NCBI RefSeq assembly: GCF_053078305.1
Contig: NZ_CP166879.1
DNA length: 64,000 nucleotides
Strand: one strand, 5' to 3'
Shown here: piece after piece, positions 1 to 64,000 of the stretch
Layout: each line of letters opens with the position of its first letter
Position numbering within the stretch: position 1 is the stretch's first letter
The notes under the pieces: model-generated
Told to the model about the DNA's origin: nothing
Database searches by the model: none
What the model saw: only the letters and a program-made list of their open reading frames with translations
Translations under genes and position numbers: made by a program

Positions 1-111
1 CCCGCTGATATCATGCCGCTCTACCTTTGGCTGATGGGCGATGACAGCCGCCGTAAAACCGGCATGACCTTTGACGCCCAACCGGGCCGTAAACCAGGAA
101 TTTCCCAATGA
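1..111 (+). CDS. yciK: 3' end of upstream gene (partial), probable short-chain dehydrogenase YciK
   Basis: Frame-1 translation ends ...GRKPGISQ with stop at 109-111 overlapping the btuR ATG (ATGA); yciK-btuR adjacency is from recalled K-12 gene order. Confidence 0.55.
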   Translation, partial: PADIMPLYLWLMGDDSRRKTGMTFDAQPGRKPGISQ

Positions 112-698
112 GTGATGAACGCTACCAACAGCGTCAGCAACGAGTGAAAGAGAAAGTAGATGCTCGTGTGGCCCAGGCCCAGGATGAACGCGGTATTATC
201 ATCGTCTTTACCGGCAATGGAAAAGGCAAAACCACCGCGGCATTTGGTACGGCAACACGCGCAGTTGGTCACGGAAAAAAAGTGGGCGTCGTGCAGTTTA
301 TTAAAGGCACCTGGCCTAATGGCGAACGCAATCTGCTGGAGCCACATGGCGTTGAGTTTCAGGTGATGGCAACGGGCTTTACCTGGGATACACAAAACCG
401 CGAGTCTGATACCGCCGCCTGCCGCGAAGTCTGGCAACATGCAAAGCGGATGCTTGCTGATTCCTCACTGGATATGGTTTTGCTCGATGAGCTGACATAT
501 ATGGTGGCGTATGACTATTTGCCACTGGAAGAAGTGTTGCAGGCGTTAAATGAACGTCCACATCAACAGACGGTGATTATCACGGGTCGAGGCTGTCATC
601 GGGATATTCTTGAACTGGCGGATACGGTGAGTGAGTTGCGCCCCATCAAACATGCGTTTGATGCCGGTGTAAAAGCGCAGATAGGGATCGATTATTAA
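108..698 (+). CDS. btuR: cob(I)alamin adenosyltransferase
   Basis: 196 aa ORF with P-loop-like GNGKGKTTAAFG and full-length match to recalled BtuR/CobO. Confidence 0.9.
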   Translation: MSDERYQQRQQRVKEKVDARVAQAQDERGIIIVFTGNGKGKTTAAFGTATRAVGHGKKVGVVQFIKGTWPNGERNLLEPHGVEFQVMATGFTWDTQNRESDTAACREVWQHAKRMLADSSLDMVLLDELTYMVAYDYLPLEEVLQALNERPHQQTVIITGRGCHRDILELADTVSELRPIKHAFDAGVKAQIGIDY

Positions 699-737
699 TC
701 TGTAAAAATGCCGGATATGACGTCCGGCATACTTTGA

Positions 738-1610
738 TTAACCGTTATTACGTCCGCCAGAACGACGACCGCCGCTCACCTGACTGTGACGTTTCACCGC
801 ACGACGAATCTGATTCGCCTTCATGCGACGACGGTCTTTTTCTACAGCGACTTTAGAGCTGGTTTCTGGCGGTAGCTCCACCAGTTCGCGCAGATAGTTA
901 GTCTGGGCGAGGTCCAGCTCCGTCCAGCCACCGCGTGGCAGACCTTTTGGCAGTGGGATATCACCGTAACGAACACGGATCAGGCGGCTCACCTGCACAC
1001 CAACCGCTTCCCACAGACGACGAACTTCACGGTTACGGCCTTCGGTCAGAGTCACGTTGTACCACTGGTTGATCCCTTCGCCGCCGCTGAACTTGATGGT
1101 TTTAAAAGCTGCCGGACCATCTTCCAACTGCACGCCACGACTCAAATCACGCAGTTTCGCGTCGTCAACCTGACCAAATACACGCACGGCATATTCACGT
1201 TCAACTTCACGGCTTGGGTGCATTAAACGGTTTGCCAGTTCACCATCGGTGGTGAACAGCAGCAGACCACAGGTATTAACGTCCAAGCGACCCACGGCAA
1301 TCCAGCGTGCGCCACGCAGTTTTGGCAGACGGTCAAACACCGTTGGACGTCCTTCCGGATCGTTACGGGTACACAACTCACCTTCCGGTTTGTAATAGGC
1401 CAGAACGCGACAAATTTGTTCAGCGGACTCACGTACCGAAATCAGGTGACCATCGATACGGATTTTCAATCCAGGGGTAACTTCAACGCGATCGCCGAGT
1501 TTAGCAATTTTGCCATCAACACTCACACGACCGGCTTCAATAATAGATTCGATTTCACGGCGAGAACCGTGGCCGGCACGCGCCAGCACTTTCTGTAGCT
1601 TTTCGCTCAT
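738..1610 (-). CDS. rluB: 23S rRNA pseudouridine synthase RluB
   Basis: 290 aa ORF, S4 domain plus pseudouridine synthase core and basic C-terminal tail, matches recalled RluB. Confidence 0.9.
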
Positions 1611-1822
1611 AGAGCTTCCTTTTGGTGTCGCCTTCCCAGGCGTCTGATATGCTTTTGTGCAACAGTGAGTCAGAACTTACATCTGACTCACTGATAGTAA
1701 AGTCTGTTTGAACTCTTCAGGCCTTAAGTAAACGACTCGACGTTTTAACTGGCCTGGCTTTGAGGCGCAACATACTACACTATCTTTATGGTTAAAGCTT
1801 GTTTCGATTATCATCAGCTTAA

Positions 1823-2458
1823 TTACCAGCCACCACCGCCTCCGCCACCCGCGCCGCCGCCAGCACCACCACCGGAATAACTTCGCCCCAACAAACTGGT
1901 ATTGGCCCCCAGACTCAGGTGCATCTGTAATGAGAACAAAACGCCACTACGGGCAATTTCCGGGGCGCTAACAGCCGCTGTGAGTGATGGGGTGATACGT
2001 GCTACCCATTCTCTTCCAAGGTTTGCTGAGACTGCCCAACCTGGCAACGCGTAATCCAGTTTCCGTGTTTCCCCTTTCCGCCGCCGCCCACTGTGTGTTG
2101 CCGCCTCTTTACGCGCAAGATAGTTAACGATAGCTTCACCGTGGGCATAACGTTGCTGCCCAGTTTGGGTAAACTTTGGCAGAAAAATATACCCCATACC
2201 AGTGAGATAACCGGTCAGGAAAACAGCGCTAAAATAACCCGCTGGCATATACCAGTAAAAGAATACATCTCCGACATTGATATAGAGAGAATAAAAGGCC
2301 ACGCCTGAACAAATCAGCGGTAAAAACAAAGTGATGATTACACGATTAACGCAAGGCTTGTCATCATCGCGGGCAAACAAAAGCTCAAGGGAGCAAAATA
2401 AAAAAGGAAGAAGCCAGCAGATCATAATAAACATATCGCCCATGTAACCAGGTAAATC
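1823..2458 (-). pseudogene. yciQ: yciQ 3' fragment (C-terminal part of DUF2207-type membrane protein), separated from its 5' part by the prophage
   Basis: ORF with hydrophobic segments and Gly-rich C-terminus; the other half of the same gene is on the same strand at 41765-43030. Junction position approximate. Confidence 0.75.
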
Positions 2459-2459
2459 A

Positions 2460-2616
2460 TTTGATACCGACAAGGGTTTTAGTGAAAGGAGGTGAAATCA
2501 CCTGTAAGATACTGAAATAAAACAGGTGATCGATGATTCTGGAGGTTGTTTAGTTTTGATACTGATTAAATAAAATCCGGTATAAAATTAAGGTATCGGC
2601 AACAAATTTGATACTG
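2460..2616. repeat. left-end transposase-binding repeats (attL-like), copies of GATAC(C/T)G / CGGTATC
   Basis: Seen at 2460-2470, 2555-2566, 2592-2599 (inverted) and 2607-2616; same motif clustered at the right end. Confidence 0.6.
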
Positions 2617-2747
2617 CACATACTGCTTATGGACGTTTTTAAAAGTACTTAAAATGTCTTTTATGCTAAAAAGTTTATATCAATATCGATCTGGTCACAA
2701 ATCAAGTTGAAAGTGCTCGCTAAGTGCATAGCCTGGGCTTCATGGGG

Positions 2748-3266
2748 TTACGCTTTGGCTTCTTTATGGGTTAAATTGAAATGATGCTCCTTGGTTTCAT
2801 CTCCCTCGAAAATCTCTCTAACCTTTTGATCTGATAAATTATTAAGGCTCAATGCTGCCAGGCGTCGAATACCTGTTAAAGCGATCAACTCTTGATTCTC
2901 TTGATTGCAGAATTCCAGCAATTTTTCTACCCCTTTCCTTCTCAAGGTGTAAATAACTAATTCTTGCTCTTCTTGGCTCAAAGTGTCGATGAGTTCGAGC
3001 AACTCGCTATTGCCACCGTTCTTTTGAGGGGGCTGGTGTTTTATTTCTGCACTACCTGTAATGATGGAAACAACATGTGCAGGTAAGTCGCTTAAACGGT
3101 AGGCAAATGCTCTCCCTCTGATACCAGGTGTAGTTACCGAACGTTTTTCCCATCCTTCATTTTTTGCTCGTTTATGAAGCCCAGCCAGAGATGAAGGAAG
3201 ACCTCCAACCCCCAACAAGTCACTGGCAAGGATCCATTCTTGGTCAAGGATCATATCAAACTCCAT
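2748..3266 (-). CDS. Mu c-like repressor
   Basis: Leftward 172 aa ORF at the left end; its N-terminal motif DLxGxGGLPSSLAGLHKRAKNEGW is shared with the transposase N-terminus (DLPSSLAGLHKKAKREAW), as in Mu c and A. Confidence 0.75.
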   Translation of the reverse strand: MEFDMILDQEWILASDLLGVGGLPSSLAGLHKRAKNEGWEKRSVTTPGIRGRAFAYRLSDLPAHVVSIITGSAEIKHQPPQKNGGNSELLELIDTLSQEEQELVIYTLRRKGVEKLLEFCNQENQELIALTGIRRLAALSLNNLSDQKVREIFEGDETKEHHFNLTHKEAKA

Positions 3267-3483
3267 TTGATATTAACTTTTGTTTATATCTTTTATGCGG
3301 TTTATTTCAAAAATAACTCAATAAAAAACAAATAGATACAGAGCAAATTTAAAAATTTGAAATTAACCAGTTGATATTTACTAAGTTAATATCTAACATA
3401 TCAAACATACACTAGTGAGTAACTCAATAGAGTAGCACACATGAGTAATAAAGTTTGCCATAGAAAGTACACAGGGGGCCATT
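3267..3483. promoter_or_regulatory. divergent early promoter/operator region between repressor and ner
   Basis: AT-rich 217 bp intergenic region with reiterated TTGATAT(T)TAC / TTAATATCTAAC / ATATCAAAC half-sites. Confidence 0.5.
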
Positions 3484-3729
3484 GTGAGTCTTATTGAAGA
3501 TTGGTCTTCCGCCGATATAAAGGCAGCCTTAGAAAAACGCGATACCAATTTGTCACGTTTATCAAGGGAAAATAATTTGCAGCCTAGGACTTTGGGTAAT
3601 GCTTTGCGAGTTCCCTACCCTAAAGGTGAAAAGATAATTGCTAGGGCTATAGGTGTAGAGCCACAGGTTATTTGGCCTACTAGATATGAACGACGTGCGC
3701 GGAGGAAATATGTGGGTTGCAATGACTGA
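3484..3729 (+). CDS. ner: Ner-like DNA-binding regulator
   Basis: 81 aa ORF resembling recalled Mu Ner (…LSRLSR…TLGNAL…PKGEKIIA…EPQVIWPTRY), first rightward gene. Confidence 0.8.
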   Translation: MSLIEDWSSADIKAALEKRDTNLSRLSRENNLQPRTLGNALRVPYPKGEKIIARAIGVEPQVIWPTRYERRARRKYVGCND

Positions 3730-5794
3730 ATTGATTTCATTCAGTGACCTACCTAGTTCTTTGGCAGGTCTGCACAAAAAAGCAAAGAGGGAAGCGTGGA
3801 AAACGCGGCTAAAACCAGGGGTAAAAGGGAAAGTTTTAGAGTGTGAAATAGGAGCTTTGCCTTTAACTGTTCAGCAGGCAGTACGCGAACGCCATGCCCT
3901 GCAACTGATGACGCAAAAAGCCGATGAATCACCGGCTCCGGTGGTGACAAAGGCCAGACGCTCACCTGCCGTGGTTGATGCGGTGGAGGCATATCGCGGA
4001 TCACCCCAACTGATGGTCGAACGCCTCAATGCCCTGACTGAAAATCAGCGCCAGGTGGCTGATGCACGAATCGCGATCGTCAGCGAAGTTCTGAAAGTCG
4101 CGCAACAACCTGGTTTCAGCTGTGCGAAGGCTATCCGGTTTATCGTTGACAACCTGGCACGTTCGCAGTTGGACGAGCGCATTGTGGCAATGGTTGAGAC
4201 GGCGAACGCCAAAAAGGGAAACAGCCGCGCGTTAAGTGAAATCACGCTGAAACGCTGGATTGCGGCCTTTAACAAGGCGCAGAACGCCGCTGAACGCCTG
4301 CTTTTACTGGCACCGGGTAAGCGCCAGGAAATAAAAGCCGAAGATATTAACTGGCTGCCCGAATTTCTGGCGCAGTATCGCCAGTCAAACGGCCGACCAA
4401 TGACCGAGGCTTACGAGGATTTTGTCGCTGAATGGCAGCACCGGCACGCCGATGAGCCTTATATGCTCGATATCATGCCGTCTTATGACACCATTCGCCG
4501 CGCAATGAAGAAACTGCCGGAAGTGGTGAAACAAAAAGGCCGGGTGACCGGCAGTGAATACCGCCAGCTTGAGGGATTCACGCGCCGCGACTGGTCAAAA
4601 ATGCCGGTGAATTATGTCTGGATTGGTGACGGTCACGGCATGAAGCTGAAATGCGCACACCCGGTTCACGGTCGGCCATTTGCACCGGAAGTGACCTTTG
4701 TTATCGACGGTGGCACGCGCTTTGTGGTGGGCTGGAGCCTTGACCTGGCTGAAAATGTTTTCGCCGTAGCCGGTGCCATACAGCACGGCATTCGCCATCA
4801 CGGCAAACCGTTTCTGTATTACTCGGATAACGGCTCCGGGGAAACCGCCGACATCCTGGATAAGGAGGTTGTGGGGATACTGCCGCGACTGGGGATTAAT
4901 CACCCGACCGGGATTGCCGGTAATCCGCAGGGACGAGGCATTATCGAACGGCTTAACCGCACATTACCGATGCGCATAGCCCGTAAATACCGCACCTATT
5001 TCGGGAAAGGTGCAGATCGCGAGACGTTACGCAAAACCAACCGCGATTTACGCTCGGCATTTACTGCCCTGCAACAGGGCAAACGGCTGAACGCCCGGCA
5101 GCAGTCAGCGATGCGTGATTTACCGTCCTGGTCTGAACTGATTGATGCCATTCGTGACGGTGTTGAGTGGTACAACAACCGGCCGCACGATGAATTACCG
5201 GTGAAGCCGAACGGCAAGCATTACAGCCCGGCGGAGTTCAGAAAAAAACGCCTGGCGGAAGAGGACACGGAAATTGAATGGCTGTCCGATGTTGAGCTGC
5301 GGGATATGTTCCGGCCGATGGTGGAACGCCCTGTAAGACGCTGTGAAATACGCTGGCTGAATAATATTTACTACGCGCCCGAGCTGCGTGACGAGCATGG
5401 TCGTAAGGTGCTTATCAGCTATGACATTCATGATGCCGAACGAATTACCGTACGTCGCCTGGATGGCAGCGTGATTTGCGAGGCGGTATGGGACGGTAAT
5501 AAACGCGAAGCCTTCCCGGTTAGCGCGGAATACTACAAACAGCAGCAACGCCTTAAAGGCATGCGTAAACGCGCAGAGGAAAAAATCCGTGATGCCGAGG
5601 ATGAGGTTGTCAACGTGCTGGAGCACAAGCCGCAGGAGCCCTGGCTGGAAAACATATACCGCCCTGTGGGTAATACGGTGACCGTTCAGCAACCGGTCGC
5701 TGACGATGAACCTGATGAAGAATACGAGCGTAATTTCCAGCGGGGATTGCAGTTGCTGGAAGCGAAATTAAAAGAAAATGACCCGCTGGCCTGA
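3710..5794 (+). CDS. Mu-type DDE transposase A
   Basis: ~700 aa ORF with repressor-like N-terminal DNA-binding domain; GGAGG at 3701-3705 favours the ATG at 3710 over the in-frame ATG at 3686. Confidence 0.85.
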   Translation: MWVAMTELISFSDLPSSLAGLHKKAKREAWKTRLKPGVKGKVLECEIGALPLTVQQAVRERHALQLMTQKADESPAPVVTKARRSPAVVDAVEAYRGSPQLMVERLNALTENQRQVADARIAIVSEVLKVAQQPGFSCAKAIRFIVDNLARSQLDERIVAMVETANAKKGNSRALSEITLKRWIAAFNKAQNAAERLLLLAPGKRQEIKAEDINWLPEFLAQYRQSNGRPMTEAYEDFVAEWQHRHADEPYMLDIMPSYDTIRRAMKKLPEVVKQKGRVTGSEYRQLEGFTRRDWSKMPVNYVWIGDGHGMKLKCAHPVHGRPFAPEVTFVIDGGTRFVVGWSLDLAENVFAVAGAIQHGIRHHGKPFLYYSDNGSGETADILDKEVVGILPRLGINHPTGIAGNPQGRGIIERLNRTLPMRIARKYRTYFGKGADRETLRKTNRDLRSAFTALQQGKRLNARQQSAMRDLPSWSELIDAIRDGVEWYNNRPHDELPVKPNGKHYSPAEFRKKRLAEEDTEIEWLSDVELRDMFRPMVERPVRRCEIRWLNNIYYAPELRDEHGRKVLISYDIHDAERITVRRLDGSVICEAVWDGNKREAFPVSAEYYKQQQRLKGMRKRAEEKIRDAEDEVVNVLEHKPQEPWLENIYRPVGNTVTVQQPVADDEPDEEYERNFQRGLQLLEAKLKENDPLA

Positions 5795-5865
5795 AATAAA
5801 AAAATAACCCGAGCGGCGACTCAGGTTATTTGATTAAACAAGGTATCAAATGAAAGGTTAATAAT

Positions 5866-6798
5866 ATGACTGATATTAACGATGTAATCAAGACCATTGA
5901 TGAACTTATTGATGGCGGCGTACTGACGCAGTATGCCATCGCCAGAGAGGCGGGAATTTCCGACGGCACATTATCGGCTTTCCGTAAGGGAAAATATAAA
6001 GGCGATAACGCTGCTGTGGCTGCTTCCCTGCGTTCCTGGTATGAGAACTGGAATAAACAAAGCGCACTGCCGGAACCGCCGCAGTTTGTGGAAACGCAGA
6101 CAGTCCAGGAGCTGCGCACACTGTTTCAGGCGGTTCGTCTGATGGGCTGTATTAACGTTATTGTGGGCGTACCGGGTGTGGGTAAAACGGCCACTGCCCG
6201 TAATTACTGCCAGGAGCAACCAAACACCTGGATGATCACCCTGTCACCCGCGCACTCCAGCGTCACGGAGTGTCTGCTGGAGCTGGCCGATGCGCTGGGG
6301 ATTGATTACACCCGCGCGAACAAAGGGGCATTATCCCGCGCCATCCGCCGTCGCCTGATGGGAACGCGTGGACTGGTGATTGTGGATGAGGCGGATCATC
6401 TTGGTATTGACGGTCTGGAGCAACTCCGGGCAATTCAGGACGCCACGGGGATCGGGATGGTGCTTATTGGTAACCCGCGCGGATTGTTTAAAGGTGGACG
6501 CCGCGCCTTTGATGATTTATCGCGCCTGTTCAGCCGTCTTGCCCGTACAAAACAACTTCGCAAGGCCAAAAAGGCGGATGTGCTGGCCATTGCCAGTGCG
6601 TGGGGGATCAGTGGTGAGGCCGAGCTGGCCGTCATGCAGGCTATCGCTGAAAAGCCGGGAGCGTTACGCGTTCTGACACATACGCTTAACCAGGCGTGGC
6701 TCACCGCCAGCGGTGAAGGCGCGGCGCTGACAGAAAAACATATTAATGCGGCCTTTAAAGAGGTTTATACCAACCCTGAATTACTCTCACAGGTGTGA
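5866..6798 (+). CDS. MuB-like transposition ATPase / target DNA activator
   Basis: 310 aa with Walker A GVPGVGKT and Walker B LVIVDEAD, immediately after the transposase. Confidence 0.85.
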   Translation: MTDINDVIKTIDELIDGGVLTQYAIAREAGISDGTLSAFRKGKYKGDNAAVAASLRSWYENWNKQSALPEPPQFVETQTVQELRTLFQAVRLMGCINVIVGVPGVGKTATARNYCQEQPNTWMITLSPAHSSVTECLLELADALGIDYTRANKGALSRAIRRRLMGTRGLVIVDEADHLGIDGLEQLRAIQDATGIGMVLIGNPRGLFKGGRRAFDDLSRLFSRLARTKQLRKAKKADVLAIASAWGISGEAELAVMQAIAEKPGALRVLTHTLNQAWLTASGEGAALTEKHINAAFKEVYTNPELLSQV

Positions 6799-7022
6799 TT
6801 ATGGCGGTATTTAATATTCCTGATATTTACGGACGCTTTTACCTGGTTAATTTCGATAACGTGAAGGTGATTTCACTGGCCGAAAATAAAGAATGTGGCG
6901 ATTTACTTTTTGAATTTAATGACCGCACACGAATGGTGATATCTGCCGGACTTGATCGCGAAGGTGCGACAGACGTTTACAGCGGAATATGCCGTTCTGT
7001 TGGTGCGAAACAAGTCAGCTAA
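6795..7022 (+). CDS. hypothetical early-region protein
   Basis: 75 aa ORF overlapping the B stop codon. Confidence 0.35.
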   Translation: MIMAVFNIPDIYGRFYLVNFDNVKVISLAENKECGDLLFEFNDRTRMVISAGLDREGATDVYSGICRSVGAKQVS

Positions 7023-7289
7023 ATGAGGTGTTATATGAATATGCAATCCTGCGGTAACAAAATGAATTTATTCGACTCCCTGAACAGCGCGCGCCGTCTG
7101 ACCGAACTTGCCGGTGCGGTACTGGAACGCAGTAAGCGCTATCCGCAACGTTTTGCACTGAAAACCACGCCGCCGGTAGGCAACGTGCAGGGAACCGGTG
7201 AAATTGAAATCACCATACAGACCAACGGCCTGCGCCGCCGTGTGAAGGCCACCCGCATCAGCGGCTGCACGGTTTACTGGGAGGTGTGA
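7023..7289 (+). CDS. hypothetical early-region protein
   Basis: 88 aa ORF; true start may be an internal Met. Confidence 0.35.
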   Translation: MRCYMNMQSCGNKMNLFDSLNSARRLTELAGAVLERSKRYPQRFALKTTPPVGNVQGTGEIEITIQTNGLRRRVKATRISGCTVYWEV

Positions 7290-7366
7290 GGTGAAAAAAA
7301 AATCTCATTGCATGGGCGTGGTCGAGTGGTCTTATTGAGTTTGGTTACGTCCTGCCGGAAGGTGCA

Positions 7367-7573
7367 TTGCCGATAGTTGCCGGAAAGCCTGCCACGGTAC
7401 GGCATGTGATTGAGGTTATGGCGCGTCATGGACGTGATGAACAGGAGCAGTTACTGGTTCCGGGGATACCGGAAGCGGTGACGGAGGAAGAAGCCTTTAA
7501 TGCCATGATTCGGTTCTGCCGTGAGGTCAGACGCCGGGTCAGTTATCCAAACAGAACGAGGACCAGAGGATGA
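7367..7573 (+). CDS. hypothetical early-region protein
   Basis: 68 aa ORF, stop overlaps next start. Confidence 0.35.
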   Translation: MPIVAGKPATVRHVIEVMARHGRDEQEQLLVPGIPEAVTEEEAFNAMIRFCREVRRRVSYPNRTRTRG

Positions 7574-7842
7574 GTAAAGTCGTACGCATTATTTTCGAAT
7601 ACAAGGAGCACGTTATCCATAAAAACGCGGATGGAACAGTGCGCATGGGGATAAGTCTGGACATACGTTCAACCGGGATAAAGCAGAAAGGTGATGGACC
7701 TGCCATGATTTTTGGGGTGGTTATGCTCGCGGAAAGCAGAGACTTTGCTGAACTTGTGGCAATGAAAGCCAGTGCGCTCATGAAAGATATGAGCATGCGT
7801 TCCGGGGTTATTAAAGGTAATGAATTTAATCAGCAGGGGTAA
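7570..7842 (+). CDS. hypothetical small protein, tandem paralog 1
   Basis: 90 aa; N-terminus MSKVVRIIFEYKEHV parallels the next ORF. Confidence 0.45.
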   Translation: MSKVVRIIFEYKEHVIHKNADGTVRMGISLDIRSTGIKQKGDGPAMIFGVVMLAESRDFAELVAMKASALMKDMSMRSGVIKGNEFNQQG

Positions 7843-7846
7843 TTCC

Positions 7847-8140
7847 ATGAGCAAAGTACGCGTTATTTTTGAATTTAAGCATGTTTCGCATGACGAAAAA
7901 CCGGCAGGCAATGACTGTGTTGAAGTGCATGAAAAGATTGGTGTGGATGTAAAAACAGAACGTGATACGAATAACAGGCCGACGTCACTCTGTGACGTTT
8001 ATGTAAGTATTCTCCAGTATCACAGTCCTGAAATTATTCAGTTTCTCTCAGCGGAATTTCAGGCATCTGTACAGGCTTTTGGGGCGGATGCCATCATTAA
8101 ACGCCACCGCGTGCATAAAGCATCAGGCACACTGCAATAA
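7847..8140 (+). CDS. hypothetical small protein, tandem paralog 2
   Basis: Starts MSKVRVIFEFKHV at the ATG at 7847 (ORF track start 7820 is further upstream in frame). Confidence 0.45.
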   Translation: MSKVRVIFEFKHVSHDEKPAGNDCVEVHEKIGVDVKTERDTNNRPTSLCDVYVSILQYHSPEIIQFLSAEFQASVQAFGADAIIKRHRVHKASGTLQ

Positions 8141-8151
8141 GGAAAAACAAA

Positions 8152-8682
8152 ATGGCAAAACGCGTTACAAAATTAAAGGCCGCAGCAGAGGCGGCACCGC
8201 AGACCCGTGAAGAGGTCAGCCGCGATATCCGCACCCTGGGCGATATTCAGCGAGAGGCGCTGCGCCTGGAAACAGCGATGAATGATGAAGTGGCAGAAAT
8301 CACCGCCCGTTATACGCCGCAGATTGAAAACCTTAAAAAAGAAATCAAAGTGCTTTTTAAGGGGATTCAGGACTGGTGCAAAACCAACCGTGATGAGCTG
8401 ACGAACGGCGGCAAAACCAAAACTGCCAATCTGACCACCGGAACAGTGTCATGGCGGCTGGGAAATCCATCATGCAGCGTCAGCCGTGATGTGGAAGGTG
8501 TGATTGAAATGCTGCGCCGTATGGGGCTTGAGCGATTCATCCGCACGAAAGAGGAAGTGAACAAGGAAGCGGTCCTGGCGGAGCCGGATGCAGTGAAAGG
8601 CATTGCCGGTATTAAGGTGAATAAAGGCGCTGAAAGTTTTTATGTCGAGCCTTTTGAACAGGACGCCGGACTGAATAAATAA
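8152..8682 (+). CDS. gam: Gam-like host-nuclease inhibitor (DNA end-binding)
   Basis: 176 aa with strong resemblance to recalled Mu Gam (…IGDIQREALRLETAMNDEVAEITARY…NRDELTNGGKTKTANLTTGTVSWR…ERFIRTKEEVNKEA…). Confidence 0.85.
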   Translation: MAKRVTKLKAAAEAAPQTREEVSRDIRTLGDIQREALRLETAMNDEVAEITARYTPQIENLKKEIKVLFKGIQDWCKTNRDELTNGGKTKTANLTTGTVSWRLGNPSCSVSRDVEGVIEMLRRMGLERFIRTKEEVNKEAVLAEPDAVKGIAGIKVNKGAESFYVEPFEQDAGLNK

Positions 8683-8779
8683 CACCGCATTAAATCTTTA
8701 AATATCACATCGTTTTAAGTATGGCGCTCGCGTCAGGGGACTGTCTGCGCCTGTAAACTGAAAATAAGGAACAGGATAT

Positions 8780-9322
8780 ATGGCATATTTTTATTTCAAA
8801 TTAGACCGTGTGCAGACAAATAAATATTTCACCAAATATCAACAGACTGTTTTACCGCTACGCAACAGTATTCTTCGGGCATTACTGAAAAATACAGGCG
8901 CTGCCGGATTGCGCTTAAAGCCGTTTGCCATGGACGTAATCAGTGAGTTTTATTTTTCTGGTACTCTGCCTGCGGGCTGGCGTAAGCGCGATGATGTGGC
9001 TTTTATCGGGGACGGACCGTGCTTTATTGCCAGACCTGATGAGTCATGCCCTGAAGGACCGGCGATTGCCGCAATGATTGAAGCCGCTGAACGCGAGTTA
9101 AGAAAGCGTCCTGATTTCCTTGTCTGGCTCTGTGAAAAGCTGGGGGTAATGAGAATCCCCTCCATGTTTAACATGGACTCCTGGTGGACCCCGTCGCTCT
9201 CCCGTGATGCCCTGTGCGTGGTGTTTAAAGTAGGCGCTTATGGCAGGGAAATAAAAGGGGGTATTCCTGAAGAATGCCAGGAGATTAAACATTCTGAATA
9301 TGTGGCGCTGACGGAGGAATAA
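8780..9322 (+). CDS. hypothetical protein
   Basis: 180 aa ORF, no recognised motif. Confidence 0.4.
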   Translation: MAYFYFKLDRVQTNKYFTKYQQTVLPLRNSILRALLKNTGAAGLRLKPFAMDVISEFYFSGTLPAGWRKRDDVAFIGDGPCFIARPDESCPEGPAIAAMIEAAERELRKRPDFLVWLCEKLGVMRIPSMFNMDSWWTPSLSRDALCVVFKVGAYGREIKGGIPEECQEIKHSEYVALTEE

Positions 9323-9325
9323 TTC

Positions 9326-9859
9326 ATGATTGATGCAAAAGTGCTTGAAGGGGTTAAAAACTGGCTGAGTATTTACGGGCGTCTGACCTGCGGAGTTCTG
9401 GCTGAAAAAATGAATATGCCGCCATCCTCGATGGTTTATTTTCTGCGTGATGCGGTTGATGCCGGGGTGCTGACGGAATGTAACGGTTTTTATGATATTC
9501 CGCGTCCCCGCCCGGTGCAGCCGGTTCGTCGCAAATGCAGCCAGGAGTCTGCGGCTGATGATGTTCAGTGGTGCAGCTTCAGAAAATCCCTGCCGTGGAT
9601 TGAGGGGCATGATATTCCGTCGATGGCGTGGGAATTTGCTCAGGGCATACTGACCTGTGAAACCGTTTATGTGGTGGCTGAAGTTGATGAGCAGGCCATG
9701 AAAGAAGGCGTGCCCCAGTTTGTGATGGCGTATATCGACATACGCCTGGGTGTCATTATCTGCGGTTTAAGCGGCTGGAATATCACCTCGCGCGTTCTGC
9801 GTTACCTGATTGTTGACCGGACGGCCGCGCCTGCCGGGATATCTGCGGAGGTGGCGTAA
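9326..9859 (+). CDS. hypothetical protein
   Basis: 177 aa ORF, tightly spaced after the previous gene. Confidence 0.4.
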   Translation: MIDAKVLEGVKNWLSIYGRLTCGVLAEKMNMPPSSMVYFLRDAVDAGVLTECNGFYDIPRPRPVQPVRRKCSQESAADDVQWCSFRKSLPWIEGHDIPSMAWEFAQGILTCETVYVVAEVDEQAMKEGVPQFVMAYIDIRLGVIICGLSGWNITSRVLRYLIVDRTAAPAGISAEVA

Positions 9860-10374
9860 TGTTCTTTAAAACATCAAACCCTTCCGCGCTGGCCGCGTGG
9901 CAAAAATATCAGCAGGACTGCCAGAAAGTTAAGGATGAGGCAAAACGCCTTGAGGCCGTGCTGAATGTTGCGTGCCGGTCGGTATTTGTATCCGGTATCA
10001 GTGGCTTTTGTTTTAAAGGGCTGCGCTTTATGGATGACAAATATCCTTTTCATCGCGACTTATGGCGAAAACCGACTGCGTCGAATGGCTGGAGCTGCAC
10101 ACCGCGCACATCACGTATTCCCAAAGCCCTGCGCGTTGCCTCTGACGAACTTAACAGTCTGTGGCGTGAATATTCGCCCGTCACGTATGCCAGAACCGAT
10201 GCACTGTTGTTCTGGCTGGGTATTGATTTCTCGGCAATCATGTTTGGCCCTGTGAAGTGGTTCTGCGTTGACGATGTGATTTACCTTGAGTGCGGCGTAA
10301 AACCCGCAAATCAGAAAATGACCGAAATTCTGTCTGATGAGTTTTATGCTGCTGAAAAGCGAGTCAGGGGGTGA
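9859..10374 (+). CDS. hypothetical protein
   Basis: 171 aa ORF, start overlaps previous stop. Confidence 0.4.
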   Translation: MFFKTSNPSALAAWQKYQQDCQKVKDEAKRLEAVLNVACRSVFVSGISGFCFKGLRFMDDKYPFHRDLWRKPTASNGWSCTPRTSRIPKALRVASDELNSLWREYSPVTYARTDALLFWLGIDFSAIMFGPVKWFCVDDVIYLECGVKPANQKMTEILSDEFYAAEKRVRG

Positions 10375-10377
10375 TGT

Positions 10378-10929
10378 ATGATGATTTTACAACCCATGGG
10401 GCGAAAAGGTCAGGCACCTGCTCATGTCCGTGCGTGGACACCTGAAGAAGATGCGCTGCTGATTGCGCTTTATCCATCCACCCCGGTTAAGGATATTGCT
10501 GTCAGGGTAAAAAGAAGTTTCTGGGGTGTACATAACCGGATTGTTTTATTACGCGGTACTTACCCGGAGTTGCTCAAATGCAAACGTCCAAGATTTAAAC
10601 ATGATGAAGATAAATTTATCCGAAAAAATGCCAGAACGATGACCGGTAAGCAAATAGGAGAATATCTGGGGCGAGACCGGGATTCTGTCCACAATCGGGC
10701 GCGATATATTGGCGTAAGCATGAAAAAATACGGAGAATTGCTGCCCTTCACCCGTATACCTGACGATGATGTTCATCTTATTCGTGAATTACGGGATGCT
10801 GAATCACCACGACGTCTTACCTTCCGGGAAATAGGCGAGAAATTTGAATTATCCGAGAGTACGGTGAATTTTATTTATCACCATCGCCGGACTGCCGAGG
10901 ACGCTGTATTACGGGAGTTAACGCCATGA
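10378..10929 (+). CDS. hypothetical protein with three helix-turn-helix-like repeats
   Basis: 183 aa; three similar ~45 aa segments with an acidic turn then basic helix (PEEDALLIALY…, KHDEDKFIRKNA…, IPDDDVHLIREL…). Confidence 0.4.
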   Translation: MMILQPMGRKGQAPAHVRAWTPEEDALLIALYPSTPVKDIAVRVKRSFWGVHNRIVLLRGTYPELLKCKRPRFKHDEDKFIRKNARTMTGKQIGEYLGRDRDSVHNRARYIGVSMKKYGELLPFTRIPDDDVHLIRELRDAESPRRLTFREIGEKFELSESTVNFIYHHRRTAEDAVLRELTP

Positions 10930-11111
10930 TAAAGAGACTTGTATTTTTCGCAATTTTCGTTCCGGTGTTGGGGGTTGGTTTTATATTTGCGATTACAGGA
11001 AACCTGTCCATGATGCCAGATATTTGGTTCTTTATCAGGATGTCGCTCTTCCTGTTTATTATGAATCTTCTTATCGACATATATATCCGTATTACTGGAA
11101 AACATAAATGA
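10926..11111 (+). CDS. small hydrophobic membrane protein
   Basis: 61 aa, two hydrophobic stretches, AT-rich, start overlaps previous stop. Confidence 0.4.
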   Translation: MIKRLVFFAIFVPVLGVGFIFAITGNLSMMPDIWFFIRMSLFLFIMNLLIDIYIRITGKHK

Positions 11112-11482
11112 GAAAAATCACGTCCTTGTCAGAGTTACAGGAGATGAATATGAGTATTGAATTAAGATCGTCTTATGAGTATCGCAAATTTCTTATCGCC
11201 GGAGGCATGAAACCGGAAGATGTGGAAAAAATCGTTTCTTTTATGGATAAGGAATGTGACAAGCGGGATGTGTCAGAAATTATTATGGATGACATGATTC
11301 TGGATTCAGTCGTGGCGTTAAGTCCGTTATGGATTGTGCATTCTCTTGCGGAAATTGCCAAAGGCACCGATAAACAGGCAGCTGTTGCTGCCCTTCAGAC
11401 GCTTAATGAAATGCGTATATCTCCACGCCCGACATTAATACAGATGATTTTGTCCAGTATGGAGGATAAAGCAAATGAATAG
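11108..11482 (+). CDS. hypothetical protein
   Basis: 124 aa, ATGA overlap with previous gene. Confidence 0.4.
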   Translation: MRKITSLSELQEMNMSIELRSSYEYRKFLIAGGMKPEDVEKIVSFMDKECDKRDVSEIIMDDMILDSVVALSPLWIVHSLAEIAKGTDKQAAVAALQTLNEMRISPRPTLIQMILSSMEDKANE

Positions 11483-11672
11483 TCTACCCGCTGGATGGGC
11501 GCGCCCTCTGATGGCTAAGAAGCATCATTTTTTTAAAACTGGCGATAATATCAGTATATGTAGGCGGTGGTTATATCTGGCTCATAATCGCGAGCCGGAT
11601 ACATTTGAAAGCCCTGATGACTGTGCCGAATGTCGCAGAAGACTGAATAAGGAGAAAGATAATGGACAGTAG
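11475..11672 (+). CDS. hypothetical small Cys-containing protein
   Basis: 65 aa with C…C-x2-C spacing (possible zinc ribbon); overlaps neighbours. Confidence 0.35.
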   Translation: MNSLPAGWARPLMAKKHHFFKTGDNISICRRWLYLAHNREPDTFESPDDCAECRRRLNKEKDNGQ

Positions 11673-11958
11673 TTCGCAGTTGTTCTGGTGTTTATATATC
11701 ACATCGTTTTTCGGTGCATTCGTCATTACACGATGGCTGTGCCGGAAAGTTATCAGTATTTTTCATAAAAAATACCTGATTGGGCTGGCGGCGACTTCTC
11801 TGATTAATGCACTTGCCAGATATCATAAGGGGGAATACTACTCAAGAATAAAAACTGATGATGGTTTTAATATTTTTGTGATTCCTCCGGAGTATCGGGT
11901 TCAGCTCGATCGGGAAAGTAATATCTATCATATCAGCAGGAGTGTTGATACAGCATGA
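11662..11958 (+). CDS. hypothetical membrane-anchored protein
   Basis: 98 aa with N-terminal hydrophobic segment; overlaps neighbours. Confidence 0.4.
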   Translation: MDSSSQLFWCLYITSFFGAFVITRWLCRKVISIFHKKYLIGLAATSLINALARYHKGEYYSRIKTDDGFNIFVIPPEYRVQLDRESNIYHISRSVDTA

Positions 11959-12464
11959 GAGGGAAACTGATATCCGCTATTCATGTGGCAAAGCGCGAGC
12001 TTGCCCTGGATGATGAGACCTACACATTCGTACTACTGGCAGCCACCGGCAAAACCAGTTGCCGGGATATGTCACCGGATGAGTTATCCCGCGTGCTGGA
12101 TGTTTTCAAAAAACGCGGTTTTAAAGTGCGTCAGAAACCGGTTAACCGGGCCTTAAAACCGGGTACGGTGACCGCCAAAATTCGCGCCATCTGGAAAGTG
12201 ATGCACTGGCAGGGCTTTATCTCTGATGGTGCGGAAACCGCTCTTAACCGCTGGGTGAAATCGCAGACGGCCGCGCAGAACGGCGGCGAAGGTGTGGCAA
12301 ACTGGCAGTGGCTGGAGCAACACCCCGCCCTGGCCTCAGATGTGCTGGAGCGTCTCAAGCGATGGCACCGCCGCAAAATGCTGGCCGCGATGGGAATGCC
12401 CGAACGCACGCTGATGGGGTATGACGCCGTTTGCAGGCAGTATGAAAAATCACTTCCCCGTTAA
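11955..12464 (+). CDS. GemA-like (Mu gp16-like) protein
   Basis: 169 aa; N-terminus …LISAIHVAKRELALDDETY… resembles the Mu gp16/GemA family as I recall it; sits just upstream of the Mor/C activator. Confidence 0.55.
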   Translation: MRGKLISAIHVAKRELALDDETYTFVLLAATGKTSCRDMSPDELSRVLDVFKKRGFKVRQKPVNRALKPGTVTAKIRAIWKVMHWQGFISDGAETALNRWVKSQTAAQNGGEGVANWQWLEQHPALASDVLERLKRWHRRKMLAAMGMPERTLMGYDAVCRQYEKSLPR

Positions 12465-12533
12465 CCCCAAATCCCGCCACAACGCGGGATTTTTATTTTA
12501 AACTTACCGGGAACGCGAGAACCGGAGGCTGAT

Positions 12534-12959
12534 ATGGCAGAAACTCAGATGAGCATGTTTGGTGGTGACAGTGAGCAACTGCACGCCCTTATCGACCGCC
12601 TTGATGACATCCCTGATGATGTTCTCAAAAAGAACTGGCCGCGTACCCTGTCTGAACTGGTTGAAGTCACCGGCGCAGAACTTCAGCGTCAGGGGATTGA
12701 GCCGGTACTGGCCGGTAAACTGGCACGCAAGGTGGCTGCGGCTCAGGCCGCCTATATGGGCGGACGGGGTTATTACCTGCCGGTCGGGGAATCTCTCTTT
12801 GCCGAGCTGCGAAACAATGAGATATTTTCGCGCTGGGACCGGGGCGAGAAAATTGAATCCCTTCGCCGCCATTACCGGATGTCAGAAACCCAGATTTATA
12901 CCGTCATACGTGAACAGCGCCGTCTGCATCTGGCAAGAACACAACCGCCACTTTTCTGA
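12534..12959 (+). CDS. Mor/C-family transcriptional activator
   Basis: 141 aa with C-terminal HTH and pattern …GGRGYYLPVG…ETQIYTVIREQRR similar to recalled Mu Mor. Confidence 0.7.
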   Translation: MAETQMSMFGGDSEQLHALIDRLDDIPDDVLKKNWPRTLSELVEVTGAELQRQGIEPVLAGKLARKVAAAQAAYMGGRGYYLPVGESLFAELRNNEIFSRWDRGEKIESLRRHYRMSETQIYTVIREQRRLHLARTQPPLF

Positions 12960-13030
12960 TATTCCGCAAAGCCTGCCGCCTTTCCTTCACCGTTACGCTG
13001 ACTCAGAGAACATCATGAGACAGCGTAACA

Positions 13031-13531
13031 ATGCCAAAACTCCCCGCACCACTGCGTAAAAAGCTGATTGCCCTTGTTCTGGCCGGTGCCGGGACGTTCA
13101 CGATTGCCACGCATTACACCGGTTACTGGGAAGGGAAAGAAAACTCCACGTATATCGATCCCACCGGTACACCCACCATCTGTTACGGCCATACCGGCCC
13201 GGATGTGAAACCGGGTATGACCCTGACGGATGAAGAATGCCTGGAACTACTGGAAAAGGACATGAAATGGGCCTTTGCGGCCATTGATCGGCGTGTTCAG
13301 GTGCCGCTTACCCGTGGTCAGACGGTGGCGCTGGCTTCGTGGATCTTCTGGGCCGGTGAAACGAACTTTCGCAACTCCACGCTTCTGCGCCTGATCAATG
13401 CCGGGCAGATGCCCGCGTCCTGTAAGCAGTATATCCGCTGGATTTATTCAAAGGGGGTGAAGCTCCCCGGCCTTGAGGCCCGCCGTTCGGCGGATGAATG
13501 GTTATGTCGCTACGATTTGCCGAAAGTCTGA
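13031..13531 (+). CDS. SAR-type endolysin (phage lysozyme)
   Basis: 166 aa with N-terminal hydrophobic anchor and lysozyme motif GYWEG…TICYGHT. Confidence 0.8.
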   Translation: MPKLPAPLRKKLIALVLAGAGTFTIATHYTGYWEGKENSTYIDPTGTPTICYGHTGPDVKPGMTLTDEECLELLEKDMKWAFAAIDRRVQVPLTRGQTVALASWIFWAGETNFRNSTLLRLINAGQMPASCKQYIRWIYSKGVKLPGLEARRSADEWLCRYDLPKV

Positions 13532-13604
13532 ACCGCTTCTGGCGACCGATCATGATAGCGCTGCTGTGTGCGGTACTGCTGTTACGGGGTGTCCTGTGGC
13601 TGCG

Positions 13605-13994
13605 GTGAATAATGCCTTACCGGCCCTGATTGCCGGGGCGTGCATGGCGGCGCTGGGGATTATCGCTGTACTGGTTGCCGCGATATGGGGAATGCACCAG
13701 AAGACGCAGCGCCTTGAAGACAATAATCAGGTGCTTGTGCGTGAGCGGGATGAGGCGCGTCAGGTGCTGGCAAATCAGCAGCACACCCTGCAACTCATTT
13801 CACAAATCAGTGAGGCGGCCACGAATGAAAAACAACAGAACATTCAGCACAGCGAGGGGCAGCAGAGCGTTGTCCGCCGGTCGCTGGCAGCAGTGCCTGC
13901 GGCCTCTGCCCCTGTTCCTGATGATGTGGCTGATCGGGTGCGCCGGGCCGTCTGTGAAATACGTGCCTGTGAAGCCGGTGCCGATCCCCGCTGA
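13605..13994 (+). CDS. Rz-like i-spanin (putative)
   Basis: N-terminal TM segment then charged, Q-rich probable coiled coil; immediately downstream of the endolysin. Start uncertain (GTG 13605 or ATG 13644). Confidence 0.45.
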   Translation: MNNALPALIAGACMAALGIIAVLVAAIWGMHQKTQRLEDNNQVLVRERDEARQVLANQQHTLQLISQISEAATNEKQQNIQHSEGQQSVVRRSLAAVPAASAPVPDDVADRVRRAVCEIRACEAGADPR

Positions 13995-14196
13995 ATGGCT
14001 GGCTGACTGCCTGGTCCCTCCTGCGCCGGAGCCGTTCACGTTTGGGGCATCGGTCACTTACAACCTGCAACTGCTGGCGGTGATCAAGAACTGCAACGTG
14101 GACAAGGCCAGTATTCGTCGTCTGGAGGCGCGGCGACAACATGAATTTACTGATATGGCCGGAACGCCTGCTGTTCCGGCAGGAAAGACGAAGTAA
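13825..14196 (+). CDS. Rz1-like o-spanin lipoprotein (putative, overlapping)
   Basis: Alternate frame with lipobox-like LIGC and Pro-rich region overlapping the i-spanin 3' end. Confidence 0.4.
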   Translation: MKNNRTFSTARGSRALSAGRWQQCLRPLPLFLMMWLIGCAGPSVKYVPVKPVPIPAEWLADCLVPPAPEPFTFGASVTYNLQLLAVIKNCNVDKASIRRLEARRQHEFTDMAGTPAVPAGKTK

Positions 14197-14206
14197 GGAA
14201 AAAGGT

Positions 14207-14434
14207 ATGGATGATTCAGATCGTGCTCAGGCTGTGATGGAGCGGGGATCAGAACGCGCCCTTTGTAACCGGCTGACACGTAAGCGCCGGGCAGTGGATG
14301 CTCCGGGCAGACGTGTCTGCGCAGACTGTGGCGGAGAGATCCCCGCCGCACGTCTTGTTGCTGTGCCGGATGCCATCCGTTGTGTGAACTGCCAGAACAT
14401 CATGGAGGCCCGTCATGTGGGTCAGCATCGTTAA
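14207..14434 (+). CDS. TraR/DksA-family C4 zinc-finger protein
   Basis: CADCGGEIPAARL…AIRCVNCQ motif; start taken at the ATG at 14207 with a purine-rich SD. Confidence 0.6.
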   Translation: MDDSDRAQAVMERGSERALCNRLTRKRRAVDAPGRRVCADCGGEIPAARLVAVPDAIRCVNCQNIMEARHVGQHR

Positions 14435-14723
14435 AGATTATGTTGTGCCGATCCTTTCGGCGACGGCAACCGCTGGCGGGATATTCATGGCGCTGATGCG
14501 CAAAACGTTTGTCCCCCGCGAGGCCTTTGAAAAACTCTCCGACCGCGTTGAGAAGGTGGAAACCCGCCTGTCGTCACTGCCGACAGAAGCCGAGGTCAAC
14601 CGTCTGAATGTGGAAATCGTGACCCTGCGGGGTGAACTGAAAACCACGAACGCCACGCTCCGCTCTGTCTCCTATCAGAACGAACTGCTGCTGGAGCAGG
14701 CTGTAAGGAAAAAAACGCAATGA
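14415..14723 (+). CDS. hypothetical membrane protein
   Basis: 102 aa, N-terminal hydrophobic segment, coiled-coil-like C-terminus. Confidence 0.45.
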   Translation: MWVSIVKDYVVPILSATATAGGIFMALMRKTFVPREAFEKLSDRVEKVETRLSSLPTEAEVNRLNVEIVTLRGELKTTNATLRSVSYQNELLLEQAVRKKTQ

Positions 14724-15010
14724 GTGATTTCATTACTGAAGATCAGCGTCTGGTCATTCTGCGGTCGCTGGCAGATTACAACGGTGAACTGGGTGAATCC
14801 GTGCTCCAGGACTGTCTGGATGATTACGGCCACCGCGTGTCCCGCGACACCGTTCACACCCACATAGCCTGGCTTGCCGAGCAGGGACTGGTGCGCAAAC
14901 GCGTTCTGATTAACGGTTATTTCATCGCGGAACTGACCGGTCGTGGGCAGGATGTGGCGGAAGGCCGGGCCTGCGTTCCGGGTGTGAAGAAACCACGCGC
15001 AAGGGGGTAA
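14720..15010 (+). CDS. hypothetical protein (possible winged-helix)
   Basis: 96 aa ORF, start overlaps previous stop. Confidence 0.4.
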   Translation: MSDFITEDQRLVILRSLADYNGELGESVLQDCLDDYGHRVSRDTVHTHIAWLAEQGLVRKRVLINGYFIAELTGRGQDVAEGRACVPGVKKPRARG

Positions 15011-15012
15011 CG

Positions 15013-15594
15013 ATGGACAAGCCGACGCGTGGTCGTGTACGCAAGGTGGATTTGCTCCCCGACAGCATCCGTAAGCCGCTGCTGGAAATGCTGCGTGAAA
15101 AACGTCTGACGCAGGTCCAGATCCGCGAGGAAATCAACCGTCTGATCCGTGAGGCGGGCCTGCCGGAAGAGCAGCAGCTTTCACCGGCGGCCATCAGCCG
15201 GGAAGCCTCCCGTAATGAGCTGATTGCCCGTAACCTGCGTGATTTACGCGAGCAGACAAAAGCCATGATGGCCGAACTGGGGGACAAGCCAACCGGTGAA
15301 ACCACAGCGCTGATTCTGGAAATGTCCCGCGCCCTGATGTACCGCCGCCTGCGTGCCGCGACCGAATCTCTGAACAGCGACAGCGACGTGGATATGCGCC
15401 TCATCAAAGACATCCTCCTGTCAGCACAGCGTGCGGAAAGTGCCGCCGAGCGCAGCATTAAGCGTGAAAAAGAAATCCGGGCCGCATTTGCTGAAGAGAT
15501 GGCAAACGCGGTCACCGACGAGCTGCGCGGCGTGGATGGCATGAGCGAGCAGATAGAATTTCGTATCAGGCAGATGCTGCTGGGTAAAGCGTAG
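15013..15594 (+). CDS. putative terminase small subunit (Mu gp27-like)
   Basis: 193 aa basic/helical protein directly upstream of the large terminase. Confidence 0.6.
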   Translation: MDKPTRGRVRKVDLLPDSIRKPLLEMLREKRLTQVQIREEINRLIREAGLPEEQQLSPAAISREASRNELIARNLRDLREQTKAMMAELGDKPTGETTALILEMSRALMYRRLRAATESLNSDSDVDMRLIKDILLSAQRAESAAERSIKREKEIRAAFAEEMANAVTDELRGVDGMSEQIEFRIRQMLLGKA

Positions 15595-15604
15595 GAGGTG
15601 AATC

Positions 15605-15853
15605 ATGGCAACAGATAACCGCTCACTGATGATCTGTGCCCATCAGAAGGCATTCAGTCTTGCAACACAGTTACCTCCTGAAACCATAAAAGTGTGTCGT
15701 GAGTTGACTGAACTCTGCATTGCCGGGGAAATCTCCCTGAAACAACTGCATTCGCTGCTGGCAGAGGCTGTCACTGATGAATTGAGCAGCGTGGACGTGA
15801 TGACTGAAGAGCTTGAGTCCCGAATCAGGGGCATTCTGACAGGTAAAGCATGA
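15605..15853 (+). CDS. hypothetical protein, paralog of the small-terminase C-terminus
   Basis: 82 aa; C-terminus AVTDELSSVDVMTEELESRIRGILTGKA parallels AVTDELRGVDGMSEQIEFRIRQMLLGKA of the preceding gene. Confidence 0.4.
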   Translation: MATDNRSLMICAHQKAFSLATQLPPETIKVCRELTELCIAGEISLKQLHSLLAEAVTDELSSVDVMTEELESRIRGILTGKA

Positions 15854-17517
15854 TGAGCAAAGCCAAAGAAACGTCTCCTTCACTGATGCAAATGACGCCT
15901 CCCCGCAAAATTGATCTGGCCGGTGAAAAAGCCCTGCTGGGCGTGGATGTGCCGGACAGCCTTGATTTACCCGGTGATATGCCGGTGTTTCTGGATTATC
16001 AGGCCCGCTGGTTTGAGGATGAAAGTCAGGTCTGCATCGCGGAAAAATCCCGACGCACCGGGCTGACCTGGGCGGAAGCCGGGCGTAACGTCATTACCGC
16101 CGCAAAGCCTAAGCGTCGTGGTGGCCGTAATGTGTTTTATGTGGGGTCAAAGCAGGAGATGGCGCTGGAATATATTTCTGCCTGCGCCCTGTTCTCCCGT
16201 GCCTTTAACCAGCTGGCAGATGCTGATGTGTATGAGCAGACCTTCTGGGATCGGAATAAAAAAGAAGAAATTCTGACCTACATGATCCGCTTTCCGAACA
16301 GTGGATTCAAAATTCAGGCACTGTCTTCCCGTCCGTCAAACCTGCGCGGCCTTCAGGGGGATGTGGTGATTGATGAAGCCGCGTTCCACGAGTCACTGGA
16401 TGAGCTTCTCAAGGCGGCAATGGCGCTCACCATGTGGGGCGCGCGCGTGCGTATTATCTCCACGCATAACGGCGTCGATAATCTGTTTAATCAGTACATT
16501 CAGGAAGCCCGCGAGGGGCGCAAGGATTACAGCGTCCACCGCATAACCCTGGATGATGCCATTGCGGACGGGCTGTACCGTCGTATCTGTTATGTCACCG
16601 GCCGCGAATGGTCACCGGAAAGCGAGCAGAAGTGGCGTGATGATCTCTACAAAAACGCCCCGACCCGTGAGGATGCCGACGAGGAATACGGCTGTATCCC
16701 GAAAAAATCCGGCGGTGCCTATATTCCTCACGCGCTTATTGAAATGGCGATGCTCCGCGACATCCCGATTCTGACGTTTGAAGCCCCGGACGACTTCATC
16801 AGCCGTGCCGCATGGCTGCGTGAATCGGAGGTTTTAACCTGGTGTGAAGAACATTTAAAACCGCTTTTAGAGGCGTTAAATCCCCGTTCCCGCTTCAGCT
16901 TCGGGGAAGACTTTGCCCGCACCGGTGACCTCTCCTGCTTTGTGCTGCTGGAAATCACTGAATCCCTGGCAAAACGCGAGGTGTTTCGCGTGGAGCTGCG
17001 CAACCTGCCGTATGCCCAGCAGGAGCAGGTGATGATGTACATCCTGACCCGCGTTCCGGCGCTGGTCGGTGCGGCGTTCGACGCCACCGGTAACGGCGGC
17101 TATCTGGCCGAAGCCGCGCTGCTGGCCTTTGGCCCGGACATCATCGACTGCGTGATGTTATCGCCGAAGTGGTACGGCGAGTGGATGCCAAAACTGAAGG
17201 CCGAGTTTGAGGATCAGAATATCCTCGTCGCCCGCCATCAGACCACGCTTGATGATTTGCGCCATGTGAAGGTGGTGAACGGTATCCCGCAAATCGACAA
17301 GGGGCGTACGAAGGACCAGAACGCAACGGCTGTGAACGCCCGCCGCCATGGCGATTTTGCCGTGGCGCTCTGTATGGCAAACCGGGCGTCGTACATGGAG
17401 GGCTTCATCCTGGATGAATCAGCCTGTCAGGCGCTGCCGGAGCGGTCGCGGGCCATGGAGGGCGGTTATCGTGATGACGATGAGGCATATCATGAATTTG
17501 ATCGGGGGTGCTGGTAG
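15850..17517 (+). CDS. terminase large subunit
   Basis: 555 aa ORF at the Mu gp28 position. Confidence 0.8.
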   Translation: MMSKAKETSPSLMQMTPPRKIDLAGEKALLGVDVPDSLDLPGDMPVFLDYQARWFEDESQVCIAEKSRRTGLTWAEAGRNVITAAKPKRRGGRNVFYVGSKQEMALEYISACALFSRAFNQLADADVYEQTFWDRNKKEEILTYMIRFPNSGFKIQALSSRPSNLRGLQGDVVIDEAAFHESLDELLKAAMALTMWGARVRIISTHNGVDNLFNQYIQEAREGRKDYSVHRITLDDAIADGLYRRICYVTGREWSPESEQKWRDDLYKNAPTREDADEEYGCIPKKSGGAYIPHALIEMAMLRDIPILTFEAPDDFISRAAWLRESEVLTWCEEHLKPLLEALNPRSRFSFGEDFARTGDLSCFVLLEITESLAKREVFRVELRNLPYAQQEQVMMYILTRVPALVGAAFDATGNGGYLAEAALLAFGPDIIDCVMLSPKWYGEWMPKLKAEFEDQNILVARHQTTLDDLRHVKVVNGIPQIDKGRTKDQNATAVNARRHGDFAVALCMANRASYMEGFILDESACQALPERSRAMEGGYRDDDEAYHEFDRGCW

Positions 17518-19106
17518 TGGGACGTATAATTGATCTTGACGGAAAACCTTTCTCCTTTGACCCGGAGATGCAGAGTGCCGCGCTGGATATTCCGCAGATT
17601 GCCAGCCGTTATATTGAACATCCGGCCTCGGGTATCACCCCGAACCGGGCGGCGCAGTGCCTTCGCGGGGCTGAACGTGGCGATCTGATTGCCCAGTCCG
17701 ATCTGGCCGCTGACATTGAAGAAAAGGATACCCACCTTTTTGCAGAGCTGGGCAAGCGACGTCTTGCCATTCAGGGGGTGCCATGGAGTATTGAGCCGCC
17801 ACCGAACGCCAGCGCGAATGAGAAAAAGGACGCGGAAATGCTCGACGAATATCTGCATTCCGCCGACTGGTTTGATGCCATGCTGTTTGATGCCACCGAT
17901 GCCATCCTGAAGGGCTATTCCTGCATGGAGATTGAGCACGGGATGCTCGGTAAAATGCACATCATCCGCGCCATCCGCTGGCGTGACAGCGGGCATTTCT
18001 GCCTTAACCCGGATGATTTGAGCGAACTGCGGCTGCGTGACGGCAGCCATGCCGGGGTGGCGTTTCAGCCCTTTGGCTGGATAGTGCATCAGTCGCGTTC
18101 ACGCACTGGCTACGGTGGTGCGACGGGGCTTGTCAGAACGCTTATCTGGCCGTTCATTTTCAAAAACTATTCCGTGCGCGATCTGGCTGAATTTCTGGAG
18201 GTGTACGGCCTGCCGATGAAGGTCGGGAAATACCCGTCCGGGGCAACACCGGAGCAGAAAAGCGCCCTGATGCGGGCGGTGATGGATATCGGGCGACGTA
18301 CAGGCGGGATCATCCCTGCCGGGATGTCGCTGGAGTTTCAGGCAGCCGCGAACGGTCAGGCCGATCCGTTTGAAACCATGATTTCGTGGGGGGAGCGTTC
18401 CATCTCCAAAGCTATCCTCGGCGGCACGCTGACCACGGAAGCCGGAGACAAGGGCGCGCGTTCGCTGGGTGAAGTGCATAACGAGGTGCGCCGGGAAATC
18501 AGGGATTCTGATTTACGTCAGCTGGCCGCCACGCTGAACCGCGATCTGGTGTATCCGCTGTATGCCCTGAACACCGCCCACGCCATTGATATCCGTCGCC
18601 TGCCGCGTATCTGTTTCCAGACCAAAGAGCCGGGGGATATCACCAAAATCACCAGTGCGGTGATGCAGCTCAGTACGGGGATGGATATTCCAGATCCCTG
18701 GGTACGGGAGCAGACCGGTATTCCACAGCCAGCCCCCGGTGAAGCCATCTTCCGTGTCCGGCAGAGCAGTAATGAACCCGCGCAGATCAACAGGGAAACA
18801 CCGCCGGAAAAACAGGAAAAGACAGAGCAGACGGCGCTGTCAGCCCGAGTGCCGGAAGCGAAAAGCAGCCCCCGTGATGAACTGGACGACATGGGGGATG
18901 CGGTGCCTGCCCGCCGGTTACAGGAGGCCATCGACCCGCTACTGGAGCCGGTCATTGATGCCATCAGAACGCGGGGGCTGGCGGATGCGCTGGCAGACCT
19001 GCCTGCCCTTTACCGTGAAATGGATGATTCCCGCCTGATGACGCTGCTCAGTGATGCCATGTTTGCTGCGGAAATGAAGGGGATGCTGGATGGCTCAGGG
19101 GATTGA
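17508..19106 (+). CDS. portal protein (Mu gp29/H-like)
   Basis: 532 aa ORF following the large terminase. Confidence 0.8.
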   Translation: MLVVGRIIDLDGKPFSFDPEMQSAALDIPQIASRYIEHPASGITPNRAAQCLRGAERGDLIAQSDLAADIEEKDTHLFAELGKRRLAIQGVPWSIEPPPNASANEKKDAEMLDEYLHSADWFDAMLFDATDAILKGYSCMEIEHGMLGKMHIIRAIRWRDSGHFCLNPDDLSELRLRDGSHAGVAFQPFGWIVHQSRSRTGYGGATGLVRTLIWPFIFKNYSVRDLAEFLEVYGLPMKVGKYPSGATPEQKSALMRAVMDIGRRTGGIIPAGMSLEFQAAANGQADPFETMISWGERSISKAILGGTLTTEAGDKGARSLGEVHNEVRREIRDSDLRQLAATLNRDLVYPLYALNTAHAIDIRRLPRICFQTKEPGDITKITSAVMQLSTGMDIPDPWVREQTGIPQPAPGEAIFRVRQSSNEPAQINRETPPEKQEKTEQTALSARVPEAKSSPRDELDDMGDAVPARRLQEAIDPLLEPVIDAIRTRGLADALADLPALYREMDDSRLMTLLSDAMFAAEMKGMLDGSGD

Positions 19107-20415
19107 TTTAGGTTATGCCGCCACGCTTCCCTCAAAAGAGGCGGTGGCATACTTCCGCGCCAAAGGGGCGCATATCAGCTGGAACTGGTTCGAAACAGAC
19201 GCGGATGTTCATGCCCGTTCATTCACGGCGGCAAAAGTGGCACGCCTGGACGTACTGACCACACTACAGGCGGAAGTGCAGCGTGCTGTTGATGAGGGGA
19301 TTTCACAGAAAGCATTTATCCGCACACTGACACCCCGCCTGCAAAAGCTGGGATGGTGGGGAAAGCAGATTGTGGTGGACAGTGCCGGTAACGCGGAAGA
19401 AGTGCAGCTGGGCAGCCCCCGCCGTCTGGCGCTGATTTACAACGTGAACACCCGCGTGGCTTACAATGCCGGGCGTTACACGCAGATGATGAACAACACG
19501 GACACGCATCCGTTCTGGCAGTATGTAGCGGTGATGGACAGCCGCACCCGCCCGGCGCATTCCGCCCTTAACGGGCTGGTATTCCGCTATGACGATCCGT
19601 TCTGGAATACACACTACCCACCCAATGGCTGGAACTGCCGCTGCCGTGTCCGGCCATTGTCTCAGGCCCGTCTGGATGCAATGGGGTTATCCGTTTCATC
19701 CGGTCAGGATCATCTTTCCACCCGCAATGTTGAGGCTGGCGTGGATAAGCAGACCGGAGAAGTCAGAGAAATGCCGGTGACCACATATTCAGATGGCACC
19801 AGAACCATGACACCGGATGTGGGCTGGTCATATAACCCCGGTTCGGCGGCGTTCGGCACAGACCAGGCGCTGATCCGCAAGCTGATCGAAGTGAAAAGCC
19901 CGGCGTTACGGGAAATGGTGGTTCAGGAGATGAACAACAGCCCGGAGCGGCAGCTGGCGTTCCGCATCTGGGCAAAAAACATCATGAAAACCCGGCGAGG
20001 CGGTAACGATATCCGCACGCTGGGCTTTATGACCGAAAGTATTGCGCAGGCGGTGGAAAGCCGGACGGGAACGCCACCGGCCCGCCTGCTGGCGATGAGC
20101 GGTAAAAATGTGCTCCATGCGGACAGCGTGAAACATCAGAATGACGGTATCGCCCTGACGCCGGAGGATTTCGCGCAGCTTCCCGCCATGCTGGCTTCCC
20201 CCGATGCCGTGCTGTGGGATCATGTCCATCAGAACCTGCTTTACATCACTGAAACCCGTGACGGAACGGCAAAGATTGCCGTCAATGCGCCTTATGGTGT
20301 GAAGCGCCAGCCGGATAAGCTGGATGTGGTAATTAATGCTTACCGGGTAAATAAATTTGATATTGAAAAAGCAATAGAGGGCGGAAAGCTGGAACTACTG
20401 GAAGGTAAATTGTAA
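19090..20415 (+). CDS. Mu F-like head morphogenesis protein
   Basis: 441 aa ORF in the expected position after portal. Confidence 0.75.
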   Translation: MAQGIDLGYAATLPSKEAVAYFRAKGAHISWNWFETDADVHARSFTAAKVARLDVLTTLQAEVQRAVDEGISQKAFIRTLTPRLQKLGWWGKQIVVDSAGNAEEVQLGSPRRLALIYNVNTRVAYNAGRYTQMMNNTDTHPFWQYVAVMDSRTRPAHSALNGLVFRYDDPFWNTHYPPNGWNCRCRVRPLSQARLDAMGLSVSSGQDHLSTRNVEAGVDKQTGEVREMPVTTYSDGTRTMTPDVGWSYNPGSAAFGTDQALIRKLIEVKSPALREMVVQEMNNSPERQLAFRIWAKNIMKTRRGGNDIRTLGFMTESIAQAVESRTGTPPARLLAMSGKNVLHADSVKHQNDGIALTPEDFAQLPAMLASPDAVLWDHVHQNLLYITETRDGTAKIAVNAPYGVKRQPDKLDVVINAYRVNKFDIEKAIEGGKLELLEGKL

Positions 20416-20495
20416 GCCGGTGACGGGGGTCGAACCCGCATAAACATATGACCCCTGAGGGTTTATGCCGCTTTACCAGTTAAGAGTACACCGGC
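20416..20495 (-). ncRNA. tRNA-like element (acceptor stem and T-arm recognisable; anticodon arm not resolved)
   Basis: Minus strand reads GCCGGTG…GCGGG-TTCGACC-CCCGT-CACCGGC: 7 bp acceptor stem and GGTTCGA-type T-loop; an internal 8 bp helix GCATAAAC/GTTTATGC encloses CCTCAGGGG. No encoded CCA. Confidence 0.3.
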
Positions 20496-20533
20496 CTGTA
20501 TTTATTTTAATCAGATAGTTTTAAGGAGGCAAC

Positions 20534-21007
20534 ATGTCATCCATCGATGCAGCCGTGGTGGTGGACGTTGCGCGTCTCCAGCGGGTCTTTGCCCGGCTTC
20601 AGTTTGTGGGTGGTGGAAAAGACCTGGCCCGCAGTGTGGCGGCGAGTCTTCTGTCATCGTCAGAAATGGCGTTTGAACAGGAAAAAGAGCCGGACGGCGA
20701 ACGCTGGCATGACTGGTCAGATCCTTACCGCAAGTGGCGTACCCGTAAGGGATACATGCCCGGCAAAATCCTGACGCTGAACGGCGATCTGGCCCGACGC
20801 CTGACCACGGATTATGGCGACACCTGGGCGCTGATTGGATCAAATGAGCCTTATGCGGCCATTCATCAGTGGGGTGGCCTGCCCGGTATGCCACCGGGAC
20901 CGGCGGCCATTGGTGCACGTCCGTATATGGGCTTTGATCAGGTGGCAGAGCAGGAGATCATGGACGAAATCAGAAAACGCTTTAAAAAGGCCACAGAAAC
21001 GCCTTAA
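20534..21007 (+). CDS. Mu G-like virion morphogenesis protein
   Basis: 157 aa ORF between F and the protease/scaffold gene. Confidence 0.7.
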   Translation: MSSIDAAVVVDVARLQRVFARLQFVGGGKDLARSVAASLLSSSEMAFEQEKEPDGERWHDWSDPYRKWRTRKGYMPGKILTLNGDLARRLTTDYGDTWALIGSNEPYAAIHQWGGLPGMPPGPAAIGARPYMGFDQVAEQEIMDEIRKRFKKATETP

Positions 21008-21183
21008 TTGTTTAAGGTATGCAAATGCATTACCTTACCCCCTTCAGGCGCGTGTCGTGATTTTCTAACCTGTATTTAACGGGCTTTAAAATCTGCGTGA
21101 AGCGCCTTTGTATTTTTCCCCTGGAAGCACTTCCTGAAATCCCGCAAAACCCGCCCTGAAAATTCCCGGCTTATGCTGCCGGA

Positions 21184-22308
21184 ATGAAGACGAAAAACAC
21201 GCCCAAACTTGCTTATGCCATTCTGAATGCCATCAGCCTGTCCGCAGACGGGGACGGTGACTGGTGTCAGATCATGCCAGCCGGTCGGGTAAAGGCCCGT
21301 GACGGTCGCCCGGAAAAACCGGCTGAAGGCTGGCTGATTAACCGTGCGACCGTTGAGCGCATGGTATCCCGGGTTGTGGCGCTCAATCAGCCGGTAAAAA
21401 TTGACTACAACCACCAGACCCTGATTAAGGGGCATCAGGCACCGGCTGCCGGTTTTGTGATGGCCTCACCGGAGAATTTTCGCTTCAGTGAAGAGCGTGG
21501 CTTCGAGGTGCGCCCGAAGTGGAATCCTCCGGCCCTTGAACATCTGCGTAATAACGAATTCCCCTGGTTTTCACCGGTGATTGGCTATGACGAGAGCACC
21601 GGCGAACCTGTCGAACTTCGGATGCTGGCTATTACCGGTGACCCCGGTCTGACCGGCATGAATCCTGTCGCCGCGCTGTCGGCGGATGACCTTTATAACG
21701 CCTTAAACCCTCCTTTAAAGGATACCTCCATGAATGAGCAATTACGCCAGTTGCTGACGGCGCTCGGTCTGACCGTGGCTGACGGTGACGAATTTACGCC
21801 GGAGCTGGGCACGGCAGCGCTGTCTGCCCTCACCGGGATCAAAACCCGTGCGGATGCACACGACAACCTGAAAACACAGGTTGCCAGCCTGTCGGCAGAG
21901 CTGGAAACCGCAAAAGGCACACCGGCTGGCGGCAGTATTGATCTGACGAAATACGTGCCTGTTGAAACGTATAACGCCCTGCGTACCGAATACGTTGCGC
22001 TGTCGGCGCAGCACGGCAGCACCACGCTGGAGCAGGTGCTGGACAAGGCTGAATCCGAAGGGCGCATCTTCAAAAGCGAACGCGGCTATCTGGAACAACT
22101 GGGCGGGCAGATTGGCGTGGCGGCACTTTCTGCACAGCTTGACGCCCGCCAGCCGGTTGCGGCCCTGACCGGCCTTCAGACCGACACCGTGACCGTGCCG
22201 GATAAAAAGACTGCCACCGCTGTGCTGTCGGCTGAAGATATCGCGGCCGCCAAACTGCTGGGTAAAACCGAAGCCGAGTTCCTGAAAATGAAAGAGGAAA
22301 TGCAATAA
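21184..22308 (+). CDS. Mu I-like head protease/scaffold protein
   Basis: 374 aa ORF directly upstream of the major head gene. Confidence 0.75.
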   Translation: MKTKNTPKLAYAILNAISLSADGDGDWCQIMPAGRVKARDGRPEKPAEGWLINRATVERMVSRVVALNQPVKIDYNHQTLIKGHQAPAAGFVMASPENFRFSEERGFEVRPKWNPPALEHLRNNEFPWFSPVIGYDESTGEPVELRMLAITGDPGLTGMNPVAALSADDLYNALNPPLKDTSMNEQLRQLLTALGLTVADGDEFTPELGTAALSALTGIKTRADAHDNLKTQVASLSAELETAKGTPAGGSIDLTKYVPVETYNALRTEYVALSAQHGSTTLEQVLDKAESEGRIFKSERGYLEQLGGQIGVAALSAQLDARQPVAALTGLQTDTVTVPDKKTATAVLSAEDIAAAKLLGKTEAEFLKMKEEMQ

Positions 22309-23255
22309 TGCCTACCCCGATTACACCGGCGATGATCACCGCCCTGATGACGGGCTACCGTTCTGATTTTCAGGCCGGGATGTCCATGGCCCCGTCGCAG
22401 TACAAAAAAATTGCGATGACCGTGCCCTCCACATCGAAATCCAACACCTACGGCTGGCTGGGGCATGCGCCTCATTTTCGTGAGTGGATTGGTTCTCGTG
22501 TGATCCAGAAAATGAAAGCGCACGGTTATTCCATTGTAAACAAGACCTGGGAAGATACCGTCCCTGTTAATCGTGATGATTTTGAGGACGATAATCTCGG
22601 TATTTACTCGCCTTTATTTCAGGAGCTTGGTCGTGCCGCTGCTGTTCAGCCGGATGAGCTTGTATTTGCTGCTCTGCGTGATGGTCTGAAAAGTGCGTGT
22701 TACGACGGTCAGAACTTCTTTGATACCGAACACCCCGTCTACCCAAATGTGGATGGTACCGGTGATGTGGCGCTGGTCAGCAACATGTTTGTGGCAAAAA
22801 CCGGCTCTGTCGGTGCACAGGCAGATTACAGCGGACCGGCCTGGTATCTGCTCGACTGCTCCCGTGCAATAAAACCCATCATCTATCAGAGCCGCCGCAA
22901 GGTTGAACTGGTTGCACAGACAAAAATTGATGAAGGTCGCGCATTCACTGATAACGAGTTTGTGTTCGGTGCATCCGTTCGTCACAACGTGGGCTACGGC
23001 TTCTGGCAGATGGCCTACATGATGCAGTCACCGCTGACGCTGGATGCGCTGTGGCATGGCTGGTCCGCCATGCGTGAGTTTACCGCTGACGGTGGCCGCA
23101 AACTCGGCATCAAACCCACCCATATTGTTGTCCCCACCTCGCTGGAAAAACAGGCGGTGCAGCTGCTGGAGCGTGAACTGTTCGCAGACGGAAACGCAAC
23201 CGTCTCTAACGAGATGAAGGGCAAGCTGGAGCTGGTTGTCGCGGATTATCTGTAA
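22308..23255 (+). CDS. major head subunit (Mu T-like)
   Basis: 315 aa ORF, start overlaps the I stop. Confidence 0.8.
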   Translation: MPTPITPAMITALMTGYRSDFQAGMSMAPSQYKKIAMTVPSTSKSNTYGWLGHAPHFREWIGSRVIQKMKAHGYSIVNKTWEDTVPVNRDDFEDDNLGIYSPLFQELGRAAAVQPDELVFAALRDGLKSACYDGQNFFDTEHPVYPNVDGTGDVALVSNMFVAKTGSVGAQADYSGPAWYLLDCSRAIKPIIYQSRRKVELVAQTKIDEGRAFTDNEFVFGASVRHNVGYGFWQMAYMMQSPLTLDALWHGWSAMREFTADGGRKLGIKPTHIVVPTSLEKQAVQLLERELFADGNATVSNEMKGKLELVVADYL

Positions 23256-23298
23256 ATGGTGAGCCGGGCTTACGGCCCGGCCCCTGCGGAGGGCAAAT

Positions 23299-23730
23299 AT
23301 GAATGAACATCACACTGTGGCAGCAACAGATGATTCAGGTCTTCAGATCAGTGGTGACAATTCTGTCACGGTGCTGGCAGAAGTGCGTTGCAGTCGTTCG
23401 GCGTTTCGTCGTGCGGGGTTCCTGTTCACGCGTGGACGTCAGCAGGTTGAGGTCACCCCGGAGCAGCTTGCCCGACTGGAGGCGGAGCCATGCCTCACTG
23501 TGCGAATACTACAGACGTCTGCTGATGATGCGGGGAGCGTGGCGGGTGTGGTTCATGCAGTGGCCTGTACAGATTTAGCCGAAGCCGAAGCCGAAGCCGA
23601 AGCCGAAGCCGAAGCCGAAGCCGAAGCCGAAGCCGAAGCCGAAGCCGAAGCCGAAGCCGAAGCCGGACAGGATGCTCCCCGGAAAAAGACCGGTAACAAA
23701 GCGAAACAGGCGAAAAAGGCCCGCGCATGA
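23299..23730 (+). CDS. hypothetical head-region protein with (AE)14 repeat and basic C-terminal tail
   Basis: 143 aa; in-frame hexanucleotide repeat encodes alternating Ala-Glu, then PRKKTGNKAKQAKKARA. Confidence 0.5.
   Translation: MNEHHTVAATDDSGLQISGDNSVTVLAEVRCSRSAFRRAGFLFTRGRQQVEVTPEQLARLEAEPCLTVRILQTSADDAGSVAGVVHAVACTDLAEAEAEAEAEAEAEAEAEAEAEAEAEAEAGQDAPRKKTGNKAKQAKKARA
23581..23664. repeat. perfect tandem repeat (GAAGCC)x14
   Basis: Directly visible, 84 bp, in frame within the CDS at 23299-23730. Confidence 0.95.
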
Positions 23731-24146
23731 ATTACGCCACTGAAACCGATATGCGGGCGCGTTACCGCGAGGATTTGCTCAGGCCGTTACTGGCTGTGCC
23801 CCGTTCGGATGAGCCGGACACGCGCAAGCTGAACCGGGCGCTGACAGATGCGTCAGCCCTTATCGACAGCTATCTGTCCGCCCGTTACACGCTGCCGCTG
23901 GAGGTTATTCCGGCCGTTCTTGTTCAGCACTGTTGCGCGATTGCCTTTTATTACCTGTGCGATCAGCGAGCCTCCGATCAGGCGCGTGACCGTTACCGTG
24001 AAGCGCTGGCCTGGCTGAAAGATGTCATGAACGGCAATGTGCCGGTCGGTGTGGATACGAACGGTGCGGCCCCTGAATCCGGGGATTTACCACAGGTTCT
24101 GTCTGATGCAGCGGTATTCGGGCGCAACCAGAAGGGCTTCATATGA
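23727..24146 (+). CDS. head-tail joining protein (Mu gp36-like)
   Basis: 139 aa ORF in conserved position after the head genes. Confidence 0.55.
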   Translation: MNYATETDMRARYREDLLRPLLAVPRSDEPDTRKLNRALTDASALIDSYLSARYTLPLEVIPAVLVQHCCAIAFYYLCDQRASDQARDRYREALAWLKDVMNGNVPVGVDTNGAAPESGDLPQVLSDAAVFGRNQKGFI

Positions 24147-24703
24147 TTACGGAAACCGAACAGGCATACATCGCCCGTATCCGTGAGTATTTCGGGAATG
24201 AACTGGTGTCTGTTGACACGCATCCCGGCGACTGGAGCGACAGCGTACTGCGCACCATGCTGATTAACGCCCCGGCGATCTACGTTGCCTGGCTGGGTGC
24301 CGGTGAAGGCCGTACCCGTGGTCGTCTGGTCAGTCACTGGGTGTTCTACGTCATCGGCGACATGCTCAACGGGCGTGAGGCCAGCCGTCCCGGACTGTAT
24401 CAGATTGTGGCCCGGCTGATTGCCGTGCTTAACGGCTTCAGAACAGAAAAAACCTCACCGCTTTACTTTGAAAAGGCGGTCAACGGTTACACCGAAACCC
24501 AGGCGGACAGTGGTGCGGTGATGTATGCGCTTTATTTCTCCTGCGAGGAAATGATCGCGCCACTGACGGATATCAGCTCGCTGGACGACTTCCTGCGTCA
24601 TTACGAAACCTTTGTGGAGCCGCCCGGTACGCCGCCGTTTGAGGCACATATTGATTTGCCGGGGAACACGACAACGGCGGTCGAACCGCCGGAGGAACTG
24701 TAA
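24143..24703 (+). CDS. Mu gp37-like protein
   Basis: 186 aa ORF, overlapping start. Confidence 0.55.
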   Translation: MITETEQAYIARIREYFGNELVSVDTHPGDWSDSVLRTMLINAPAIYVAWLGAGEGRTRGRLVSHWVFYVIGDMLNGREASRPGLYQIVARLIAVLNGFRTEKTSPLYFEKAVNGYTETQADSGAVMYALYFSCEEMIAPLTDISSLDDFLRHYETFVEPPGTPPFEAHIDLPGNTTTAVEPPEEL

Positions 24704-24949
24704 ATGAAAACCATCTTTATCAAACCCGCGCCGGGACGCCTGATTCGTGATCCCGACACAATGCGCCCGCTGGCACAGGAGGGGGAGGAAAAGCCCTTCA
24801 CGCCGTTCTGGTGTCGGCGTCTTGATGACGGCGATGTCATTCAGGCTGAAAAAGCCGCTGAAGAGGCTCCGGCTGTATCTGCGGATGCAACGACTGCGAC
24901 AGAAAAACCGGTCGCCCAACCGGCATCCGATAAGGAGAAACCGCAATGA
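24704..24949 (+). CDS. hypothetical small protein
   Basis: 81 aa ORF upstream of sheath. Confidence 0.4.
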   Translation: MKTIFIKPAPGRLIRDPDTMRPLAQEGEEKPFTPFWCRRLDDGDVIQAEKAAEEAPAVSADATTATEKPVAQPASDKEKPQ

Positions 24950-26448
24950 TTAATTTTGACGGGATCGGTAATGACCGCCGTATACCGCTGATTGAGGTTG
25001 AGTTTAATAACTCCATGGCTGTCACCGGCACCCCGGCACAGCGTCAGTGTGTACTGCTGTTTGGTCAGGCGAGAATGAAAGAGAATGCCGTGGACGGTAC
25101 CGGTGTTCTGGATGTTCCGGTCAGGATCACCCGTGCGTCTCAGGCAACAGAACTCTGGGGGCGCGGCTCCATGATTGCCCTGATGGTGGCGGAATTTATC
25201 GCCATCAATCCTGATGCTGAACTGTATGCCATTGCTCAGGGGAATGGCACCGGACAGGCAACGGCTGCGGCCATGAATCTGACCGGAACGGTCACCCGTG
25301 ACGGGATTGTTTATGCCTGCGTGGGGGGGCGGCGTTATACACTCCCGGCACCAAAAGGTAAGAAAGGCAAAGAACTGACCGACGAGCTGGCCGCGCTGAT
25401 CAATGCCGATCCTGACGCGCCCTTCACGGCCTCCTCTGGTGCAGGAAGTGGTGATAATGGCGCAGGTCTGAAAGGGTCTCTGGGGATCACCGCCCGCTTT
25501 ACCGGTGAATGCTCCGTGCATGATGTGCGCCTGAACTATCACGACGGGGAAGCAACCCCGGAAGGAATACAGGTCGCTATAGCCTATCCGAAACAAAAAG
25601 CGGCTAACCCGGATATCACCCGAAGCGTGGCGGGTATGGGCGATCGCCAGTACAACTATGTCGTCATGCCCTATAAGGATGATGCAAACCTGAAAATCAT
25701 CAGTGATGAGCTTCTGAAACGCTGGGGACCGGCCAAAATGTCTGACGGCGTGCTGTGGCTGGCACATACCGGCACGTTTGGTGAGGTGCAGGCATTCGGG
25801 GCAAAACGCAATGATTTTCTGGCGACCTGCACATCCATTCCCAAAGCCCCTGAACCGGATTACCTCTGGGCCGCGGCGGTCTGCGCCACCTGTGCACCCT
25901 CTCTGGGAGCAGATCCTGCGCGTCCGCTTCAGACGCTGGCGCTTCCGTCACGCATGGCCCCGGCTCCGGCCGATCGTCTGACGCGTGAAGAGCGTAACAG
26001 TCTGCTGTGGGGAGGGATTGCCTCGGTCAGTGTGGCTGCCGGTGATGTGGTTCAGATCGAACGTCAGGTGACCATGTATCGCCAGAACGTGTACGGCGAA
26101 AGTGATCCCAGCTATCTGGATGTGGAAACCATCTACACCCTCTCCTGGCTGCGTTATTCCCTGCGTACTTTTATCACACAACGTTTTCCGCGCCATAAAC
26201 TGGCTGATGACGGGACGCCCGTTCGTGCCGGTCAGAATATCGTGACGCCGGAGATCATGAAGCTTCAGTTAATTTCGCTGGGTGAAGAGTGGGTGGAACT
26301 CGGGCTGGTCGAAAATCTGGACACCTTTAAAAAGAATCTGCTTGTGGAGCGTAATGCGTCAGATCGAAACCGTCTTGACGTGTTATGCACGCCGGATCTG
26401 GTTAACCAGTTCCGCTTCCTGGCAGCACAGATCCGTTTCATTTTGTGA
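24946..26448 (+). CDS. tail sheath protein
   Basis: 500 aa ORF followed by a ~120 aa tube candidate. Confidence 0.8.
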   Translation: MINFDGIGNDRRIPLIEVEFNNSMAVTGTPAQRQCVLLFGQARMKENAVDGTGVLDVPVRITRASQATELWGRGSMIALMVAEFIAINPDAELYAIAQGNGTGQATAAAMNLTGTVTRDGIVYACVGGRRYTLPAPKGKKGKELTDELAALINADPDAPFTASSGAGSGDNGAGLKGSLGITARFTGECSVHDVRLNYHDGEATPEGIQVAIAYPKQKAANPDITRSVAGMGDRQYNYVVMPYKDDANLKIISDELLKRWGPAKMSDGVLWLAHTGTFGEVQAFGAKRNDFLATCTSIPKAPEPDYLWAAAVCATCAPSLGADPARPLQTLALPSRMAPAPADRLTREERNSLLWGGIASVSVAAGDVVQIERQVTMYRQNVYGESDPSYLDVETIYTLSWLRYSLRTFITQRFPRHKLADDGTPVRAGQNIVTPEIMKLQLISLGEEWVELGLVENLDTFKKNLLVERNASDRNRLDVLCTPDLVNQFRFLAAQIRFIL

Positions 26449-26456
26449 GGTAACGC

Positions 26457-26822
26457 ATGAGCGGAAAACAGTATCAGGGCACGGCCACTATCCGTGTGAA
26501 CGGTCAGGAATACGAGACGCTTGAGGGGGCTACATTTTCTCCGTCAGGTTTTGAACGTGAAGTGGTGAAAGGCGCGAAAGTCTATGGTTACCGCCAGAAA
26601 CCACGTGAAGCGACGCTGGACTGCAAATTTCCGGCAGGCGGAGAAGGCTCACCAGCCGCTGATGAAATCAACAACTGGACTGCGGTCACCATCGAGTTTG
26701 TGGCGGATACCGGCGAAGTCCACATGATGACGAAGGCCTGGAGCAGTGAACCGGCCTCGCTTGACGGTGGCGGGGAGATCTCCGTGAAGTTCGCCAGCGC
26801 CTCCAGTACCCGTGTTCAGTGA
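26457..26822 (+). CDS. tail tube protein
   Basis: 121 aa ORF after the sheath. Confidence 0.7.
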   Translation: MSGKQYQGTATIRVNGQEYETLEGATFSPSGFEREVVKGAKVYGYRQKPREATLDCKFPAGGEGSPAADEINNWTAVTIEFVADTGEVHMMTKAWSSEPASLDGGGEISVKFASASSTRVQ

Positions 26823-27313
26823 TCAGGAAAAATAAAATGACCACACGTAAGAAAAAAACGGCAGTTTCCGATGCCGCCGTGATGGAGGCAATCCGGGAAG
26901 CACTTGAGGGGGCTGATCCACGCACTGCCGGGCTGACAGAGCAACTGGCAAAGGGATATGTGGATCTGCTTGATGGTCTGCCGTTTGGTGAGACCCGTGA
27001 ATATCGTGTCACGTTCCGGGAACTGACTGCGAAAGACAGTATTGACGCAGAAGCAGAAGCCGAGCGCGTGGTGGAGACAAACAATGGCCCGATGCTGATA
27101 GCGTCTCCGTCGTTACGCGGTGTTGCACTGCTGCGCCGTCAGATTGCCGCAGTGGGAGACATTGAGGGTCCGTTGTCACCCCGTCAGATTGGGCGGTTAA
27201 GCGAGCGCGATCTCTCCCGCCTGATGGCAGCGGTCAGCCTGCTGGATACCGCGCTTGCCGGAAAGCTGGCTGCTGACCGGGGGCGATCAGGCGCAGTGTC
27301 GGGATCAGATTGA
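26819..27313 (+). CDS. tail assembly chaperone-like protein
   Basis: 164 aa ORF between tube and tape measure. Confidence 0.5.
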   Translation: MIRKNKMTTRKKKTAVSDAAVMEAIREALEGADPRTAGLTEQLAKGYVDLLDGLPFGETREYRVTFRELTAKDSIDAEAEAERVVETNNGPMLIASPSLRGVALLRRQIAAVGDIEGPLSPRQIGRLSERDLSRLMAAVSLLDTALAGKLAADRGRSGAVSGSD

Positions 27314-27437
27314 AGAAGCGGCAATTATCCTGGGGATGGTGACAAAAAGCGGCCCGGAATGGGCGCTTAACCTCCCCCTGTCGCAACTTTACCGGCACTG
27401 CCGACAGACAGAAAAAATCATCAGAACGAAGCAGTAA
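27255..27437 (+). CDS. overlapping ORF downstream of chaperone (possible frameshift extension)
   Basis: 60 aa ORF in the +1 frame overlapping the chaperone 3' end and ending just before the tape measure start. Confidence 0.3.
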   Translation: MPESWLLTGGDQAQCRDQIEEAAIILGMVTKSGPEWALNLPLSQLYRHCRQTEKIIRTKQ

Positions 27438-27439
27438 GT

Positions 27440-29515
27440 ATGGCCCGAAATCTCAGAGCATCTCTGATAGTTGATTTGCTCGGCAATATCTCAGCCAAAT
27501 CCCGCCAGTGGTCTCAGGAGCTGGGGGCATTCTCACGCTCCGGCCAGGCGGGGCTGGGTGGTCTGGGAAATGCTGCCCGCCGTGCCGGGCAGGAAACAGA
27601 TGTACTCGGAAGCAGGATGCAGCGCACGCTGGCCGGGGTGCGGGGCAGTATCCGCCATGTCACTTCTGATTTTGACCGTCTTCAGGGCAGTATTACCGGC
27701 ACCATCGGGCGGATCAGCAATCTTTACGGAATGCTGGCCGGTGGTGCTGCTGTATATGGCTTTAACCGGGGATTTATTCGCCCGGCAGCGGAGATGGAAA
27801 CCTATATGATTCGCCTGAACTCCCTTTACAAAGGGGATCGGGCGAAAACGGATGATGTCCGCAGGTGGGCAATACAGAATGCGAAGGAAACCACCTGGGG
27901 GCTGGCTGGCGTCATGCAGGAATATACGTCCAGTCTGGGCTTTGGTATGAGTGACAGGGAGGCCCGAAATTTTGTCACCATGCTTCAGGATCAGGGTGCC
28001 GTGGGCGGCTGGTCACTGTCCGATGCACAGGGGGCATCCCTGCAACTGAAACAGATGTATGCAAGAGGCAGTATTCAGGCGGCGGATGCAAATATTCTTG
28101 CCACCTACGGCATTAATGCCTACCGCGTGCTGGCTGATCGTCTGGGTGTGGACCAGAAAGTGGTCAGAAAACTTGGTGAAAAAGGGCTGCTTGGGCCGGA
28201 CAGTATTCGCCTGTTATTTCAGACGCTGGCGGAACAGGCCAGGGGAGCACAAAAGGACGCAATGAATTCCTGGAGTGGCCTGACGGCCATGATGGGTGAC
28301 GTCTGGGACCAGTTTGCCCGGGATGTGATGGACAGTGGGCCATTTGAAAAACTGAAGGGTAATCTCAGGGGATTTCTTTCATGGGTTGACAGTGCCAAAT
28401 CTGATGGCAGTTACCATTCCCTGGCGGAAAGCACGGCATCAGCCATGAACCAGGGCTTTGAGTATGCCCGTGATGCAGTGACAGGGTTTTATCAGGCGAT
28501 CAGAAAGGTACGCGACACGCTTCAGGCTCTGCGGGATGCGGGCTATGGTGATGCGCTGGATCGCATTGGTCAGGGGGCACAGACTGCCGCGAAATACCTG
28601 CTGTACATGTATCTCGCCACCCGTGCCCTGAAAATGGCGCGGGCTGTCGGAACGGGGATTATACGTCCGGGTGCTGCATTGCTGGGATACGGATTATCAG
28701 CGGCGGCCTTCCTGACTTCACCTTTCCGGCGCTCTCCTCCGGCCGGAACACCACCAGGCACATCTCAGGGACGAGGGCAACGTTTTATGAACTTTCTTAC
28801 CGGGGTAAATCCGGCAGCCGTTCAGCCAGTGCTTGTAACAAACTGGCCCGCAGGAGGACTGTCCGGCACCGGCGCGACCGATACATCCTCAGGCGGACGT
28901 CAGGGACGGGGCCGCAGGAAACGCGGACCGGGGCGCGGAAGACCGGTCACGCCTCCCCTGCCACCGTCCCCTGTACCACCGTCGCCCTCTTCTGGTGGGT
29001 CAGGGTTCTGGGGGCGCATGATGGGGCGCGCCGGTGGGTTGCTTTCGTCTGCCGGTAACCGCATGGGACTGGGGCGTTTCTCCGGCTTTTTCCGCAGTGC
29101 CGGTGGACTGGCTGGACGGCTGGGTGGCGGTGCCCTGTGGGCTGGCGCGATGGCAGCCCCGGTTCTGCTGGATGGCAGCGCCAGTATCACAGACAAGGGA
29201 GAAGCGGTCGGCTCTCTTGCAGGCAGTATTGCCGGTGGTGCGCTGGGGGCGGCAGCCGGACCTGTGGGGATTGCCATTGGTTCTACGGTGGGCAGCTATC
29301 TCGGTAACTATCTGGGGGGGTGGCTGACTGAAGCCTGGCAGAAATTACGGGGCAGTGATAATGAAAGCAGTGGACAGGCGGTACAAAAAGCCTCTGCCCG
29401 TGTGGAGCTGGTTGCCCCGGAAGGGTGGCAGGCTCGCAGTATTGATATTGATGACACGTCCGGTCACGGACTGGATGTGAATGTCTGGAACGGAGGGAAT
29501 TATGGCCTCTGGTGA
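27440..29515 (+). CDS. tail tape measure protein
   Basis: 691 aa with Gly/Ala/Pro-rich low-complexity region, typical size and position. Confidence 0.8.
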   Translation: MARNLRASLIVDLLGNISAKSRQWSQELGAFSRSGQAGLGGLGNAARRAGQETDVLGSRMQRTLAGVRGSIRHVTSDFDRLQGSITGTIGRISNLYGMLAGGAAVYGFNRGFIRPAAEMETYMIRLNSLYKGDRAKTDDVRRWAIQNAKETTWGLAGVMQEYTSSLGFGMSDREARNFVTMLQDQGAVGGWSLSDAQGASLQLKQMYARGSIQAADANILATYGINAYRVLADRLGVDQKVVRKLGEKGLLGPDSIRLLFQTLAEQARGAQKDAMNSWSGLTAMMGDVWDQFARDVMDSGPFEKLKGNLRGFLSWVDSAKSDGSYHSLAESTASAMNQGFEYARDAVTGFYQAIRKVRDTLQALRDAGYGDALDRIGQGAQTAAKYLLYMYLATRALKMARAVGTGIIRPGAALLGYGLSAAAFLTSPFRRSPPAGTPPGTSQGRGQRFMNFLTGVNPAAVQPVLVTNWPAGGLSGTGATDTSSGGRQGRGRRKRGPGRGRPVTPPLPPSPVPPSPSSGGSGFWGRMMGRAGGLLSSAGNRMGLGRFSGFFRSAGGLAGRLGGGALWAGAMAAPVLLDGSASITDKGEAVGSLAGSIAGGALGAAAGPVGIAIGSTVGSYLGNYLGGWLTEAWQKLRGSDNESSGQAVQKASARVELVAPEGWQARSIDIDDTSGHGLDVNVWNGGNYGLW

Positions 29516-30851
29516 CGGTCGTGGTGCGTTCCGTGGTGTGCCGTTCCTCGTCTGGCGTGAGCAGCGCGAACGTGGCGGGCGAAACATTGTCCGTCGGGAA
29601 TATCCGTTACGGGAAACCGGTGGAGCAGACGATCTGGGACCTAAACTGGCTGAATTTACGTTCAGTGTACTTGTGATGGGGGATGATGTTCAGACGCAGC
29701 GAAATCGTCTGCGTGATGCCCTTCGTGCTCCCGGTGCCGGGGAGCTGCTTCACCCGGATTACGGCACGTTAAATGTGCTGATAAACAGCTTTGAAAGTCG
29801 TTATAACGCCGCTGAACAGGGCGTGGTTGAGTTCACCATTAATGTCACGCCGGTAAGTGATGATACCGCACCTGCTGTCACACAGGACACGGCCGCCATT
29901 CTGGAGCAGAAGAGTACCACCGCGCTCGGGCAGGTTTTTGAAACCCTGGAAGCGGGCTGGACGGTGATTTCTGACGGAATGCACGATGTCCAGGCAATGA
30001 CCGAAACCATCAGCGATAAGGTGTCCGCCCTGGAAAATGCCGTTTCCGGCATGGGGATTGTGCAGGATATCAGTGCCTTTACTGCCACGTTCACGGCGCT
30101 GAAAGGGAATGCCACGGCATTACTGACAGCACCTTCCCGCATGGCCTCATCTTTTGCGGGGCTTTTCAGTGCCCTGATCACCCTGCCATCGCTGCCGTCA
30201 CTGTCTTCAGGAGGCCTGAATACCCGGCCCGGTGGCAGTATCGGCCGGACGACATCCGCCGTCTATCAGGGAATGCCGCAACTGTACAGGACATTATCTT
30301 CCCTGCGTTACGTGCTGGATGAGCAGGATAATCCGCAGACTCTCATCGGTCTGACACCGGCAGCACAAAAGAATATTCGTCTGATACGGGCGGTAATGCA
30401 GAGTGCTGCCGTGGTGGCCCAGGCACAGACCGTGGGAAAACTGCTGGATCAGGTTCTCAGTCAGGAAACCCTGCCGGATAGTGACGCAGCCCACCGTACC
30501 TGGCCTGTCTGGCTGGAAAGTTCAGTCGATCTTCAGCGCATTAACCGTGACTTAAGCGAAGCGCTCGAACGGCAGGTGATGACACTGTCCGGGCAGGGGT
30601 ATACCGCCACGGCGCTGACGCTTCGTGATGCCAGACTGGCACTGACAGAGGATCTGAATACACGGGGAGTTCAGCTACCCGGTGCAACAGTAGTGACTGT
30701 ACGTACCACCGAGCCTGCACTGGTGACCCTGTACCGTGCCACCGGGAACAGTACCGGCTGGCAACGTTTTGTGCGCCGTAACGGTATTGTTGATCCGCTG
30801 TTCATTCCCGGAGGCCATTCAGTGGAGGTGATTAGTGAGCAGCAGGGTTGA
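29481..30851 (+). CDS. DNA circularisation protein (Mu N-like)
   Basis: 456 aa ORF following the tape measure. Confidence 0.7.
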   Translation: MSGTEGIMASGDGRGAFRGVPFLVWREQRERGGRNIVRREYPLRETGGADDLGPKLAEFTFSVLVMGDDVQTQRNRLRDALRAPGAGELLHPDYGTLNVLINSFESRYNAAEQGVVEFTINVTPVSDDTAPAVTQDTAAILEQKSTTALGQVFETLEAGWTVISDGMHDVQAMTETISDKVSALENAVSGMGIVQDISAFTATFTALKGNATALLTAPSRMASSFAGLFSALITLPSLPSLSSGGLNTRPGGSIGRTTSAVYQGMPQLYRTLSSLRYVLDEQDNPQTLIGLTPAAQKNIRLIRAVMQSAAVVAQAQTVGKLLDQVLSQETLPDSDAAHRTWPVWLESSVDLQRINRDLSEALERQVMTLSGQGYTATALTLRDARLALTEDLNTRGVQLPGATVVTVRTTEPALVTLYRATGNSTGWQRFVRRNGIVDPLFIPGGHSVEVISEQQG

Positions 30852-31968
30852 ACTGTATCTGGGCGGTGAGATTTTTTCCGGCTGGCTGACGGTGAGTGTT
30901 CGTCGCTCTCTTGAACATCTGGCGGGCTCCTTTGAACTGGGGGTAATGATGCCCGGTGTACGCCTTCCGTCATCCGTCCGTGCCGGTCAGTCTCTGGAAT
31001 TGCGCATTGACGGTCAGCCTGTGATCACCGGCTGGCTGGATCAGGTCCGGCAGCGCATCAGCGCCACGCGTTTTCAGATCACGCTCAGCGGACGGGATAA
31101 AACCGGTGACCTGGTGGACTGTTCAGCCATTCATCCGGGCAGCCAGTGGAGGAACCGTACGCTGGAGCACATTGCTTCAGATTTGTGTGCTCCGTTCGGG
31201 GTCACGGTGCGCTGGCAGGTAAATGATGCAACGGCAGCCCGGCCCTTTTCCACCTTCACACTGGAAAACTCAGAAACCGTGGCAGATGCGCTGACACGGG
31301 CCGCGAGACACAGAGGCGTCCTGGTAACCAGTAATGCCGCCGGTGAACTGGTTTTCACTCAGGCCGGCAGTCAGCGTGGCGACACGCTGACGCTGGGCGA
31401 AAATCTGCTGGATTTGGATCACAACGTGGATCACCGTCTGCGCCACAGTGAATACCGTGTACGGGGGCACGGGCGTGGTGGTGGTCATGCCGGGGATGCA
31501 CTGACAGCCGGAACGCTGGCCGCACCCGTTGGTACGGTGACAGACAGTGCCATCCACCGTTACAGACCGAAAATTGTGCTGGCGGATCATGCTGTTGATG
31601 CAGACGGTGCACGCCAGAGGGCTGTCCGGGAAATGCGCCGGGCGGTTGCCCGCTCTGTGCGCCTGACAGCCACCGTGCGGCACTGGTTTCGGGAGAACGG
31701 CCAGTTGTGGGATATCAACCTGCTGACGGCTGTCACGGCTCCCCGCACCGGAGTGGAAGAGCGTGATCTTCTTGTCTGTCAGGTGGAGTTTTCGCTGGAT
31801 GCAAATCACGGCGAAACCACCCGTCTGATTCTGGCACCCCGTGACGGCTTTATTGTTCCGGCAGAGCCGGACAGCCGGGGAAACAGCGGAAGCGGAAATG
31901 CGGGTGATGTGGACGCCTTCGTGCGGGCACAGATGAAAAAACAGGGGATTAAATTCAATGATGAATGA
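30835..31968 (+). CDS. tail/baseplate hub protein (Mu P-like)
   Basis: 377 aa ORF in conserved order. Confidence 0.7.
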   Translation: MSSRVELYLGGEIFSGWLTVSVRRSLEHLAGSFELGVMMPGVRLPSSVRAGQSLELRIDGQPVITGWLDQVRQRISATRFQITLSGRDKTGDLVDCSAIHPGSQWRNRTLEHIASDLCAPFGVTVRWQVNDATAARPFSTFTLENSETVADALTRAARHRGVLVTSNAAGELVFTQAGSQRGDTLTLGENLLDLDHNVDHRLRHSEYRVRGHGRGGGHAGDALTAGTLAAPVGTVTDSAIHRYRPKIVLADHAVDADGARQRAVREMRRAVARSVRLTATVRHWFRENGQLWDINLLTAVTAPRTGVEERDLLVCQVEFSLDANHGETTRLILAPRDGFIVPAEPDSRGNSGSGNAGDVDAFVRAQMKKQGIKFNDE

Positions 31969-32572
31969 CGAAGTCATCAGCCGCCTTCTGGCCCCCGTGA
32001 TGCGGGGTGTTCGTCTGCTGTTCGGGCGTGGTGTACTGACCGGCACAACGGACACGCTGAAAATCCAGAATGTGCAAATCACCGGTATGGATGGTGAAAC
32101 CTTTGATGACGTTGAGCGCCCCCAGCAGTACGGGCAAATCAGCGTCCCCCTGCCTGGTGCGGAAGTTTTTCTGGCCTGTGCTGGTGGACAACGGGATCAG
32201 GCCGTGGTGCTTGTGGTGGAAGACCGCCGCAGTCGCCCGACCGGACTTACCGCCGGAGATACCGGCGTGTATCACCATGAGGGGCACCGTATACGTCTGA
32301 CAAAGAACGGCCGGATCATTGTGACCTGTAAGACGCTGGAGATTTACGCCGATGAAGGAGTTCAGGTGGATACACCGGAGGCTCACTTTACCGGTAATGT
32401 CACAGTGGATAAGAACCTGCATGTCAAAGGCAATGTGTCCATTGACGGCACCGGAAGATCACAGGGGACGTTCACGATGTCCGAAGCGGTTATTGCCGGG
32501 ATCACCTATTCAGGTCATGTGCATCACGATAACGGTGAAGGCAGCAAAACGGGAGGACCAGAGAATGGCTGA
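31958..32572 (+). CDS. baseplate assembly protein V-like (spike)
   Basis: 204 aa ORF. Confidence 0.65.
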   Translation: MMNDEVISRLLAPVMRGVRLLFGRGVLTGTTDTLKIQNVQITGMDGETFDDVERPQQYGQISVPLPGAEVFLACAGGQRDQAVVLVVEDRRSRPTGLTAGDTGVYHHEGHRIRLTKNGRIIVTCKTLEIYADEGVQVDTPEAHFTGNVTVDKNLHVKGNVSIDGTGRSQGTFTMSEAVIAGITYSGHVHHDNGEGSKTGGPENG

Positions 32573-33002
32573 TATTGCTGTCGTCTGGGATCAGGGTTGT
32601 GGTTCCCTGCAACTGAACGGCGCAGATCTTCTGACGGATAACAGCCTGCTGACTGCGGTCATTATTTCACTGTTTACGGACAGGCGGGCGCTGGATTCCG
32701 ATGAAATCCCTGACGGCACCCGTGACCGTCGGGGATGGTGGGGAGACAGTTTCCGGGAGCGCCCCATTGGCTCCCGTCTCTGGCTGTTAAGCCGTGAAAA
32801 GACGCTGTCCTCCGTGGTCAGCCGTGCACAGGCCTATGCTGATGAAGCGCTGGCGTGGCTGCATAAAAGCGGTGCTGCCACATCCGTGGTATGTCATGCC
32901 ATGCGTGTGGGGCATGATCGCCTTTCGCTTTCCGTGAAAATCACCCTGCCGGACGGAAGCAGACATCCGATGATTTTTTATGCTGATATGAAGGGGGAAT
33001 GA
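32565..33002 (+). CDS. baseplate protein (Mu gp46-like)
   Basis: Start taken at the ATG at 32565 (MADIAVVWDQ…); the longer ORF-track start lies inside the previous gene. Confidence 0.6.
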   Translation: MADIAVVWDQGCGSLQLNGADLLTDNSLLTAVIISLFTDRRALDSDEIPDGTRDRRGWWGDSFRERPIGSRLWLLSREKTLSSVVSRAQAYADEALAWLHKSGAATSVVCHAMRVGHDRLSLSVKITLPDGSRHPMIFYADMKGE

Positions 33003-34084
33003 TGCCTTATCAGCCCTTACCACTGGCGCAACTGATCACACAGACACAACAGGATATCAGCCAGCGCCTGCCCGGTTCGCAGCCGGGCGTGAATGAAACC
33101 ACCCTGAATGCCATTGCGTATGCACTGGCGGGTCTGTCAGCACAGGAGCATGAACATCTGGCCTGGATCTCCCGGCAGATAATTCCGACAGAAGCTGATG
33201 AAGCCGAACTCCTGAAACACTGCGCATTCTGGGGTGTCATCCGTAAACCGGCTTCCCGCGCTGACGGACCGGTACAACTGATGCTGACCACGGATGCAGG
33301 GATCACGGAAGGCGTACTCCTTCAGCGAAGCGATGGTGTTGTGTACCGCATCACCGGCTCTGCGACCGGAAAAGCCGGAACACTGAATGTTAATGTGGAG
33401 GCGGAAAGTGCGGGGCGCGCTGGAAATACCCCGACCGGAACCCGCCTGTCCTTTATCACGCCACAGGCGGGCATCAACCAGACAGCCACGGTCACCGGCA
33501 CGGGACTCACCGGTGGTGCGGATGTGGAAACGGTGCCGGAGTTGCTGTCCAGGCTGGTATTCCGGGTACAGAACCCGCCATCAGGGGGAACACAGTATGA
33601 TTTTGAACGCTGGGCACGGGAAGTACCGGGCGTGACGCGGGCATGGTGTAAGCCTGAATGGCCTGAGGCGGGTAGTGTTGGTGTGACTTTTGTTCAGGAT
33701 AATAACCCTGACATTTTCCCCGGAGAAGGTGATGTGAAGCGGGTGGCGGATTATATCCGCAGTCATGATGATCCGGCGACGGGCCAGCCCGTTGGTCAGC
33801 CACTTGGGCCGACAATCAGCGTGTTTAAGCTGACCAATAAGTCGGTGGCGTTTGAGATCAGGATTGTACCCAAAACGCCGGAAAATCAGGCTGCCGTAAA
33901 ACAGGCATTAACGGACCTGCTTTATAACGAATCGCGGCCGGGTGGACTTGTATTGCCTTCATCATTCTGGCGGGCTGTTGCAGGGGTGAAAGGACTGGAG
34001 GATTTTGAAGTTCGCAGTCCGCTGAAGTCCGTGATGGCCGGAGATACAGAGTTGCTGACCGTGGGGGAAATCACATGGCTGTAA
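32999..34084 (+). CDS. baseplate J-like protein (Mu gp47-like)
   Basis: 361 aa ORF. Confidence 0.7.
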   Translation: MMPYQPLPLAQLITQTQQDISQRLPGSQPGVNETTLNAIAYALAGLSAQEHEHLAWISRQIIPTEADEAELLKHCAFWGVIRKPASRADGPVQLMLTTDAGITEGVLLQRSDGVVYRITGSATGKAGTLNVNVEAESAGRAGNTPTGTRLSFITPQAGINQTATVTGTGLTGGADVETVPELLSRLVFRVQNPPSGGTQYDFERWAREVPGVTRAWCKPEWPEAGSVGVTFVQDNNPDIFPGEGDVKRVADYIRSHDDPATGQPVGQPLGPTISVFKLTNKSVAFEIRIVPKTPENQAAVKQALTDLLYNESRPGGLVLPSSFWRAVAGVKGLEDFEVRSPLKSVMAGDTELLTVGEITWL

Positions 34085-34632
34085 CCCTGACCCCGCATCA
34101 GCGCGCCCTGTTGCAGTTGCTGCCTGACGGGCTGGCATGGGATAAGCGGCCGTCATCCGTTCTTGCAGCTTTGTGCCTGGGCCTCAGTCATTCCACGGAG
34201 CGTGTTTCCTGGACCGGTAACCAGATGCTGGCAGAACGTTTTCCTGATTCATCCCGTCTGCTGCTGGAAGACTGGGAGCGTTATCTGGGGTTGCCGGAAT
34301 GTGATATGACCGGCGCAACCATTCAGGAACGTCAGCGTTATGCCGGGAATAAATACCGGATGAAACCCTCTCTTAACCGTGAATTTTATATCCGGTTTGC
34401 GGCTGAGTTTGGTTATGAAATAGATATCCAGCCATCACCGGAATCACAATGGATCAGTATTGTGACAGTGAAGACGGCGGTGGGATACCGTCACATGAAT
34501 GTACTGGACGATATTCTTACACCACTGCGAATTTATGATGCAAGTGCGCTGGAGTGCATTTTAAACCGTTATAAGCCAGCCTGGCAGACGTTTTTATATC
34601 TGTACGAAAACAGTCATGAGGAGACGGAGTAA
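34075..34632 (+). CDS. tail protein (Mu gp48-like)
   Basis: 185 aa ORF directly upstream of the tail fibre. Confidence 0.6.
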   Translation: MAVTLTPHQRALLQLLPDGLAWDKRPSSVLAALCLGLSHSTERVSWTGNQMLAERFPDSSRLLLEDWERYLGLPECDMTGATIQERQRYAGNKYRMKPSLNREFYIRFAAEFGYEIDIQPSPESQWISIVTVKTAVGYRHMNVLDDILTPLRIYDASALECILNRYKPAWQTFLYLYENSHEETE

Positions 34633-35543
34633 TGTATTTTGTCGACAACAATTCAGGTGTGACCGATATGCCACCACTGGCCCCCTCTCAGGGTACGCAG
34701 GTTAAATGGTTTACTGAAGGTGACGGACGCAAAGGGATCAGCCATATCGGTCAGGACTGGCTGAACATCGTGCAGGCAGAGCTGCTTGCCATTCTGACAG
34801 AAGGAAAGGTTCAGCCGGATAAGGCAAAACTGAACCAGCTGGTGACAGCCATTAAGGCAATCATTGCAGCAAACGCATACAGCCGGAAAAACAACCTTAA
34901 GGAGATTGCGGATGCAGGTGCAGAAGCACAGGCTGCTGCCCGCCGTCATCTGGGGCTGGGAGGATTATCAGGAAAAGACAGTCTGGCTGCTGCTGATGTG
35001 GGAGCACTGGAGAAATCCCGGAATTTTGACGATGTACCGGATAAACCGACGGCCCGCCTGAATCTTGATGTTTACAGTAAGGGAGAAGGCGATGAGCGTT
35101 ATCTGCGCAGGGACCAGAATGGCGCGGATATCCCGGACAAAGGAACCTTTATCGATAACCTCGGTTTACGGGAAACGGTAAATAAGGCTGCTGATGCCCT
35201 GCCATCGGGTGGAACCGCCGTGGCAGCGAATAAACTCGCCACCCCAGTAAATATTAATGGCGTTCCTTTCGACGGAACGCAGGATATCAACATCACGTCA
35301 GGAATGACGCAGTCAACCGCAGATGGCCGGTATGTACAGAATGTTCAGCTTGGAGCACAGAGCTATCATTCACCCGGAGGCAATGAAATGTCATGGAATT
35401 ACAGCGCACCTTCCGGTTGTATGCTTTCCGGTATTAACGTGCAGGAAACCGGCTCCCGGTCTGCGGACAATATCGGTGGGGTCTATTATCGCCCGGTTCA
35501 GATTTATATTAATAATGCCTGGAGAACGGTAAGTTCAGTGTAA
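34632..35543 (+). CDS. tail fibre protein (constant part plus current variable C-terminus)
   Basis: 303 aa; its 3' third overlaps the left inverted repeat of the invertible segment, and its C-terminal ~75 aa are homologous to the inverted fragment at 36179-36400. Confidence 0.75.
   Translation: MYFVDNNSGVTDMPPLAPSQGTQVKWFTEGDGRKGISHIGQDWLNIVQAELLAILTEGKVQPDKAKLNQLVTAIKAIIAANAYSRKNNLKEIADAGAEAQAAARRHLGLGGLSGKDSLAAADVGALEKSRNFDDVPDKPTARLNLDVYSKGEGDERYLRRDQNGADIPDKGTFIDNLGLRETVNKAADALPSGGTAVAANKLATPVNINGVPFDGTQDINITSGMTQSTADGRYVQNVQLGAQSYHSPGGNEMSWNYSAPSGCMLSGINVQETGSRSADNIGGVYYRPVQIYINNAWRTVSSV
35157..35300. repeat. left inverted repeat of tail-fibre invertible segment
   Basis: Perfect 144 bp inverted copy of 36399-36542, checked base by base. 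Confidence 0.85.
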
Positions 35544-35577
35544 ACCACAGAAAAGGGTGCTGAATGCACCCTCTGAA

Positions 35578-36099
35578 TTATTCCGGTTTTTCCGGCCAGG
35601 GAATCGCCTGGTAATGCCCCTCACTGGCAATATCATTAAAGTGCATTTCTTTAAGCTGTCGGATATACGCCATCCAGCGCGTCAGCTGTAATTTATTTTC
35701 ATCGCTAATCATGTCCAGTTTTAATTCCGTTTTCCAGTCATCCACAGTTTCGTTGGCTTCCTGGAGCAGCGATGAGCGGCGCTTTTCAGCAACCGTCTTC
35801 CAGTTTACCGGCACCTTTGATATCAGGCCATCAGAAAACTGCCAGTTACCGTCAATATCCACACCTTCCGGCAGTTCGTCCACTTCAACAACAGTAAAAC
35901 CTGCCGGATATAAAGCAGAGACATCTTCAGCAACAGAGCAGATAATACCCGTTACAGGCGAAATACAGAGTTTGTATTTCTTTGTGAAAAGCGGGAGAGA
36001 TTCATAAAAATCCCTTCCGTCCTCACTCTGGAAATACTGAACATCCTCACCATAGGGTTTGTGTTCCGGGTAATATCGTTTTACGTTAATAAGCTCCAT
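35578..36099 (-). CDS. tail fibre assembly chaperone (U'-like)
   Basis: 173 aa from the ATG at 36099 with AGGTG SD; C-terminal …ISDENKLQLTRWMAYIRQL…PWPEKPE matches the Tfa/U family. Confidence 0.75.
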   Translation of the reverse strand: MELINVKRYYPEHKPYGEDVQYFQSEDGRDFYESLPLFTKKYKLCISPVTGIICSVAEDVSALYPAGFTVVEVDELPEGVDIDGNWQFSDGLISKVPVNWKTVAEKRRSSLLQEANETVDDWKTELKLDMISDENKLQLTRWMAYIRQLKEMHFNDIASEGHYQAIPWPEKPE

Positions 36100-36178
36100 T
36101 ATTTCACCTTGTTTTTGTTGAAAAGACAAAATCATCATATATTTATTCAGATAATCTGTTTTTTGAACTACTGCACTT

Positions 36179-36542
36179 TTATGCGCTGGAAGCTGTTTTC
36201 CACGAACCATTTATCAGAAACTGAACAGGGCGATAATATGCGGTTACCGTTGCATTACCATCACCAGCGACATCAAGCCCTGTAAGTACGCATCCGTCAG
36301 GAACTTCAAAAATATTATATTGCATTCCAATCGTTGACCTTGAACCTCTTCGAATGCTTTGAACATAACGTGAGTCAGCCACAGACTGCGTCATCCCCGA
36401 TGTAATATTGATATCCTGCGTTCCGTCGAAAGGAACGCCATTAATATTTACTGGGGTGGCGAGTTTATTCGCTGCCACGGCGGTTCCACCCGATGGCAGG
36501 GCATCAGCAGCCTTATTTACCGTTTCCCGTAAACCGAGGTTT
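36179..36542 (-). other. alternative tail-fibre variable C-terminal segment (promoterless, usable after inversion)
   Basis: Reverse-strand coding segment homologous to the C-terminus of 34632-35543 (AANKLATPVNINGVPFDGTQDINITSGMTQS…YYRPVQ…), ending at the stop at 36179. Confidence 0.65.
36399..36542. repeat. right inverted repeat of tail-fibre invertible segment
   Basis: Perfect reverse complement of 35157-35300. Confidence 0.85.
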
Positions 36543-36603
36543 CAGGGATGTCGTATATCTGCTTTAAAAGGCATTTTCACCTCTTTTTAAGGAAGGTAAA
36601 TAC

Positions 36604-37164
36604 ATGCTGATTGGCTATATACGCGTATCAACAAATGACCAGAACACAGGTTTACAAAGAAATGCGCTGGAATGTGCAGGATGTAAGCTGATTTTTGAAG
36701 ATAAAATGAGCGGAAAAACAACGCAGCGGCCGGGACTGAAGCGGGCACTGAAGAAACTAAAACCCGGTGACACGCTGATGGTCTGGAAACTGGACAGGCT
36801 GGGGCGCAGTATGCGCCACCTTGTTGCGCTGACAGATGAATTACAGCAACAGGGGATAAATTTTCGTAGTCTTACTGACAACATTGATACGTCAACCCCC
36901 ATGGGGCGCTTCTTTTTTCACATAATGGGTGCGCTGGCAGAAATGGAGCGTGAATTGATTGTCGAACGGACACGGGCTGGTCTTGCAGCTGCCCGTGAAA
37001 GGGGACGAACCGGTGGCAGACCCCGTCGTCTCACGCAGGAACAATACGAGCAGGTCGGGCGTTTACTGGCCGGGGGTGTCAGCCGAAGACAGGTGGCACT
37101 TATTTTTGATATCGGCCTTTCAACCCTTTATCGTTATTATCCTGCAAGCATTTCGGAAAAATAA
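36604..37164 (+). CDS. gin: Gin/Hin/Pin-family serine DNA invertase
   Basis: 186 aa starting MLIGYIRVSTNDQ… with resolvase catalytic domain and C-terminal HTH, adjacent to the inverted repeats. Confidence 0.9.
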   Translation: MLIGYIRVSTNDQNTGLQRNALECAGCKLIFEDKMSGKTTQRPGLKRALKKLKPGDTLMVWKLDRLGRSMRHLVALTDELQQQGINFRSLTDNIDTSTPMGRFFFHIMGALAEMERELIVERTRAGLAAARERGRTGGRPRRLTQEQYEQVGRLLAGGVSRRQVALIFDIGLSTLYRYYPASISEK

Positions 37165-37254
37165 GACGCTCCCTTTGTTGGGCCTTTACTGAATTAACGC
37201 AAAATGGCGTTTATCGGTCTGTGGATATGATAATTCTGTTTATTCAGGAACAGG

Positions 37255-39312
37255 ATGAATATTATGACGTCCAAATGGGTTCAACTATCATCAATGCCCG
37301 GAAACTTTACCGTTAAAGTTTCCGGTGGTACAGCGGCATTTCTTGAGGCTCCTTTTCCTCCGGCTGAAACGAAAGGAGGAATGACATTTGCTGACTGTCT
37401 CATCAGTTTTAATACACAGGATTGCCTGTGGGTAAGGCCAGTATCCGGTGATCCGAACGTGGAAATTACCGGAGCGGGTATTGGTGCTGTCATTCCGTTA
37501 AGTGCTGATGTTGCCGGTACTACTGAACCGTCAGACTGGGATAATGCTGAAACACATACCCGTCCGGCAGGAAATGAAACGGCTTCCAGCTCCCCTTCCT
37601 GGTATTACGTGATTGTTATAGCCGGTCAGTCCAATGCTTCATCTTATGGTGAAGGGTTGCCCCTGCCGGATTCTTATGATCGTCCTGATCCACGTATTAT
37701 GCAGCTGGCACGCAGGAATACACAAACCCCCGGAGGTATTCCCTGCAAATACAATGAAATCATTCCAGCAGATCACTGCCTTCATGATGTTCAGAATATG
37801 AGTCTGCTGAACCATCCAAAAGCAGACCTGAAAAAAGGGCAGTATGGTTGTGTGGGTCAGGGACTTCATATTGCGAAAAAAGTATTACCGGTGATTCCTG
37901 CTGATGCCGGGATTTTACTGGTTCCCTGTGCCCGTGGCGGCTCTGCTTTTACAACCGGCGCAGTTGGCTCATTCGATCCGGCAAGTGGTGCAGCCGAGGC
38001 GTCACTACGCTGGGGAGTGGATACCCCACTGTATCAGGATCTTGTCAGTCGAACGAAAGCGGCACTTGAGGCGAATCCAAAGAATGTGCTGTTATCTGTC
38101 GTATGGATTCAGGGGGAAGGAGACCTTAAAGCGACCCCGGCCCAGCATGGTGCCCAGTTTACTGCGATGGTGAAAAAATTCCGTGCGGATCTTGGTGCTT
38201 TCTCCGGTCAGTGTATTGGTGGTTCATCAGACAGTGTGCCGTGGTTATGTGGTGACACAACCTATGACTGGAAAGAGAAGAACCCGGCGGCATATGAAAC
38301 CATTTATAGCGGATATAAAAACCGGGCTTCCGAGAACATTCACTTTGTTCCACTGATGCACGATGAGTTCGGTAATAAAACCGCGACCAACCTGCCGGAG
38401 CACGACCCGGATATCGCTTCTGCCGGGTATTATGGTGCGGAATCACGGGGAGATGGCAACTGGACAACAGCATCCAGGGCAACCCATTTTAGCTCCTGGG
38501 CGCGCCGTTTTCTGGTCTCAGATCGTTTTGCATCAGCAATTCTTAAATATGCAGGTCTGACCTCTGCATTTATTGCCGGTGTGGCCCCTGATGGTGAAGC
38601 CCTGCCTCAGCCCGCGCCGGGTGGAAAACCGGAAGCTCCGACAGGTAGTCAGCCAGGAAGCAGTGAGTCCCCCCAGCCGACATCCCCGTCACTCCGTACG
38701 CTGCTTTCACTTAAAGCATCAGCAGGGGAAGCCCCGGCTCAGGGATGGAAAATTACAGATGGTACAATCCAGCTGACGGACGAAGGTAAAGCGCTGACCG
38801 TATCCAAACAAAGCGGAAAAACCTGGTCACTTACCCATGCGACCAGTGCTGCCGGAGAGCTGTTGCAGCATGGTGGTCAGTTGACCTGTAAATTCCGTCT
38901 GTCAGGTGAAGTAAAAGAAGGCCAGTTTGCTCTGGGTATTTACCTCCACACCGATACGGTCCCGGAAGGTGTAACCATGAGTGGTACAGGCACACCGTTC
39001 CTGATGGCGTATTATCTCCAGACAACAGGCGGCCAGTTAAATCTGATGCACCATAAAACAGGGGGGAATACGAAACTGGGATCATTTGGAGCCTACAATA
39101 ACCAGTGGCATACACTTGTCCTGAAGTTTACGGCGGGAAGTGCCCAGGTAACGCCTGTGCTGGATGGCACTCCGGGCCAGGCATTCCAGATGGTGAAAGA
39201 TGCACTTTCCCCTGCCAAAGATACGCTGACACTGACAGATGTCACCAAAGGGGCAACTTATGGCGTGTCTTTTGAGAGCGTTGTCCTTGAGGTTAATACC
39301 CCTGCGGCATAA
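37255..39312 (+). CDS. NanS-like SGNH esterase (putative 9-O-acetyl sialic acid esterase) with C-terminal extension
   Basis: 685 aa; residues ~115-430 closely resemble recalled E. coli NanS/YjhS (YYVIVIAGQSNASSYGEGLPLPDS…DTPLYQDLVSRTKAAL…CGDTT…DRF); ~250 aa extra C-terminal domain. Confidence 0.7.
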   Translation: MNIMTSKWVQLSSMPGNFTVKVSGGTAAFLEAPFPPAETKGGMTFADCLISFNTQDCLWVRPVSGDPNVEITGAGIGAVIPLSADVAGTTEPSDWDNAETHTRPAGNETASSSPSWYYVIVIAGQSNASSYGEGLPLPDSYDRPDPRIMQLARRNTQTPGGIPCKYNEIIPADHCLHDVQNMSLLNHPKADLKKGQYGCVGQGLHIAKKVLPVIPADAGILLVPCARGGSAFTTGAVGSFDPASGAAEASLRWGVDTPLYQDLVSRTKAALEANPKNVLLSVVWIQGEGDLKATPAQHGAQFTAMVKKFRADLGAFSGQCIGGSSDSVPWLCGDTTYDWKEKNPAAYETIYSGYKNRASENIHFVPLMHDEFGNKTATNLPEHDPDIASAGYYGAESRGDGNWTTASRATHFSSWARRFLVSDRFASAILKYAGLTSAFIAGVAPDGEALPQPAPGGKPEAPTGSQPGSSESPQPTSPSLRTLLSLKASAGEAPAQGWKITDGTIQLTDEGKALTVSKQSGKTWSLTHATSAAGELLQHGGQLTCKFRLSGEVKEGQFALGIYLHTDTVPEGVTMSGTGTPFLMAYYLQTTGGQLNLMHHKTGGNTKLGSFGAYNNQWHTLVLKFTAGSAQVTPVLDGTPGQAFQMVKDALSPAKDTLTLTDVTKGATYGVSFESVVLEVNTPAA

Positions 39313-39584
39313 TCGTGACGGCCGGGAATTTATCCGGCTGTAACATCAGTTAATAAGAGTGAGGCTTATATGACATATATAAACGTCTGCCTGCTGTATT
39401 TCTGCACGGTGGTTTGTTGTCTGTTGCTTGTCAGCGGTGGTTATAAAATTATTCGCAATTATTTTCGAAATAAAATTGATGCAGCTGCCGAGGAAAAGAT
39501 AAAAAGCGGTGCTGTAATGCCGCAGCCGAAAGACTCCGGTCAGATTTAATTTTTTGTGAACCAGAAAAGGAAAGGAGAATATTC

Positions 39585-39830
39585 ATGCCAGAGATTAAAG
39601 GCACGGTTACTGAAGAGCTTGTCAAACAGGCACTTTATTCTGAAGAAGTGAACCGCGTGCTGAAGGCGCAGGTTCGCAAGGATTTTGAGGCACAAATCGA
39701 CGCATATGTTGATGAAGTGCTGGCCCGAATGGTTGGCCATTCTCCGGCTGAAAACAGCACGGAGAATGAGCCTCAGCCCGTAGAGCAACCAGAGCCGGTT
39801 CAGCCCGGAACTGACAGTGCCATGATGTAA
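39585..39830 (+). CDS. hypothetical small acidic protein
   Basis: 81 aa ORF with strong SD AAAGGAAAGGAG upstream. Confidence 0.4.
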   Translation: MPEIKGTVTEELVKQALYSEEVNRVLKAQVRKDFEAQIDAYVDEVLARMVGHSPAENSTENEPQPVEQPEPVQPGTDSAMM

Positions 39831-39904
39831 CAATACAAACCGACAGCTTCTCCTGTCGGTTTGATTTTCATGGGCGATGTATATACCAGTCAGAGGAAAT
39901 AATC

Positions 39905-40105
39905 ATGGACAAGAACAAAAAGCAGCCCGATACCAAAGGTCTGGAAATATTAAGCGCAGAAATTATCAATGCGCTACGTTCAGGACTTGATGAAAATACA
40001 TTACAGGATCGAAACTTCACCACTGCAATGTGGATAGCGATGCAGATCCTGTGTACCCCAAGATGCGCTATTTTTGCGGTTCGTGAGGGTCAGTTGACTC
40101 GCTGA
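39905..40105 (+). CDS. hypothetical small protein
   Basis: 66 aa ORF, weak support. Confidence 0.3.
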   Translation: MDKNKKQPDTKGLEILSAEIINALRSGLDENTLQDRNFTTAMWIAMQILCTPRCAIFAVREGQLTR

Positions 40106-40298
40106 TTGCCCGAATTACATCAGAAAAGCACGCGTTCCATAATTGCATAGCTGATGAATCACCAGCTGTATGAAAAGAGGTAAAGACACAACTGGTGGAT
40201 GTCATTGCTGCAATTGTGATATCAGCTGCAATTCGCGCAGCCTGTAACTTTTGGTCGGTGGTCAGTTTATCCATTTTCTCCTGCCTGAACAGATGCAT
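40068..40298 (-). CDS. hypothetical small protein
   Basis: 76 aa ORF on the opposite strand overlapping the previous ORF; only one of the two is likely real. Confidence 0.25.
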   Translation of the reverse strand: MHLFRQEKMDKLTTDQKLQAARIAADITIAAMTSTSCVFTSFHTAGDSSAMQLWNACFSDVIRAISESTDPHEPQK

Positions 40299-40529
40299 CT
40301 CTGCTTTACAGGAGGCCGGGGAATATCATAGGATACACCACGAGCTCAGAGTGAAGCATTGATGCAGTTTTTTACAGATTGACCCAGAATAGTTCGCGCT
40401 ATCTGAGTCGCCATTTATGTAGTCCCGAAGTAAAGCATTGATGCAAACTTGTCTAAATCGGCCCAGCATAGTTCCAGCTATGCTGGGTTTCCCTTTTATG
40501 TAGTATCCTGTTGATTTGAAACATACTAC

Positions 40530-40760
40530 ATATACGCGCGATCCTACCTTCACTGGATAAAAAGTCAATAAAATGATCATTTTATGATCGTTTTCACCAC
40601 CTAACTCTTCGTTTTCTTTAAGTAAATAATCACCGCCCTGAATCATTGTTGATGACTTTTCAATCTATTTGTTGTATCAATTAAACAAATCGAATCGATC
40701 GTTTTTGTCGATCGATTGCATGAGAAAGGCATCAACAACAAAGCAGGAGGTTATGCGGCC
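40530..40760. promoter_or_regulatory. putative mom operon control region with clustered Dam (GATC) sites
   Basis: GATC at 40540, 40575, 40586, 40697 and 40710 within ~180 bp upstream of com; Dam-regulated mom promoter in Mu is established knowledge. Confidence 0.45.
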
Positions 40761-40961
40761 ATGTATCGAAACATACGGTGCCGACACTGCAATAAGCTAC
40801 TGGCACGGGCCAGTTTCAGTTATCTGGAAGTAAAATGTCCGCGCTGTAAAACCCTCAATCAAATCACATCTCCGAGCGCCACAGAGCACCCCACATACAC
40901 AAGGAAATCCTGTCGTGGGGAACAGAAAGCAAGTCACATCCCGTATCATCAGCACGCCTGA
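40761..40961 (+). CDS. com: Com-like zinc-finger translational activator
   Basis: 66 aa from the ATG at 40761: [14 protein letters not shown]…[10 protein letters not shown], two CxxC pairs as in Mu Com; 3' end overlaps the mom start. Confidence 0.7.
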
Positions 40962-41652
40962 ACTTATTCGCTATAACGACAATATCGTTGGTTATGGTTC
41001 CCGTGAGTTGCGGGTTGAGACAATAAGTTGCTGGCTGGCCAGACTGGTTATCGTCAATAAACATTACAGCCACCGTTTCGTAAATAACTCCTACCTTCAT
41101 CTGGGCATATTTTCAGAACGGGAACTTGTTGGCGTAATGCAATGGGGTTACGCCCTTAACCCAAACAGTGGTGCACGCGTCGTAACGGGTACGCAGAACC
41201 GAGAATATATGGAGCTGAACCGGCTATGGATGCATGACTGTATGCCGAGAAACTCCGAATCAAGGGCAATCAGTTACGCGCTCAAGCTAATCAGGCAGCT
41301 TTATCCGCAGGTACAGTGGGTTCAGTCGTTTGCAGATGAGCGTTGTGGCTGTCTTGGTGTCGTGTATCAGGCAAGCAATTTTGATTATGTAGGCAGCCAT
41401 GAAACAATATTCTATGAACTTGATGGCGAGTGGTATCACGAGATTTGCAGGAATGCCATTAAACGAGGCGGACAACGAGGTGAACATCTGAGGGCTAATA
41501 TCGACAGAGCCAGTGTGCATAAGTTCCGACAGTTTCGTTACATCCGGTTTCTGAACAAGAGGGCCAGAAAACGCCTCAACACAAAGCTATTCAAAGTCCA
41601 GCCTTACCCAAAACCACAAACAGTTAAAACTGGTTTGAAAGAGAGTGAATGA
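40915..41652 (+). CDS. mom: Mom-like DNA modification protein
   Basis: 245 aa ORF (GTG start) overlapping com and located at the right phage end, the Mu com/mom arrangement; function by position and architecture. Confidence 0.6.
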
Positions 41653-41710
41653 GCGCTTAAAAACTCATTCTAAAACTCAAAAGAAAAGCGCCGATTTAGT
41701 ATCAAATAAG

Positions 41711-41764
41711 TTGCGTATCGGCGTTTTTCAGCGGTATCAAATGAAATGCAAATCGGTATCAAAA
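41711..41764. repeat. right-end transposase-binding repeats (attR-like)
   Basis: CGTATCGG (41714-41721), GCGGTATCAAA (41731-41741), TCGGTATCAAA (41753-41763), inverted relative to the left-end copies. Confidence 0.6.
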
Positions 41765-43030
41765 AAATCGCCGCGCTATACCCACCAGACTCATTCCTGC
41801 CCAGCCTACAGGACTCAGGTTACCGTAAAGAATGACCGCCAATATTGCCAGTCCACCCCATTGCAAAAAAGTATCAGGCCGGTAAAACGAAGACTTTTTA
41901 CGCGGCAGATAAAATTTCTGCATCCGTAAAAATGCCCTGCGTAAGACTCTGTTGCGTCTCCCCGTAAGAACGACCTTATCGCCTTTACGAAATAACGCTT
42001 CCAGTAATAACTGCTCTGCGGGCAGTAATACCTCATTATTTCTGGTCGCGCCTTCATTAACACGAATCAGGATTTGCTGGTTCTTATCATACTGATCTTC
42101 CAGATGAATTTTTCCTTTCACAATCAGATTTACGATATCGGCACAAAACCCTTTATCGTCGTAAACCAGCTTCGCATCGAGACGTAACATGCCGGGCGTG
42201 TAATCTGGCGGAATGACATCGGTTTCAATCACATCTACCGGCGTAAATTGCGGCCTGCGCTTCCAGAGATATAACCATCCACAAACCAGGAATAGACACG
42301 GAAACCAAATTAACAACGATGACGTGGAGGGTAAAAGAAGATGGCTGAAAATATTCGTCGTTTGTGGAGCCGGGGCATTGCTAAGTAACGAGTGAGGCCA
42401 ACGGTAGAGGACCGTGAAATCTTCACGATAAAACGGATCGCTGGATTCAATTCTTCCGTCCTCAAGGATGCGGCCATTTCGATATGTGTCGCCCTCTTCT
42501 CCAGTAAAGAGATCGATTTCGCTAAATGGATTACCCGCGATATCAGGGAACTTGAGTGAAAATCGGGTCTTATAGATTTCAAACGGCCAGTGGTTACCAG
42601 TCACGTTCCAGATTAACAGATCTGAATCTCCCTCACGCAGGAAAGCATTTTTAACCTGATAATGAATTTGATAATGATAGTCGCCTTGGGGCAAGAAACG
42701 TTGTTTATCGCCCACGACAATACTCATTAACCCGATATGCCAGTCAAGATGCCAGGGTTCAGGAATACCATCACGGGTTACGCCAACAATATGATAGTTC
42801 AGCAGTGCTGCGTCCCCATCAGGCTGCATCCAGAGTCGTGGTAAATCACGATAAAATCCGTGCTTAATCTGCTGATTTCGCGCCTGAAAATGAATGTTCT
42901 CTTTGATGTCGAGCACCCCATCCGGTTGCAGAGTGGCTTCAGAAGGGATCTCCGTGTTTTCTGCATAACTTAGAGATGATACAAACAGCCCTGCTATCAA
43001 CAGCAAAATGCAGCGAAACTTCCCTGCCAT
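41759..43030 (-). pseudogene. yciQ: yciQ 5' fragment (N-terminal part), truncated by the prophage; stop codon formed at the junction
   Basis: 423 aa ORF with signal peptide whose TGA (41759-41761) lies inside the phage terminal motif. Confidence 0.75.
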
Positions 43031-43057
43031 AGTCTTCCATCCGTGGAACGCAATTTG

Positions 43058-43678
43058 TTATAAGAAAGGCTTCACATCACCTACGCCTTCACGCACCACG
43101 ACCGGCGTATCATCGGTAAGATCAATAACCGTTGTTGGTTTCTGCCCGAGATAGCCGCCGTGAATGATCAAATCCACCTGTTTTTCCAGACGGTCTTTAA
43201 TTTCTTCCGGATCGGATTCGGTAAATTCGCTGCCTGGCAGCATTAGCGAAGTGGAAAGCATCGGTTCGCCCAGTGCTTCAAGCAACGCCTGCGCAATCGG
43301 GTTAGAAGGCACACGCATACCGATGGTTTTGCGTTTTTCCTGCAACAGACGGCGTGGCACCTCCTTCGTCCCCTTCAGGATGAAGGTATAGTTGCCCGGC
43401 GTGTTGTTTTTCATTAAACGAAACGCAACGTTATCGACAAATGAATAGGTCGAGAGTTCAGAAAGATCGCGACACATCAGGGTAAAGTTGTGACCGTCCG
43501 GCAGCTGGCGAATACGACAAATACGCTCCATCGCGTTTTTATCTTCAATTTTACAGCCGAGCGCATAGCCGGAATCGGTTGGATAAACAATCACCCCGCC
43601 TTTACGCACGATCTCCACCGCCTGGTTGATCAGACGTTGCTGCGGGTTATCAGGATGAATATAAAAAAACTGGCTCAT
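43058..43678 (-). CDS. yciO: Sua5/YciO/YrdC-family protein YciO
   Basis: Matches recalled YciO from MSQFFYIHPDNPQQR…; start taken at 43678 rather than the upstream ORF-track start. Confidence 0.9.
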   Translation of the reverse strand: MSQFFYIHPDNPQQRLINQAVEIVRKGGVIVYPTDSGYALGCKIEDKNAMERICRIRQLPDGHNFTLMCRDLSELSTYSFVDNVAFRLMKNNTPGNYTFILKGTKEVPRRLLQEKRKTIGMRVPSNPIAQALLEALGEPMLSTSLMLPGSEFTESDPEEIKDRLEKQVDLIIHGGYLGQKPTTVIDLTDDTPVVVREGVGDVKPFL

Positions 43679-44556
43679 AATTCCCTCTCTGTGGTGTTCT
43701 GCGGCTGTTCCCATAGCTGCCAGACGCCTTCAACGCCTGCGGGCAGCCAGAGTTTACGACCCAGTTCGATCCACGGGCATGGCTGATGAAAATCAGATCC
43801 TTGTGATGCCCATAAATGGTGCTGGCGGGCAAGCGTCGCCAGCTGGGTACGTTCATTGGGCGATTGCTGGCACTGCGCGACTTCCATCGCGTCGCCGTCG
43901 TGTTCGGCAAAATGCGCAACCAATCTTTTCAGCCATTTAGCACTAAGATTGTACCGCCCAGGATGAGCTAGCACCGCCTTACCGCCAGAATGATGAATGA
44001 CATCAATAGCTTGTTCTATTGTACACCACTGTGGCGGAACGTATCCGGTTTTCCCGCGCGCCAGATACTTTTTAAAGACATCCGCCATTGAACTGGCTTT
44101 GCCGCACTCAACAAGGAAACGCGCAAAATGACCGCGCGTCACTGCGCCGCCCTGCGCCAGTCGTTGTGCGCCTTCCAGCGCCCCAGGTATTTGCGCTTTT
44201 TCAAGTCTTTCGGCAATTTGCTGCGCCCGCTGATTGCGCCGTTCTGTCTGCTGCGCGAGGAACTCACACATTAGCGGATGAGTAATATCAATATTCAGCC
44301 CGACAATATGAATTTCATGATTTTCCCAGACCGTGGAAATTTCCACGCCGGGAATAAGATTCAGCGCCAGTCCCGAACGTGAAATTTCCTCTCTTGCTGG
44401 CGCGATTGCAGCTGTGGTGTCATGGTCGGTGATCGCCAAGGTGCCGACGCGCATCTCGACTGCACGGTGCACCAATGCTTCTGGCGTCAGGCAGCCATCG
44501 GAAGCTGTGGTATGGCTGTGCAGGTCGTAAATCACTGCGTAATTCGTGTCGCTCAA
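43675..44556 (-). CDS. trpH: PHP-domain phosphoesterase TrpH/YciV
   Basis: 293 aa with PHP motifs (HSHTTASDG…), located upstream of the trp promoter. Confidence 0.9.
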   Translation of the reverse strand: MSDTNYAVIYDLHSHTTASDGCLTPEALVHRAVEMRVGTLAITDHDTTAAIAPAREEISRSGLALNLIPGVEISTVWENHEIHIVGLNIDITHPLMCEFLAQQTERRNQRAQQIAERLEKAQIPGALEGAQRLAQGGAVTRGHFARFLVECGKASSMADVFKKYLARGKTGYVPPQWCTIEQAIDVIHHSGGKAVLAHPGRYNLSAKWLKRLVAHFAEHDGDAMEVAQCQQSPNERTQLATLARQHHLWASQGSDFHQPCPWIELGRKLWLPAGVEGVWQLWEQPQNTTEREL

Positions 44557-44631
44557 GGCGCACTCCCGTTCTGGATAATGTTTTTTGCGCCGACATCATA
44601 ACGGTTCTGGCAAATATTCTGAAATGAGCTG

Positions 44632-44665
44632 TTGACAATTAATCATCGAACTAGTTAACTAGTAC
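44632..44665 (+). promoter_or_regulatory. trp promoter and TrpR operator
   Basis: TTGACA at 44632-44637, TTAACT at 44655-44660, palindromic operator CGAACTAGTTAACTAGTACG. Confidence 0.9.
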
Positions 44666-44693
44666 GCAAGTTCACGTAAAAAGGGTATCGACA

Positions 44694-44738
44694 ATGAAAG
44701 CAATTTTCGTACTGAAAGGTTGGTGGCGCACTTCCTGA
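44694..44738 (+). CDS. trpL: trp leader peptide
   Basis: [14 protein letters not shown] with tandem Trp codons. Confidence 0.95.
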
Positions 44739-44780
44739 AACGGGCAGTGTATTCACCATGCGTAAAGCAATCAGATACCC

Positions 44781-44808
44781 AGCCCGCCTAATGAGCGGGC
44801 TTTTTTTT
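44781..44808 (+). terminator. trp attenuator terminator
   Basis: AGCCCGCCTAATGAGCGGGCT hairpin followed by T8. Confidence 0.9.
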
Positions 44809-44829
44809 GAACAAAATTAGAGAATAACA

Positions 44830-46392
44830 ATGCAAACACAAAAACCGACTCTCGAACTGCTAACCTGCGAAGGCGCTTATCGCGACAATCCCACCGCGCT
44901 TTTTCACCAATTGTGTGGGGATCGTCCGGCAACGCTGCTGCTGGAATCCGCAGATATCGACAGCAAAGATGATTTAAAAAGCCTGCTGCTGGTAGACAGT
45001 GCGCTGCGCATTACAGCTTTAGGTGACACTGTCACAATCCAGTCCCTTTCCGGCAACGGCGAAGCCCTGCTGACACTACTGGATAACGCCCTGCCTGCGG
45101 GTGTGGAAAATGAACAATTACCAAACTGCCGTGTGCTGCGCTTCCCCCCTGTTAGTCCACTGCTGGATGAAGACGCTCGCTTATGCTCCCTTTCGGTTTT
45201 TGACGCTTTCCGCTTATTGCAGAATCTGTTGAATGTACCGAAGGAAGAACGAGAAGCCATGTTTTTCGGCGGCCTGTTCTCTTATGACCTTGTGGCGGGG
45301 TTTGAAGATTTACCGCAACTGTCAGCGGAAAATAACTGCCCTGATTTCTGTTTTTATCTCGCTGAAACTCTGATGGTGATTGACCATCAGAAAAAAAGCA
45401 CCCGCATTCAGGCCAGCCTGTTTGCTCCGAATGAAGAAGAAAAACAACGTCTCACTGCTCGCCTGAACGATCTTCGCCAGCAACTGACCGAAGCCGCGCC
45501 GCCGCTGCCGGTGGTTTCCGTGCCGCATATGCGTTGTGAATGTAATCAAAGTGATGACGAGTTCGGTGGCGTAGTGCGTTTGTTGCAAAAAGCGATTCGC
45601 GCCGGAGAAATTTTCCAGGTCGTGCCATCTCGCCGTTTCTCGCTGCCCTGCCCGTCACCGCTGGCGGCCTATTACGTGCTGAAAAAGAGTAATCCCAGCC
45701 CGTACATGTTTTTTATGCAGGATAATGATTTCACCCTGTTTGGCGCGTCGCCGGAAAGTTCGCTCAAGTATGACGCCACCAGCCGCCAGATTGAGATCTA
45801 CCCGATTGCCGGAACACGTCCACGCGGTCGTCGTGCCGATGGTTCACTGGACAGAGACCTCGACAGCCGCATCGAACTGGAAATGCGTACCGATCATAAA
45901 GAGCTTTCTGAACATCTGATGCTGGTGGATCTCGCCCGTAATGATCTGGCACGCATTTGCACCCCCGGCAGCCGCTACGTCGCCGATCTTACCAAAGTTG
46001 ACCGTTACTCTTACGTGATGCACCTGGTCTCCCGCGTGGTCGGTGAGCTGCGCCACGATCTCGACGCCCTACACGCTTACCGCGCCTGTATGAATATGGG
46101 TACGTTAAGCGGTGCGCCGAAAGCACGCGCTATGCAGTTAATTGCCGAGGCTGAAGGTCGTCGCCGCGGCAGCTACGGCGGCGCGGTAGGTTATTTCACC
46201 GCGCATGGCGATCTCGACACCTGCATTGTGATCCGCTCGGCGCTGGTGGAAAACGGTATCGCCACCGTGCAAGCCGGTGCTGGCGTAGTCCTTGATTCTG
46301 TTCCGCAGTCGGAAGCCGACGAAACCCGTAATAAAGCCCGCGCTGTACTGCGCGCTATTGCCACCGCGCATCATGCACAGGAGACTTTCTGA
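44830..46392 (+). CDS. trpE: anthranilate synthase component I
   Basis: 520 aa, matches recalled TrpE. Confidence 0.95.
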
Positions 46393-47987
46393 TGGCTGAC
46401 ATTCTGCTGCTCGATAATATCGACTCTTTTACGTACAACCTGGCAGATCAGTTGCGCAGCAATGGGCATAACGTGGTGATTTACCGCAACCATATTCCGG
46501 CGCAAACCTTAATTGAACGCCTGGCGACGATGAGCAATCCGGTGCTGATGCTTTCTCCGGGGCCAGGTGTGCCGAGTGAAGCCGGTTGTATGCCAGAACT
46601 CCTCACCCGCTTGCGCGGTAAGCTGCCGATTATTGGCATTTGCCTCGGTCATCAGGCGATTGTCGAAGCCTACGGGGGGTATGTCGGTCAGGCGGGCGAA
46701 ATTCTTCACGGTAAAGCCTCCAGCATTGAACATGACGGTCAGGCGATGTTTGCCGGATTAACAAACCCATTGCCGGTGGCGCGTTATCACTCGCTGGTTG
46801 GCAGTAATATTCCGGCCGGTTTAACCATCAACGCCCATTTTAATGGCATGGTGATGGCGGTGCGTCACGATGCAGATCGCGTTTGCGGATTCCAGTTCCA
46901 CCCGGAATCCATTCTCACCACCCAGGGCGCTCGCCTGCTGGAACAAACGCTGGCCTGGGCGCAGCAGAAACTAGAGCCAACCAACACGCTGCAACCGATT
47001 CTGGAAAAACTGTATCAGGCGCAGACCCTTAGCCAGCAGGAAAGTCATCAGCTATTTTCAGCGGTGGTACGTGGCGAACTGAAACCGGAACAACTGGCGG
47101 CGGCGCTGGTGAGCATGAAAATTCGCGGCGAGCACCCGAACGAGATCGCCGGAGCAGCAACCGCGCTACTGGAAAACGCAGCGCCGTTCCCGCGCCCGGA
47201 TTATCTGTTTGCTGATATCGTCGGTACTGGCGGTGACGGCAGCAACAGTATCAATATTTCTACCGCCAGTGCGTTTGTCGCCGCGGCCTGTGGGCTGAAA
47301 GTGGCGAAACACGGCAACCGTAGCGTCTCCAGTAAATCTGGTTCGTCCGATCTGCTGGCGGCGTTCGGTATTAATCTTGATATGAACGCCGATAAATCGC
47401 GCCAGGCGCTGGATGAGTTAGGCGTATGTTTCCTCTTTGCGCCGAAATATCACACCGGATTCCGCCACGCGATGCCGGTTCGCCAGCAACTGAAAACCCG
47501 CACCCTGTTCAATGTGCTGGGGCCATTGATTAACCCGGCGCATCCGCCGCTGGCGTTAATTGGTGTTTATAGTCCGGAACTGGTGCTGCCGATTGCCGAA
47601 ACCTTGCGCGTGCTGGGGTATCAACGCGCGGCGGTGGTGCACAGCGGCGGGATGGATGAAGTTTCATTACACGCGCCGACAATCGTTGCCGAGCTGCACG
47701 ATGGCGAAATTAAGAGCTATCAGCTGACCGCAGAAGACTTTGGCCTGACACCCTACCACCAGGAGCAACTGGCAGGCGGAACACCGGAAGAAAACCGTGA
47801 CATTTTAACACGCTTGTTACAAGGTAAAGGCGACGCCGCCCATGAAGCAGCCGTCGCGGCGAACGTCGCCATGTTAATGCGCTTGCATGGCCATGAAGAT
47901 CTGCAAGCCAATGCGCAAACCGTTCTTGAGGTACTGCGCAGTGGTTCCGCTTACGACAGAGTCACCGCACTGGCGGCTCGAGGGTAA
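46392..47987 (+). CDS. trpD: anthranilate synthase component II / anthranilate phosphoribosyltransferase
   Basis: 531 aa bifunctional protein, start overlaps the trpE stop. Confidence 0.95.
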
Positions 47988-49349
47988 ATGATGCAAACCG
48001 TTTTAGCGAAAATCGTCGCAGACAAGGCGATTTGGGTAGAAGCCCGCAAACAGCAGCAACCGCTGGCCAGTTTTCAGAATGAGGTTCAGCCGAGCACGCG
48101 ACATTTTTATGATGCGCTACAGGGTGCACGCACGGCGTTTATTCTGGAGTGCAAGAAAGCGTCGCCGTCAAAAGGCGTGATCCGTGATGATTTCGATCCG
48201 GCACGCATTGCAACCGTCTACAGAAATTACGCTTCGGCAATTTCGGTGCTGACTGACGAGAAATATTTCCAGGGAAGCTTTGATTTTCTCCCCATCGTCA
48301 GCCAAATCGCGCCACAGCCGATTTTGTGTAAAGACTTCATTATCGACCCTTACCAGATCTATCTGGCGCGCTATTACCAGGCTGATGCCTGTTTATTAAT
48401 GCTTTCAGTACTGGATGACGAACAATATCGCCAGCTTGCCGCCGTCGCCCACAGTCTGGAGATGGGTGTGCTGACCGAAGTCAGTAATGAAGAGGAACTG
48501 GAGCGCGCCATTGCATTAGGGGCAAAGGTCGTTGGCATCAACAACCGCGATCTGCGTGATTTGTCGATTGATCTCAACCGTACCCGCGAGCTTGCGCCGA
48601 AACTGGGGCACAACGTGACGGTAATCAGCGAATCCGGAATCAATACTTACGCTCAGGTGCGCGAGTTAAGCCACTTCGCTAACGGTTTTCTGATTGGTTC
48701 GGCGTTGATGGCCCATGACGATTTGCACGCCGCCGTGCGCCGGGTATTGCTGGGTGAGAATAAAGTATGTGGCCTGACGCGTGGGCAAGATGCTAAAGCA
48801 GCGTATGACGCGGGCGCGATTTACGGTGGGTTGATTTTTGTTGCGACATCACCGCGTTGCGTCAACGTTGAACAGGCGCAGGAAGTGATGGCTGCGGCAC
48901 CGTTGCAGTATGTTGGCGTGTTCCGCAATCACGATATTGCCGAGGTGGTGGACAAAGCTAAGGTGTTATCGCTGGCGGCAGTGCAACTGCATGGTAATGA
49001 AGATCAGCTGTATATCGATACGCTGCGTGAAGCTCTGCCAGCACACGTTGCCATCTGGAAAGCATTAAGCGTCGGTGAAACCCTGCCCGCCCGCGAGCTT
49101 CAGCACGTTGATAAATATGTTTTAGACAACGGCCAGGGTGGAAGCGGGCAACGTTTCGACTGGTCACTATTAAATGGTCAATCGCTTGGCAACGTTCTGC
49201 TGGCGGGGGGCTTAGGCGCAGATAACTGCGTGGAAGCGGCACAAACCGGCTGCGCCGGACTTGATTTTAATTCTGCTGTAGAGTCGCAACCGGGCATCAA
49301 AGACGCACGTCTTTTGGCCTCGGTTTTCCAGACGCTGCGCGCATATTAA
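47988..49349 (+). CDS. trpC: indole-3-glycerol phosphate synthase / phosphoribosylanthranilate isomerase
   Basis: 453 aa starting [21 protein letters not shown]…. Confidence 0.95.
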
Positions 49350-49360
49350 GGAAAGGAACA

Positions 49361-50554
49361 ATGACAACATTACTTAACCCCTATTTTGGTGAGTTTGGCG
49401 GCATGTACGTGCCACAAATCCTGATGCCTGCTCTGCGCCAGCTGGAAGAAGCTTTTGTCAGCGCGCAAAAAGATCCTGAATTTCAAGCCCAGTTCAACGA
49501 CCTACTGAAAAACTATGCCGGGCGTCCAACCGCACTGACCAAATGCCAGAACATTACGGCTGGGACGAAAACCACGCTGTATCTGAAGCGCGAAGATTTG
49601 CTGCACGGCGGCGCGCATAAAACTAACCAGGTGCTCGGTCAGGCTTTACTGGCGAAGCGGATGGGTAAAACCGAAATCATCGCCGAAACCGGGGCCGGTC
49701 AGCATGGCGTGGCGTCGGCCCTTGCCAGCGCCCTGCTCGGCCTGAAATGCCGTATTTATATGGGGGCCAAAGACGTTGAACGCCAGTCGCCTAACGTTTT
49801 TCGTATGCGTTTAATGGGTGCGGAAGTGATCCCGGTGCATAGCGGTTCCGCGACGCTGAAAGATGCCTGTAACGAGGCGCTGCGCGACTGGTCCGGCAGT
49901 TATGAAACCGCGCACTATATGCTGGGCACCGCAGCTGGCCCACATCCTTATCCGACCATTGTCCGTGAGTTTCAGCGGATGATTGGCGAAGAAACCAAAG
50001 CACAGATTCTGGAAAGAGAAGGTCGCCTGCCGGATGCCGTTATCGCCTGTGTTGGCGGCGGTTCGAATGCCATCGGCATGTTTGCAGATTTCATCAACGA
50101 AACCGACGTCGGCCTGATTGGTGTGGAGCCTGGCGGTCACGGTATCGAAACTGGCGAGCACGGCGCACCGCTAAAACATGGTCGCGTGGGCATTTATTTC
50201 GGTATGAAAGCGCCAATGATGCAAACCGAAGACGGGCAGATTGAAGAATCTTACTCCATCTCCGCCGGGCTGGATTTCCCGTCCGTCGGCCCGCAACACG
50301 CGTATCTTAACAGCACTGGACGCGCTGATTACGTGTCAATTACCGATGATGAAGCCCTTGAAGCCTTCAAAACGCTCTGCCTGCACGAAGGGATCATCCC
50401 GGCGCTGGAATCCTCCCACGCCCTGGCCCATGCGCTGAAAATGATGCGCGAAAACCCGGAAAAAGAGCAGCTACTGGTGGTTAACCTTTCCGGTCGCGGC
50501 GATAAAGACATCTTCACCGTTCACGATATTTTGAAAGCACGAGGGGAAATCTGA
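49361..50554 (+). CDS. trpB: tryptophan synthase beta chain
   Basis: 397 aa, matches recalled TrpB. Confidence 0.95.
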
Positions 50555-51360
50555 TGGAACGCTACGAATCTCTGTTTGCCCAGTTGAAGGAGCGCAAAGA
50601 AGGCGCATTCGTTCCTTTCGTCACGCTCGGGGATCCGGGCATTGAGCAGTCCTTGAAAATTATCGATACGCTAATTGAAGCCGGTGCTGACGCGCTGGAG
50701 TTAGGTATCCCCTTCTCCGACCCACTGGCGGATGGCCCGACCATTCAAAACGCCACTCTGCGCGCCTTTGCGGCAGGTGTGACTCCGGCACAATGTTTTG
50801 AAATGCTGGCACTGATTCGCCAGAAACACCCGACCATTCCCATTGGCCTGTTGATGTATGCCAATCTGGTGTTTAACAAAGGCATTGATGAGTTTTATGC
50901 CCAGTGCGAGAAAGTCGGCGTCGATTCGGTGCTGGTTGCCGATGTGCCAGTTGAAGAGTCCGCGCCCTTCCGCCAGGCCGCGTTGCGTCATAATGTCGCA
51001 CCTATCTTCATCTGCCCGCCAAATGCCGATGACGACCTGCTGCGCCAGATAGCCTCTTACGGTCGTGGTTACACCTATTTGCTGTCACGAGCGGGCGTGA
51101 CCGGCGCAGAAAACCGCGCCGCGTTACCACTCAATCATCTGGTTGCGAAGCTGAAAGAGTACAACGCTGCACCTCCATTGCAGGGATTTGGTATTTCCGC
51201 CCCGGATCAGGTAAAAGCAGCGATTGATGCAGGAGCTGCGGGCGCGATTTCTGGTTCGGCCATTGTTAAAATCATCGAGCAACATATTAATGAGCCAGAG
51301 AAAATGCTGGCGGCACTGAAAGCTTTTGTACAACCGATGAAAGCGGCGACGCGCAGTTAA
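50554..51360 (+). CDS. trpA: tryptophan synthase alpha chain
   Basis: 268 aa starting [28 protein letters not shown]…. Confidence 0.95.
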
Positions 51361-51366
51361 TCCCAC

Positions 51367-51394
51367 AGCCGCCAGTTCCGCTGGCGGCATTTTA
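51367..51394 (+). terminator. trp operon terminator
   Basis: GC-rich hairpin AGCCGCCAG-TTCC-GCTGGCGGC followed by ATTTT. Confidence 0.7.
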
Positions 51395-51740
51395 ACTTTC
51401 TTTAACGAAGCCGGAAAAATCCTAAATTCATTTAATATTTATCTTTTTACCGTTTCGCTTACCCCTGTCAAACGTCAACTTACGTCATTTTTCCGCCCAA
51501 CAGTAATATAATCAAACAAATTAATCCCGCAACATAACACCAGTAAAATCAATAATTTTCTCTAAGTCACTTATTTCTCAGGCAATTGTTAATATATCAA
51601 GAACGTTCCTCATAATATATTTTCCCACTTTATTCTCGTTACGCTTAATTTGACTAATTCTCATTGGCGACTAATTTTAATGAGTGTCGACACACAACAC
51701 TCATATTAATGAAACAATGCAACGCAACGGGAGAAATAAC

Positions 51741-51920
51741 ATGGCCGAACATCGTGGTGGTTCAGGAAATTTCGCCGAAGACCGTGAGAAGGCATCCGAC
51801 GCAGGCCGTAAAGGCGGTCAGCATAGCGGCGGTAATTTTAAAAATGATCCGCAACGCGCATCTGAAGCGGGTAAAAAAGGCGGTCAACAAAACGGTGGTA
51901 ATAAATCAGGTAAATCCTGA
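51741..51920 (+). CDS. yciG: KGG-repeat general stress protein YciG
   Basis: 59 aa from ATG 51741 with repeated KGG motifs and SD GGGAGA upstream. Confidence 0.8.
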   Translation: MAEHRGGSGNFAEDREKASDAGRKGGQHSGGNFKNDPQRASEAGKKGGQQNGGNKSGKS

Positions 51921-52005
51921 TTCACCGTTAATTATTAATATCAGCTGATAAAGATAATTGCATCTGCGGGCCATATGGCTCGCAGTGATTCCACTGGAGA
52001 AAAAT

Positions 52006-52506
52006 ATGAATATGAAGACCATTGAAGATGTATTTATTCACCTGCTTTCAGATACCTAAAGCGCAGAAAAACAATTAACCCGGGCACTGGCAAAACTCGC
52101 AAGAGCAACATCAAACGAAAAATTAAGTCAGGCTTTTCATGCGCACCTCGAGGAAACACATGGACAGATTGAACGTATTGATCAAGTTGTGGAATCAGAA
52201 TCGAATCTGAAAATTAAGCGCATGAAATGTGTGGCAATGGAAGGTCTTATTGAAGAAGCTAATGAGGTCATCGAAAGTACCGAGAAAAACGAAGTGCGTG
52301 ATGCCGCACTGATTGCCGCAGCACAGAAAGTCGAGCATTATGAGATTGCCAGTTACGGGACATTAGCGACGCTGGCTGAACAATTAGGTTACCGTAAAGC
52401 AGCGAAGCTTCTGAAAGAAACCCTGGAAGAAGAAAAGGCCACCGACATCAAACTGACTGATCTGGCCCTTAATAACGTAAATAAGAAAGCCGAAAATAAA
52501 GCCTGA
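52006..52506 (+). pseudogene. yciF: yciF (DUF892-type) interrupted by in-frame TAA at 52057-52059
   Basis: ATG 52006 with SD; MNMKTIEDVFIHLLSDT then TAA, after which the same frame continues SAEKQLTRALAKLA… to the stop at 52506; I recall Tyr at this codon in K-12. Confidence 0.65.
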
Positions 52507-52551
52507 AATATGAACTTTAACTTTTAGTCATTTTATAAAGAGGACATTTTC

Positions 52552-53058
52552 ATGAATCGTATTGAACATTATCATGACTGGTTACGTGACGCCCACGCAA
52601 TGGAAAAGCAAGCCGAATCTATGCTTGAATCCATGGCCAGCCGTATAGATAATTATCCTGAACTACGCGCTCGTATTGAACAACATCTTAGTGAAACCAA
52701 AAACCAGATTGTTCAACTGGAAACTATTCTTGATCGTAATGACATTTCACGTTCAGTCATTAAAGATTCCATGAGTAAAATAGCTGCGCTTGGGCAGTCA
52801 ATCGGTGGTATATTCCCTTCTGATGAAATAGTCAAAGGTTCTATTAGCGGGTATGTCTTCGAGCAATTTGAAATCGCCTGTTATACTTCACTATTAGCAG
52901 CAGCAAAAAATGCCGGTGATACAGCCTCAATTCCGATCATCGAAGCGATTTTAAATGAGGAAAAGCAAATGGCCGATTGGCTGATTCAGCATATTCCGCA
53001 AACAACTGAGAAATTTTTAATTCGCTCTGAAACTGATGGCGTAGAAGCGAAGAAATAA
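52552..53058 (+). CDS. yciE: DUF892-type protein YciE
   Basis: 168 aa, paralog of yciF. Confidence 0.9.
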   Translation: MNRIEHYHDWLRDAHAMEKQAESMLESMASRIDNYPELRARIEQHLSETKNQIVQLETILDRNDISRSVIKDSMSKIAALGQSIGGIFPSDEIVKGSISGYVFEQFEIACYTSLLAAAKNAGDTASIPIIEAILNEEKQMADWLIQHIPQTTEKFLIRSETDGVEAKK

Positions 53059-53117
53059 TACCCTTTATGCCATGTCCTTATTGACCCCGTATATTACGGG
53101 GTCGTTTTTGTGCGGAA

Positions 53118-53756
53118 TTAAAAACGATATCCTGCTGAGAACATAAACACCCACGGATCGAGGCGTACGCTATCATGTTGCTGTGCACCGCCCAGTTTAT
53201 AATTGGCGGTGGTATCGATATCCATGTACCACACTGACATGTTAACCAACCAGTCACGGTTAATCAGATAATCAACCCCCACCTGCCCGGCAGCTCCCCA
53301 GGAATCTTTCAGACTGAGATCGGAAAGCCCCGCCTCTTTGCCATGATCGTTAAATCCATTATCAAAGAAGGTGGTGTAGTTAATACCTGCCCCAACATAA
53401 GGACGGAATTTGCTGCTGGCATCACCAAAATACCACTGCGCCATCAGTGTTGGCGGCAGATGATGAACGGTTGCAATCTCGCCGGTCGCCCGGGTGCCGA
53501 TTTTATGGCGGAACGGCGTCGCTGCCAGTAATTCCACACCAATGTTGTCGGTCGCCATATAAGTAAACGTCAGGCCCAGTTGCGTGTTATTGGTCACGCT
53601 GAATCCGCCCAGACTTCCTAACGTACCACCAGCACCTTCTGTTGGACGTACGGTTGCAGAACCTGCACGCATAAAAAATTCGCCTGCTTCATGCGCAAAG
53701 GCACTGCCAGAGAGAAGAGTTGTTACTGCCAAAGCCGCCACTGTTAACTTTTTCAT
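53118..53756 (-). CDS. ompW: outer membrane protein W
   Basis: 212 aa with signal peptide and C-terminal aromatic residue (…GYRF), matches recalled OmpW. Confidence 0.95.
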   Translation of the reverse strand: MKKLTVAALAVTTLLSGSAFAHEAGEFFMRAGSATVRPTEGAGGTLGSLGGFSVTNNTQLGLTFTYMATDNIGVELLAATPFRHKIGTRATGEIATVHHLPPTLMAQWYFGDASSKFRPYVGAGINYTTFFDNGFNDHGKEAGLSDLSLKDSWGAAGQVGVDYLINRDWLVNMSVWYMDIDTTANYKLGGAQQHDSVRLDPWVFMFSAGYRF

Positions 53757-54112
53757 ATCCGCTCCGTCGTTATGGTTATAAAAACGTGACGAATATACCT
53801 ACATTGGAGTAACAAATGATCCTACATAGATCACATTACATATGATAATTCACCATTTATTGATCTTGATTAATTTAGAAGTTGCATTGAGAATCCTGGT
53901 TAATGTGATTTAAATCAATTTTTAAATATTTTCGCTACGCAAATATTAACTCGATCGCCACTTGCCGCGGTTTGCCCACGTCTGAAGGCCAGCAATTACC
54001 TCCGCTTTACAAAGATATGCTTTTCCATACAAGACCTGATGCTGCCACCCGAGGCTTAACCAGGGTACAATTGCCCGCTAATTAACACCTGCATAAAACT
54101 CAAGGAGAGTGC

Positions 54113-54856
54113 ATGTCTATCACGGCGCAGTCCGTATACCGTGACACCGGAAATTTCTTCCGTAATCAATTTATGACCATTCTGTTGGTATCGTTGCTAT
54201 GTGCGTTTATCACAGTGGTGTTAGGGCATGTTTTCTCACCCAGTGATGCACAGCTTGCGCAGCTCAATGACGGCGTGCCCGTTAGCGGCAGTAGTGGGTT
54301 GTTCGACCTGGTTCAGAATATGTCACCGGAACAGCAACAAATTTTGCTGCAGGCTTCAGCGGCGTCCACTTTTTCAGGATTAATCGGTAACGCCATTCTC
54401 GCCGGAGGCGTAATATTAATTATCCAGCTGGTGTCTGCGGGTCAGAGAGTCAGTGCGCTGCGAGCTATTGGTGCCAGTGCGCCGATATTGCCAAAGTTAT
54501 TTATTCTGATTTTTCTGACTACCCTTTTAGTACAGATTGGCATCATGCTGGTGGTCGTTCCGGGAATTATCATGGCCATTTTACTGGCCCTGGCACCGGT
54601 GATGTTGGTACAGGACAAAATGGGCGTTTTTGCCTCGATGCGTAGCAGTATGCGGCTGACTTGGGCGAATATGCGTCTGGTGGCACCCGCAGTACTGAGC
54701 TGGTTGCTGGCAAAAACACTGTTGCTGCTTTTTGCCTCTTCTTTTGCCGCATTAACCCCGGAAATTGGTGCCGTACTGGCGAACACCTTGAGCAACCTGA
54801 TTTCAGCCATATTGCTCATCTATCTGTTCCGCCTGTATATGTTGATTCGCCAATAA
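54113..54856 (+). CDS. yciC: inner membrane protein YciC
   Basis: 247 aa polytopic membrane protein at the expected position. Confidence 0.9.
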
Positions 54857-54885
54857 CCTTAAGCATTTGATTACGGAATCGTAAA

Positions 54886-55425
54886 ATGAAGCAGTTTCTT
54901 GATTTTTTACCGCTGGTTGTCTTTTTCGCGTTTTACAAGATTTATGACATCTATGCGGCTACTGCGGCGCTGATCGTCGCCACGGCGATTGTGCTTATCT
55001 ATAGCTGGGTTCGCTTTCGTAAGGTTGAGAAGATGGCCCTGATCACTTTTGTTCTGGTGGTCGTCTTCGGTGGCTTGACGCTGTTCTTCCACAATGATGA
55101 GTTTATTAAATGGAAGGTTACAGTCATTTATGCTCTGTTTGCGGGAGCCCTGTTAGTCAGCCAATGGGTGATGAAAAAGCCGCTAATTCAGCGGATGCTG
55201 GGTAAAGAACTCACGCTGCCGCAACCGGTATGGTCGAAGCTGAATCTGGCCTGGGCTGTTTTCTTTATCCTTTGCGGTCTGGCAAACATCTACATCGCAT
55301 TCTGGCTGCCGCAAAATATTTGGGTCAACTTTAAAGTCTTTGGCCTGACCGCCCTTACCTTAATCTTCACATTGTTAAGTGGTATCTATATCTACCGCCA
55401 CATGCCGCAGGAAGATAAATCCTAA
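54886..55425 (+). CDS. yciB: inner membrane protein YciB
   Basis: 179 aa membrane protein. Confidence 0.9.
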
Positions 55426-55529
55426 CCAGACTGCCAGTCCTTCGGGGCTGGCGCTGTATCTCCTCTGTTCTCCTCAGGAAAATCATAGTAGCATCGCGCC
55501 TGTGATTTTCCTTTTAAGTCGGTTTTATC

Positions 55530-55928
55530 ATGTCTACAACACATAACGTCCCTCAGGGCGATCTTGTTTTACGTACTTTAGCCATGCCCGCCGATACCAA
55601 TGCCAATGGTGACATTTTTGGTGGTTGGTTAATGTCACAAATGGATATTGGCGGCGCTATTCTGGCAAAAGAAATTGCCCACGGTCGCGTAGTGACTGTG
55701 CGGGTTGAAGGAATGACTTTCTTACGGCCGGTTGCGGTCGGCGATGTGGTGTGCTGCTATGCACGCTGTGTCCAGAAAGGGACGACATCGGTCAGCATTA
55801 ATATTGAAGTGTGGGTGAAAAAAGTAGCGTCTGAACCAATCGGGCAACGCTATAAAGCGACAGAAGCATTATTTAAGTATGTCGCGGTTGATCCTGAAGG
55901 AAAACCTCGCGCCTTACCTGTTGAGTAA
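55530..55928 (+). CDS. yciA: acyl-CoA thioesterase YciA
   Basis: 132 aa hotdog-fold thioesterase. Confidence 0.9.
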   Translation: MSTTHNVPQGDLVLRTLAMPADTNANGDIFGGWLMSQMDIGGAILAKEIAHGRVVTVRVEGMTFLRPVAVGDVVCCYARCVQKGTTSVSINIEVWVKKVASEPIGQRYKATEALFKYVAVDPEGKPRALPVE

Positions 55929-55933
55929 TAATC

Positions 55934-55957
55934 AAAAGCCTCCGGTCGGAGGCTTTT
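55934..55957. terminator. bidirectional terminator between yciA and tonB
   Basis: AAAAGCCTCCGGTCGGAGGCTTTT palindrome flanked by A-run and T-run. Confidence 0.7.
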
Positions 55958-55967
55958 GACTTTCTGC

Positions 55968-56687
55968 TTACTGAATTTCGGTGGTGCCGTTAATTTTAAA
56001 CAGGATATTCACCACAATCCCACTGCCTGGCTTACCCGGCTCATAACGCCATCTGCGCATCGCATTTTTCACCTCACGCTCAAACATGTTCGCAGGCTTG
56101 GCTGAGAGGATTTGTACGTTATCCACGCGACCATCCGGCGTGACGTCAAATTTAACTTTAACCTGCCCTTCAATGCGCAATGCCTGTGCTCGTGCCGGAT
56201 ACTGCGGCTGATTACGGCTTAATGCGCGTGGTCCTGAAGCCACACTGGTAACCGGCTTGCTGGTCGCAGCCGTTGCCGTACTTGATGTCGGGCGTGCCGG
56301 TGCCGTATTTTCAAACGGTGATGCCGGACGCGACTCTACGGGTTTGACATCGCGTTTTGGCTGTTCCTGTACCTTTTTCACCGGCTTCGGTTTTGGCTTA
56401 GGTTTCGGCTTCGGCTTTTCAATGACCACCGGAGCTTCTTTTGGCGGTTCGGGGATCGGCTCAGGTTCCGGTTCTGGCTCTACCACCGGCTCCGGTGGCG
56501 GCTGAACGGCTTGTGGCGGTTCGAGATCAGCAGGCGCAACCATCGTGACAGAAATTGGCTGCGCAGGCGCAGGTAGTTCAATAACCTGATGTACCGAGGT
56601 ATAGAGCAGACCCGCCACAACAGCACCATGAATGCAGACCGAAAGTAACGTCGGCCAGGGGAAGCGGCGAGGTAAATCAAGGGTCAT
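55968..56687 (-). CDS. tonB: TonB energy transducer
   Basis: Start at MTLDLPRR (56687); Pro-rich (EP)n/(KP)n spacer. Confidence 0.95.
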
Positions 56688-56910
56688 TGAAGTCATAATC
56701 ATTTCAGTAGAAAAACCAGGTCTCGATTTTAAATGCAAATAGCAATCATATTCAATAAGGCAAGACGATCAGGATCAGTGAAAATGTCATTTTTGGCGTA
56801 ATTGACCTTACTTTATGCATGGTCTTAACAAAGACATCATCTTTCCGTTGCAGATCTTCGCCCTTTCAAATAACGTACTTTACAACTTTCCCGAACAAGG
56901 AGTTGTGCCC

Positions 56911-57207
56911 GTGTTGTATGTTATTTACGCTCAAGACAAAGCTGATAGCCTCGAAAAACGCCTTTCCGTTCGTCCGGCACATTTAGCACGTTTACAGTTA
57001 CTGCATGATGAAGGTCGTTTGTTGACAGCTGGTCCAATGCCAGCGGTAGACAGTAACGATCCAGGGGCTGCGGGATTTACTGGCTCAACCGTTATTGCTG
57101 AATTTGAATCGCTGGAAGCAGCTCAGGCCTGGGCCGATGCTGACCCGTACGTAGCGGCAGGTGTCTATGAACACGTTTCAGTGAAACCATTTAAGAAAGT
57201 GTTCTGA
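56911..57207 (+). CDS. yciI: YciI-like protein
   Basis: 98 aa from the GTG at 56911 with AAGGA SD, matching recalled YciI ([10 protein letters not shown]…). Confidence 0.8.
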
Positions 57208-57506
57208 ATAGAGATTCAATATTTAAGGGCACGGTTTTTGCAACCGTGTTCTTGTTTGGCCTTTCCTTATAGCCGGTCAGTGCATTCACCACCACAAGCA
57301 GATAATAACTTTATCTGTATTTCTTTATATGATGTGAGCATATTCAGGAAAAATGACCTTTCCTGAGGTACAGTTGCTCGCTCAAAACCTTTGATTACTG
57401 CGGATAAAGTCATCTACTATTGTTTAACACATTCACGCGCTGCATGTATGTTTAGAAAATGTGCACGCTAAGATAATTAAACAAAATTGTGGTTACAGAG
57501 GTATCA

Positions 57507-58761
57507 GTGAGTCACTGGGCTACATTCAAACAAACAGCAACAAATTTATGGGTGACCCTACGGCACGACATTCTCGCGCTGGCCGTCTTTTTAAATGGAT
57601 TGCTTATTTTTAAAACAATCTATGGTATGTCGGTCAATTTGCTTGATATTTTCCATATCAAAGCATTTTCAGAGTTGGATCTCTCCTTGCTGGCAAACGC
57701 CCCACTATTTATGCTCGGCGTCTTTCTTGTCCTGAACTCCATTGGCTTACTGTTCCGGGCAAAGCTCGCATGGGCAATCAGTATCATTTTGTTGTTGATA
57801 GCGCTAATTTACACCCTGCATTTTTATCCCTGGCTGAAATTTAGTATTGGATTTTGCATTTTTACGCTGGTGTTTTTGCTGATACTGCGCAAAGACTTCT
57901 CCCACAGTAGCGCCGCAGCCGGGACAATTTTTGCATTTATTAGTTTCACGACATTACTGTTTTACTCAACCTACGGTGCGCTTTATTTAAGCGAAGGTTT
58001 TAATCCGCGAATAGAAAGTTTGATGACCGCGTTCTATTTTTCGATAGAAACCATGTCAACCGTCGGCTATGGAGATATTGTCCCTGTTTCTGAATCAGCA
58101 CGATTGTTCACTATTTCGGTCATTATTTCCGGCATTACCGTTTTTGCCACATCTATGACCTCAATTTTTGGTCCGCTTATCCGCGGGGGATTCAACAAAC
58201 TTGTAAAAGGAAACAATCATACAATGCATCGTAAAGATGCATTTTATTGTTTGCGGACATTCGATTCTCGCCATCAATACGATCCTGCAACTGAATCAAC
58301 GCGGACAAAACGTAACGGTTATCAGCAACTTGCCTGAAGATGATATCAAGCAACTTGAGCAACGCTTAGGCGATAACGCAGATGTTATCCCCGGTGACAG
58401 TAATGACAGTTCTGTATTAAAGAAAGCGGGAATCGATCGTTGCCGGGCCATTCTGGCGCTGAGTGATAACGATGCAGATAACGCGTTTGTTGTACTCTCG
58501 GCAAAAGATATGAGCAGTGATGTCAAAACAGTTCTCGCCGTCAGTGATAGCAAAAACCTGAATAAGATTAAGATGGTACATCCGGATATCATTCTCTCAC
58601 CGCAACTGTTTGGCAGCGAAATTCTGGCGCGAGTTTTAAATGGTGAAGAGATTAATAATGATATGCTCGTTTCAATGTTGTTGAACTCCGGTCATGGCAT
58701 TTTCAGCGATAACGATGAACAAGAAACGAAAGCTGACAGTAAAGAATCGGTGCAAAAATAG
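57507..58761 (+). pseudogene. kch: voltage-gated K+ channel Kch with apparent +1 frameshift near 58236
   Basis: ORF from GTG 57507 matches Kch up to …NNHTMHRKD then changes frame; the downstream ORF (58237-58761) carries the Kch C-terminus from HFIVCGHSILAIN… An extra base near GATGCATTTT is the simplest explanation; a sequencing error is possible. Confidence 0.65.
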
Positions 58762-58814
58762 AGTTAAAGACGGAAAAGTAAACTTATTGGGCACCGCAAT
58801 GGTGCCCAGAACAT

Positions 58815-58988
58815 TTAGATATTGTAGATCGCAAACAATAACGAGTTACGCTGTTTGTTTAGAATGCACTTCCTGATGCTGTGGATACGCATATTTCGGC
58901 GCGATTGCCCCTCAAGCCAACGCGATTTACGTCGGCTAGCCTGACGCTGCATGCGCCAGCGCCCCACTTCCGTTCTACTCCGCTTCAT
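58815..58988 (-). CDS. small basic protein, possibly YciY
   Basis: 57 aa from the ATG at 58988 (MKRSRTEVGRWRMQRQ…) between kch and clsA; identity from uncertain recollection. Confidence 0.35.
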   Translation of the reverse strand: MKRSRTEVGRWRMQRQASRRKSRWLEGQSRRNMRIHSIRKCILNKQRNSLLFAIYNI

Positions 58989-59130
58989 GTTAACTACTCT
59001 ATGCAATAACAGAATGGTCATTATACCCCCGCCCCCGACGCTGACCAGTGCTTTTCCCGCGTTTTTATTTGCCAGATGAATCCATATGCGTAAACTCATA
59101 ACAATGCGCTTTCAAAAGGATTTCTAATCT

Positions 59131-60955
<1,825 letters not shown>

Positions 60956-60976
60956 ATAATCGCTTTTAGCGTGAAA

Positions 60977-61009
60977 AAGGGCTGACAACTGTCAGCCCTT
61001 ATTGTTTTT
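60977..61009. terminator. bidirectional terminator between yciU and oppF
   Basis: AAGGGCTGACAACTGTCAGCCCTT hairpin followed by a T-run. Confidence 0.65.
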
Positions 61010-62012
61010 AAAGCGGATCGACTTTCAGGCAAGAAACGGCGTGTCTGAAACTCCCCTCCAGAACAGGACGTGTTTTGGCGCACTCTGGACCGGCAATCGG
61101 GCAACGGGTACGGAAAACACAACCGGAAGGCGGGTTGATCGGCGACGGTAATTCCCCTTCCAGTAACTGGATGGTTTTGTTCTTCTCCAGATCCGGATCA
61201 GGTATGGGGACTGCCGACATCAATGCCCTGGTGTAAGGATGTAGTGGATTGTGGTAGACCTCATCATAGGTCCCCAGTTCTACCGCATGGCCGAGATACA
61301 TCACCAACACACGATCGGAAATGTGTTTTACCACGGCCAGGTCGTGAGCGATAAAAATTAATGACAATCCCATCTCACGTTGTAACTGCTGGAGCAGGTT
61401 GACCACCTGCGCCTGAATTGACACGTCCAGCGCCGACACCGGCTCATCACAGATAATCAGCTTCGGTTCAAGAATAAGAGCACGAGCAATCCCGATACGC
61501 TGGCACTGCCCACCGGAGAACTCATGCGGATAGCGGTTAATCAGGTTAGGCAATAACCCGACTTTCAGCATCATCGCCTTCACGCGCTCGCGAACTTCCT
61601 GGCGTGACATTTTCGGATGATAAGTACGCAGTGGTTCAGCGATGATCTCGCCGATGGTCATACGCGGGTTTAGCGATGCCAACGGATCCTGGAAAATCAT
61701 CTGAATATCACTGCGAACGGCACGCCATTCATCGGGCTTCATGCCCAGCAACTCTTTACCTAACCAGGCAACATGACCGTCGGTCGCCTTGACCAAACCG
61801 ATGATGGCGCGAGCAAAGGTGGACTTACCGCATCCCGATTCCCCTACCACACCTAATGTTTCCCCTTCATACAGGCGAAGAGTTACACCATCTACGGCTT
61901 TGAGAGTTTTCGGCGGTTGCCAGAACCACTGTTTGCCATCTTTGATTTCAAAGTGCACTTTCAGATCGGCGATTTCGAGGAGGACTTTTCTTCCTTCGGT
62001 TACAGCATTCAT
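61008..62012 (-). CDS. oppF: oligopeptide ABC transporter ATP-binding protein OppF
   Basis: 334 aa ABC ATPase with Walker A GESGCGKS, signature LSGGQ and Walker B. Confidence 0.95.
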   Translation of the reverse strand: MNAVTEGRKVLLEIADLKVHFEIKDGKQWFWQPPKTLKAVDGVTLRLYEGETLGVVGESGCGKSTFARAIIGLVKATDGHVAWLGKELLGMKPDEWRAVRSDIQMIFQDPLASLNPRMTIGEIIAEPLRTYHPKMSRQEVRERVKAMMLKVGLLPNLINRYPHEFSGGQCQRIGIARALILEPKLIICDEPVSALDVSIQAQVVNLLQQLQREMGLSLIFIAHDLAVVKHISDRVLVMYLGHAVELGTYDEVYHNPLHPYTRALMSAVPIPDPDLEKNKTIQLLEGELPSPINPPSGCVFRTRCPIAGPECAKTRPVLEGSFRHAVSCLKVDPL

Positions 62013-63022
62013 AACAGTTCCTCCACCGGTTTAAAACAAGCACGCAGACGGCCAGGCGTAAACTCTTCCAGCGGCGGTGCGCTACTACAAATTTCCATCG
62101 CATGCGGACAACGTGGCTGGAACGGGCAACCTTTCGGTAATCGCAGCAGGTTTGGCGGATTACCCGGAATAGTCAACATTGTTTCACCTTCCGCATCGAG
62201 ACGAGGCACCGCGTTGAGCAAACCGATAGAATAAGGATGAACGGGTTGATAAAAGACATCGCGCGCGTTGCCATATTCCATCGTGCGCCCGGCGTACATT
62301 ACCAGCACTTTGTCGCAGATCCCCGCCACCACGCCAAGATCGTGGGTGATCATAATGATGGCGGTATTAAATTCCCGCTTCAGTTCATTTAATAGCGTCA
62401 TGATCTGCGCCTGTACGGTGACGTCCAGCGCAGTAGTGGGTTCATCCGCAATCAGCAGCTTAGGCCGACATAGCAATGCCATCGCAATCATGACTCGCTG
62501 ACGCATGCCGCCAGAAAATTCGTGCGGGTACATTTTCATGCGTTTACGCGCTTCCGGCATTTTTACCGCATCGAGCATCCGCACCGACTCTTCAAACGCC
62601 TCAGCTTTGCTCATGTTCTTATGCAGCATCAGCACTTCCATCAACTGCTCACCGACGCGCATATAGGGATTCAACGAAGTCATTGGGTCCTGAAAAATCA
62701 TTGAGATTTGTTCAGCGCGCAGTTTATTGAGTTCACGCTCTGGCAAATTGAGGATTTCACGCCCATTGAAGGTTGCCGATCCGCCAATGCGTCCGTTGGC
62801 AGCCAACAGGCCCATCAACGCAAATGCAGTTTGCGATTTACCCGAACCAGACTCACCTACAATGCCCAGCGTTTCTCCGGCACGTAGGGAAAAATTTAAA
62901 TCATTGACCGCCGTGACGTCGCCGTCCGGGGTACTAAAGGTGACACGCAAATCTTTCACGTTCAGCAGTGCGTCAGCCTGTTGTTGTGCGAGCGGCACAG
63001 TTGCAGTTTCAATTACGCTCAT
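62009..63022 (-). CDS. oppD: oligopeptide ABC transporter ATP-binding protein OppD
   Basis: 337 aa ABC ATPase (GESGSGKS, FSGGMRQR). Confidence 0.95.
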   Translation of the reverse strand: MSVIETATVPLAQQQADALLNVKDLRVTFSTPDGDVTAVNDLNFSLRAGETLGIVGESGSGKSQTAFALMGLLAANGRIGGSATFNGREILNLPERELNKLRAEQISMIFQDPMTSLNPYMRVGEQLMEVLMLHKNMSKAEAFEESVRMLDAVKMPEARKRMKMYPHEFSGGMRQRVMIAMALLCRPKLLIADEPTTALDVTVQAQIMTLLNELKREFNTAIIMITHDLGVVAGICDKVLVMYAGRTMEYGNARDVFYQPVHPYSIGLLNAVPRLDAEGETMLTIPGNPPNLLRLPKGCPFQPRCPHAMEICSSAPPLEEFTPGRLRACFKPVEELL

Positions 63023-63033
63023 GGCTGCACTCC

Positions 63034-63942
63034 TTAACGATCTTTCGGGTCGAGGGCATCACGCAAGCCATCGCCGATAAAGTTGAAACAAAACAGCGTC
63101 ACCACGAGGAATCCCGCTGGGAACAACAGTAACCATGGAGAGACTTCCATCGAGTTCGCGCCATCACTCAGCAATGCCCCCCAGCTGCTTAACGGCTCTT
63201 GCGTACCCAACCCCAGGAAGCTAAGGAAAGATTCAAAGAGGATCATGCTGGGCACCAGTAGCGATGCGTAGACCACCACCACACCGAGTACGTTCGGCAC
63301 AATGTGGCGAATAACAATGCCCGGCGTCGATACACCGCCAACTTGTGCCGCCTCAATAAACTCTTTGCGCTTCAGACTCAGGGTTTGCCCACGCACAATA
63401 CGAGCCATATCCAGCCAGGAAACCATGCCAATCGCCACGAAAATCAGCAGGATGTTTTGGCCGAAAAAGGTCACCAGCAAAATGACGAAGAACATGAATG
63501 GGAAGGAGTTGAGGATTTCCAGCAGACGCATCATTACCGAATCCACTTTACCGCCCAGATAACCGGAAAGCGAACCGTAAAGTGTCCCCACGACCACTGC
63601 CACCAGTGCCGCAGCAACACCGACCATGAGTGAGATACGCCCGCCAATCGCAACGCGCACAAGCAGGTCGCGACCGGATGAGTCAGTACCAAAGTAGTGA
63701 CCGGACTCCATATCCGGGGCGCTGGACATCATCGCCCAGTCAGTATCGTCATAGGCAAACTGCGAAAGCATCGGTGCCAGGATTACAAATAACGCGATCA
63801 GCACCAGCACTATCAGACTGGCAACCGCCGCACGGTTATGCATAAAACGTCGACGTGCGTCCTGCCACAAGCTGCGCCCTTCGACCTCCAGCTTTTCACT
63901 GAAATTTTCCAGCGTCTCGCTGTTTTTCTTACTTAACATCAT
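63034..63942 (-). CDS. oppC: oligopeptide ABC transporter permease OppC
   Basis: 302 aa polytopic permease. Confidence 0.95.
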   Translation of the reverse strand: MMLSKKNSETLENFSEKLEVEGRSLWQDARRRFMHNRAAVASLIVLVLIALFVILAPMLSQFAYDDTDWAMMSSAPDMESGHYFGTDSSGRDLLVRVAIGGRISLMVGVAAALVAVVVGTLYGSLSGYLGGKVDSVMMRLLEILNSFPFMFFVILLVTFFGQNILLIFVAIGMVSWLDMARIVRGQTLSLKRKEFIEAAQVGGVSTPGIVIRHIVPNVLGVVVVYASLLVPSMILFESFLSFLGLGTQEPLSSWGALLSDGANSMEVSPWLLLFPAGFLVVTLFCFNFIGDGLRDALDPKDR

Positions 63943-63956
63943 CGCGAGCTCCAGTA

Positions 63957-64000
63957 TCAGTAACGGATTTTCGGGTCGATAACCGCATATAGCACATCGA
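63957..64000 (-). CDS. oppB: oligopeptide ABC transporter permease OppB (3' end, partial)
   Basis: Reverse translation of the window end gives …DVLYAVIDPKIRY-stop. Confidence 0.7.
   Translation of the reverse strand, partial: DVLYAVIDPKIRY

Follow-up and report, generated by a model that had tools for sequence, protein, structure and literature searches.

Prophage and interrupted host gene

The window, by which we mean the whole stretch of 64,000 nucleotides analysed here, contains both halves of yciQ and, between them, a Mu-like prophage that is bounded on either side by a copy of the host tetranucleotide CCCA (Table 1). The preliminary description had recognized the insertion in yciQ as a transposable prophage of the Mu type, and in this general respect it was right. 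Assignment of the prophage to the Sp18 type is based on alignment to Sp18-like copies from STEC and on the published description of such phages (PMC10132054).

Table 1 Features of the prophage and of the flanking yciQ fragments (window coordinates)
Feature	Position	Strand	Remarks
yciQ 3' (C-terminal) fragment	1823-2442	-	Includes left CCCA; 99.7% identity to annotated yciQ of PS10-3 and others
Target-site duplication CCCA, left copy	2439-2442		Intact allele ATATCGCCCACCAGAC; window ATATCGCCCA/TGTAACC
Prophage, Sp18-type Mu-like	2443-41780	+	39,338 bp; termini 5'-TG...TA-3'; same ends in 8 other copies at 8 loci
AAATC, left copy	2454-2458		Prophage-internal, nt 12-16 from left terminus
L1 core TTTGATACCG	2460-2469	+	Outermost putative transposase-binding site; starts at nt 18 from terminus
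L2 core	2555-2562	+	Putative site; offset 113 from left end
L3 core	2607-2614	+	Putative site; offset 165 from left end
c-type repressor, 172 aa	2748-3266	-	Mu DNA-binding domain; Pfam HTH_Tnp_Mu_1, E=1.5e-6
MuA-family DDE transposase	3686-5794	+	702-aa ORF; RefSeq relatives begin 8 codons later (694 aa)
MuB-type AAA+ target-delivery ATPase	5866-6798	+	49% identity to Mu B over 300 aa, E=3e-98; Pfam Phage-MuB_C
mom, DNA modification	40915-41652	+	Last gene before right end; Pfam Mom, E=3e-77
R3 core	41699-41706	-	Putative site, inverted relative to L1-L3; offset 75 from right end
R2 core	41734-41741	-	Putative site, inverted relative to L1-L3; offset 40 from right end
R1 core	41756-41763	-	Putative site, inverted relative to L1-L3; offset 18 from right end
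AAATC, right copy	41765-41769		Prophage-internal, nt 12-16 from right terminus
Target-site duplication CCCA, right copy	41781-41784		Window GCGCTATA/CCCACCAGAC
yciQ 5' (N-terminal) fragment	41781-43030	-	ORF enters prophage by 22 nt, stop at 41759-41761, 423 aa

The transposase gene adjoins the gene for the MuB-type ATPase. Both Pfam domains recognized in the transposase scored above their cut-offs (HTH_Tnp_Mu_1, 34.8 bits with a cut-off of 23.3; Mu-transpos_C, 63.8 bits with a cut-off of 21.7), and the protein falls into phrog_310 (transposase; E=2e-206). Its identity to MuA is 21-32% (BLASTP E=4e-9). A search against the sequences in PDB retrieved the MuA N-terminal domain and, weakly, the catalytic cores of retroviral integrases; the MuA core was not matched in that search. 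The close copies in RefSeq encode gam, mor, lysis genes, Mu-type head and contractile-tail genes, a gin-like recombinase, com, and mom, and a small HTH (ner-like) gene is also annotated in close relatives.

Junctions and target-site duplication in yciQ

Aligned to an intact yciQ allele, the window has host sequence up to position 2442 and again from 41781 onwards, which delimits the prophage to 2443-41780. When the left flank (1700-2458) was compared with 5,426 complete E. coli genomes, 3,976 gave a match to yciQ; the best of these matches all end at query base 743, i.e., at window position 2442. From the other side, matches to related prophages extend to the first and the last base of 2443-41780. 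The prophage thus delimited starts with TGTAACC and ends with GCGCTATA.

The intact yciQ of strain PS10-3 reads ...ATAAACATATCGCCCACCAGACTCATTCC..., while the window reads ...ATAAACATATCGCCCA/TGTAACCAGGTAAATCATTTGATACCG... across the left junction and ...CGGTATCAAAAAAATCGCCGCGCTATA/CCCACCAGACTCATTCC... across the right junction (slashes mark the prophage boundaries). The host sequence that is duplicated consists of CCCA only, a 4-bp direct repeat. Excision in silico of the prophage together with one CCCA (2443-41784) produces an 80-nt junction that equals intact PS10-3 yciQ, and the resulting yciQ ORF of 621 aa runs to the native C-terminus ...GGGGGGGW. We consider it close to certain that CCCA is the true target-site duplication and that the prophage is of the Sp18-type, Mu-like kind and was inserted in yciQ by DDE transposition.

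The restored YciQ of 621 aa is shorter than the reference of 631 aa because of an in-frame deletion near the 5' end of the allele. Compared with PS10-3, yciQ lacks 30 nt at 42941/42942 (5' region, minus strand), and residues 31-40 (YEEGISLFDV) are absent from the YciQ of this strain. This deletion is unrelated to the prophage junction. In its interrupted state, yciQ retains an N-terminal ORF of 423 aa (41759-43030, minus strand) that runs 22 nt into the right end of the phage, and an ORF of 216 aa (1823-2473, minus strand) that comprises the C-terminal part and has a TTG start inside the left end of the phage. Truncated or fusion products of the interrupted gene are thus possible.

Termini and 4-bp duplications across the prophage family

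Nine of about 280 copies of the prophage family, located at nine different loci, were read at base level at both junctions. All copies read have the same termini, TGTAACCAGGT(A/G)AATCATTTGATACC...CGGTATCAAAAAAATCGCCGCGCTATA, and hence TG...TA ends. An exact 4-bp repeat flanks each of the nine insertions, namely CCCA in yciQ (this window), CGAG in hyfF, TTTT between yahO and yahN, CTGA in ypdA, ACTA in ydeE, CGTT in melA, TGCT in torZ, and AGAG and CATC in the Stx phages LC727895 and LC727881, respectively. A 5-bp repeat was found at none, and a fifth base matched at one of nine insertions on one side and at two of nine on the other, which is the rate expected by chance. Three of the sites (yciQ, melA, and torZ) were checked against empty alleles; the melA and torZ sites reconstructed with a single 4-mer aligned as one ungapped piece that covered the whole query at 100% identity. 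The Mu-like JNE phages in the two Stx phages had already been annotated independently in GenBank with 4-bp repeat_region features ('duplication due to insertion of Mu_JNE...') at positions that agree with our reading, and thus have duplications of the same length as CCCA here. Canonical Mu in E. coli W, read as a control, gave GCCGC/TGTATTG...CGCTTCA/GCCGC, i.e., 5 bp and TG...CA. The terminal T on the left and the terminal A on the right are constant at nine insertions whatever the target base, and they therefore belong to the phage and not to the target.

The strongest competitor of a 4-bp duplication is a canonical one of 5 bp (GCCCA or CCCAC), of which one copy was point-mutated after insertion. 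Mu-family transposases are expected to produce 5 bp, one substitution would make either pentamer match, and the combination of a TA right end with 4 bp, which goes against the TG-CA rule (PMC8705779), could suggest that the boundary was misplaced by 1 nt. However, the supposedly mutated base would then have to be A on the right side or T on the left at every one of nine insertions, although the left-side target bases are g, t, a, g, c, t, c, t, and t. Both 5-bp alternatives also misfit the empty-site sequence and the other eight insertions, whereas 4 bp is the length at which the melA and torZ reconstructions are perfect and which the GenBank annotators marked as well. We therefore regard a mutated 5-bp duplication as very unlikely.

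Further placements of the ends were tried and rejected. A CA right end would have to use the nearest CA, at 41783-41784, which is part of yciQ and of the host repeat, and the sequence past TATA differs at every locus. A reading with 5 bp, whether GCCCA/ACCCA or CCCAT/CCCAC, is contradicted by the empty site and does not hold for the nine insertions; with 6 bp (TA and four more bases), the left flanks do not agree.

The AAATC repeat inside the prophage ends

The preliminary description had proposed AAATC, with some doubt, as a candidate 5-bp target-site duplication of the Mu type, and had noted that excision on this basis leaves yciQ one base out of frame. The pentamer is indeed present at both positions given for it, and deletion of 2459-41769 does shift the frame by one base, with the ORF ending at 444 aa. 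Taken as a real duplication, AAATC would have the canonical Mu size (PMC8705779), and it lies at equal distance from the outermost motif cores, with a single A between each copy and its core (TTTGATACCG at 2460-2469 on the left, CGGTATCAAA at 41754-41763 on the right); the frame problem would then be put down to an extra indel or to a yciQ that was already damaged. Yet this requires that 16 nt (2443-2458) and 11 nt (41770-41780) be assigned to yciQ, although they are absent from intact yciQ and accompany the prophage at eight other, unrelated loci. Both copies of AAATC are thus not immediately at the junctions, as had been supposed, but inside the prophage. Neither is the match conserved within the family, since GAATC stands in place of the left copy in four of the nine related prophage copies (L005, L006, L008, and L009). 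Nor was AAATC the sole pentamer shared by the junctions, as ATCGC, TCGCC, and ACCAG are also common to them once the real junctions are included. By chance alone, mononucleotide-shuffled versions of the two terminal 17-mers have some 5-mer in common in about 17% of trials, and 25-nt windows treated likewise in 41%; AAATC occurs 103 times on the plus strand of the window. We judge a real AAATC duplication to be exceedingly improbable; the repeat is a chance match inside the prophage. That AAATC might belong to a symmetric motif of the two ends was also considered and rejected, as the inverted alignment of AAATC with GATTT matches at 2 of 5 positions and that of the terminal segments at 8 of 17.

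The pentamer was mistaken for the duplication because the outermost cores, TTTGATACCG and CGGTATCAAA, were taken as the termini, by which 17 nt were missed on each side. Excision on that basis leaves 31 extra nt in yciQ (16 and 11 phage-terminal nt and the 4 nt of the second CCCA), which explains the frame error of +1. Among the explanations that had been offered for this error, a true junction different from the one called was the correct one, with the real ends 16 and 11 nt further out. An extra indel and a previous disruption of yciQ need not be invoked, as the junction contains neither. Base-level alignment of both junctions to intact yciQ, the check that had been named beforehand, accordingly gave CCCA as the duplication that restores the frame and left AAATC as coincidental. 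The expectation of TG...CA termini was borne out in part: TG is found at the left end, but the right end is TA, and the ends lie 17 nt outside the binding motifs. The puzzle of the yciQ frame is thereby closed without an unexplained frameshift, a hidden indel, or an older yciQ lesion.

It is likewise barely credible that the CCCA repeat is no footprint of transposition but reflects microhomology used in illegitimate recombination or an artefact of assembly, because, short as 4 bp is (a single match has a chance of about 1 in 256), nine independent loci have different exact 4-mers next to identical element termini, three empty sites have a single copy, and the element encodes the complete MuA/MuB module and has end sites in an ordered arrangement.

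End sites and a possible route of insertion

The 8-mer core TTTGATAC occurs eight times in the 64 kb; three of these copies are located at the left end of the prophage and three, in inverted orientation, at the right end. Judged by their sequence and arrangement, these six cores are putative transposase-binding sites that are inverted between the two ends. Phage Mu has an end layout of L1/L2-L3 and R1-R2-R3, which is mirrored by the arrangement of the cores in the Sp18-type prophage.

By analogy with Mu, insertion could have proceeded as follows. The MuA-like transposase would assemble on the six end sites, three per end, and would nick after the 3'-terminal A of each end, i.e., on the bottom strand of the left end (...CA-3') and on the top strand of the right end (...TA-3'). 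With the help of the MuB-like ATPase, the 3'-OH ends would be joined to target phosphates 4 nt apart, and gap repair or replication would then give the 4-bp duplication of CCCA. The nick positions and the 4-nt stagger are those that we infer from the biology of Mu.

D315, D381, and E421 of the transposase, as read from the alignment, are candidate catalytic residues. The second of these aspartates would be separated from the glutamate by 40 residues. The corresponding spacing in MuA is 56 (D336/E392), and thus longer than in the Sp18-type transposase. A different geometry of the active site, and hence a different stagger, is plausible on these sequence grounds, and the short D-to-E spacing may bear on the 4-bp stagger.

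Comparison with Mu, B3-type phages, and Leptospira prophages

The Sp18-type prophage shares much of its organization with Mu and D108 (Muvirus). Common to both are a c repressor divergent from the early operon, the genes ner, A, and B, as well as gam, mor, and com/mom, an invertible segment of the gin type, near-random insertion, and a MuB homologue (49% identical). Three transposase sites, putative ones in the prophage, are present at each end: L1 is terminal, L2 and L3 follow about 100 nt further in, and R1-R3 form a cluster. Nucleotide similarity between Mu/D108 and the prophage in the window, in contrast, is confined to part of B, and Mu has 5 bp and TG...CA where the Sp18 type has 4 bp and TG...TA.

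Departures from the Mu pattern are on record. Mu duplicates 5 bp and B3 6 bp, and conserved TG-CA ends are stated for every Mu-like or B3-like phage known, with the exception of Leptospira prophages (PMC8705779), among which those of the WETA type have TA at both ends (PMC8705779). B3-type phages, which have a Tn552-like transposase, and the TA-TA prophages of Leptospira thus likewise deviate from the rule of 5 bp and TG...CA. They differ from the Sp18 type, however, in that they make a 6-bp duplication and use another transposase family, whereas the Sp18 type combines 4 bp with MuA N- and C-terminal domains.

It is conceivable, though we would put it somewhat short of probable, that the Sp18 type represents a MuA/MuB lineage that has a 4-nt target stagger and accepts a TA right terminus. 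No duplication length is stated for Sp18 or Mu-like STEC phages in the literature searched, where 4 bp appears only in GenBank features, and no paper was found in the searchable literature that gives 4 bp for a Mu-like phage, either by itself or together with a TA right terminus. There is a modest residual chance that the signature of 4 bp and TG...TA is undescribed in print, though GenBank annotators have already recorded it. If it is truly undescribed, the family would offer a natural comparison for what sets the stagger length in DDE transpososomes. In practical terms, a prophage family that is common in STEC breaks two hallmarks of Mu, and automated detection often uses 5- or 6-bp repeats and TG...CA. 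Members of the family should be delimited by TGTAACCAGG...GCGCTATA and a 4-bp repeat, and not by the first TTTGATACCG-like motif or by the rule of 5 bp and TG...CA.

Distribution and variable regions of the family

Among the 5,426 complete E. coli genomes, 232 contain relatives of the prophage; these occupy about 280 places, and their ends are 97-99.8% identical. Most are found in STEC, and some reside inside other prophages or on plasmids. The many insertion sites are unrelated and without att specificity, and include yciQ, hyfF, ypdA, melA, torZ, ydeE, the yahO-yahN interval, other prophages, and plasmids. No match in the 5,426 complete genomes crosses the yciQ::prophage junction. The insertion site in yciQ is the sole new feature of a prophage whose family is known and common.

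Sp18 of E. coli O157:H7 Sakai was predicted to be intact, and its DNA is packaged efficiently (PMC2669165). Sp18-like Mu-like phages occupy strain-specific loci (PMC2669165, PMC7430833, PMC10132054); strains of CC119 have one to three copies of Mu-like phages at variable sites, and the Mu-like JNE phages resemble Sp18 (PMC10132054). In our comparison, Sp18-like STEC phages, such as Phi804-3 of FRIK804 and Mu_JNE122137 and Mu_JNE082796 in Stx phages, have the same terminal sequences as the prophage in the window and collinear genes, and are inserted at variable loci. They differ from it in the insertion site, here yciQ, and in the type of c repressor.

The immunity region with the c repressor type of the window (2443-3300) is common to 12 of 233 matching E. 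coli records. The other 221 records match the terminal 88 bp only (2443-2530), which points to a family whose immunity modules vary while the left end in front of them is conserved. Two of the copies read at base level, L005 and L006, encode a 203-aa HTH repressor in place of this c repressor.

A relative, L002, has a RefSeq feature 'tRNA-OTHER' (18487-18566; corresponding to about 20,600-20,800 in the window), as do other relatives, between the head-morphogenesis and virion-morphogenesis genes; ARAGORN predicted no tRNA in the whole window. Between the gin-like recombinase and com/mom, a cargo gene is followed by small ORFs up to about 39830, and relatives have DUF1378 and DUF826 genes after the cargo gene. 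It encodes a protein of 685 aa (37255-39312, plus strand) with a SASA sialate O-acetylesterase domain and DUF6645, which is probably of the nanS-p type found in STEC lambdoid phages; PADLOC gave no match that would assign it a defence function. A further 97 E. coli records match the prophage in the mom gene only, at 60-80% identity, and represent other Mu-like lineages in E. coli.

Follow-up and report, generated by a model that had tools for sequence, protein, structure and literature searches.

The window, the whole stretch of 64,000 nucleotides that was analysed, contains a Mu-like prophage of 39,338 bp (2443-41780) located within the host gene yciQ. Its genes and other features are listed in Table 1. 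The order is that of phage Mu: a repressor and ner, the transposition genes A and B, an early region, one late activator, lysis, head and tail genes, an invertible tail-fibre segment with its invertase and, at the right end, com and mom. Cargo genes are present between the invertase gene and com, and the spacer between the head genes F and G carries an RNA gene on the opposite strand.

Table 1. Positions of the prophage features and of the flanking host gene in the window
Feature	Position	Strand	Basis or remark
yciQ 3' part (host)	1823-2442	-	99.8% identity to yciQ/rluB regions of E. coli genomes; homology ends at 2442
Left copy of 4-bp target-site duplication CCCA	2439-2442		Empty site reads ATCGCCCACCAG; CCCA on both flanks
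Left end (attL)	2443-2620	+	Terminus TGTAACCAGG; cluster of TTGATAC(C/T)G-type putative A-binding sites
c-type repressor (172 aa)	2748-3266	-	phrog_7148 transcriptional repressor, 9e-47; weak match to Mu c
ner homologue	3484-3729	+	53% identity to Mu Ner; SfsB/Ner-family match below curated cut-off
Transposase A (702 aa)	3686-5794	+	Pfam Mu-transpos_C 3.5e-17, HTH_Tnp_Mu_1 5.6e-08, weak rve 0.02; phrog_310 1.9e-206
Transposition ATPase B (310 aa)	5866-6798	+	49% identity to MuB; Pfam Phage-MuB_C 7.2e-25 and AAA_22
Early (semi-essential) region	6795-12464	+	Mu matches for gam, gp11, gp12 and gemA; PHROG families for the rest
kil-type ORF	7023-7289	+	In early region
gam	8152-8682	+	Mu match
gp11/gp12 homologues	9326-10374	+	Mu matches
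D5-like regulator	10378-10929	+	In early region
gemA	11955-12464	+	Mu match
Single Mor/C-family late activator (141 aa)	12534-12959	+	39% identity to Mu C
Lysis genes (endolysin 13031-13531, spanin-type ORFs) and DksA/TraR-type zinc-finger ORF	13031-14434	+	
gp27 homologue (Mu: terminase small subunit), gp28 homologue, portal gp29, head-morphogenesis F (gp30)	15013-20415	+	57-72% identity to Mu gp27-gp30
Extra 82-aa ORF	15605-15853	+	15590-15758 missing from relatives L004 and L002
tRNA-shaped RNA gene without anticodon loop	20412-20499	-	Rfam tRNA 31.4 bits, gathering score 29 (local scan)
Putative sigma-70-like promoter of the RNA	20504-20532	-	-35 TTGCCT, 17-bp spacer, -10 TAAAAT
G (gp31), G-I spacer, I protease/scaffold, T major head protein	20534-23255	+	
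Head-tail connector, sheath, tube, tape-measure, baseplate (gp35-gp48 homologues)	23299-34632	+	35-66% identity to Mu; collinear, full-length
Tail fibre S, present orientation	34632-35543	+	44% identity to constant part of Mu S
Invertible (G-type) segment	35157-36541		182-nt inverted repeats at its borders; PMC2669165
Tail-fibre assembly gene	35578-36210	-	Inside invertible segment
Alternative S C-terminus	36179-36478	-	Inside invertible segment
gin-type serine invertase	36604-37164	+	74% identity to Mu Gin
NanS-p-type sialate O-acetylesterase (685 aa; SASA and DUF6645)	37255-39312	+	Pfam; phrog_143
DUF826-like cargo ORF	39585-39830	+	
Small cargo ORF	39905-40105	+	
Small cargo ORF	40326-40646	-	
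com	40716-40961	+	47% identity to Mu Com
mom	40915-41652	+	79% identity to Mu Mom
Right end (attR)	41690-41780	-	Terminus ...GCGCTATA; inverted TTGATACCG-type putative sites
Right copy of 4-bp target-site duplication CCCA	41781-41784		Flank alignment
yciQ 5' part (host)	41781-43030	-	Flank alignment and restored reading frame

Gene content and comparison with Mu

An earlier note, made from the letters of the sequence, had described a block of about 39 kb with Mu gene order, and tblastn synteny confirms this description. Mu-ordered homologues were found for 40 of the 60 ORFs tested; nearly all Mu late genes, gin, the invertible tail-fibre segment, com and mom are present at full length, with the late genes collinear with those of Mu. 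The same note had pointed to content unlike the Mu core in the early region, between the head genes and at the right end. Such content does exist, and tblastn matches to Mu are absent for the ORFs at 6795-8140, 8780-9322 and 10378-11958, the F-G spacer (20416-20533) and the region 37255-40646. With Mu (NC_000929) and D108 the prophage has in common the layout of c, ner, A and B, the kil, gam, gemA and lys genes, the order of head and tail genes, a Gin-invertible tail-fibre segment, Com and Mom, and insertion at scattered sites with short target duplications. At the nucleotide level, 6% of the left half aligns with Mu (72% identity) and the right half has no megablast match. This low genome-wide identity rules out Mu/D108 (Muvirus mu) as the species or as a close relative.

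The differences from Mu are distinct. Target duplications measure 4 bp instead of 5 bp, and TA replaces CA at the right end. One Mor/C-type gene is present where Mu has two, and one annotated Mor-family gene is likewise all that is found in L004, the copy in an O157 genome. F and G, which overlap in Mu, are separated by the RNA gene. The invertible segment is shorter and holds one S-tip/U cassette, and an esterase cassette has been added between gin and com.

Profile searches of A and B, a check suggested by the earlier note, revealed Mu-transposase domains and a DDE-like core in A and a MuB-type ATPase signature in B. For the N-terminal domain of A the matches are to the I-alpha domain of MuA and to Mu c, while the core (residues 335-437) gives IS481/IS3 and retroviral-integrase-core matches. 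The match to MuA itself is limited to the N-terminal and C-terminal domains, the catalytic core being too distant for a sequence match to MuA structures. The early region also holds several ORFs without an assigned function; PADLOC gave no defence match there and one marginal homing-endonuclease match (0.008) to the D5-like regulator. In the head region, the G-I spacer (21008-21183) is the counterpart of the Mu gyrase-site spacer and aligns with Mu over a block of about 30 nt only. The naming of gp28 varies between Mu records: one calls it 'putative portal protein', and AF083977 lists a 'terminase large subunit' in the same stretch.

In the lysogen, the c-type repressor would keep the early operon off. 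Upon derepression, the one Mor/C-family activator would switch on the Mu-ordered late region, with lysis, terminase, portal, F, G, protease/scaffold, capsid, contractile tail and baseplate genes. Gin would flip the 1.4-kb segment and thereby swap the tail-fibre tips, and Com and Mom would allow modification of the phage DNA.

The 685-aa ORF at the right end was considered as a defence or DNA-modification gene, a candidate that we dropped since Pfam and homology identify it as a NanS-p-type esterase. It is 50-56% identical in amino-acid sequence to NanS/SASA esterases of Stx phages over about 90% of its length. As in the NanS-p loci of Stx-converting lambdoid phages, the SASA and DUF6645 domains are combined and small DUF826-like ORFs are located 3' of the gene. 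In contrast to these loci, the cassette in the window belongs to a Mu-type phage and is placed between gin and com, and the protein has an N-terminal extension of about 70 aa that is not alignable to the Stx-phage proteins. For the right-end cargo ORFs, PADLOC gave no family at E <= 0.01, and NCBIfam gave nothing useful either. In L004 the esterase gene is also followed by a DUF1378 ORF.

Termini, insertion site and relatives

To define the junctions, the flanks were aligned to an uninterrupted yciQ (NZ_CP096837). The last host base on the left is 2442 (...ATCGCCCA), and the prophage starts at 2443 with TGTAACCAGG...; at the other side it ends at 41780 with ...GCGCTATA, and host DNA resumes at 41781 with CCCACCAG... 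Removal in silico of 2443-41784, the prophage plus one copy of the repeat, restores an open yciQ of 621 aa that is identical to the reference at 612 of 622 positions, with one 10-aa in-frame indel near the N terminus. The flanks are thus two halves of one yciQ, as the earlier note had proposed. Its prophage block in yciQ and its two gene parts on the same strand stand, whereas its exact limits do not: the ends at 2459 and 41764 each lie 16 bp inside the true ones, because the first GATACC motif had been taken as the end, and the yciQ parts given as 1823-2458 and 41759-43030 are replaced by those in Table 1.

The inverted GATAC(C/T)G clusters that had been noticed at both ends are borne out by motif counts and strand positions. 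The window holds 35 copies of GATACYG, where chance would give 10.2 +/- 3.2; four plus-strand copies fall within 2463-2616 and two minus-strand copies within 41732-41760. Sites of the TTGATAC(C/T)G type are arranged in the same inverted manner, with three to four on the plus strand at 2461-2616 and three on the minus strand at 41697-41762. A, with the aid of the MuB-type ATPase, would bind these clusters at both ends of the prophage.

A 4-bp duplication was found at six independent insertions (CCCA, CATC, CACC, AACA, AGAA and TGCC), and the fifth base never matched; the record of LC727881 is also annotated with a 4-bp repeat. The flanks from IMG genome 2617270962 do not match each other and were left out of this count. 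The left terminus (TG) is the same in 14 other copies, and all 17 right ends seen, that of the window prophage and 16 others, finish in ...TA. These observations are compatible with a new point about the Sp18-type lineage, namely that its transposition may involve a 4-bp stagger and a right terminus that ends in TA. The 5'-TG...TA-3' termini would be joined to a target cut with this stagger, and repair would duplicate CCCA. The presence of TA instead of Mu's CA at the right end could reflect different chemistry or a weaker end. The duplication length and the TA end bear on automated boundary calling, and on how far the Mu transpososome model carries over to Sp18-type phages.

Relatives with 95-98% identity are common. 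Among 5,426 complete E. coli genomes searched, at least 80% of the left half is present in about 226 and of the right half in about 207; in the best-matching records the coverage is 91-99% for the left half and 96-97% for the right half. A scan of genome contigs added only Citrobacter braakii. The relatives include Sp18 of E. coli O157:H7 Sakai and related Mu-like prophages of STEC, among them the inserts in Stx phages LC727881 and LC727895 at the same level of identity, and all are alike in gene order, termini and 4-bp duplication. They also have in common with the window prophage the tRNA-shaped RNA between F and G, the gin segment, the esterase cassette and com/mom. Compared to L004, the window prophage differs at the immunity module (2531-3886), at 15590-15758 and at 39860-40425, and the esterases of the window prophage and of LC727881 share only 59.5% identity. 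The insertion sites are yciQ in the window, siiEA in L004, two Stx phages and one plasmid, and the remaining flanks, at scattered chromosomal sites, all differ. A yciQ junction with this prophage occurs in none of the 5,426 complete E. coli genomes. The prophage itself, routine as a prophage call, adds one copy to a lineage that has been known from the O157 Sakai genome onwards; its position is a new insertion site for the lineage, with inactivation of yciQ.

With a probability of roughly 0.9, the region 2443-41780 holds a temperate transposable phage of the Sp18 lineage that looks intact and that reached yciQ through DDE transposition. A defective remnant of a Mu-like phage, now grounded and unable to transpose or to form particles, could account for the TA right end, for the single Mor/C-type activator, for the lack of a chaperone gene 3' of S in the present tail-fibre orientation and for small frameshifted ORFs near gin and com in relatives. 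However, both ends are intact and surrounded by a perfect target duplication, and the Mu core genes are full-length and collinear. The same termini and single activator recur in all copies at many different sites, which implies ongoing transposition, and Sp18 DNA is packaged (PMC2669165). We therefore regard a remnant as decidedly improbable, and infer that the prophage is active. Sp18 has been published as a predicted intact, packaged prophage with strain-specific sites (PMC2669165; PMC7430833). Induction with mitomycin C, which the earlier note had suggested, is an unsuitable test, because Sp18 is reported to be neither inducible by mitomycin C nor circularised, although it is packaged (PMC2669165).

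The tRNA-shaped RNA between F and G

The spacer between F and G is 118 bp long, and the RNA gene is antisense to the late genes. A whole-window Rfam scan at the gathering threshold missed the element, and only the local scan brought it above the gathering score, with no family other than tRNA. ARAGORN reported no tRNA at the F-G element in the window and 18 loci. Our own covariance model has a single match in the window (91 bits) and no match in Mu. In relatives, the gene is annotated by PGAP as 'tRNA-OTHER'; annotation pipelines either give it this name or miss it. In the literature on Mu-like phages, Sp18, O157 prophages and satellites we found no description of a tRNA-like RNA of this kind.

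The fold has the cloverleaf topology of canonical tRNA (RF00005), with a terminal helix, the GG of the D arm, the UUCGAC loop of the T arm and a U8/A9-type junction. It departs from tRNA in the anticodon arm and in the terminal helix. Where tRNA has a 7-nt anticodon loop on a 5-bp stem, the Rfam alignment places 15 nt at the anticodon position, and the RNA carries a closed hypervariable hairpin. Instead of a 7-bp acceptor stem with a single-stranded discriminator and CCA, there is a 9-bp helix with no NCCA encoded. YrlA (a bacterial Y-RNA-like RNA), eukaryotic mascRNA and the tRNA-like domain of tmRNA also keep the tRNA elbow and top half without decoding. The resemblance to these RNAs would be partial: unlike in YrlA, whose ends leave the molecule on the anticodon side, the ends of the window RNA form an acceptor-like helix and no Ro/Rsr gene is nearby, and unlike tmRNA, the RNA has no tmRNA-type ORF.

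The gene is present in about 230 complete E. coli genomes, mostly of STEC, and occurs in Sp18-type phages as three allelic types. The window carries the rarer type compared to other Sp18-type copies, with 59 records at 99% identity or more and 158 in the 60-80% band. The same RNA is found as tandem arrays of two or three units in a small integrase-type, Mor-encoding island without F or G genes. Where an array has three units, no two of them have the same allelic type as their nearest relative.

A functionless relic, left either by decay of a tRNA gene or by a recombination event, would fit the rejection by ARAGORN, the missing 7-nt anticodon loop and CCA, and a central arm that is hypervariable and differs wildly between copies. 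Such a relic is unlikely in view of the pattern of change across 19 variants. Compensatory changes, including double changes, occur in 12 of the 21 helix pairs, and 94% of the cells are paired, compared to 39-53% for slid controls. No change is seen in the D-loop GG, in the UUCGAC of the T loop, or in the U and A at positions 8 and 9. The variable arm is a stable, closed hairpin in all variants folded, with loops of 3, 4, 6 or 10 nt and often a UUCG or GNRA tetraloop. Position and -10 element are kept from 99% down to 34% identity of the F protein, and the spacing between the -10 and the start of the helix is constant in nearly all phage variants examined, of which the most divergent ones have TATACT as their -10.

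We considered it improbable, too, that the structure works on the plus strand instead of as an antisense small RNA, being a fold of the late mRNA between F and G that signals processing or uncouples translation. The complement is also stable (-31.1 kcal/mol), and since F and G overlap in Mu and are presumably coupled, a structured spacer could alter this coupling. Against the plus strand, the 42 G.U cells of the minus strand turn into A.C mismatches, which lowers pairing from 94% to 84%, and the nucleotides of the tRNA elbow are correct on the minus strand only. On the minus strand the conserved -35/-10 signal stands at a suitable distance, and the island carries the same units without F or G. 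The G.U cells, together with the presence of the RNA in an island at an unrelated att site, in mdtP, also argue against a cis-acting DNA site (pac or att). This mdtP island occupies positions 2238440-2246870 of NZ_CP075652.

Retention of the full top half of tRNA raises the option of a real acceptor, matured to a 7-bp stem, provided with CCA and aminoacylated, and then used, for instance, to supply Mom with glycyl groups. Mom works with Gly-tRNAGly, in which it may chiefly recognise the acceptor end (PMC13219725), and one distant variant (L083) ends in ACCA. In the other 18 of the 19 variants CCA is not encoded, and there is no anticodon for recognition by GlyRS. The two outermost pairs of the terminal helix covary (AU 7, CG 5, UG 3, GC 1; and GC 10, UA 4, GU 2, AU 1), which indicates that the RNA ends stay paired, and Mu has mom without the RNA. 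We find an acceptor function highly improbable. A link between the RNA and Mom was also set aside as the main reading, given the blunt, covarying terminal helix, the absence of an encoded CCA and the presence of mom in Mu without the RNA.

Tentatively, at slightly less than even odds, we hypothesize that the small RNA of the F-G spacer, tRNA-shaped and non-decoding, represents a class not described before and has its own promoter, in a phage that transposes with a 4-bp stagger and TA end. The RNA would act in trans as a tRNA mimic, as a decoy or adaptor for a tRNA-binding protein of host, phage or defence system, in phage-host or helper-satellite conflict. Both its expression and this role are inferred. 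If expressed, the RNA would offer a tractable way to study how temperate phages mimic tRNA, and perhaps also a helper-satellite relation of a Mu-type phage.

The Mor-encoding island resembles a phage satellite. A short GTGAAA-rich motif, too short for significance in blastn, is common to the left end of the phage and the island.

Insertion in yciQ and kinship with Sp18

In the ORF map of the window, plus-strand genes form a long run between the minus-strand ORFs 1823-2473 and 41759-43030, and the earlier note had read this block as a Mu-like prophage that splits yciQ, with ends at 2459 and 41764. The left flank is the rluB-yciQ region, found with up to 99.8% identity in thousands of E. coli genomes; the match ends at window 2442, and the yciQ/prophage junction is spanned by none of 5,426 complete genomes. 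We aligned both flanks to the uninterrupted yciQ of NZ_CP096837 as empty-site reference (...ATATCGCCCACCAGACTC...). The left host flank ends with ...ATCGCCCA at 2442 and the right host flank begins with CCCACCAG at 41781; the insert therefore comprises 2443-41780 (39,338 bp), with CCCA as a 4-bp direct repeat on both sides. Excision of 2443-41784 yields an open 621-codon yciQ, identical to the reference at 612/622 positions. The flanks are thus two parts of one gene, and the interruption of yciQ by a Mu-like block is confirmed, although the ends proposed before each lie 16 bp inside the true ones. The 5' part of yciQ also carries, near the N terminus (~42941), a 30-bp in-frame deletion relative to NZ_CP096837 (10 aa, YEEGISLFDV), which is unrelated to the prophage. 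Downstream of the trp operon leader, a 520-aa ORF lies where trpE is expected, an ordinary host context that confirms the yciO-rnm-trp neighbourhood.

Comparison of 60 candidate ORFs with phage Mu (tblastn) gave collinear matches to c and ner, to the C-terminal part of A and to B (49%); to gam (57%), gp11, gp12 and gemA; to one Mor/C-type activator, the endolysin and the spanins; to gp25-gp31 (up to 72%) and to I and T (66%); to every connector, sheath, tube, tape-measure and baseplate gene; and to the S constant part, a U-type assembly gene, Gin (74%), and Com and Mom (79%). Transposase A has the Pfam Mu-transpos_C and Mu DNA-binding domains, with a weak rve match, and belongs with PHROG transposase family 310 (1.9e-206). 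The N-terminal domain of A gave matches to the MuA I-alpha domain, whose structure is solved, and to the domain of the Mu c repressor; the core resembles retroviral integrase cores, not the MuA core. B contains Phage-MuB_C and AAA_22, so that the Mu-type transposase and MuB-type domains sought in the two proteins are both present. In contrast to Mu, where two Mor/C-family activators (Mor and C) lie between gemA and lys with the middle operon between them, the prophage has only one (12534-12959), so that its transcription cascade would be simpler.

Of the left half, no more than 6% can be aligned with Mu DNA (72% identity). Far more aligns with the Mu-like inserts of the Stx phages LC727881 and LC727895: 81-89% of the left half (~96% identity) and 83% of the right half (~84% identity). 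At least 80% of the left half is present in 226 complete E. coli genomes and of the right half in 207; most carriers are 95-98% identical, and many are O157:H7 or other Shiga-toxin E. coli. The prophage is of the Sp18 type of O157 Sakai. Sp18 has been described as predicted intact, packaged, not circularised and not mitomycin C-inducible (PMC2669165), with strain-specific sites (PMC7430833).

The window and the O157 copy L004 are 97-99% identical outside four places (see table). The immunity modules of the two show no relatedness in DNA sequence, and these phages are therefore probably heteroimmune. Between the homologues of gp27 and gp28 stands an additional 82-aa ORF; its end resembles the gp27 C terminus, and it is probably a recombination scar. 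The identity to L004, together with the 99% coverage of the left half by NZ_CP075665, indicates that the gene content holds nothing new to E. coli. The prophage belongs to a known and common lineage, and what is new is its insertion in yciQ; the finding is correct and ordinary. Its intactness, the many insertion sites and the published behaviour of Sp18 lead us to infer that it is active. It would transpose with a 4-bp stagger by the Mu-type DDE route, replicative or conservative, under control of a c/ner switch and the single Mor/C-type activator, and packaging and tail-fibre switching would proceed as in Mu.

Termini and target duplication

The motif GATAC(C/T)G occurs 35 times in the window against 10.2 expected, and the inverted end clusters previously noticed from the sequence alone are borne out: the left one (2463-2616) has four copies on the plus strand and the right one (41732-41760) two on the minus strand. 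The longer form TTGATACYG raises the number of end sites. The left terminus reads TGTAACCAGG... and the right terminus ...GCGCTATA, and at each end 17 nt separate the terminus from the first TTTGATACCGA site. In IMG/VR, a further 14 left ends and 16 right ends have identical termini, with flanks that all differ.

Both flanks could be paired for six insertions. In all six, the direct repeat measures exactly 4 bp and the fifth base differs, the candidate fifth base on the right side being a constant phage A. Mu has a 5-bp duplication and a right terminus ending in CA-3', whereas the Sp18-type lineage has 4 bp and TA. The 4-bp repeats with a mismatched fifth base and the TA end therefore depart from the Mu end rules: the lineage works like Mu but misses two classical Mu end criteria, a modest variant of Mu behaviour. 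We did not come across a discussion of the 4-bp duplication and the TA terminus, though they can be seen in a database annotation.

Coordinates of features in the window and in compared loci (L-numbers)
Feature	Position or locus	Remarks
Target duplication CCCA	window 2439-2442 / 41781-41784	
Target duplication CATC	LC727881	4-bp repeat annotated in the record itself
Target duplication CACC	O157 copy	inside siiEA
Target duplications AACA, AGAA, TGCC	three IMG genomes	
Duplication evidence	window 2439-2443 and 41780-41784; L002, L004, L049/L059, L051/L061, L054/L065	
Difference from L004	2531-3886	immunity module (c repressor, operators, ner); no DNA-level relatedness
Difference from L004	11771-11947	short stretch
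Difference from L004	15590-15758	absent also from L002; within extra 82-aa ORF region 15590-15853
Difference from L004	39860-40425	
tRNA-shaped RNA and promoter-like signal	20412-20532	minus strand, antisense between F and G
Esterase	37255-39312	685 aa; SASA esterase domain, DUF6645
trp operon leader	44715-44808	Rfam RF00513, 93 bits; upstream of 520-aa ORF 44830-46392
Mor-encoding island and RNA array	L071 3540-4370; L072 33441-41871	NZ_CP075652, inside mdtP
Model matches in distant Mu-like contig	L082 119-198 and 753-834	49 and 74 bits
Different tRNA-like gene	L027 1099-1190; L028 8174-8262; L031 3841-3932; L036 8050-8141	unrelated metagenomic phages

Content outside the Mu core

Material unlike the Mu core had been suspected in the early region, a head-gene intergenic space and the right end, and each holds such content: ORFs without a Mu match, a 118-bp F-G spacer and an esterase cassette, respectively. 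The early ORFs that lack a Mu match all fall within PHROG families (Kil-type, small nuclease-inhibitor-like, D5-like regulator and several of unknown function), and PADLOC defence models gave no match to them except one marginal. For an early region, this is ordinary variable content.

The esterase is 50-56% identical to NanS-p/SASA esterases of >300 Stx and related phages. It shares only 59.5% identity with the LC727881 copy although the phages are otherwise closely related, which points to an exchange of this gene between lineages. DUF826-like and other small ORFs follow it, and the region is a lambdoid-type accessory cassette placed between gin and com. Beside gin lies a 1.4-kb invertible segment with one alternative S tip and one assembly gene, both on the minus strand; its borders are 182-nt inverted repeats (35157-35338 and 36360-36541) that are 91% complementary. 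This layout agrees with the published difference between the invertible regions of Sp18 and Mu (PMC2669165). The G-I spacer (21008-21183) corresponds to the gyrase-site spacer of Mu, with which it clearly shares only a ~30-nt block.

A tRNA-shaped RNA gene between F and G

In Mu the head genes F and G share 4 nt, whereas in the prophage they lie 118 bp apart (20416-20533). In a relative, this spacer bears the PGAP label 'tRNA-OTHER' on the opposite strand. ARAGORN on the window reported no tRNA in the spacer and a whole-window Rfam scan found nothing there; a local Rfam scan gave a minus-strand match to the tRNA model (20415-20495; 31.4 bits, gathering score 29), with 15 nt in place of the 7-nt anticodon loop.

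An alignment of 19 distinct variants supports four helices: a 9-bp terminal helix, the D arm, the base of the central arm and the T arm. Paired cells amount to 94%, against 39-53% with partners slid by one to three columns; compensatory double changes occur in 12 of the 21 pairs (60 cells), the two outermost pairs of the terminal helix covary too, and none of 500 shuffles scored as high as the real alignment. All variants have the same U8/A9 junction, D-loop GG and T-loop UUCGAC. Both the sequence and the length of the central arm are hypervariable, and the arm is always a closed hairpin, often capped by UUCG, UCCG, UCAG or GUAA; there is thus no anticodon loop. Given the covariation, the invariant positions and the closed arm, we rank a dead tRNA gene lower. 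CCA is encoded in no variant save for the ACCA end of a distant one, and a chargeable acceptor for Mom is also ranked lower.

On the plus strand, pairing drops from 94% to 84%; the 42 G.U cells favour the minus strand, and a plus-strand mRNA fold as the source of the conserved structure ranks lower as well. A sigma-70-like promoter is predicted on the minus strand at 20532-20504 (-35 TTGCCT, 17-bp spacer, -10 TAAAAT), with a predicted start at about the first helix base. The -10 distance is constant in nearly all phage variants examined though the spacer sequence varies, and the most divergent variants have TATACT. The best-supported reading is a small, non-decoding RNA from its own promoter, which would resemble a tRNA in its top half and elbow and have a blunt paired end. 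It may act in trans, as a tRNA mimic towards some tRNA-binding factor. The hypervariable arm, the three allelic types and the island arrays that collect allelic types suggest a role in conflict or specificity, not housekeeping. This RNA is the one feature of the prophage that deserves follow-up.

Searched by pattern in IMG/VR, GTDB genomes and metagenomes, the RNA was present in every Sp18-type locus examined, always antisense between F and G homologues, the F proteins being 63-99% identical to that of the window (34% in one contig). Of 5,426 complete E. coli genomes, 228 have the spacer, often labelled tRNA-OTHER; in the phage collection it occurs solely in LC727881 and LC727895. Searched with a covariance model of the alignment, the window has a single copy (91 bits) and Mu has none; genuine tRNAs stay at or below 45 bits and family members reach 66 or more, bar a weaker 49-bit second match in L082. 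Our literature search found no description of the RNA, which is seen by annotation pipelines yet uncharacterised as far as that search reaches.

In E. coli NZ_CP075652, only the RNA part of the spacer is matched: three tandem units end an ~8.4-kb island that sits within mdtP, with repeated integrase-arm-like motifs at its flanks. It codes for an integrase, an HTH regulator, Ash-like, Icd-like and DUF4222 proteins, a RepA-family helicase, SSB, PerC and a Mor-family activator, the last 47% identical to the Mor/C protein of the window; this protein and the RNA are all that island and prophage have in common. Each unit is nearest a different phage allelic type (83%, 75-77% and 79%); PGAP calls one tRNA-Tyr and one tRNA-OTHER and misses the third. 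L075, L076 and L088 likewise have arrays of 2-3 units, and arrays of this size, some recombinant, are found on metagenome contigs. The island resembles a phage satellite and may be one of Mu-type phages.

In L082, a distant Mu-like contig (F protein 34%), the two model matches flank an F-like ORF. A different tRNA-like gene, found in a primase/exonuclease context in four unrelated metagenomic phages, has the same D loop, a closed hairpin replacing the normal anticodon arm, and inconsistent ARAGORN anticodons.

Follow-up and report, generated by a model that had tools for sequence, protein, structure and literature searches.

A probable early control region of Mu/D108 plan, with a half-site sequence of its own, in a Mu-like Escherichia coli prophage

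Introduction

What is controlled from the short, AT-rich gap between a leftward repressor gene and a rightward ner gene near the end of a transposable prophage, and by which proteins? The locus considered here lies in a 64,000-nucleotide stretch of DNA (NCBI RefSeq assembly GCF_053078305.1, contig NZ_CP166879.1), referred to below as the window. It carries a Mu-like prophage at 2443-41780, inserted in yciQ; the host DNA around it is E. coli chromosome with cobO, rluB and yciQ. A first-pass annotation placed the gap at 3267-3483 and read it as an early operator region with reiterated half-sites, consistent with multiple repressor operators and an IHF site controlling the lysogeny switch. In phage Mu the early operator, composed of O1-O2-O3 with an IHF site, is also the transposition enhancer, or IAS, and in both Mu and D108 the repressor and the transposase use the same region. 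The locus raises the question of whether its repeats are genuine binding sites and, if so, for the repressor, the transposase or Ner. Our analysis leads us to propose, with a probability of about 0.8, that the gap serves as the early control region of this transposable, Mu-like prophage, laid out on the Mu/D108 plan around a site sequence of its own.

Results

A Mu-type arrangement of early genes

The left end of the prophage is at 2443: homology to uninterrupted yciQ extends as far as 2442, and other copies of the phage are homologous from 2443 on. From this end the genes follow the order found in Mu, with a leftward repressor, a rightward Ner, a MuA-like transposase and a MuB-like ATPase, and their positions relative to the end are nearly those in the D108 and Mu records; the operator region lies approximately 0.8-1.0 kb from the end. 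The flanking genes are thus those assumed by the first-pass annotation, namely a leftward PF02316 repressor and a rightward PF13693 Ner followed by MuA-like and MuB-like genes.

The c-type immunity repressor gene (2748-3254, minus strand) encodes 168 amino acids from an ATG at 3254, and its open frame continues to 3266. The product matches the Mu DNA-binding domain (PF02316, E=1.5e-6) and aligns over its full length with the c proteins of D108 (27% identity) and Mu (24%). The ATG at 3254 is the most likely start as judged from sequence features: a GGAG at 3264-3261 stands 6 nt upstream of it, PGAP places the start at the equivalent position in near-identical RefSeq copies, and most homologues in other species are 168-170 amino acids long. 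With this start the intergenic region becomes 3255-3483, so that the non-coding gap described earlier exists but is slightly larger than 3267-3483, and the gene start lies under the first of the half-sites described below, site a.

The ner gene (3484-3729, plus strand) has a GTG start with a G run at 3474-3478 as its ribosome-binding site; its product matches PF13693 (HTH_35, E=6.7e-27), and PGAP gives it the same coordinates in near-identical copies. For the MuA-like transposase gene (plus strand; the first ~65 codons span 3710-3904) both the relatives and PGAP indicate a start at 3710 (MWVAMTEL...), while the mechanical open reading frame begins at 3686; the start at 3710 gives a 20-nt overlap with the end of ner. 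The N-terminal domain encoded here is homologous to the DNA-binding domain of the repressor. An Rfam scan of 2443-3800 returned nothing meaningful.

A 13-bp unit repeated in two clusters

The A+T content of 3267-3483 is 73.3%, compared with 48.1% for the whole window, which bears out the earlier description of the gap as very AT-rich. The TTGATAT/ATATCAA motifs reported there in both orientations are also real: exact TTGATAT heptamers stand at 3267 and 3371 and an ATATCAA at 3398, with a further ATATCAA at 3253, just to the left of 3267. Repeat analysis shows that the heptamer is the core of a longer, 13-bp unit with the consensus ATTTGAWATTAAC, represented by ATTTGATATTAAC (3265), ATTTGAAATTAAC (3355), AGTTGATATTTAC (3369) and inverted copies. 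There are seven copies in two clusters, sites a-d at 3249-3312 and sites e-g at 3355-3397, and an eighth, partial copy, site h. Sites b and c form a convergent pair, as do f and g; the distances from b to f (104 bp) and from c to g (103 bp) correspond to about ten helical turns. The heptamers were therefore an incomplete guide to the sites: they are present, but the copy at 3398 belongs to the weakest and lineage-specific site, at -1.1 bits, and strong sites with a GAAAT or TAGATAT core had been missed.

The number of sites is far above chance expectation. The degenerate pattern TKGAWATWWAC has five matches in the 64 kb against 0.42 expected, four of them within 3267-3381. A 15-column weight matrix was built from the relatives' sites only, independently of the window, and used to score ~128,000 positions; its four top scores in the 64-kb window fall at 3265, 3355, 3369 and 3383 (sites b, e, f and g), while site d ranks 7th, site c 15th and site a 21st. 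Seven sites of at least 9 bits are packed within 150 bp, whereas any other 160-bp stretch holds two at most. None of 2000 dinucleotide-preserving shuffles of 3247-3412 reached the observed counts, and hits of at least 13 bits averaged 0.08 per shuffle compared with 4 observed; AT-richness alone therefore does not explain the sites.

The fifth-best matrix hit in the window, TATTGATATAAACTT at 2671-2685 (minus strand; 16.2 bits), sits in the interval that separates the 3' end of the repressor gene from the left-end sites; we rejected it as a further operator site on finding that it is not conserved in relatives. A pattern for sites f and g with 19 specified bases gave 22 matches in species-representative genomes, all in unrelated AT-rich genomes and attributable to chance; none of the 22 adjoins a homologue of the repressor, ner or transposase genes.

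Architecture of the left and right clusters

Site a, GTTTGATATGATC (3249-3261, minus strand), is a weak half-site of 9.5 bits that overlaps the repressor start codon and the spacer following its Shine-Dalgarno sequence. It is invariant in all relatives, a conservation confounded by the coding and translation signals (start codon, ribosome-binding site) that overlap it. Site b, ATTTGATATTAAC (3265-3277, plus strand), is the best match to the consensus and the top hit in the window at 22.9 bits, and is kept in register among the relatives. Site c (reverse complement AAAAGATATAAAC; 3282-3294, minus strand; 11.1 bits) converges on site b, and its ATATC core occupies the same place in relatives, with a b-c spacing of 20-22. 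Site d (reverse complement TTTTGAAATAAAC; 3300-3312, minus strand; 13.0 bits) appears in relatives as the near-perfect copies TTTTGATATTAAC or TTTTGAAATTAAC.

Across a variable, A-rich spacer (3313-3354), the right cluster opens with the conserved site e, ATTTGAAATTAAC (3355-3367, plus strand; 21.8 bits), and site f, AGTTGATATTTAC (3369-3381, plus strand; 20.4 bits), which contains the -35 hexamer of a predicted early promoter. Site g follows in the opposite orientation (reverse complement GTTAGATATTAAC; 3385-3397, minus strand; 18.9 bits). The segments TTGATATTT of site f and AGTTAATATCTAA of site g are invariant across the aligned sequences, and the two sites together form the palindrome GATATTTACT-A-AGTTAATATC (3373-3393), part of an inverted repeat that is 90% complementary and situated between the -35 and -10 hexamers. 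The partial copy h, CATATCAAAC (3394-3406, minus strand), is identical to the 5' part of site a, the two being linked by a 10-nt direct repeat (3252-3261 and 3397-3406), and it spans both the -10 hexamer and the predicted early start. None of the Salmonella, Shigella or other E. coli relatives has site h, which is confined to the lineage of the window.

The sites are conserved where the surrounding DNA is not

Homologues of the repressor with 56-68% identity occur in Shigella sonnei, E. coli and Salmonella enterica. The comparison covered seven homologue loci, three E. coli variants (99.6, 94.5 and 76% DNA identity) and three viral contigs. Every locus has divergent repressor and ner genes, and sites a-g keep their order, orientation and spacing throughout (a-b 12, b-d 39-40, d-e 51-52, e-f 14 and f-g 20), including in 10 relatives of E. 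coli, Shigella and Salmonella origin with repressors 56-68% identical. Identity to the window is 77-85% at the sites and 45-52% in inter-site DNA (Fisher p=6e-6 and 1e-3 in two lineages); the site columns were partly set on the alignment used for this test, which introduces some circularity, and the sites had first been seen as internal repeats. The spacer at 3313-3354 is 45-62% identical to that of relatives. In the 94.5% variant, inter-site or spacer DNA accounts for 12 of the 15 differences and the site cores for none. The N-terminal DNA-binding domain of the repressor is much better conserved than the remainder of the protein, which fits the conserved site sequence.

An extended e-f-g pattern proved specific, being found in 8 viral contigs. 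Four of these were checked (three new loci and one of five found before), and in all four the ner and transposase genes adjoin the sites; the repressor gene is alongside in three, and in the fourth the contig breaks off within the operator region. In the other four contigs the repressor gene was found by a protein-based search. The protein-based locus search of viral contigs yielded near-identical copies only.

Conservation of the motifs among related prophages, which the first-pass annotation had named as the check on its reading, is thus what we find: seven sites stay in register even though the repressors are only 56-68% identical and the intervening DNA has diverged. This favors a repressor-operator reading over the possibility that the repeats are a by-product of AT-rich promoter DNA, rich in TTGATA as -35-like hexamers and TATCAA as IHF-like cores. 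TTGATA does come close to the consensus -35 hexamer, and its complement gives the IHF core; two half-sites together make one perfect IHF match, and the region is 73% A+T. We nevertheless regard this origin as very improbable, since the observed site count was not reached in any of the local shuffles, conservation extends over 13 positions including a TAAC part foreign to both the -35 and the IHF consensus, an IHF match with no more than one mismatch arises from only one of the seven sites, and the equally AT-rich spacer is not conserved as the sites are.

Variation in the region is greatest in the spacer at 3313-3354. Of the 15 differences in the 94.5% variant, most are found there or between sites c and d, and 3407-3500 is identical, a distribution that suggests recombination or relaxed constraint confined to the spacer.

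Two candidate IHF sites

The IHF site of the first-pass annotation is plausible on the sequence, with two candidates that leave its position ambiguous. The first, AAACAAATAGATA (3326-3338, plus strand), lies in the spacer and has two mismatches to the consensus WATCAANNNNTTR. At the same alignment columns seven relatives have one mismatch, and the CAA and the central T are invariant; a conserved CAA-N4-TTR element is present in the spacer at a Mu-like position, its center ~74 bp upstream of the predicted transcript start and near the Mu geometry. The second candidate, TATCAACTGGTTA (3364-3376, minus strand), is a perfect match to the consensus at the junction of sites e and f, where it overlaps the -35 hexamer. 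It has no mismatch in the window or in two further loci (L007 and L008) and one mismatch in the Salmonella relatives, and may be a by-product of the half-site sequence.

A predicted early promoter beneath the right cluster

The predicted early promoter, which resembles Pe of Mu, is TTGATA (3371-3376)-17-TAACAT (3394-3399), on the plus strand at 3371-3399 with a predicted start at ~3406. It is the only plus-strand sigma-70-like match in 2443-3800, it faces ner, and it stands at the same alignment column in 8 of 8 aligned sequences. As a positive control, the same simple scan finds the annotated Pe of Mu with the same score of 9/12. Site f contains the -35 hexamer, the promoter spacer is occupied by the f/g palindrome, and sites g and h reach the -10 hexamer, so that one operator cluster overlaps the promoter; a protein bound to f, g and h would be expected from this placement to exclude RNA polymerase. 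With conserved sites whose right cluster overlaps a promoter kept in every aligned sequence, the proposal of multiple repressor operators is supported at the level of sequence.

A promoter for the repressor (Pc) was not found in a lenient minus-strand scan across the alignment, a scan that also misses the Pc of Mu. The candidate TTGTTA-17-GATATT over site d was rejected: it is matched in seven relatives and has no match in the window. A second minus-strand candidate sits on the start codon and is not proposed as a promoter.

A probable Ner operator downstream of the early promoter

Downstream of the predicted early promoter, an imperfect dyad GTGAGTAAC-N8-GTAGCACAC (3415-3440) aligns with the dyad CCGTGAGCTAC-N8-GTAGCTCACGG of D108, which we take to be the binding site of D108 Ner. 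The Ner proteins of the two phages are 56% identical. The dyad is perfect in D108 and symmetric at 6 of 9 positions in the window, and TGAGTAACTC in the dyad region is invariant among relatives. It occupies about +10 to +35 of the predicted early transcript, and we consider it a probable Ner operator downstream of Pe, which, together with the enhancer role discussed below, adds to what the first-pass annotation proposed.

This dyad also bears on whether the 13-mers themselves are binding sites of the Cro-like Ner protein and not of the c repressor. The ner gene lies directly downstream, and Ner binds the DNA of this region in Mu and D108; yet the dyad at 3415-3440 offers Ner a separate site, in alignment with the D108 dyad taken as the Ner operator and in the presence of a Ner protein 56% identical to that of D108, and the 13-mer is unlike the dyad, its resemblance being to the TTGAAATCA-type repeats found between c and ner in D108. 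There is accordingly very little to recommend Ner as the ligand of the 13-mers.

Other features of the ner leader are a GAGTA present three times at 13-bp intervals (3417, 3430 and 3443) and, downstream of the dyad, AGTTTGCCA (3451-3459), which is invariant in all relatives. They may represent additional contacts for Ner, the repressor promoter that the scan did not find, or an element of the mRNA leader.

Repressor and transposase share a recognition motif

Residues 11-65 of the repressor are 42% identical to the N-terminus of the transposase (55 residues, E=4e-12), and the corresponding identity is 41% for the Mu pair and 58% for the D108 pair. The segment LPSSLAGLHK(K/R)AK is common to repressor and transposase in the lineage of the window only. 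In a joint alignment the recognition-helix segment reads SLAGLHK(K/R)AK in the window and its relatives, ATNITRKA in D108 and AGV(H/I)Y(R/V)A in Mu, and it co-varies between repressor and transposase in each of the three lineages. The shared, lineage-specific motif implies that the 13-mers probably double as a transposition enhancer, as far as sequence comparison can indicate.

The exchangeable nature of this unit is seen in a heteroimmune Mu-like phage, LC727895 (L001, 3251-4521), which lies inside an Stx1a phage. It is ~97% identical to the window over the first 88 bp and 97.6% identical from 3872 onward, and unrelated over 2531-3871; the 13-mer motif is missing from it. The exchangeable module at 2531-3871 comprises c, the sites, ner and the first ~54 codons of A, the pattern of exchange also known from the classical comparison of Mu with D108. 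Of 5,426 complete E. coli genomes, 13 carry the immunity module, most of them from Shiga-toxin-producing strains; the right end of the phage occurs in 231 genomes. These counts suggest mosaic exchange, with different immunity regions carried on a shared Mu-like backbone. An identity with prophage Sp18 of Sakai was not established; none of the carriers listed among these 13 complete genomes is named Sakai.

The LC727895 repressor is a hybrid, with a weakly HTH_3-like N-terminus and a C-terminal half 40% identical to residues 88-162 of the window repressor; its transposase retains a Mu-type N-terminal domain with a different recognition helix, and the N-termini of these two proteins are apparently not homologous.

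The 13-mers could in principle serve the transposase only, or the repressor only. The first alternative holds that they are enhancer sites for the transposase N-terminal domain and that the repressor acts elsewhere or otherwise. That domain is of the Mu enhancer-binding type (PF02316), the sites lie ~0.8-0.96 kb from the left end as the enhancer of Mu does, and the LC727895 pair, in which the transposase keeps the Mu-type domain and the repressor has another DNA-binding domain, indicates that the two functions can be uncoupled. We judge it improbable here all the same: the window repressor and the transposase have this domain and a recognition-helix motif in common, the strongest sites lie exactly on the early promoter with a palindrome between its -35 and -10 hexamers, a placement needed for repression and not for an enhancer, and both proteins use one region in Mu and D108. 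The Mu region has been labelled operator/enhancer (Saha et al., 2013; PMC3820752).

The prophage ends

The right terminus of the prophage, ...GCGCTATA, is the same in four independent insertions that have different flanking DNA; the end therefore finishes in TA, compared with CA in Mu. The target duplication is 4 bp (CCCA) rather than 5, and the depositors of LC727895 likewise annotated a 4-bp duplication for that related phage. Three sites of the form TTTGATAC(C/T)G are present at each end (2457-2620 and 41695-41768), the outermost beginning 17 nt from the terminus, and these are presumably end-binding sites of the transposase. They share TTTGATA with the operator half-site. The likeness of end site and operator (TTTGATAC and TTTGATAT) was rejected as a conserved property, as relatives with the same operator carry other end motifs, such as TTCAAGATAA.

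Discussion

Our analysis suggests a model for the early control region of this prophage in which the repressor, the transposase and Ner would each act through DNA sites in this region. The c repressor, through its Mu-type winged-helix N-terminal domain, would bind 13-bp half-sites ATTTGAWATTAAC arranged in two clusters ~104 bp apart. When bound to the right cluster (sites e, f and g and the partial site h; 3355-3406) it would exclude RNA polymerase from TTGATA-17-TAACAT, and this block of the early promoter would silence ner, A, B and the lytic and transposition program. The left cluster (sites a-d; 3249-3312), lying across the 5' end of the repressor gene, probably cooperates with the right cluster, perhaps by looping, over the bendable A-rich spacer, in which an IHF site may be present; it would probably also mediate negative autoregulation of the repressor. 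Should the early promoter fire, Ner is predicted to bind the D108-like dyad at 3415-3440 and to damp transcription. The transposase, whose N-terminal domain bears the recognition motif of the repressor, would use the same 13-mers as an enhancer, and the repressor could then block the enhancer as well as the promoter.

An arrangement more tightly integrated than that of Mu can also be envisaged. Apart from the shared 13-mers, the IHF match at the e/f junction, conserved in all relatives with 0-1 mismatch, lies over the -35 hexamer, so that IHF, repressor, transposase and polymerase would compete for the same 30 bp; the -10 hexamer might further overlap, on the opposite strand, that of a leftward repressor promoter (TAACATA, 3394-3400), giving an exclusive, face-to-face switch. 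We consider this elaboration unlikely.

No paper on the operators of this phage was found in the literature, and on present sequence evidence we regard the region as the known Mu/D108 operator-enhancer design in an immunity type not previously described. A region of this kind is what a specialist would expect at this position, and our understanding of Mu-type switches is unchanged by it. What the analysis contributes is a definition of the operator sequence and layout for a rare immunity type with relatives in Salmonella and Shigella, a repressor/operator pair distinct from those of Mu and D108, and a map, open to testing, of the phages expected to be co-immune. It also adds a further natural case in which repressor, transposase domain and DNA sites co-vary as a swappable module.

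The divergent repressor and anti-repressor genes, with multiple operators over an early promoter, invite comparison with the tripartite operator of lambda (OR1-3, CI and Cro). A lambda-type CI/Cro operator was rejected: the window repressor carries only PF02316, with neither an HTH_3 (XRE) domain nor a LexA-like S24 peptidase domain. The sites differ as well, being oriented 13-mers in mixed orientations in place of three 17-bp palindromes, and the region in the window probably also serves transposition.

The comparisons with D108 and Mu draw on GenBank records and sequences and on PMC3820752. D108 has nearly the same gene layout, with c at 340-864 and ner from 1050, compared with 306-812 and 1042 here in phage coordinates; the Ner-type dyads of the two phages are homologous and similarly placed, their repressors align over the whole length (27% identity), and the D108 repeats TGAAATCA/TGATTTCA share a TGAAAT core with the half-site of the window. 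Outside this core the half-sites diverge, and the dyad that is perfect in D108 is imperfect here. The recognition helices, ATNITRKA in D108 and SLAGLHK(K/R)AK here, lead us to expect that the two phages are heteroimmune.

With Mu the resemblance is one of design. In both phages the region lies between a leftward c and a rightward ner, ~0.9 kb from the left end, and contains reiterated half-sites in two modules (113 bp apart in Mu and ~104 bp here), the left overlapping the start of c and the right overlapping Pe, predicted here, between or over its hexamers; between the modules lies an IHF site in Mu and a candidate IHF-type element in the window. In both phages the N-termini of repressor and transposase are ~41-42% identical. 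The site sequence itself is unrelated, with ATTTGAWATTAAC here and CTTTTCAGTAATTAT-type repeats in Mu, the repressors are only 24% identical, and the IHF match that is perfect in the spacer of Mu has two mismatches in that of the window. Neither a third operator nor a repressor promoter was found in the window, and its probable Ner site resembles that of D108 and not that of Mu.

Follow-up and report, generated by a model that had tools for sequence, protein, structure and literature searches.

Immediately upstream of gam, the early operon of the E. coli Mu-like prophage studied here carries two small open reading frames, ORF1 and ORF2, whose products start with MSKVVRIIFEYKEHV and MSKVRVIFEFKHV, respectively, and are both labelled "hypothetical protein" in RefSeq. 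The resemblance of the two starts raises the question of whether both genes descend from a common ancestor and which function they might serve. A sequence-only reading of the window, i.e. of the entire analysed stretch of 64,000 nucleotides (contig NZ_CP166879.1 of RefSeq assembly GCF_053078305.1), had regarded them as tandem, diverged paralogs and had considered this a pattern frequently encountered in inhibitor families under arms-race selection. The evidence described below leads us to slightly favour the view that ORF1 and ORF2 are anciently diverged tandem copies within one family of small (~70-100 aa) early accessory proteins of enterobacterial Mu-like phages, which probably also comprises Mu E6.

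Both ORFs are translated members of the early operon (Table 1), translationally coupled within it and co-transcribed. The ATG of ORF1 overlaps the stop codon of the upstream gene (ATGA, 7570-7573), the stop of ORF1 (7842) is separated by a gap of 4 nt from the start of ORF2 (7847), which is preceded by AGGGG, and neither promoter-like nor terminator-like sites are present on the + strand within 6700-9000, and thus none between the two genes. The start of ORF2 at 7847 is the one used in RefSeq and by all homologues, while the program-made list of open reading frames had used an upstream ATG at 7820. The segment 7570-8140 is 100% identical with chromosomes of O157:H7-type strains. Among 5426 complete E. 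coli genomes, 230 (~4%) contain it, 222 of these with a coverage of at least 80%.

Table 1. Features in and around the early operon of the Mu-like prophage (positions in the window).
Feature	Position	Strand	Remarks
Transposase A	3686-5794	+	Early operon
B	5866-6798	+	Early operon
phrog_3375 gene	6795-7022	+	Between B and Kil
Kil homologue	7035-7289	+	phrog_2679, E = 7.8e-46; opens the variable early segment containing ORF1 and ORF2
phrog_1518 homologue	7291-7573	+	Upstream neighbour of ORF1; motif AWAWSSGLIEFG...LLVPGIPEA; frameshifted in the window
ORF1	7570-7842	+	90 aa, pI 9.45; phrog_4107, E = 2e-61; first tandem copy
Shared 5' motif, copy 1	7570-7600	+	Codes for MSKVVRIIFE (beta-strand 1); delimits the allelic cassette of ORF1 on the left
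ORF2	7847-8140	+	97 aa, pI 6.6 (6.58); phrog_2230, E = 1.7e-39; second tandem copy
Shared 5' motif, copy 2	7847-7874	+	Codes for MSKVRVIFE; delimits the a/b cassette of ORF2 on the left; deletion junction in L021
ORF2 body	7875-8140	+	Allelic cassette, a-type in the window
gam	8152-8682	+	Mu Gam-like DNA-end-binding protein; PF07352, E = 1.5e-41; phrog_491; right conserved flank
Mu gp10-, gp11- and gp12-like genes	3' of gam	+	Early operon

The motif common to both proteins reads MSKVVRIIFEYKEHVIH in ORF1 and MSKVRVIFEFKHVSH in ORF2. BLASTP aligns the two sequences over their N-terminal 15-17 residues only (12/17 identical, E = 0.001), and as the local score is reached by just 5 of 5000 shuffles (p about 0.001), the similarity of the motif exceeds what is expected by chance. 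Once the motif is removed, the pairwise similarity of the remaining parts of ORF1 and ORF2 is nil, with 988 of 2000 shuffles reaching the score. At the DNA level, the two 5' ends align with a gap-free core of 28 bases following a single 3-nt gap, and eight of the eleven identical motif residues are encoded by the same codon, compared to 4.8 expected (P = 0.04). Coordinates, + strand orientation and statistics hence confirm the description of two tandem ORFs directly 5' of gam which share an N-terminal motif and diverge beyond it.

While pairwise alignment does not bear out the proposed paralogy, the comparison of profiles and predicted structures does. Using hhalign, shallow alignments of the ORF1 and ORF2 families yielded a probability of 84%, and alignments enriched with divergent members which came from a whole-library profile search (ORF1: P0066; ORF2: P0071 plus numerous Salmonella proteins) yielded 93-94% (E 1e-7 to 4e-7, 63-77 columns), these values having been obtained with shallow profiles (Neff about 1.3-2.7). 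Control comparisons with reversed profiles gave 0.1% and in no case more than 0.4%. Trimming the motif from both profiles left the register unchanged, with strand 2 aligned to strand 2 and helix start to helix start (E = 0.006). When the 4764 six-frame ORFs of all loci were searched, the best non-self match of the ORF2 HMM is ORF1 (E = 5e-4), and that of the ORF1 HMM is an E6-type protein (E = 1e-3) followed by an ORF2-type protein (E = 0.015); in both searches all remaining ORFs rank below the members of the family. The Salmonella ORF2-type subfamily taken on its own displays no link to ORF1 or E6 (hhalign probability 2-6%).

AlphaFold2 models of the two proteins were calculated from alignments which were disjoint by design, that of ORF2 containing its own family and that of ORF1 its own as well as the Mu E6 family but no ORF2 sequence. 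In the model of ORF2 (pLDDT 82) the secondary structure elements are E4-21, E24-39, H48-58 and H60-77, in that of ORF1 (pLDDT 79) E6-18, E24-35 and H44-73. Structure prediction thus leads in both cases to a long, two-stranded beta-hairpin which is followed by, and packed on, a helix of ~30 residues, with matching elements and boundaries. Compared by these elements and boundaries, ORF1 and ORF2 are predicted to adopt the same hairpin-helix fold. A search of BFVD with the ORF1 model retrieved no significant viral model. Together, the profile and structure data support the view that ORF1 and ORF2 are ancient tandem paralogs of ~20% identity, the duplication not being recent.

The predicted architecture is mirrored by the distribution of sequence conservation. 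We retrieved ~40 related E. coli loci via Gam, in which length and frame of both ORFs are conserved. Pairwise Nei-Gojobori comparison of 18 distinct ORF1 alleles and 23 distinct ORF2 alleles results in dN/dS values of 0.29 and 0.35, respectively, with gam at 0.09. In both paralogs strand 1, which harbours the MSKV-R-IIFE motif, and the helix are conserved, while strand 2, the subsequent loop and the C-terminal tail evolve fast, the region-wise ratios amounting to 0.11-0.27 for the helix as against 0.6-0.95 for these three variable regions. According to these crude region-wise Nei-Gojobori ratios, dN/dS exceeds 1 in no region, and we rejected positive selection on ORF1 and ORF2 for this reason. 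In a few loci (L041, L042 and L022) disrupted copies occur, with 15 or 61 aa left of ORF2 and 41 or 78 aa of ORF1. Since L042 in addition contains an A9 tract of the kind described below for the phrog_1518 gene, assembly quality may explain the disrupted copy found there.

A third, better known protein appears to belong to this family. Phage Mu E6 (AF083977 4784-5047, NP_050611.1, Mup07) starts with MAKVIIEIKNTVSG..., comprises 87 aa and is thus similar in size and start to ORF1 and ORF2. BLASTP of ORF1 or ORF2 against Mu E6 yields nothing usable. Compared with phrog_2230, the PHROG of ORF2, Mu E6 is matched over its full length with E = 0.009. By hhalign, the E6 family is related to the ORF1 family with a probability of 76-78% (E 2e-5), also after omission of the motif, and to the ORF2 family with 65-74% (50-74% over all profiles, E 3e-5 to 2e-4), values which drop to 43% (ORF1) and 50-56% (ORF2) once close relatives from Mu, SfMu and Yersinia phages are added to the E6 profile. 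The E6 HMM lists all ORF1 proteins first, then the ORF2 proteins and L044a, followed by the first unrelated ORF at E ~1, and in reciprocal HMM searches of the 4764 six-frame ORFs the top non-self matches of each family invariably belong to the two others (E 4e-4 to 0.06). On these profile comparisons, ORF1, ORF2 and Mu E6 probably form one E6-like superfamily. In common with Mu E6 they have the position within the early operon between kil and gam, the N-terminal strand motif (MAKVIIEIK in E6), profile alignments of nearly full length in one and the same register, and the character of a small, non-enzymatic accessory gene. They differ in that sequence identity amounts to just 16-21% and the homology probability to 43-78%, in that E6 is present in Mu as a single copy with E7 and E8 between it and gam, and in that the O-antigen phenotype described below is known for Mup07 alone. 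Although ORF1 and ORF2 match phrog_4107 and phrog_2230 over their entire length and with high significance, PHROGs keeps phrog_4107, phrog_2230 and phrog_10252 (Mu E6) as three families and contains no record of the relationship or of the tandem arrangement of phrog_4107 and phrog_2230. The pair would best be classed with the Mu E6/Gnarl2 kind, which received its name only recently, as two new and distant members arranged in tandem.

Mup07 is identical with gnarl2 (Silas et al., Nat Commun 2025, PMC12373910), whose product was reported to cause a downshift of O-antigen bands and a 1e5-1e6-fold sensitisation to T5 in ECOR strains, a phenotype which stems from over-expression in heterologous hosts (PMC12373910). 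Since sequence identity is only ~20% and the phenotype was obtained by over-expression in such hosts, the transfer of function from Gnarl2 to ORF1 and ORF2 is weak. Gnarl1 and Gnarl3 offer an analogy insofar as they are small phage proteins which alter LPS without being enzymes; they originate, however, from lytic phages, and no sequence relationship is claimed. Gnarl3 co-purifies with GalU, and over-expression of galU reverses its effect (PMC12373910). As ORF1 and ORF2 are too small for enzymes and match no enzyme family, a stoichiometric mode of action is the likeliest. They would bind host proteins shortly after induction or infection, without acting as enzymes. A scaffold or an oligomer interface would be provided by the conserved strand 1 and helix, while targets would be recognised by a surface composed of the variable parts (strand 2, loop and tail). 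Following the Gnarl2 analogy, the likeliest class of targets would be cell-envelope, LPS or O-antigen biosynthesis; we propose LPS or O-antigen biosynthesis as target class only tentatively and consider it possible rather than likely. The two copies along with their alleles may cover different host variants or different targets.

A competing view, in line with the inhibitor suggestion of the sequence-only reading, is that ORF1 and ORF2 inhibit host nucleases or anti-phage defence systems alongside Gam. They lie directly in front of gam in the same operon, they are early genes of small size, fast evolution and allelic diversity, and the family of the upstream neighbour, phrog_1518, is labelled "host nuclease inhibitor" in PHROGs. 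The adjacency to gam is, however, not conserved, given that E7 and E8 intervene in Mu and that the gene next to the ORF2-type gene on its 3' side codes for a DUF3164 protein instead of Gam in Salmonella prophages. With pI values of 9.45 and 6.58 and net charges of +3 and -1, ORF1 and ORF2 are not acidic DNA mimics of the Ocr/ArdA-like type. Sequence profile searches of Pfam, NCBIfam and the PDB yielded no match to any characterised family or solved structure, the only PHROG matches being families of unknown function, and the single characterised relative has been assigned to envelope modification and to no specific defence system. We therefore regard a role as nuclease or defence inhibitors as unlikely. 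The arms-race claim is supported in part, in that the probable homologue Mu E6 is a host-modulating accessory gene, gnarl2, and that deeply diverged allelic cassettes reside in near-identical backbones (see below); against it speaks that dN/dS never exceeds 1 and that nothing but adjacency ties the pair to nucleases or Gam.

The allelic cassettes become apparent when related loci are compared with the window. L005 is ~100% identical to it across 7365-7875 and 8145-9322 and drops to 43-77% per 30-nt bin within ORF2; L011 exhibits the same pattern over the body of ORF1 (7605-7815). The left boundaries directly follow the shared motif, as ORF1 alleles diverge from ~7605 and identity within ORF2 falls at ~7875. 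Alleles a and b of ORF2 share 58-60% protein identity with dS near 1, while dS in codons 1-11 is as low as 0.044 because these codons belong to the conserved flank. P0046 represents a natural chimera consisting of a b-type hairpin and an a-type helix. In L021 (3796-4188) a single gene is found in which the upstream region and ribosome-binding site of ORF1 are fused to a b-type ORF2 body, the junction falling inside the shared 5' motif. This is the structure which recombination between the two motif copies with loss of ORF1 would leave behind, and among ~38 loci with enough sequence ORF1 is absent from L021 only. These comparisons show that each gene is an exchangeable allelic cassette whose left recombination joint is the DNA encoding the shared motif, and that recombination between the motif copies can delete one gene. 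The situation resembles mosaic-boundary linkers and accessory hot spots of temperate phages with respect to divergent alleles, near-identical flanks and sharp boundaries. It is unlike mosaic linkers in that the joint lies within coding sequence, namely the conserved first ~10 codons, and in that it is doubled in tandem, so that it drives copy-number change too.

The exact coincidence of the cassette boundaries and of the L021 junction with the motif suggests another explanation, according to which ORF1 and ORF2 are not paralogs at all and owe their common start to a recombination linker or gene-conversion tract joining unrelated cassettes, comparable to the boundary sequences of mosaic phage modules. 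The missing pairwise similarity of the gene bodies, the low synonymous divergence of ORF2 codons 1-11 and the excess of identical codons in the motif are in line with it. On the other hand, the profile alignments span most of the length and keep their register without the motif, the independently calculated AF2 models agree in topology and element boundaries, and distant relatives retain the motif as protein while their DNA differs (MAKVIIEIKN in Mu E6, MSKIVIELKD in L044a). We consider an exclusive linker origin quite unlikely. Both ideas can be reconciled if the genes are homologous and their conserved start also serves as recombination joint.

The allele classes of ORF1 and ORF2 are found together in each of the four possible combinations (16, 12, 4 and 2 loci). 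A co-variation of alleles, as would go along with an allele-specific heterodimer, is hence not seen. As a separate observation, the first tandem copy is basic and the second neutral or acidic, the pI of ORF2 being 6.6 or 5.5, and in the L044 pair (4137-4352 and 4352-4582) a pI of 9.26 is followed by one of 4.6. Such a basic/acidic pairing might hint at hetero-oligomers, yet the alleles reassort freely.

The free variation of copy number and alleles between near-identical prophages also bears on the idea that ORF1 and ORF2 serve Mu transposition, replication or regulation in an accessory role, for instance as small modulators of the transpososome which bind DNA or protein. The functions which older genetic work placed in the semi-essential early region of Mu would be of this accessory kind, the two genes closely follow A, B and kil within the early operon, and ORF1 is basic. 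A match to a DNA-binding motif or fold was, however, found for neither protein, and the observed variation characterises dispensable accessory genes rather than core machinery, which renders this role very unlikely. That one of the two ORFs is a non-coding artefact, as their small size and the missing Pfam and NCBIfam matches might suggest, can be practically dismissed, as dN/dS ~0.3 over many alleles indicates purifying selection on both, each has a PHROG family of its own, length and frame are conserved in ~40 loci and both AF2 models are confident. Returning to ORF1 and ORF2 as tandem copies of an E6-like family, we would like to add a more speculative picture, in its entirety rather improbable, in which the locus is a two-slot site of cassette exchange: the first ~10 codons would act both as N-terminal strand and as recombination dock, alleles of Gnarl2-type envelope modifiers would be swapped, duplicated and deleted there, and the two copies may hetero-oligomerise or hit different O-antigen or LPS proteins, thereby adapting the prophage to the host serotype.

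Inspection of other Mu-like phages for copy number showed that the slot between kil and gam accommodates one or two genes of such kind (Mu, L044, L077, L080, L083 and L085). L044 contains two of them in tandem directly 5' of gam and L083 a diverged pair of ORF1-type and ORF2-type genes, while L085 and L086, both from Salmonella, possess one ORF2-type copy each. A single gene with a related start occupies the slot in L077 and L080. The families of L080/L077 and of L044b (MAKQVITI...) are linked to ORF1, ORF2 and E6 by nothing beyond the N-terminal motif and were not counted as members. The whole-library profile search, covering 1.84 billion representatives, returned 18 matches, three of which (P0068, P0069 and P0072) were discarded as low-complexity or repeat false positives. 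A tblastn search with ORF1 and ORF2 against 50,697 phage records retrieved only two Stx phages carrying an inserted Mu-like element. The family is thus tiny and confined to Mu-like elements. The members identified so far belong to genomes of Escherichia and Salmonella and to a few metagenomes, and phages of Shigella and Yersinia possess E6-type copies as well.

If ORF1 and ORF2 indeed belong with Gnarl2, the family gains a predicted hairpin-helix architecture and a map of conserved (strand 1, helix) versus fast-evolving positions (strand 2, loop, tail). Provided such membership, it would also gain natural allelic series as well as variants with one or two copies, present in ~4% of the complete E. 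coli genomes, O157:H7-type strains among them. These would be of concrete use in the search for the host target and in tests of O-antigen remodelling by Mu-like prophages in pathogenic E. coli. The locus moreover constitutes a small and clean example of a coding-sequence motif which doubles as a recombination joint.

Several observations concern Salmonella relatives and neighbouring genes. A DUF3164 protein (PF11363) takes the position of Gam in L085 (4303-4941), L086 (4303-4941) and L084 (719-1336), i.e. in Salmonella and one metagenomic Mu-like element, where it directly follows an E6-type or ORF2-type gene, which suggests that this protein and Gam are functionally interchangeable modules. 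The Salmonella proteins P0121, P0126, P0135, P0138, P0141 and P0143 are of ORF2-type, comprise 70-82 aa and lack the N-terminal motif (e.g. MKEKRFRGGVEILDG...); these entries are probably frameshifted or start at a wrongly called codon. Within the Salmonella subfamily, hairpin tip and loop (~residues 24-48) are hypervariable, start and helix nearly fixed.

The phrog_1518 homologue upstream of ORF1 begins in the window with a GTG followed by a tract of nine A (7294-7302), while eight A are present in 21 of 23 related loci. The additional A puts the gene out of frame just after its start and leaves an ORF of 68 aa from a TTG at 7367; it could reflect a true frameshift, homopolymer slippage or a sequencing error. 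Most of this gene (7293-7503) is cleanly absent from L010, L022, L023, L035, L038 and L083, which are otherwise collinear, and its loss gives rise to N-terminally extended ORF1 calls of 116 aa, such as P0001 and P0013. Support for the PHROGs label of the family was not found here; its motif AWASGLIEFG...LLVPG(I/V)PEA is kept across Mu-like phages from E. coli, Salmonella and metagenomes. Finally, the phrog_3375 gene which follows B (6795-7022) shows 63-93% identity per 30-nt bin to its counterpart in L033 between near-identical neighbours, and cassette-like variation may extend along the entire segment from B to gam.

Follow-up and report, generated by a model that had tools for sequence, protein, structure and literature searches.

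The question raised by positions 8780-10929 of the window, by which we mean the whole stretch of 64,000 nucleotides analysed, is whether the genes that follow gam are new functions of a Mu-like prophage or belong to families already described. Four co-directional + strand ORFs of 180, 177, 171 and 183 aa are found here in the ORF listing, tightly packed. An earlier model reading of the sequence alone (the sequence-only reading) had assigned none of them to a known family, a view that does not hold: by sequence comparison ORF2 is gp11 and ORF3 gp12 of phage Mu, ORF4 is a PHROG 323 protein related to Mu gp9, and ORF1 falls within DUF5420, all four having PHROG matches of 1e-59 to 1e-105. The reading that we prefer, to which we give a probability of about 0.75, is that of four conserved accessory early genes of a Mu-like prophage, from recognisable phage families (gp11, gp12, DUF5420 and a Myb-like triple HTH), with ORF4 predicted to bind DNA. 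The features are as follows.

8152-8682, + strand: gam, encoding the host-nuclease inhibitor and anchoring the block on its upstream side; Pfam Phage_Mu_Gam 1.5e-41, phrog_491 3.5e-70, RefSeq 'host-nuclease inhibitor Gam family protein'
8711-8755, + strand: conserved intergenic element containing a two-tier hairpin, directly upstream of ORF1; exact pattern match at 8720-8752, TATGGCGCTCGCGTCAGGGGACTGTCTGCGCCT
8780-9322, + strand: ORF1, 180 aa, phrog_2260, predicted to be a divergent protein of the DUF5420 superfamily; occupies the variable slot that separates gam from gp11; conserved extreme C-terminus ...EIKHSEYVALTEE
9326-9859, + strand: ORF2, 177 aa, predicted orthologue of phage Mu gp11; Pfam PF25754 Gp11_C, phrog_1949 5.5e-105
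9859-10374, + strand: ORF3, 171 aa, predicted orthologue of phage Mu gp12; phrog_2314 1.4e-85, RefSeq 'Mu-Gp12 family protein' at the same coordinates
10378-10929, + strand: ORF4, 183 aa, basic protein with a predicted triple HTH, expanded relative of Mu gp9 (E8); phrog_323 6.3e-59

ORF2 is 67% identical to Mu gp11 over 177 aa (E 6e-82), and its C-terminal part matches the Gp11_C profile (PF25754) from end to end (positions 1-78 of 78) with 135.3 bits, the cut-off being 27 (E 9.3e-40). The gene lies downstream of gam and upstream of gp12, and gp11 was found in every locus of our survey long enough to reveal it. ORF3, directly after it, is 54% identical to Mu gp12 over 169 aa (E 4e-68), and a precomputed PF26885 match is present on all 46 of its homologues. 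Similarity and position together identify the two as orthologues of Mu gp11 and gp12. The proteins are of nearly the same length (177 aa for ORF2 and 176 for Mup11; 171 for ORF3 and 176 for Mup12), and the two pairs also agree in gene order, in their location downstream of gam and in the start/stop overlap. Mu differs in that ORF1 is an extra gene separating gam from gp11 in the window, and in that gp12 is followed by gp13/gp14 in Mu, while in the window the triple-HTH gene comes instead. In Mu, gp11 and gp12, formerly E10-E13, belong to the semi-essential early region. The N-terminal part of ORF2 (about 55 aa) is possibly a winged HTH, the matches to such domains being non-significant (HTH_20, E 0.26; Lrp/AsnC, E 1.6). 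The sequence-only reading had named confident matches to known Mu-like early proteins as the test of its novelty, and ORF2 and ORF3 match Mu gp11 and gp12 confidently; novelty therefore fails for at least these two.

Concerning ORF1, no match at E <= 1 was obtained with the Pfam model PF17457 (gathering score 26 bits), and two close relatives, P0037 and P0047, score 15-15.6 bits, below this cut-off. Nevertheless, HHalign aligns the ORF1 clade with DUF5420 over 179 columns, that is over its full length, with a probability of 99.9% (E 1.8e-32). An ORF1-clade profile compared with 1.8 billion proteins finds canonical DUF5420 members at 3e-10 to 1e-4, and 18 of the 27 members of a joint ORF1/DUF5420 alignment match PF17457 (best 9e-28). 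These profile comparisons place ORF1 in the DUF5420 superfamily, as a divergent member that escapes the Pfam model. Canonical DUF5420 proteins share with ORF1 a length of about 180-190 aa, an N-terminal YFKxD, a central PD...EG and a C-terminal EIKxSEFxALTEE, and they occupy the same post-gam slot in related prophages; ORF1 differs from them in forming a separate clade, whose members can stand in tandem with a canonical DUF5420.

The behaviour of this slot is one ground for the rival explanation that survives best, namely a counter-defence or host-takeover cassette. Here ORF1, gp12 and perhaps gp11 would inhibit host defence or repair by protein-protein binding, the post-gam slot would be an anti-defence 'accessory locus', and the conserved acidic tail of ORF1 (...ALTEE) would be a docking motif. 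Depending on the prophage, 0, 1 or 2 DUF5420-type genes stand between gam and gp11, on the gp11 side of the intergenic hairpin element. ORF1 itself lies next to Gam, a known nuclease inhibitor; with dN/dS values as high as 0.8 its evolution is faster than that of the adjacent genes, no solved relative of its fold was found, and the very end of its C-terminus shows strong conservation throughout the family. However, its dN/dS is still below 1 and the family is a sparse one, the 1.8 billion proteins containing 26 representatives of it; moreover, PADLOC and other family searches tie none of these proteins to defence or anti-defence, and no support was found in the literature. We consider such a cassette rather unlikely, but it and the preferred reading of four accessory early genes are not mutually exclusive.

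The last gene of the block, ORF4, had been described as three similar HTH-like segments. Its AlphaFold2 model (pLDDT 84.7) is all-helical and consists of three consecutive three-helix bundles followed by a C-terminal helix, and the following repeats were delimited.

10432-10563, + strand: repeat 1 of ORF4 (aa 19-62), Myb/SANT-like three-helix HTH; helices 22-31, 37-44 and 48-59; aligns to c-Myb repeats
10591-10716, + strand: repeat 2 (aa 72-113), Myb/SANT-like three-helix HTH; helices 75-84, 90-97 and 101-110; aligns with the first repeat of Mu gp9
10753-10893, + strand: repeat 3 (aa 126-172), divergent HTH of sigma70-region-4 / AsnC-HTH type; helices 129-140, 149-156 and 160-169; aligns with the second repeat of Mu gp9

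The three HTH-type bundles are thus present and repeats 1 and 2 are alike (HHalign probability 98%, E 1.5e-14), but the similarity is uneven: repeat 3 is divergent, its comparison with repeat 2 giving 61% (E 8e-5) and that with repeat 1 not being significant. Repeats 1 and 2 have the form of tandem three-helix Myb/SANT repeats of about 50 aa, and the ORF4 family profile matches c-Myb R2R3 with an E-value of 2.9e-6, in register over two consecutive repeats; this was the sole match when all four families were compared with PDB sequences by sequence and profile searches. With c-Myb R2R3 and other SANT/Myb domains ORF4 shares, besides the tandem repeats, the W-T-x-E-E-D start and the repeat spacing. 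Unlike c-Myb, it comes from a bacterial virus, has a third, non-Myb HTH and, of the three regularly spaced hallmark tryptophans expected per repeat, keeps just the first in repeat 1: in the alignment only this W20 is invariant, repeat 2 opens with F73, a position that is F or W across homologues, and the later positions are aliphatic.

ORF4 itself stays below every Pfam gathering threshold (HTH_AsnC-type, the best, 22.4 vs 27 bits; Myb, PF00249, 14.7 vs 24.4), while homologues at 42-48% identity exceed the gathering scores of Pfam Myb and Sigma70_r4, as in the case of P0028 (42% identity), with 34.5 bits for Myb. Sub-threshold matches in repeat 3 are to HTH_AsnC-type (1.1e-4, aa 131-163), HTH_11 (2.8e-4) and Sigma70_r4 (7.8e-4). 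With Foldseek, the full-length model found no significant match in the PDB (best E 0.17), as is expected for flexible domains arranged like beads on a string, although this is not confirmatory. Many ORF4 homologues are called 'AsnC family protein' by NCBI, a name that stands for an N-terminal wHTH joined to a C-terminal ligand-binding RAM domain. However, no RAM (AsnC_trans_reg) match is present in ORF4 and its model does not contain the beta-alpha-beta RAM fold, so that the name is probably a misnomer and 'Myb-like triple-HTH protein related to Mu gp9' fits better.

As regards this relationship, Mu gp9 (E8) also belongs to PHROG 323, 'transcriptional regulator, D5-like', in which the regulator label is annotation only, and its two repeats align with repeats 2 and 3 of ORF4 (30% identity, E 5e-10). 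The two genes differ in size and place: gp9 has 99 aa and two repeats and lies upstream of gam, whereas ORF4, at 183 aa, has a further Myb-like repeat at its N-terminus and is found downstream of gp12. In the loci scanned, we detected no gene like gp9 in the 1.5 kb preceding the intergenic element.

A DNA-binding role of ORF4 is supported by its sequence, as the profile match to c-Myb is accompanied by a marked basic character (pI 9.9, net charge +10, 35 K+R vs 25 D+E, with repeats 1 and 2 both net positive) and by conserved recognition-helix positions in the alignment. By analogy with c-Myb R2R3, each HTH would place its recognition helix into successive major grooves of double-stranded DNA, and the protein would serve as an accessory early regulator or as an architectural factor that binds DNA, not as a decoy. 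Between the two roles proposed before, regulator or decoy, the data favour DNA binding as plausible and speak against the second, in which ORF4 would be a DNA mimic or a sponge titrating a host DNA-binding protein or a defence sensor. Repeated small domains can serve as sponges, and this architecture is the only argument for a decoy. Known DNA mimics are strongly acidic, a surface that ORF4 does not show; because ORF4 is strongly basic, and its family profile matches true DNA-binding Myb repeats with conserved recognition-helix positions, a decoy role is not supported and we regard it as very improbable.

The same low standing applies to the possibility that ORF4 is not a regulator but a DNA-binding module left over from a homing endonuclease or a transposase-like mobile gene. 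It is suggested by weak matches to a PADLOC 'homing endonuclease' (E 0.008) and to PHROG endonuclease families (E 0.005-0.016), and by the bipartite DNA-binding domain of Tc3 transposase, which appears among the non-significant top Foldseek matches. All these matches, however, are weak and cover the HTH modules only; ORF4 and the adjacent ORFs have no nuclease domain, and in the phylogeny the relatives of ORF4 are all proteins of about 180 aa in Mu-like prophages. Its fixed position after gp12 in many prophages, together with purifying selection, fits a resident phage gene.

That the four ORFs are real and tightly packed after gam, as the sequence-only reading had it, was confirmed. Their coordinates agree exactly with the PGAP gene calls of RefSeq in an E. 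coli O157:H7 prophage of 99.2% identity, and a Shine-Dalgarno-like sequence precedes each gene. In pairwise comparisons with homologues from other loci, dN/dS is 0.23-0.80 for ORF1, 0.06-0.41 for ORF2, 0.12-0.46 for ORF3 and 0.11-0.31 for ORF4, and since it is below 1 for each, all four are genuine coding genes under purifying selection. The idea that spurious or decaying ORFs are among the four, or that the antisense strand carries the real gene (a 170-aa ORF at 9098-9610), can point to the presence of this long ORF and to the literature, where we found no gene-level expression data for the four genes, but it is effectively refuted by conservation over the full length in E. coli, Salmonella and Mu, by dN/dS well below 1 in the + frames and by strong PHROG and Pfam matches of the + strand products, against none for the antisense ORF.

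The block is laid out like an operon, downstream of A, B, kil and gam: a gap of 3 nt separates ORF1 from ORF2 and ORF3 from ORF4, ORF2 and ORF3 overlap by 1 nt, and ORF4 and the next ORF by 4 nt. No excess of sigma70 promoters or terminators was found within it. From gene order and the biology of Mu, the early promoter, after derepression, would drive these genes together with the rest of the early operon, and their translation is likely to be coupled. In addition to the regulatory or architectural action proposed for ORF4, gp11 is perhaps also associated with nucleic acids, through its possible N-terminal winged HTH, while ORF1 and gp12 would be accessory factors.

The neighbourhood as annotated in RefSeq (Mu transposase, AAA ATPase (B), Kil, Gam ... 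gp16/GemA, Mor, lysozyme) is that of a Mu-like phage, and the host element is a Sp18-type Mu-like prophage, common in pathogenic E. coli. E. coli chromosomes carry DNA 99.6% identical to the query, and a match was found in 261 of 5426 complete genomes, covering at least 80% of the query in 215. Prophages of this type are reported to be intact, spontaneously induced and packaged (PMC2669165) and to differ in integration site between strains (PMC7430833); the search for the prophage ends with the attL/attR sequences of Mu gave no convincing match. Across 45 viral contigs and the Salmonella loci the module order is Gam or DUF3164, the intergenic element, then either no gene, the ORF1 clade, a DUF5420 or both, followed by gp11, usually gp12, usually the triple Myb-like protein and, further on, GemA and Mor. 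This survey bears out the earlier placing of the ORFs in the variable early region of a Mu-like phage, here the semi-essential one.

The outcome is mainly corrective, as two 'unknowns' are Mu gp11 and gp12 by sequence comparison, ORF1 is filed under the DUF5420 superfamily and the label of the ORF4 homologues is revised. The region is ordinary, its genes being already known and annotated in hundreds of E. coli genomes, with existing Pfam and PHROG families. PADLOC and NCBIfam scans of the block gave nothing meaningful, and literature searches (Mu gp11/gp12, DUF5420, Mup locus tags, phage Myb-like proteins) returned nothing relevant, no paper giving a function for Mu gp9, gp11, gp12 or DUF5420. 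In the SEE region of Mu, genetically defined functions named sot, arm and cim stand without assigned genes (PMC4553209), and for this reason the conserved core of gp11, gp12 and the HTH protein offers reasonable candidates for deletion.

We also compared gp12 with DUF5420. ORF1 and ORF3 as close paralogues were rejected (BLASTP E 0.5; HHalign of a shallow ORF1 alignment against gp12, probability 0.1%), as was a complementarity of the type 'either DUF5420 or gp12', suggested by loci L003 and L007, the two being often found together in the locus survey. With a more diverse alignment, gp12 and DUF5420 are collinear from end to end over 156-158 columns, but with a probability of 7-8% and an E-value of 0.004-0.005. 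None of 200 column shuffles (mean 12.8, sd 2.2, max 20.9) reaches the HHalign score of 24.3, although the signal is weak, as is the HMM match in a set of 24 sequences (E 0.004). Among the BFVD matches listed for the ORF1 model, most of them unnamed, no recognisable Mu gp12 entry was seen.

With respect to the intergenic element, candidate identities as a sigma70 promoter or an intrinsic terminator (no consensus match, no U-tract) and as an Rfam family (no Rfam match) were discarded, and the folding energy of the spacer that holds it is no better than that of shuffles. RNAalifold gives 10 pairs, one with a compensatory C-G<->U-A change. Tentatively, and with clear doubt, we propose that these roughly 45 nt (8711-8755) may be an undescribed cis-acting element of enterobacterial Mu-like phages, either a protein-binding site or a structured RNA that affects how the early polycistronic mRNA is processed, how stable it is or how its translation is controlled, bounding a cassette-exchange slot that gains and loses DUF5420-type genes; in the same proposal DUF5420 and gp12 would form one superfamily of host-directed accessory factors, with a fold absent from the PDB.

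It should be noted, finally, that the element is common to Mu and Salmonella relatives, is not accounted for by the main explanation and hints at regulation. It is present in 45 IMG/VR contigs and 25 haplotypes, and is kept in Mu, L003 and L007 although the flanking genes differ.

The four uncharacterised ORFs at 8780-10929 are real but ordinary: conserved and already annotated, they are accessory early genes that a common Mu-like prophage carries, and all of them can be assigned to existing families. With gam, which directly precedes them, they are the following:

8152-8682: gam (Pfam Phage_Mu_Gam, E 1.5e-41)
8780-9322, plus strand: ORF1, 180 aa
9326-9859, plus strand: ORF2, 177 aa
9859-10374, plus strand: ORF3, 171 aa
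10378-10929, plus strand: ORF4, 183 aa

ORF1 and ORF2, like ORF3 and ORF4, are separated by 3 nt, ORF2 shares 1 nt with ORF3, and ORF4 shares 4 nt with the small ORF that follows; each of the four is preceded by a Shine-Dalgarno-like sequence. The coordinates proposed by the sequence-only reading are exact in our ORF list and agree with the RefSeq calls, which fall at identical positions in an E. coli O157:H7 prophage (99.2% identical). There, the block is preceded by Mu transposase, an AAA ATPase (B), Kil, small hypothetical genes and Gam, and it is followed by four small ORFs, gp16/GemA, Mor and lysozyme, confirming that it sits in the variable early region of a Mu-like phage, as had been proposed. 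The 3.1-kb stretch around the block has 99.6% identity to E. coli chromosomes and is matched in 261 of 5426 complete genomes (215 of these cover at least 80% of it); a "Bacteriophage Mu-like phage" carried as an insertion in Stx phages shares 95.7% identity with it. The source element is of the type represented in O157:H7 by the Mu-like prophage Sp18, which has been described as apparently intact, induced spontaneously and packaged efficiently (PMC2669165), and whose integration site is reported to differ among strains (PMC7430833).

The clearest assignments concern ORF2 and ORF3. ORF2 aligns over its full length with Mu gp11 (67% identity, E 6e-82), scores 135 bits against Pfam PF25754, "Phage Mu Gp11 C-terminal domain" (cut-off 27), and matches phrog_1949 at 5.5e-105. 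With Mu gp12, ORF3 shares 54% identity (E 4e-68), and its PHROG match is phrog_2314 (1.4e-85); each of its 46 database homologues carries a precomputed PF26885 match, and RefSeq names its product "Mu-Gp12 family protein". In Mu, too, gam is followed by a gap (98 nt), gp11 and gp12, and the last two show the start/stop overlap that ORF2 and ORF3 have. By sequence, ORF2 and ORF3 are orthologues of the Mu early proteins gp11 and gp12, and such confident matches to known Mu-like early proteins are what the sequence-only reading, which could place none of the ORFs in a known family by eye, had itself named as refuting evidence. A literature search on the gp11 and gp12 families found no paper. The N-terminus of ORF2 (about 55 aa) weakly resembles a winged HTH (HTH_20, E 0.26; Lrp/AsnC chain, E 1.6), which is to be taken as a lead only.

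For ORF1, no counterpart was found in Mu, and no match in Pfam, NCBIfam or PADLOC. It matches phrog_2260 at 1.7e-74; a word-indexed search returned only close E. coli relatives and one Salmonella "DUF5420 family protein" (38% identical), and an exhaustive profile search returned just 26 proteins, mostly full-length matches, among 1.84 billion representatives. Pfam DUF5420 is matched by 18 of the 27 members of a joint ORF1/DUF5420 alignment (best 9e-28), and HHalign relates the ORF1 clade to canonical DUF5420 members with a probability of 99.9% (E 1.8e-32, 179 columns), so that by sequence ORF1 too is assignable to an existing family. DUF5420 and gp12, which frequently co-occur in the surveyed loci, have in common, by eye, FFKTS at the start and an EILSDEF motif close to the end. 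A diverse DUF5420/ORF1 alignment is collinear with gp12 end to end over 156-158 columns, at a probability of only 7-8% and with E-values of 0.004-0.005 in HHalign; its score of 24.3 exceeds those of all 200 column shuffles (mean 12.8, sd 2.2, max 20.9). With a canonical DUF5420 HMM, gp12 sequences get no better than E 0.004, and no entry recognisable as Mu gp12 is among the BFVD matches listed for the ORF1 model, most of which are nameless. A more remote possibility is that DUF5420 and gp12 form one superfamily whose fold is absent from the PDB.

In PHROG, ORF4 falls into phrog_323 ("transcriptional regulator, D5-like"; 6.3e-59), the family with which Mu gp9 (E8) is annotated. Its residues 66-168 align with the entire gp9 (30% identity, E 5e-10), so gp9 is the counterpart of the second and third of its consecutive HTH segments (repeats 1, 2 and 3: aa 19-62, 72-113 and 126-172). 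The earlier description of ORF4 as three similar HTH-like segments holds in part: within a 28-sequence family alignment, HHalign found repeats 1 and 2 clearly homologous (98%, E 1.5e-14) and repeats 2 and 3 moderately similar (61%, E 8e-5), but nothing significant between repeats 1 and 3. The AlphaFold2 model consists of three consecutive three-helix bundles and a C-terminal helix (pLDDT 84.7, pTM 0.50), the pTM pointing to flexible linkers. Among solved structures, the family profile picks up the DNA-binding domain c-Myb R2R3, aligned in register across two repeats (E 2.9e-6), as well as further Myb structures; of the three tryptophans that are the hallmark of Myb, only the first is kept. ORF4 itself stays under every Pfam threshold (HTH_AsnC-type 22.4 vs 27, Sigma70_r4 19.4 vs 24.1, Myb 14.7 vs 24.4); homologues 42-48% identical to it clear the Myb_DNA-binding and Sigma70_r4 gathering scores. 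A Foldseek search of the PDB with the full-length model returned nothing significant (the best was 2lvs, a "CRISPR repeat binding protein", at E 0.17), and multi-HTH DNA binders populate the top of the list. We read ORF4 as a protein predicted to bind DNA, in which two HTHs are Myb/SANT-like and one is of the sigma70-r4/AsnC type. The profile match and the strongly basic character of the protein (pI 9.9, net +10) support the earlier guess of DNA binding and leave the idea of a decoy unsupported. The NCBI name of many homologues, "AsnC family protein", is probably a misnomer, since neither the Pfam search nor the model contains a RAM domain and the best supported similarity is to Myb/SANT repeats.

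We also considered coding reality and transcription. The homologues compared came from 45 viral contigs and from other loci; their pairwise dN/dS was 0.06-0.41 for ORF2, 0.12-0.46 for ORF3, 0.11-0.31 for ORF4 and 0.23-0.80 for ORF1. One further frame overlaps ORF1 and ORF2:

9098-9610, minus strand: antisense ORF, 170 aa

It matches no family and no PHROG and, given the purifying selection on the plus-strand frames, is probably non-coding. Promoter-like and terminator-like sites are not in excess inside the block, as would fit a tightly packed operon transcribed by read-through; by analogy with Mu biology, ORF1-ORF4 would be co-transcribed from the early promoter.

The spacer between gam and ORF1 (97 nt) contains a conserved island just upstream of ORF1:

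8711-8755: intergenic element, about 45 nt (exact pattern 8720-8752)

Context look-ups, together with a local HMM survey covering loci that bear this element, revealed a modular order in relatives, namely Gam or DUF3164, element, slot, gp11, gp12, triple HTH, small genes, GemA and Mor, although, since the element served to collect the loci, its association with the block is partly built in. The slot holds nothing, the ORF1 clade, canonical DUF5420, or both; gp11 is present in every locus of sufficient length, gp12 and the triple HTH are usual, and the small genes are either Mu gp13/gp14-like or the four of the window. ORF1 therefore lies in a variable slot, while gp11 is the constant core. A Salmonella lineage of Mu-like prophages carries a DUF3164 protein in Gam's place and retains the downstream element and gp11 block:

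L003:5275-5913 (related prophage locus): DUF3164 instead of Gam; likewise in L019, L022, L029, L031, L036 and L039

Salmonella prophages that have the unrelated DUF3164 gene upstream of it and a different gene downstream keep the element. It is found in the gam-gp11 spacer of Mu as well, and its pattern occurs in 45 IMG/VR contigs (25 haplotypes). Nucleotide identity between window and Mu is 63% for gam, 69% for gp11, 54% for gp12 and, by our own count from the alignment, about 80% for the core element; the first 180 nt of gp11 are also well conserved (80% identity to Mu). RNAalifold predicted a GC-rich two-tier hairpin of 10 pairs, with one fully compensatory pair (C-G to U-A in 3 of 11 haplotypes), two pairs with G-U-preserving changes, one broken cell, and an apical tetraloop varying at its last base only. 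The element has no U-tract, sigma70 consensus, terminator match or Rfam match, and the folding of the entire spacer is no better than that of shuffles. The element may serve in RNA processing or stability or as a protein-binding site, or it may form, together with the conserved gp11 5' end, a junction favouring cassette exchange in the slot; it is possibly a novelty.

Small ORFs flank the block on both sides. Two adjacent ones lie upstream of gam:

7570-7842: small ORF, phrog_4107
7847-8140: small ORF, phrog_2230

They share near-identical N-terminal residues (about 15, MSKV(V)R(I)IFE[YF]K...; BLASTP 71% over 17 aa, E 0.001) and little else. Downstream, ORF 11108-11482 has its longest form from 11108 (124 aa), while the RefSeq homologue starts at the equivalent of 11150 (110 aa), so its start codon is uncertain. 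G+C is about 0.41 at 10900-12000, in the small-ORF cassette after ORF4 (0.355 in the 61-aa ORF at 10926-11111), against 0.47-0.58 elsewhere in the prophage, which suggests an AT-rich accessory segment acquired separately; some relatives have Mu gp13/gp14-like genes in its place.
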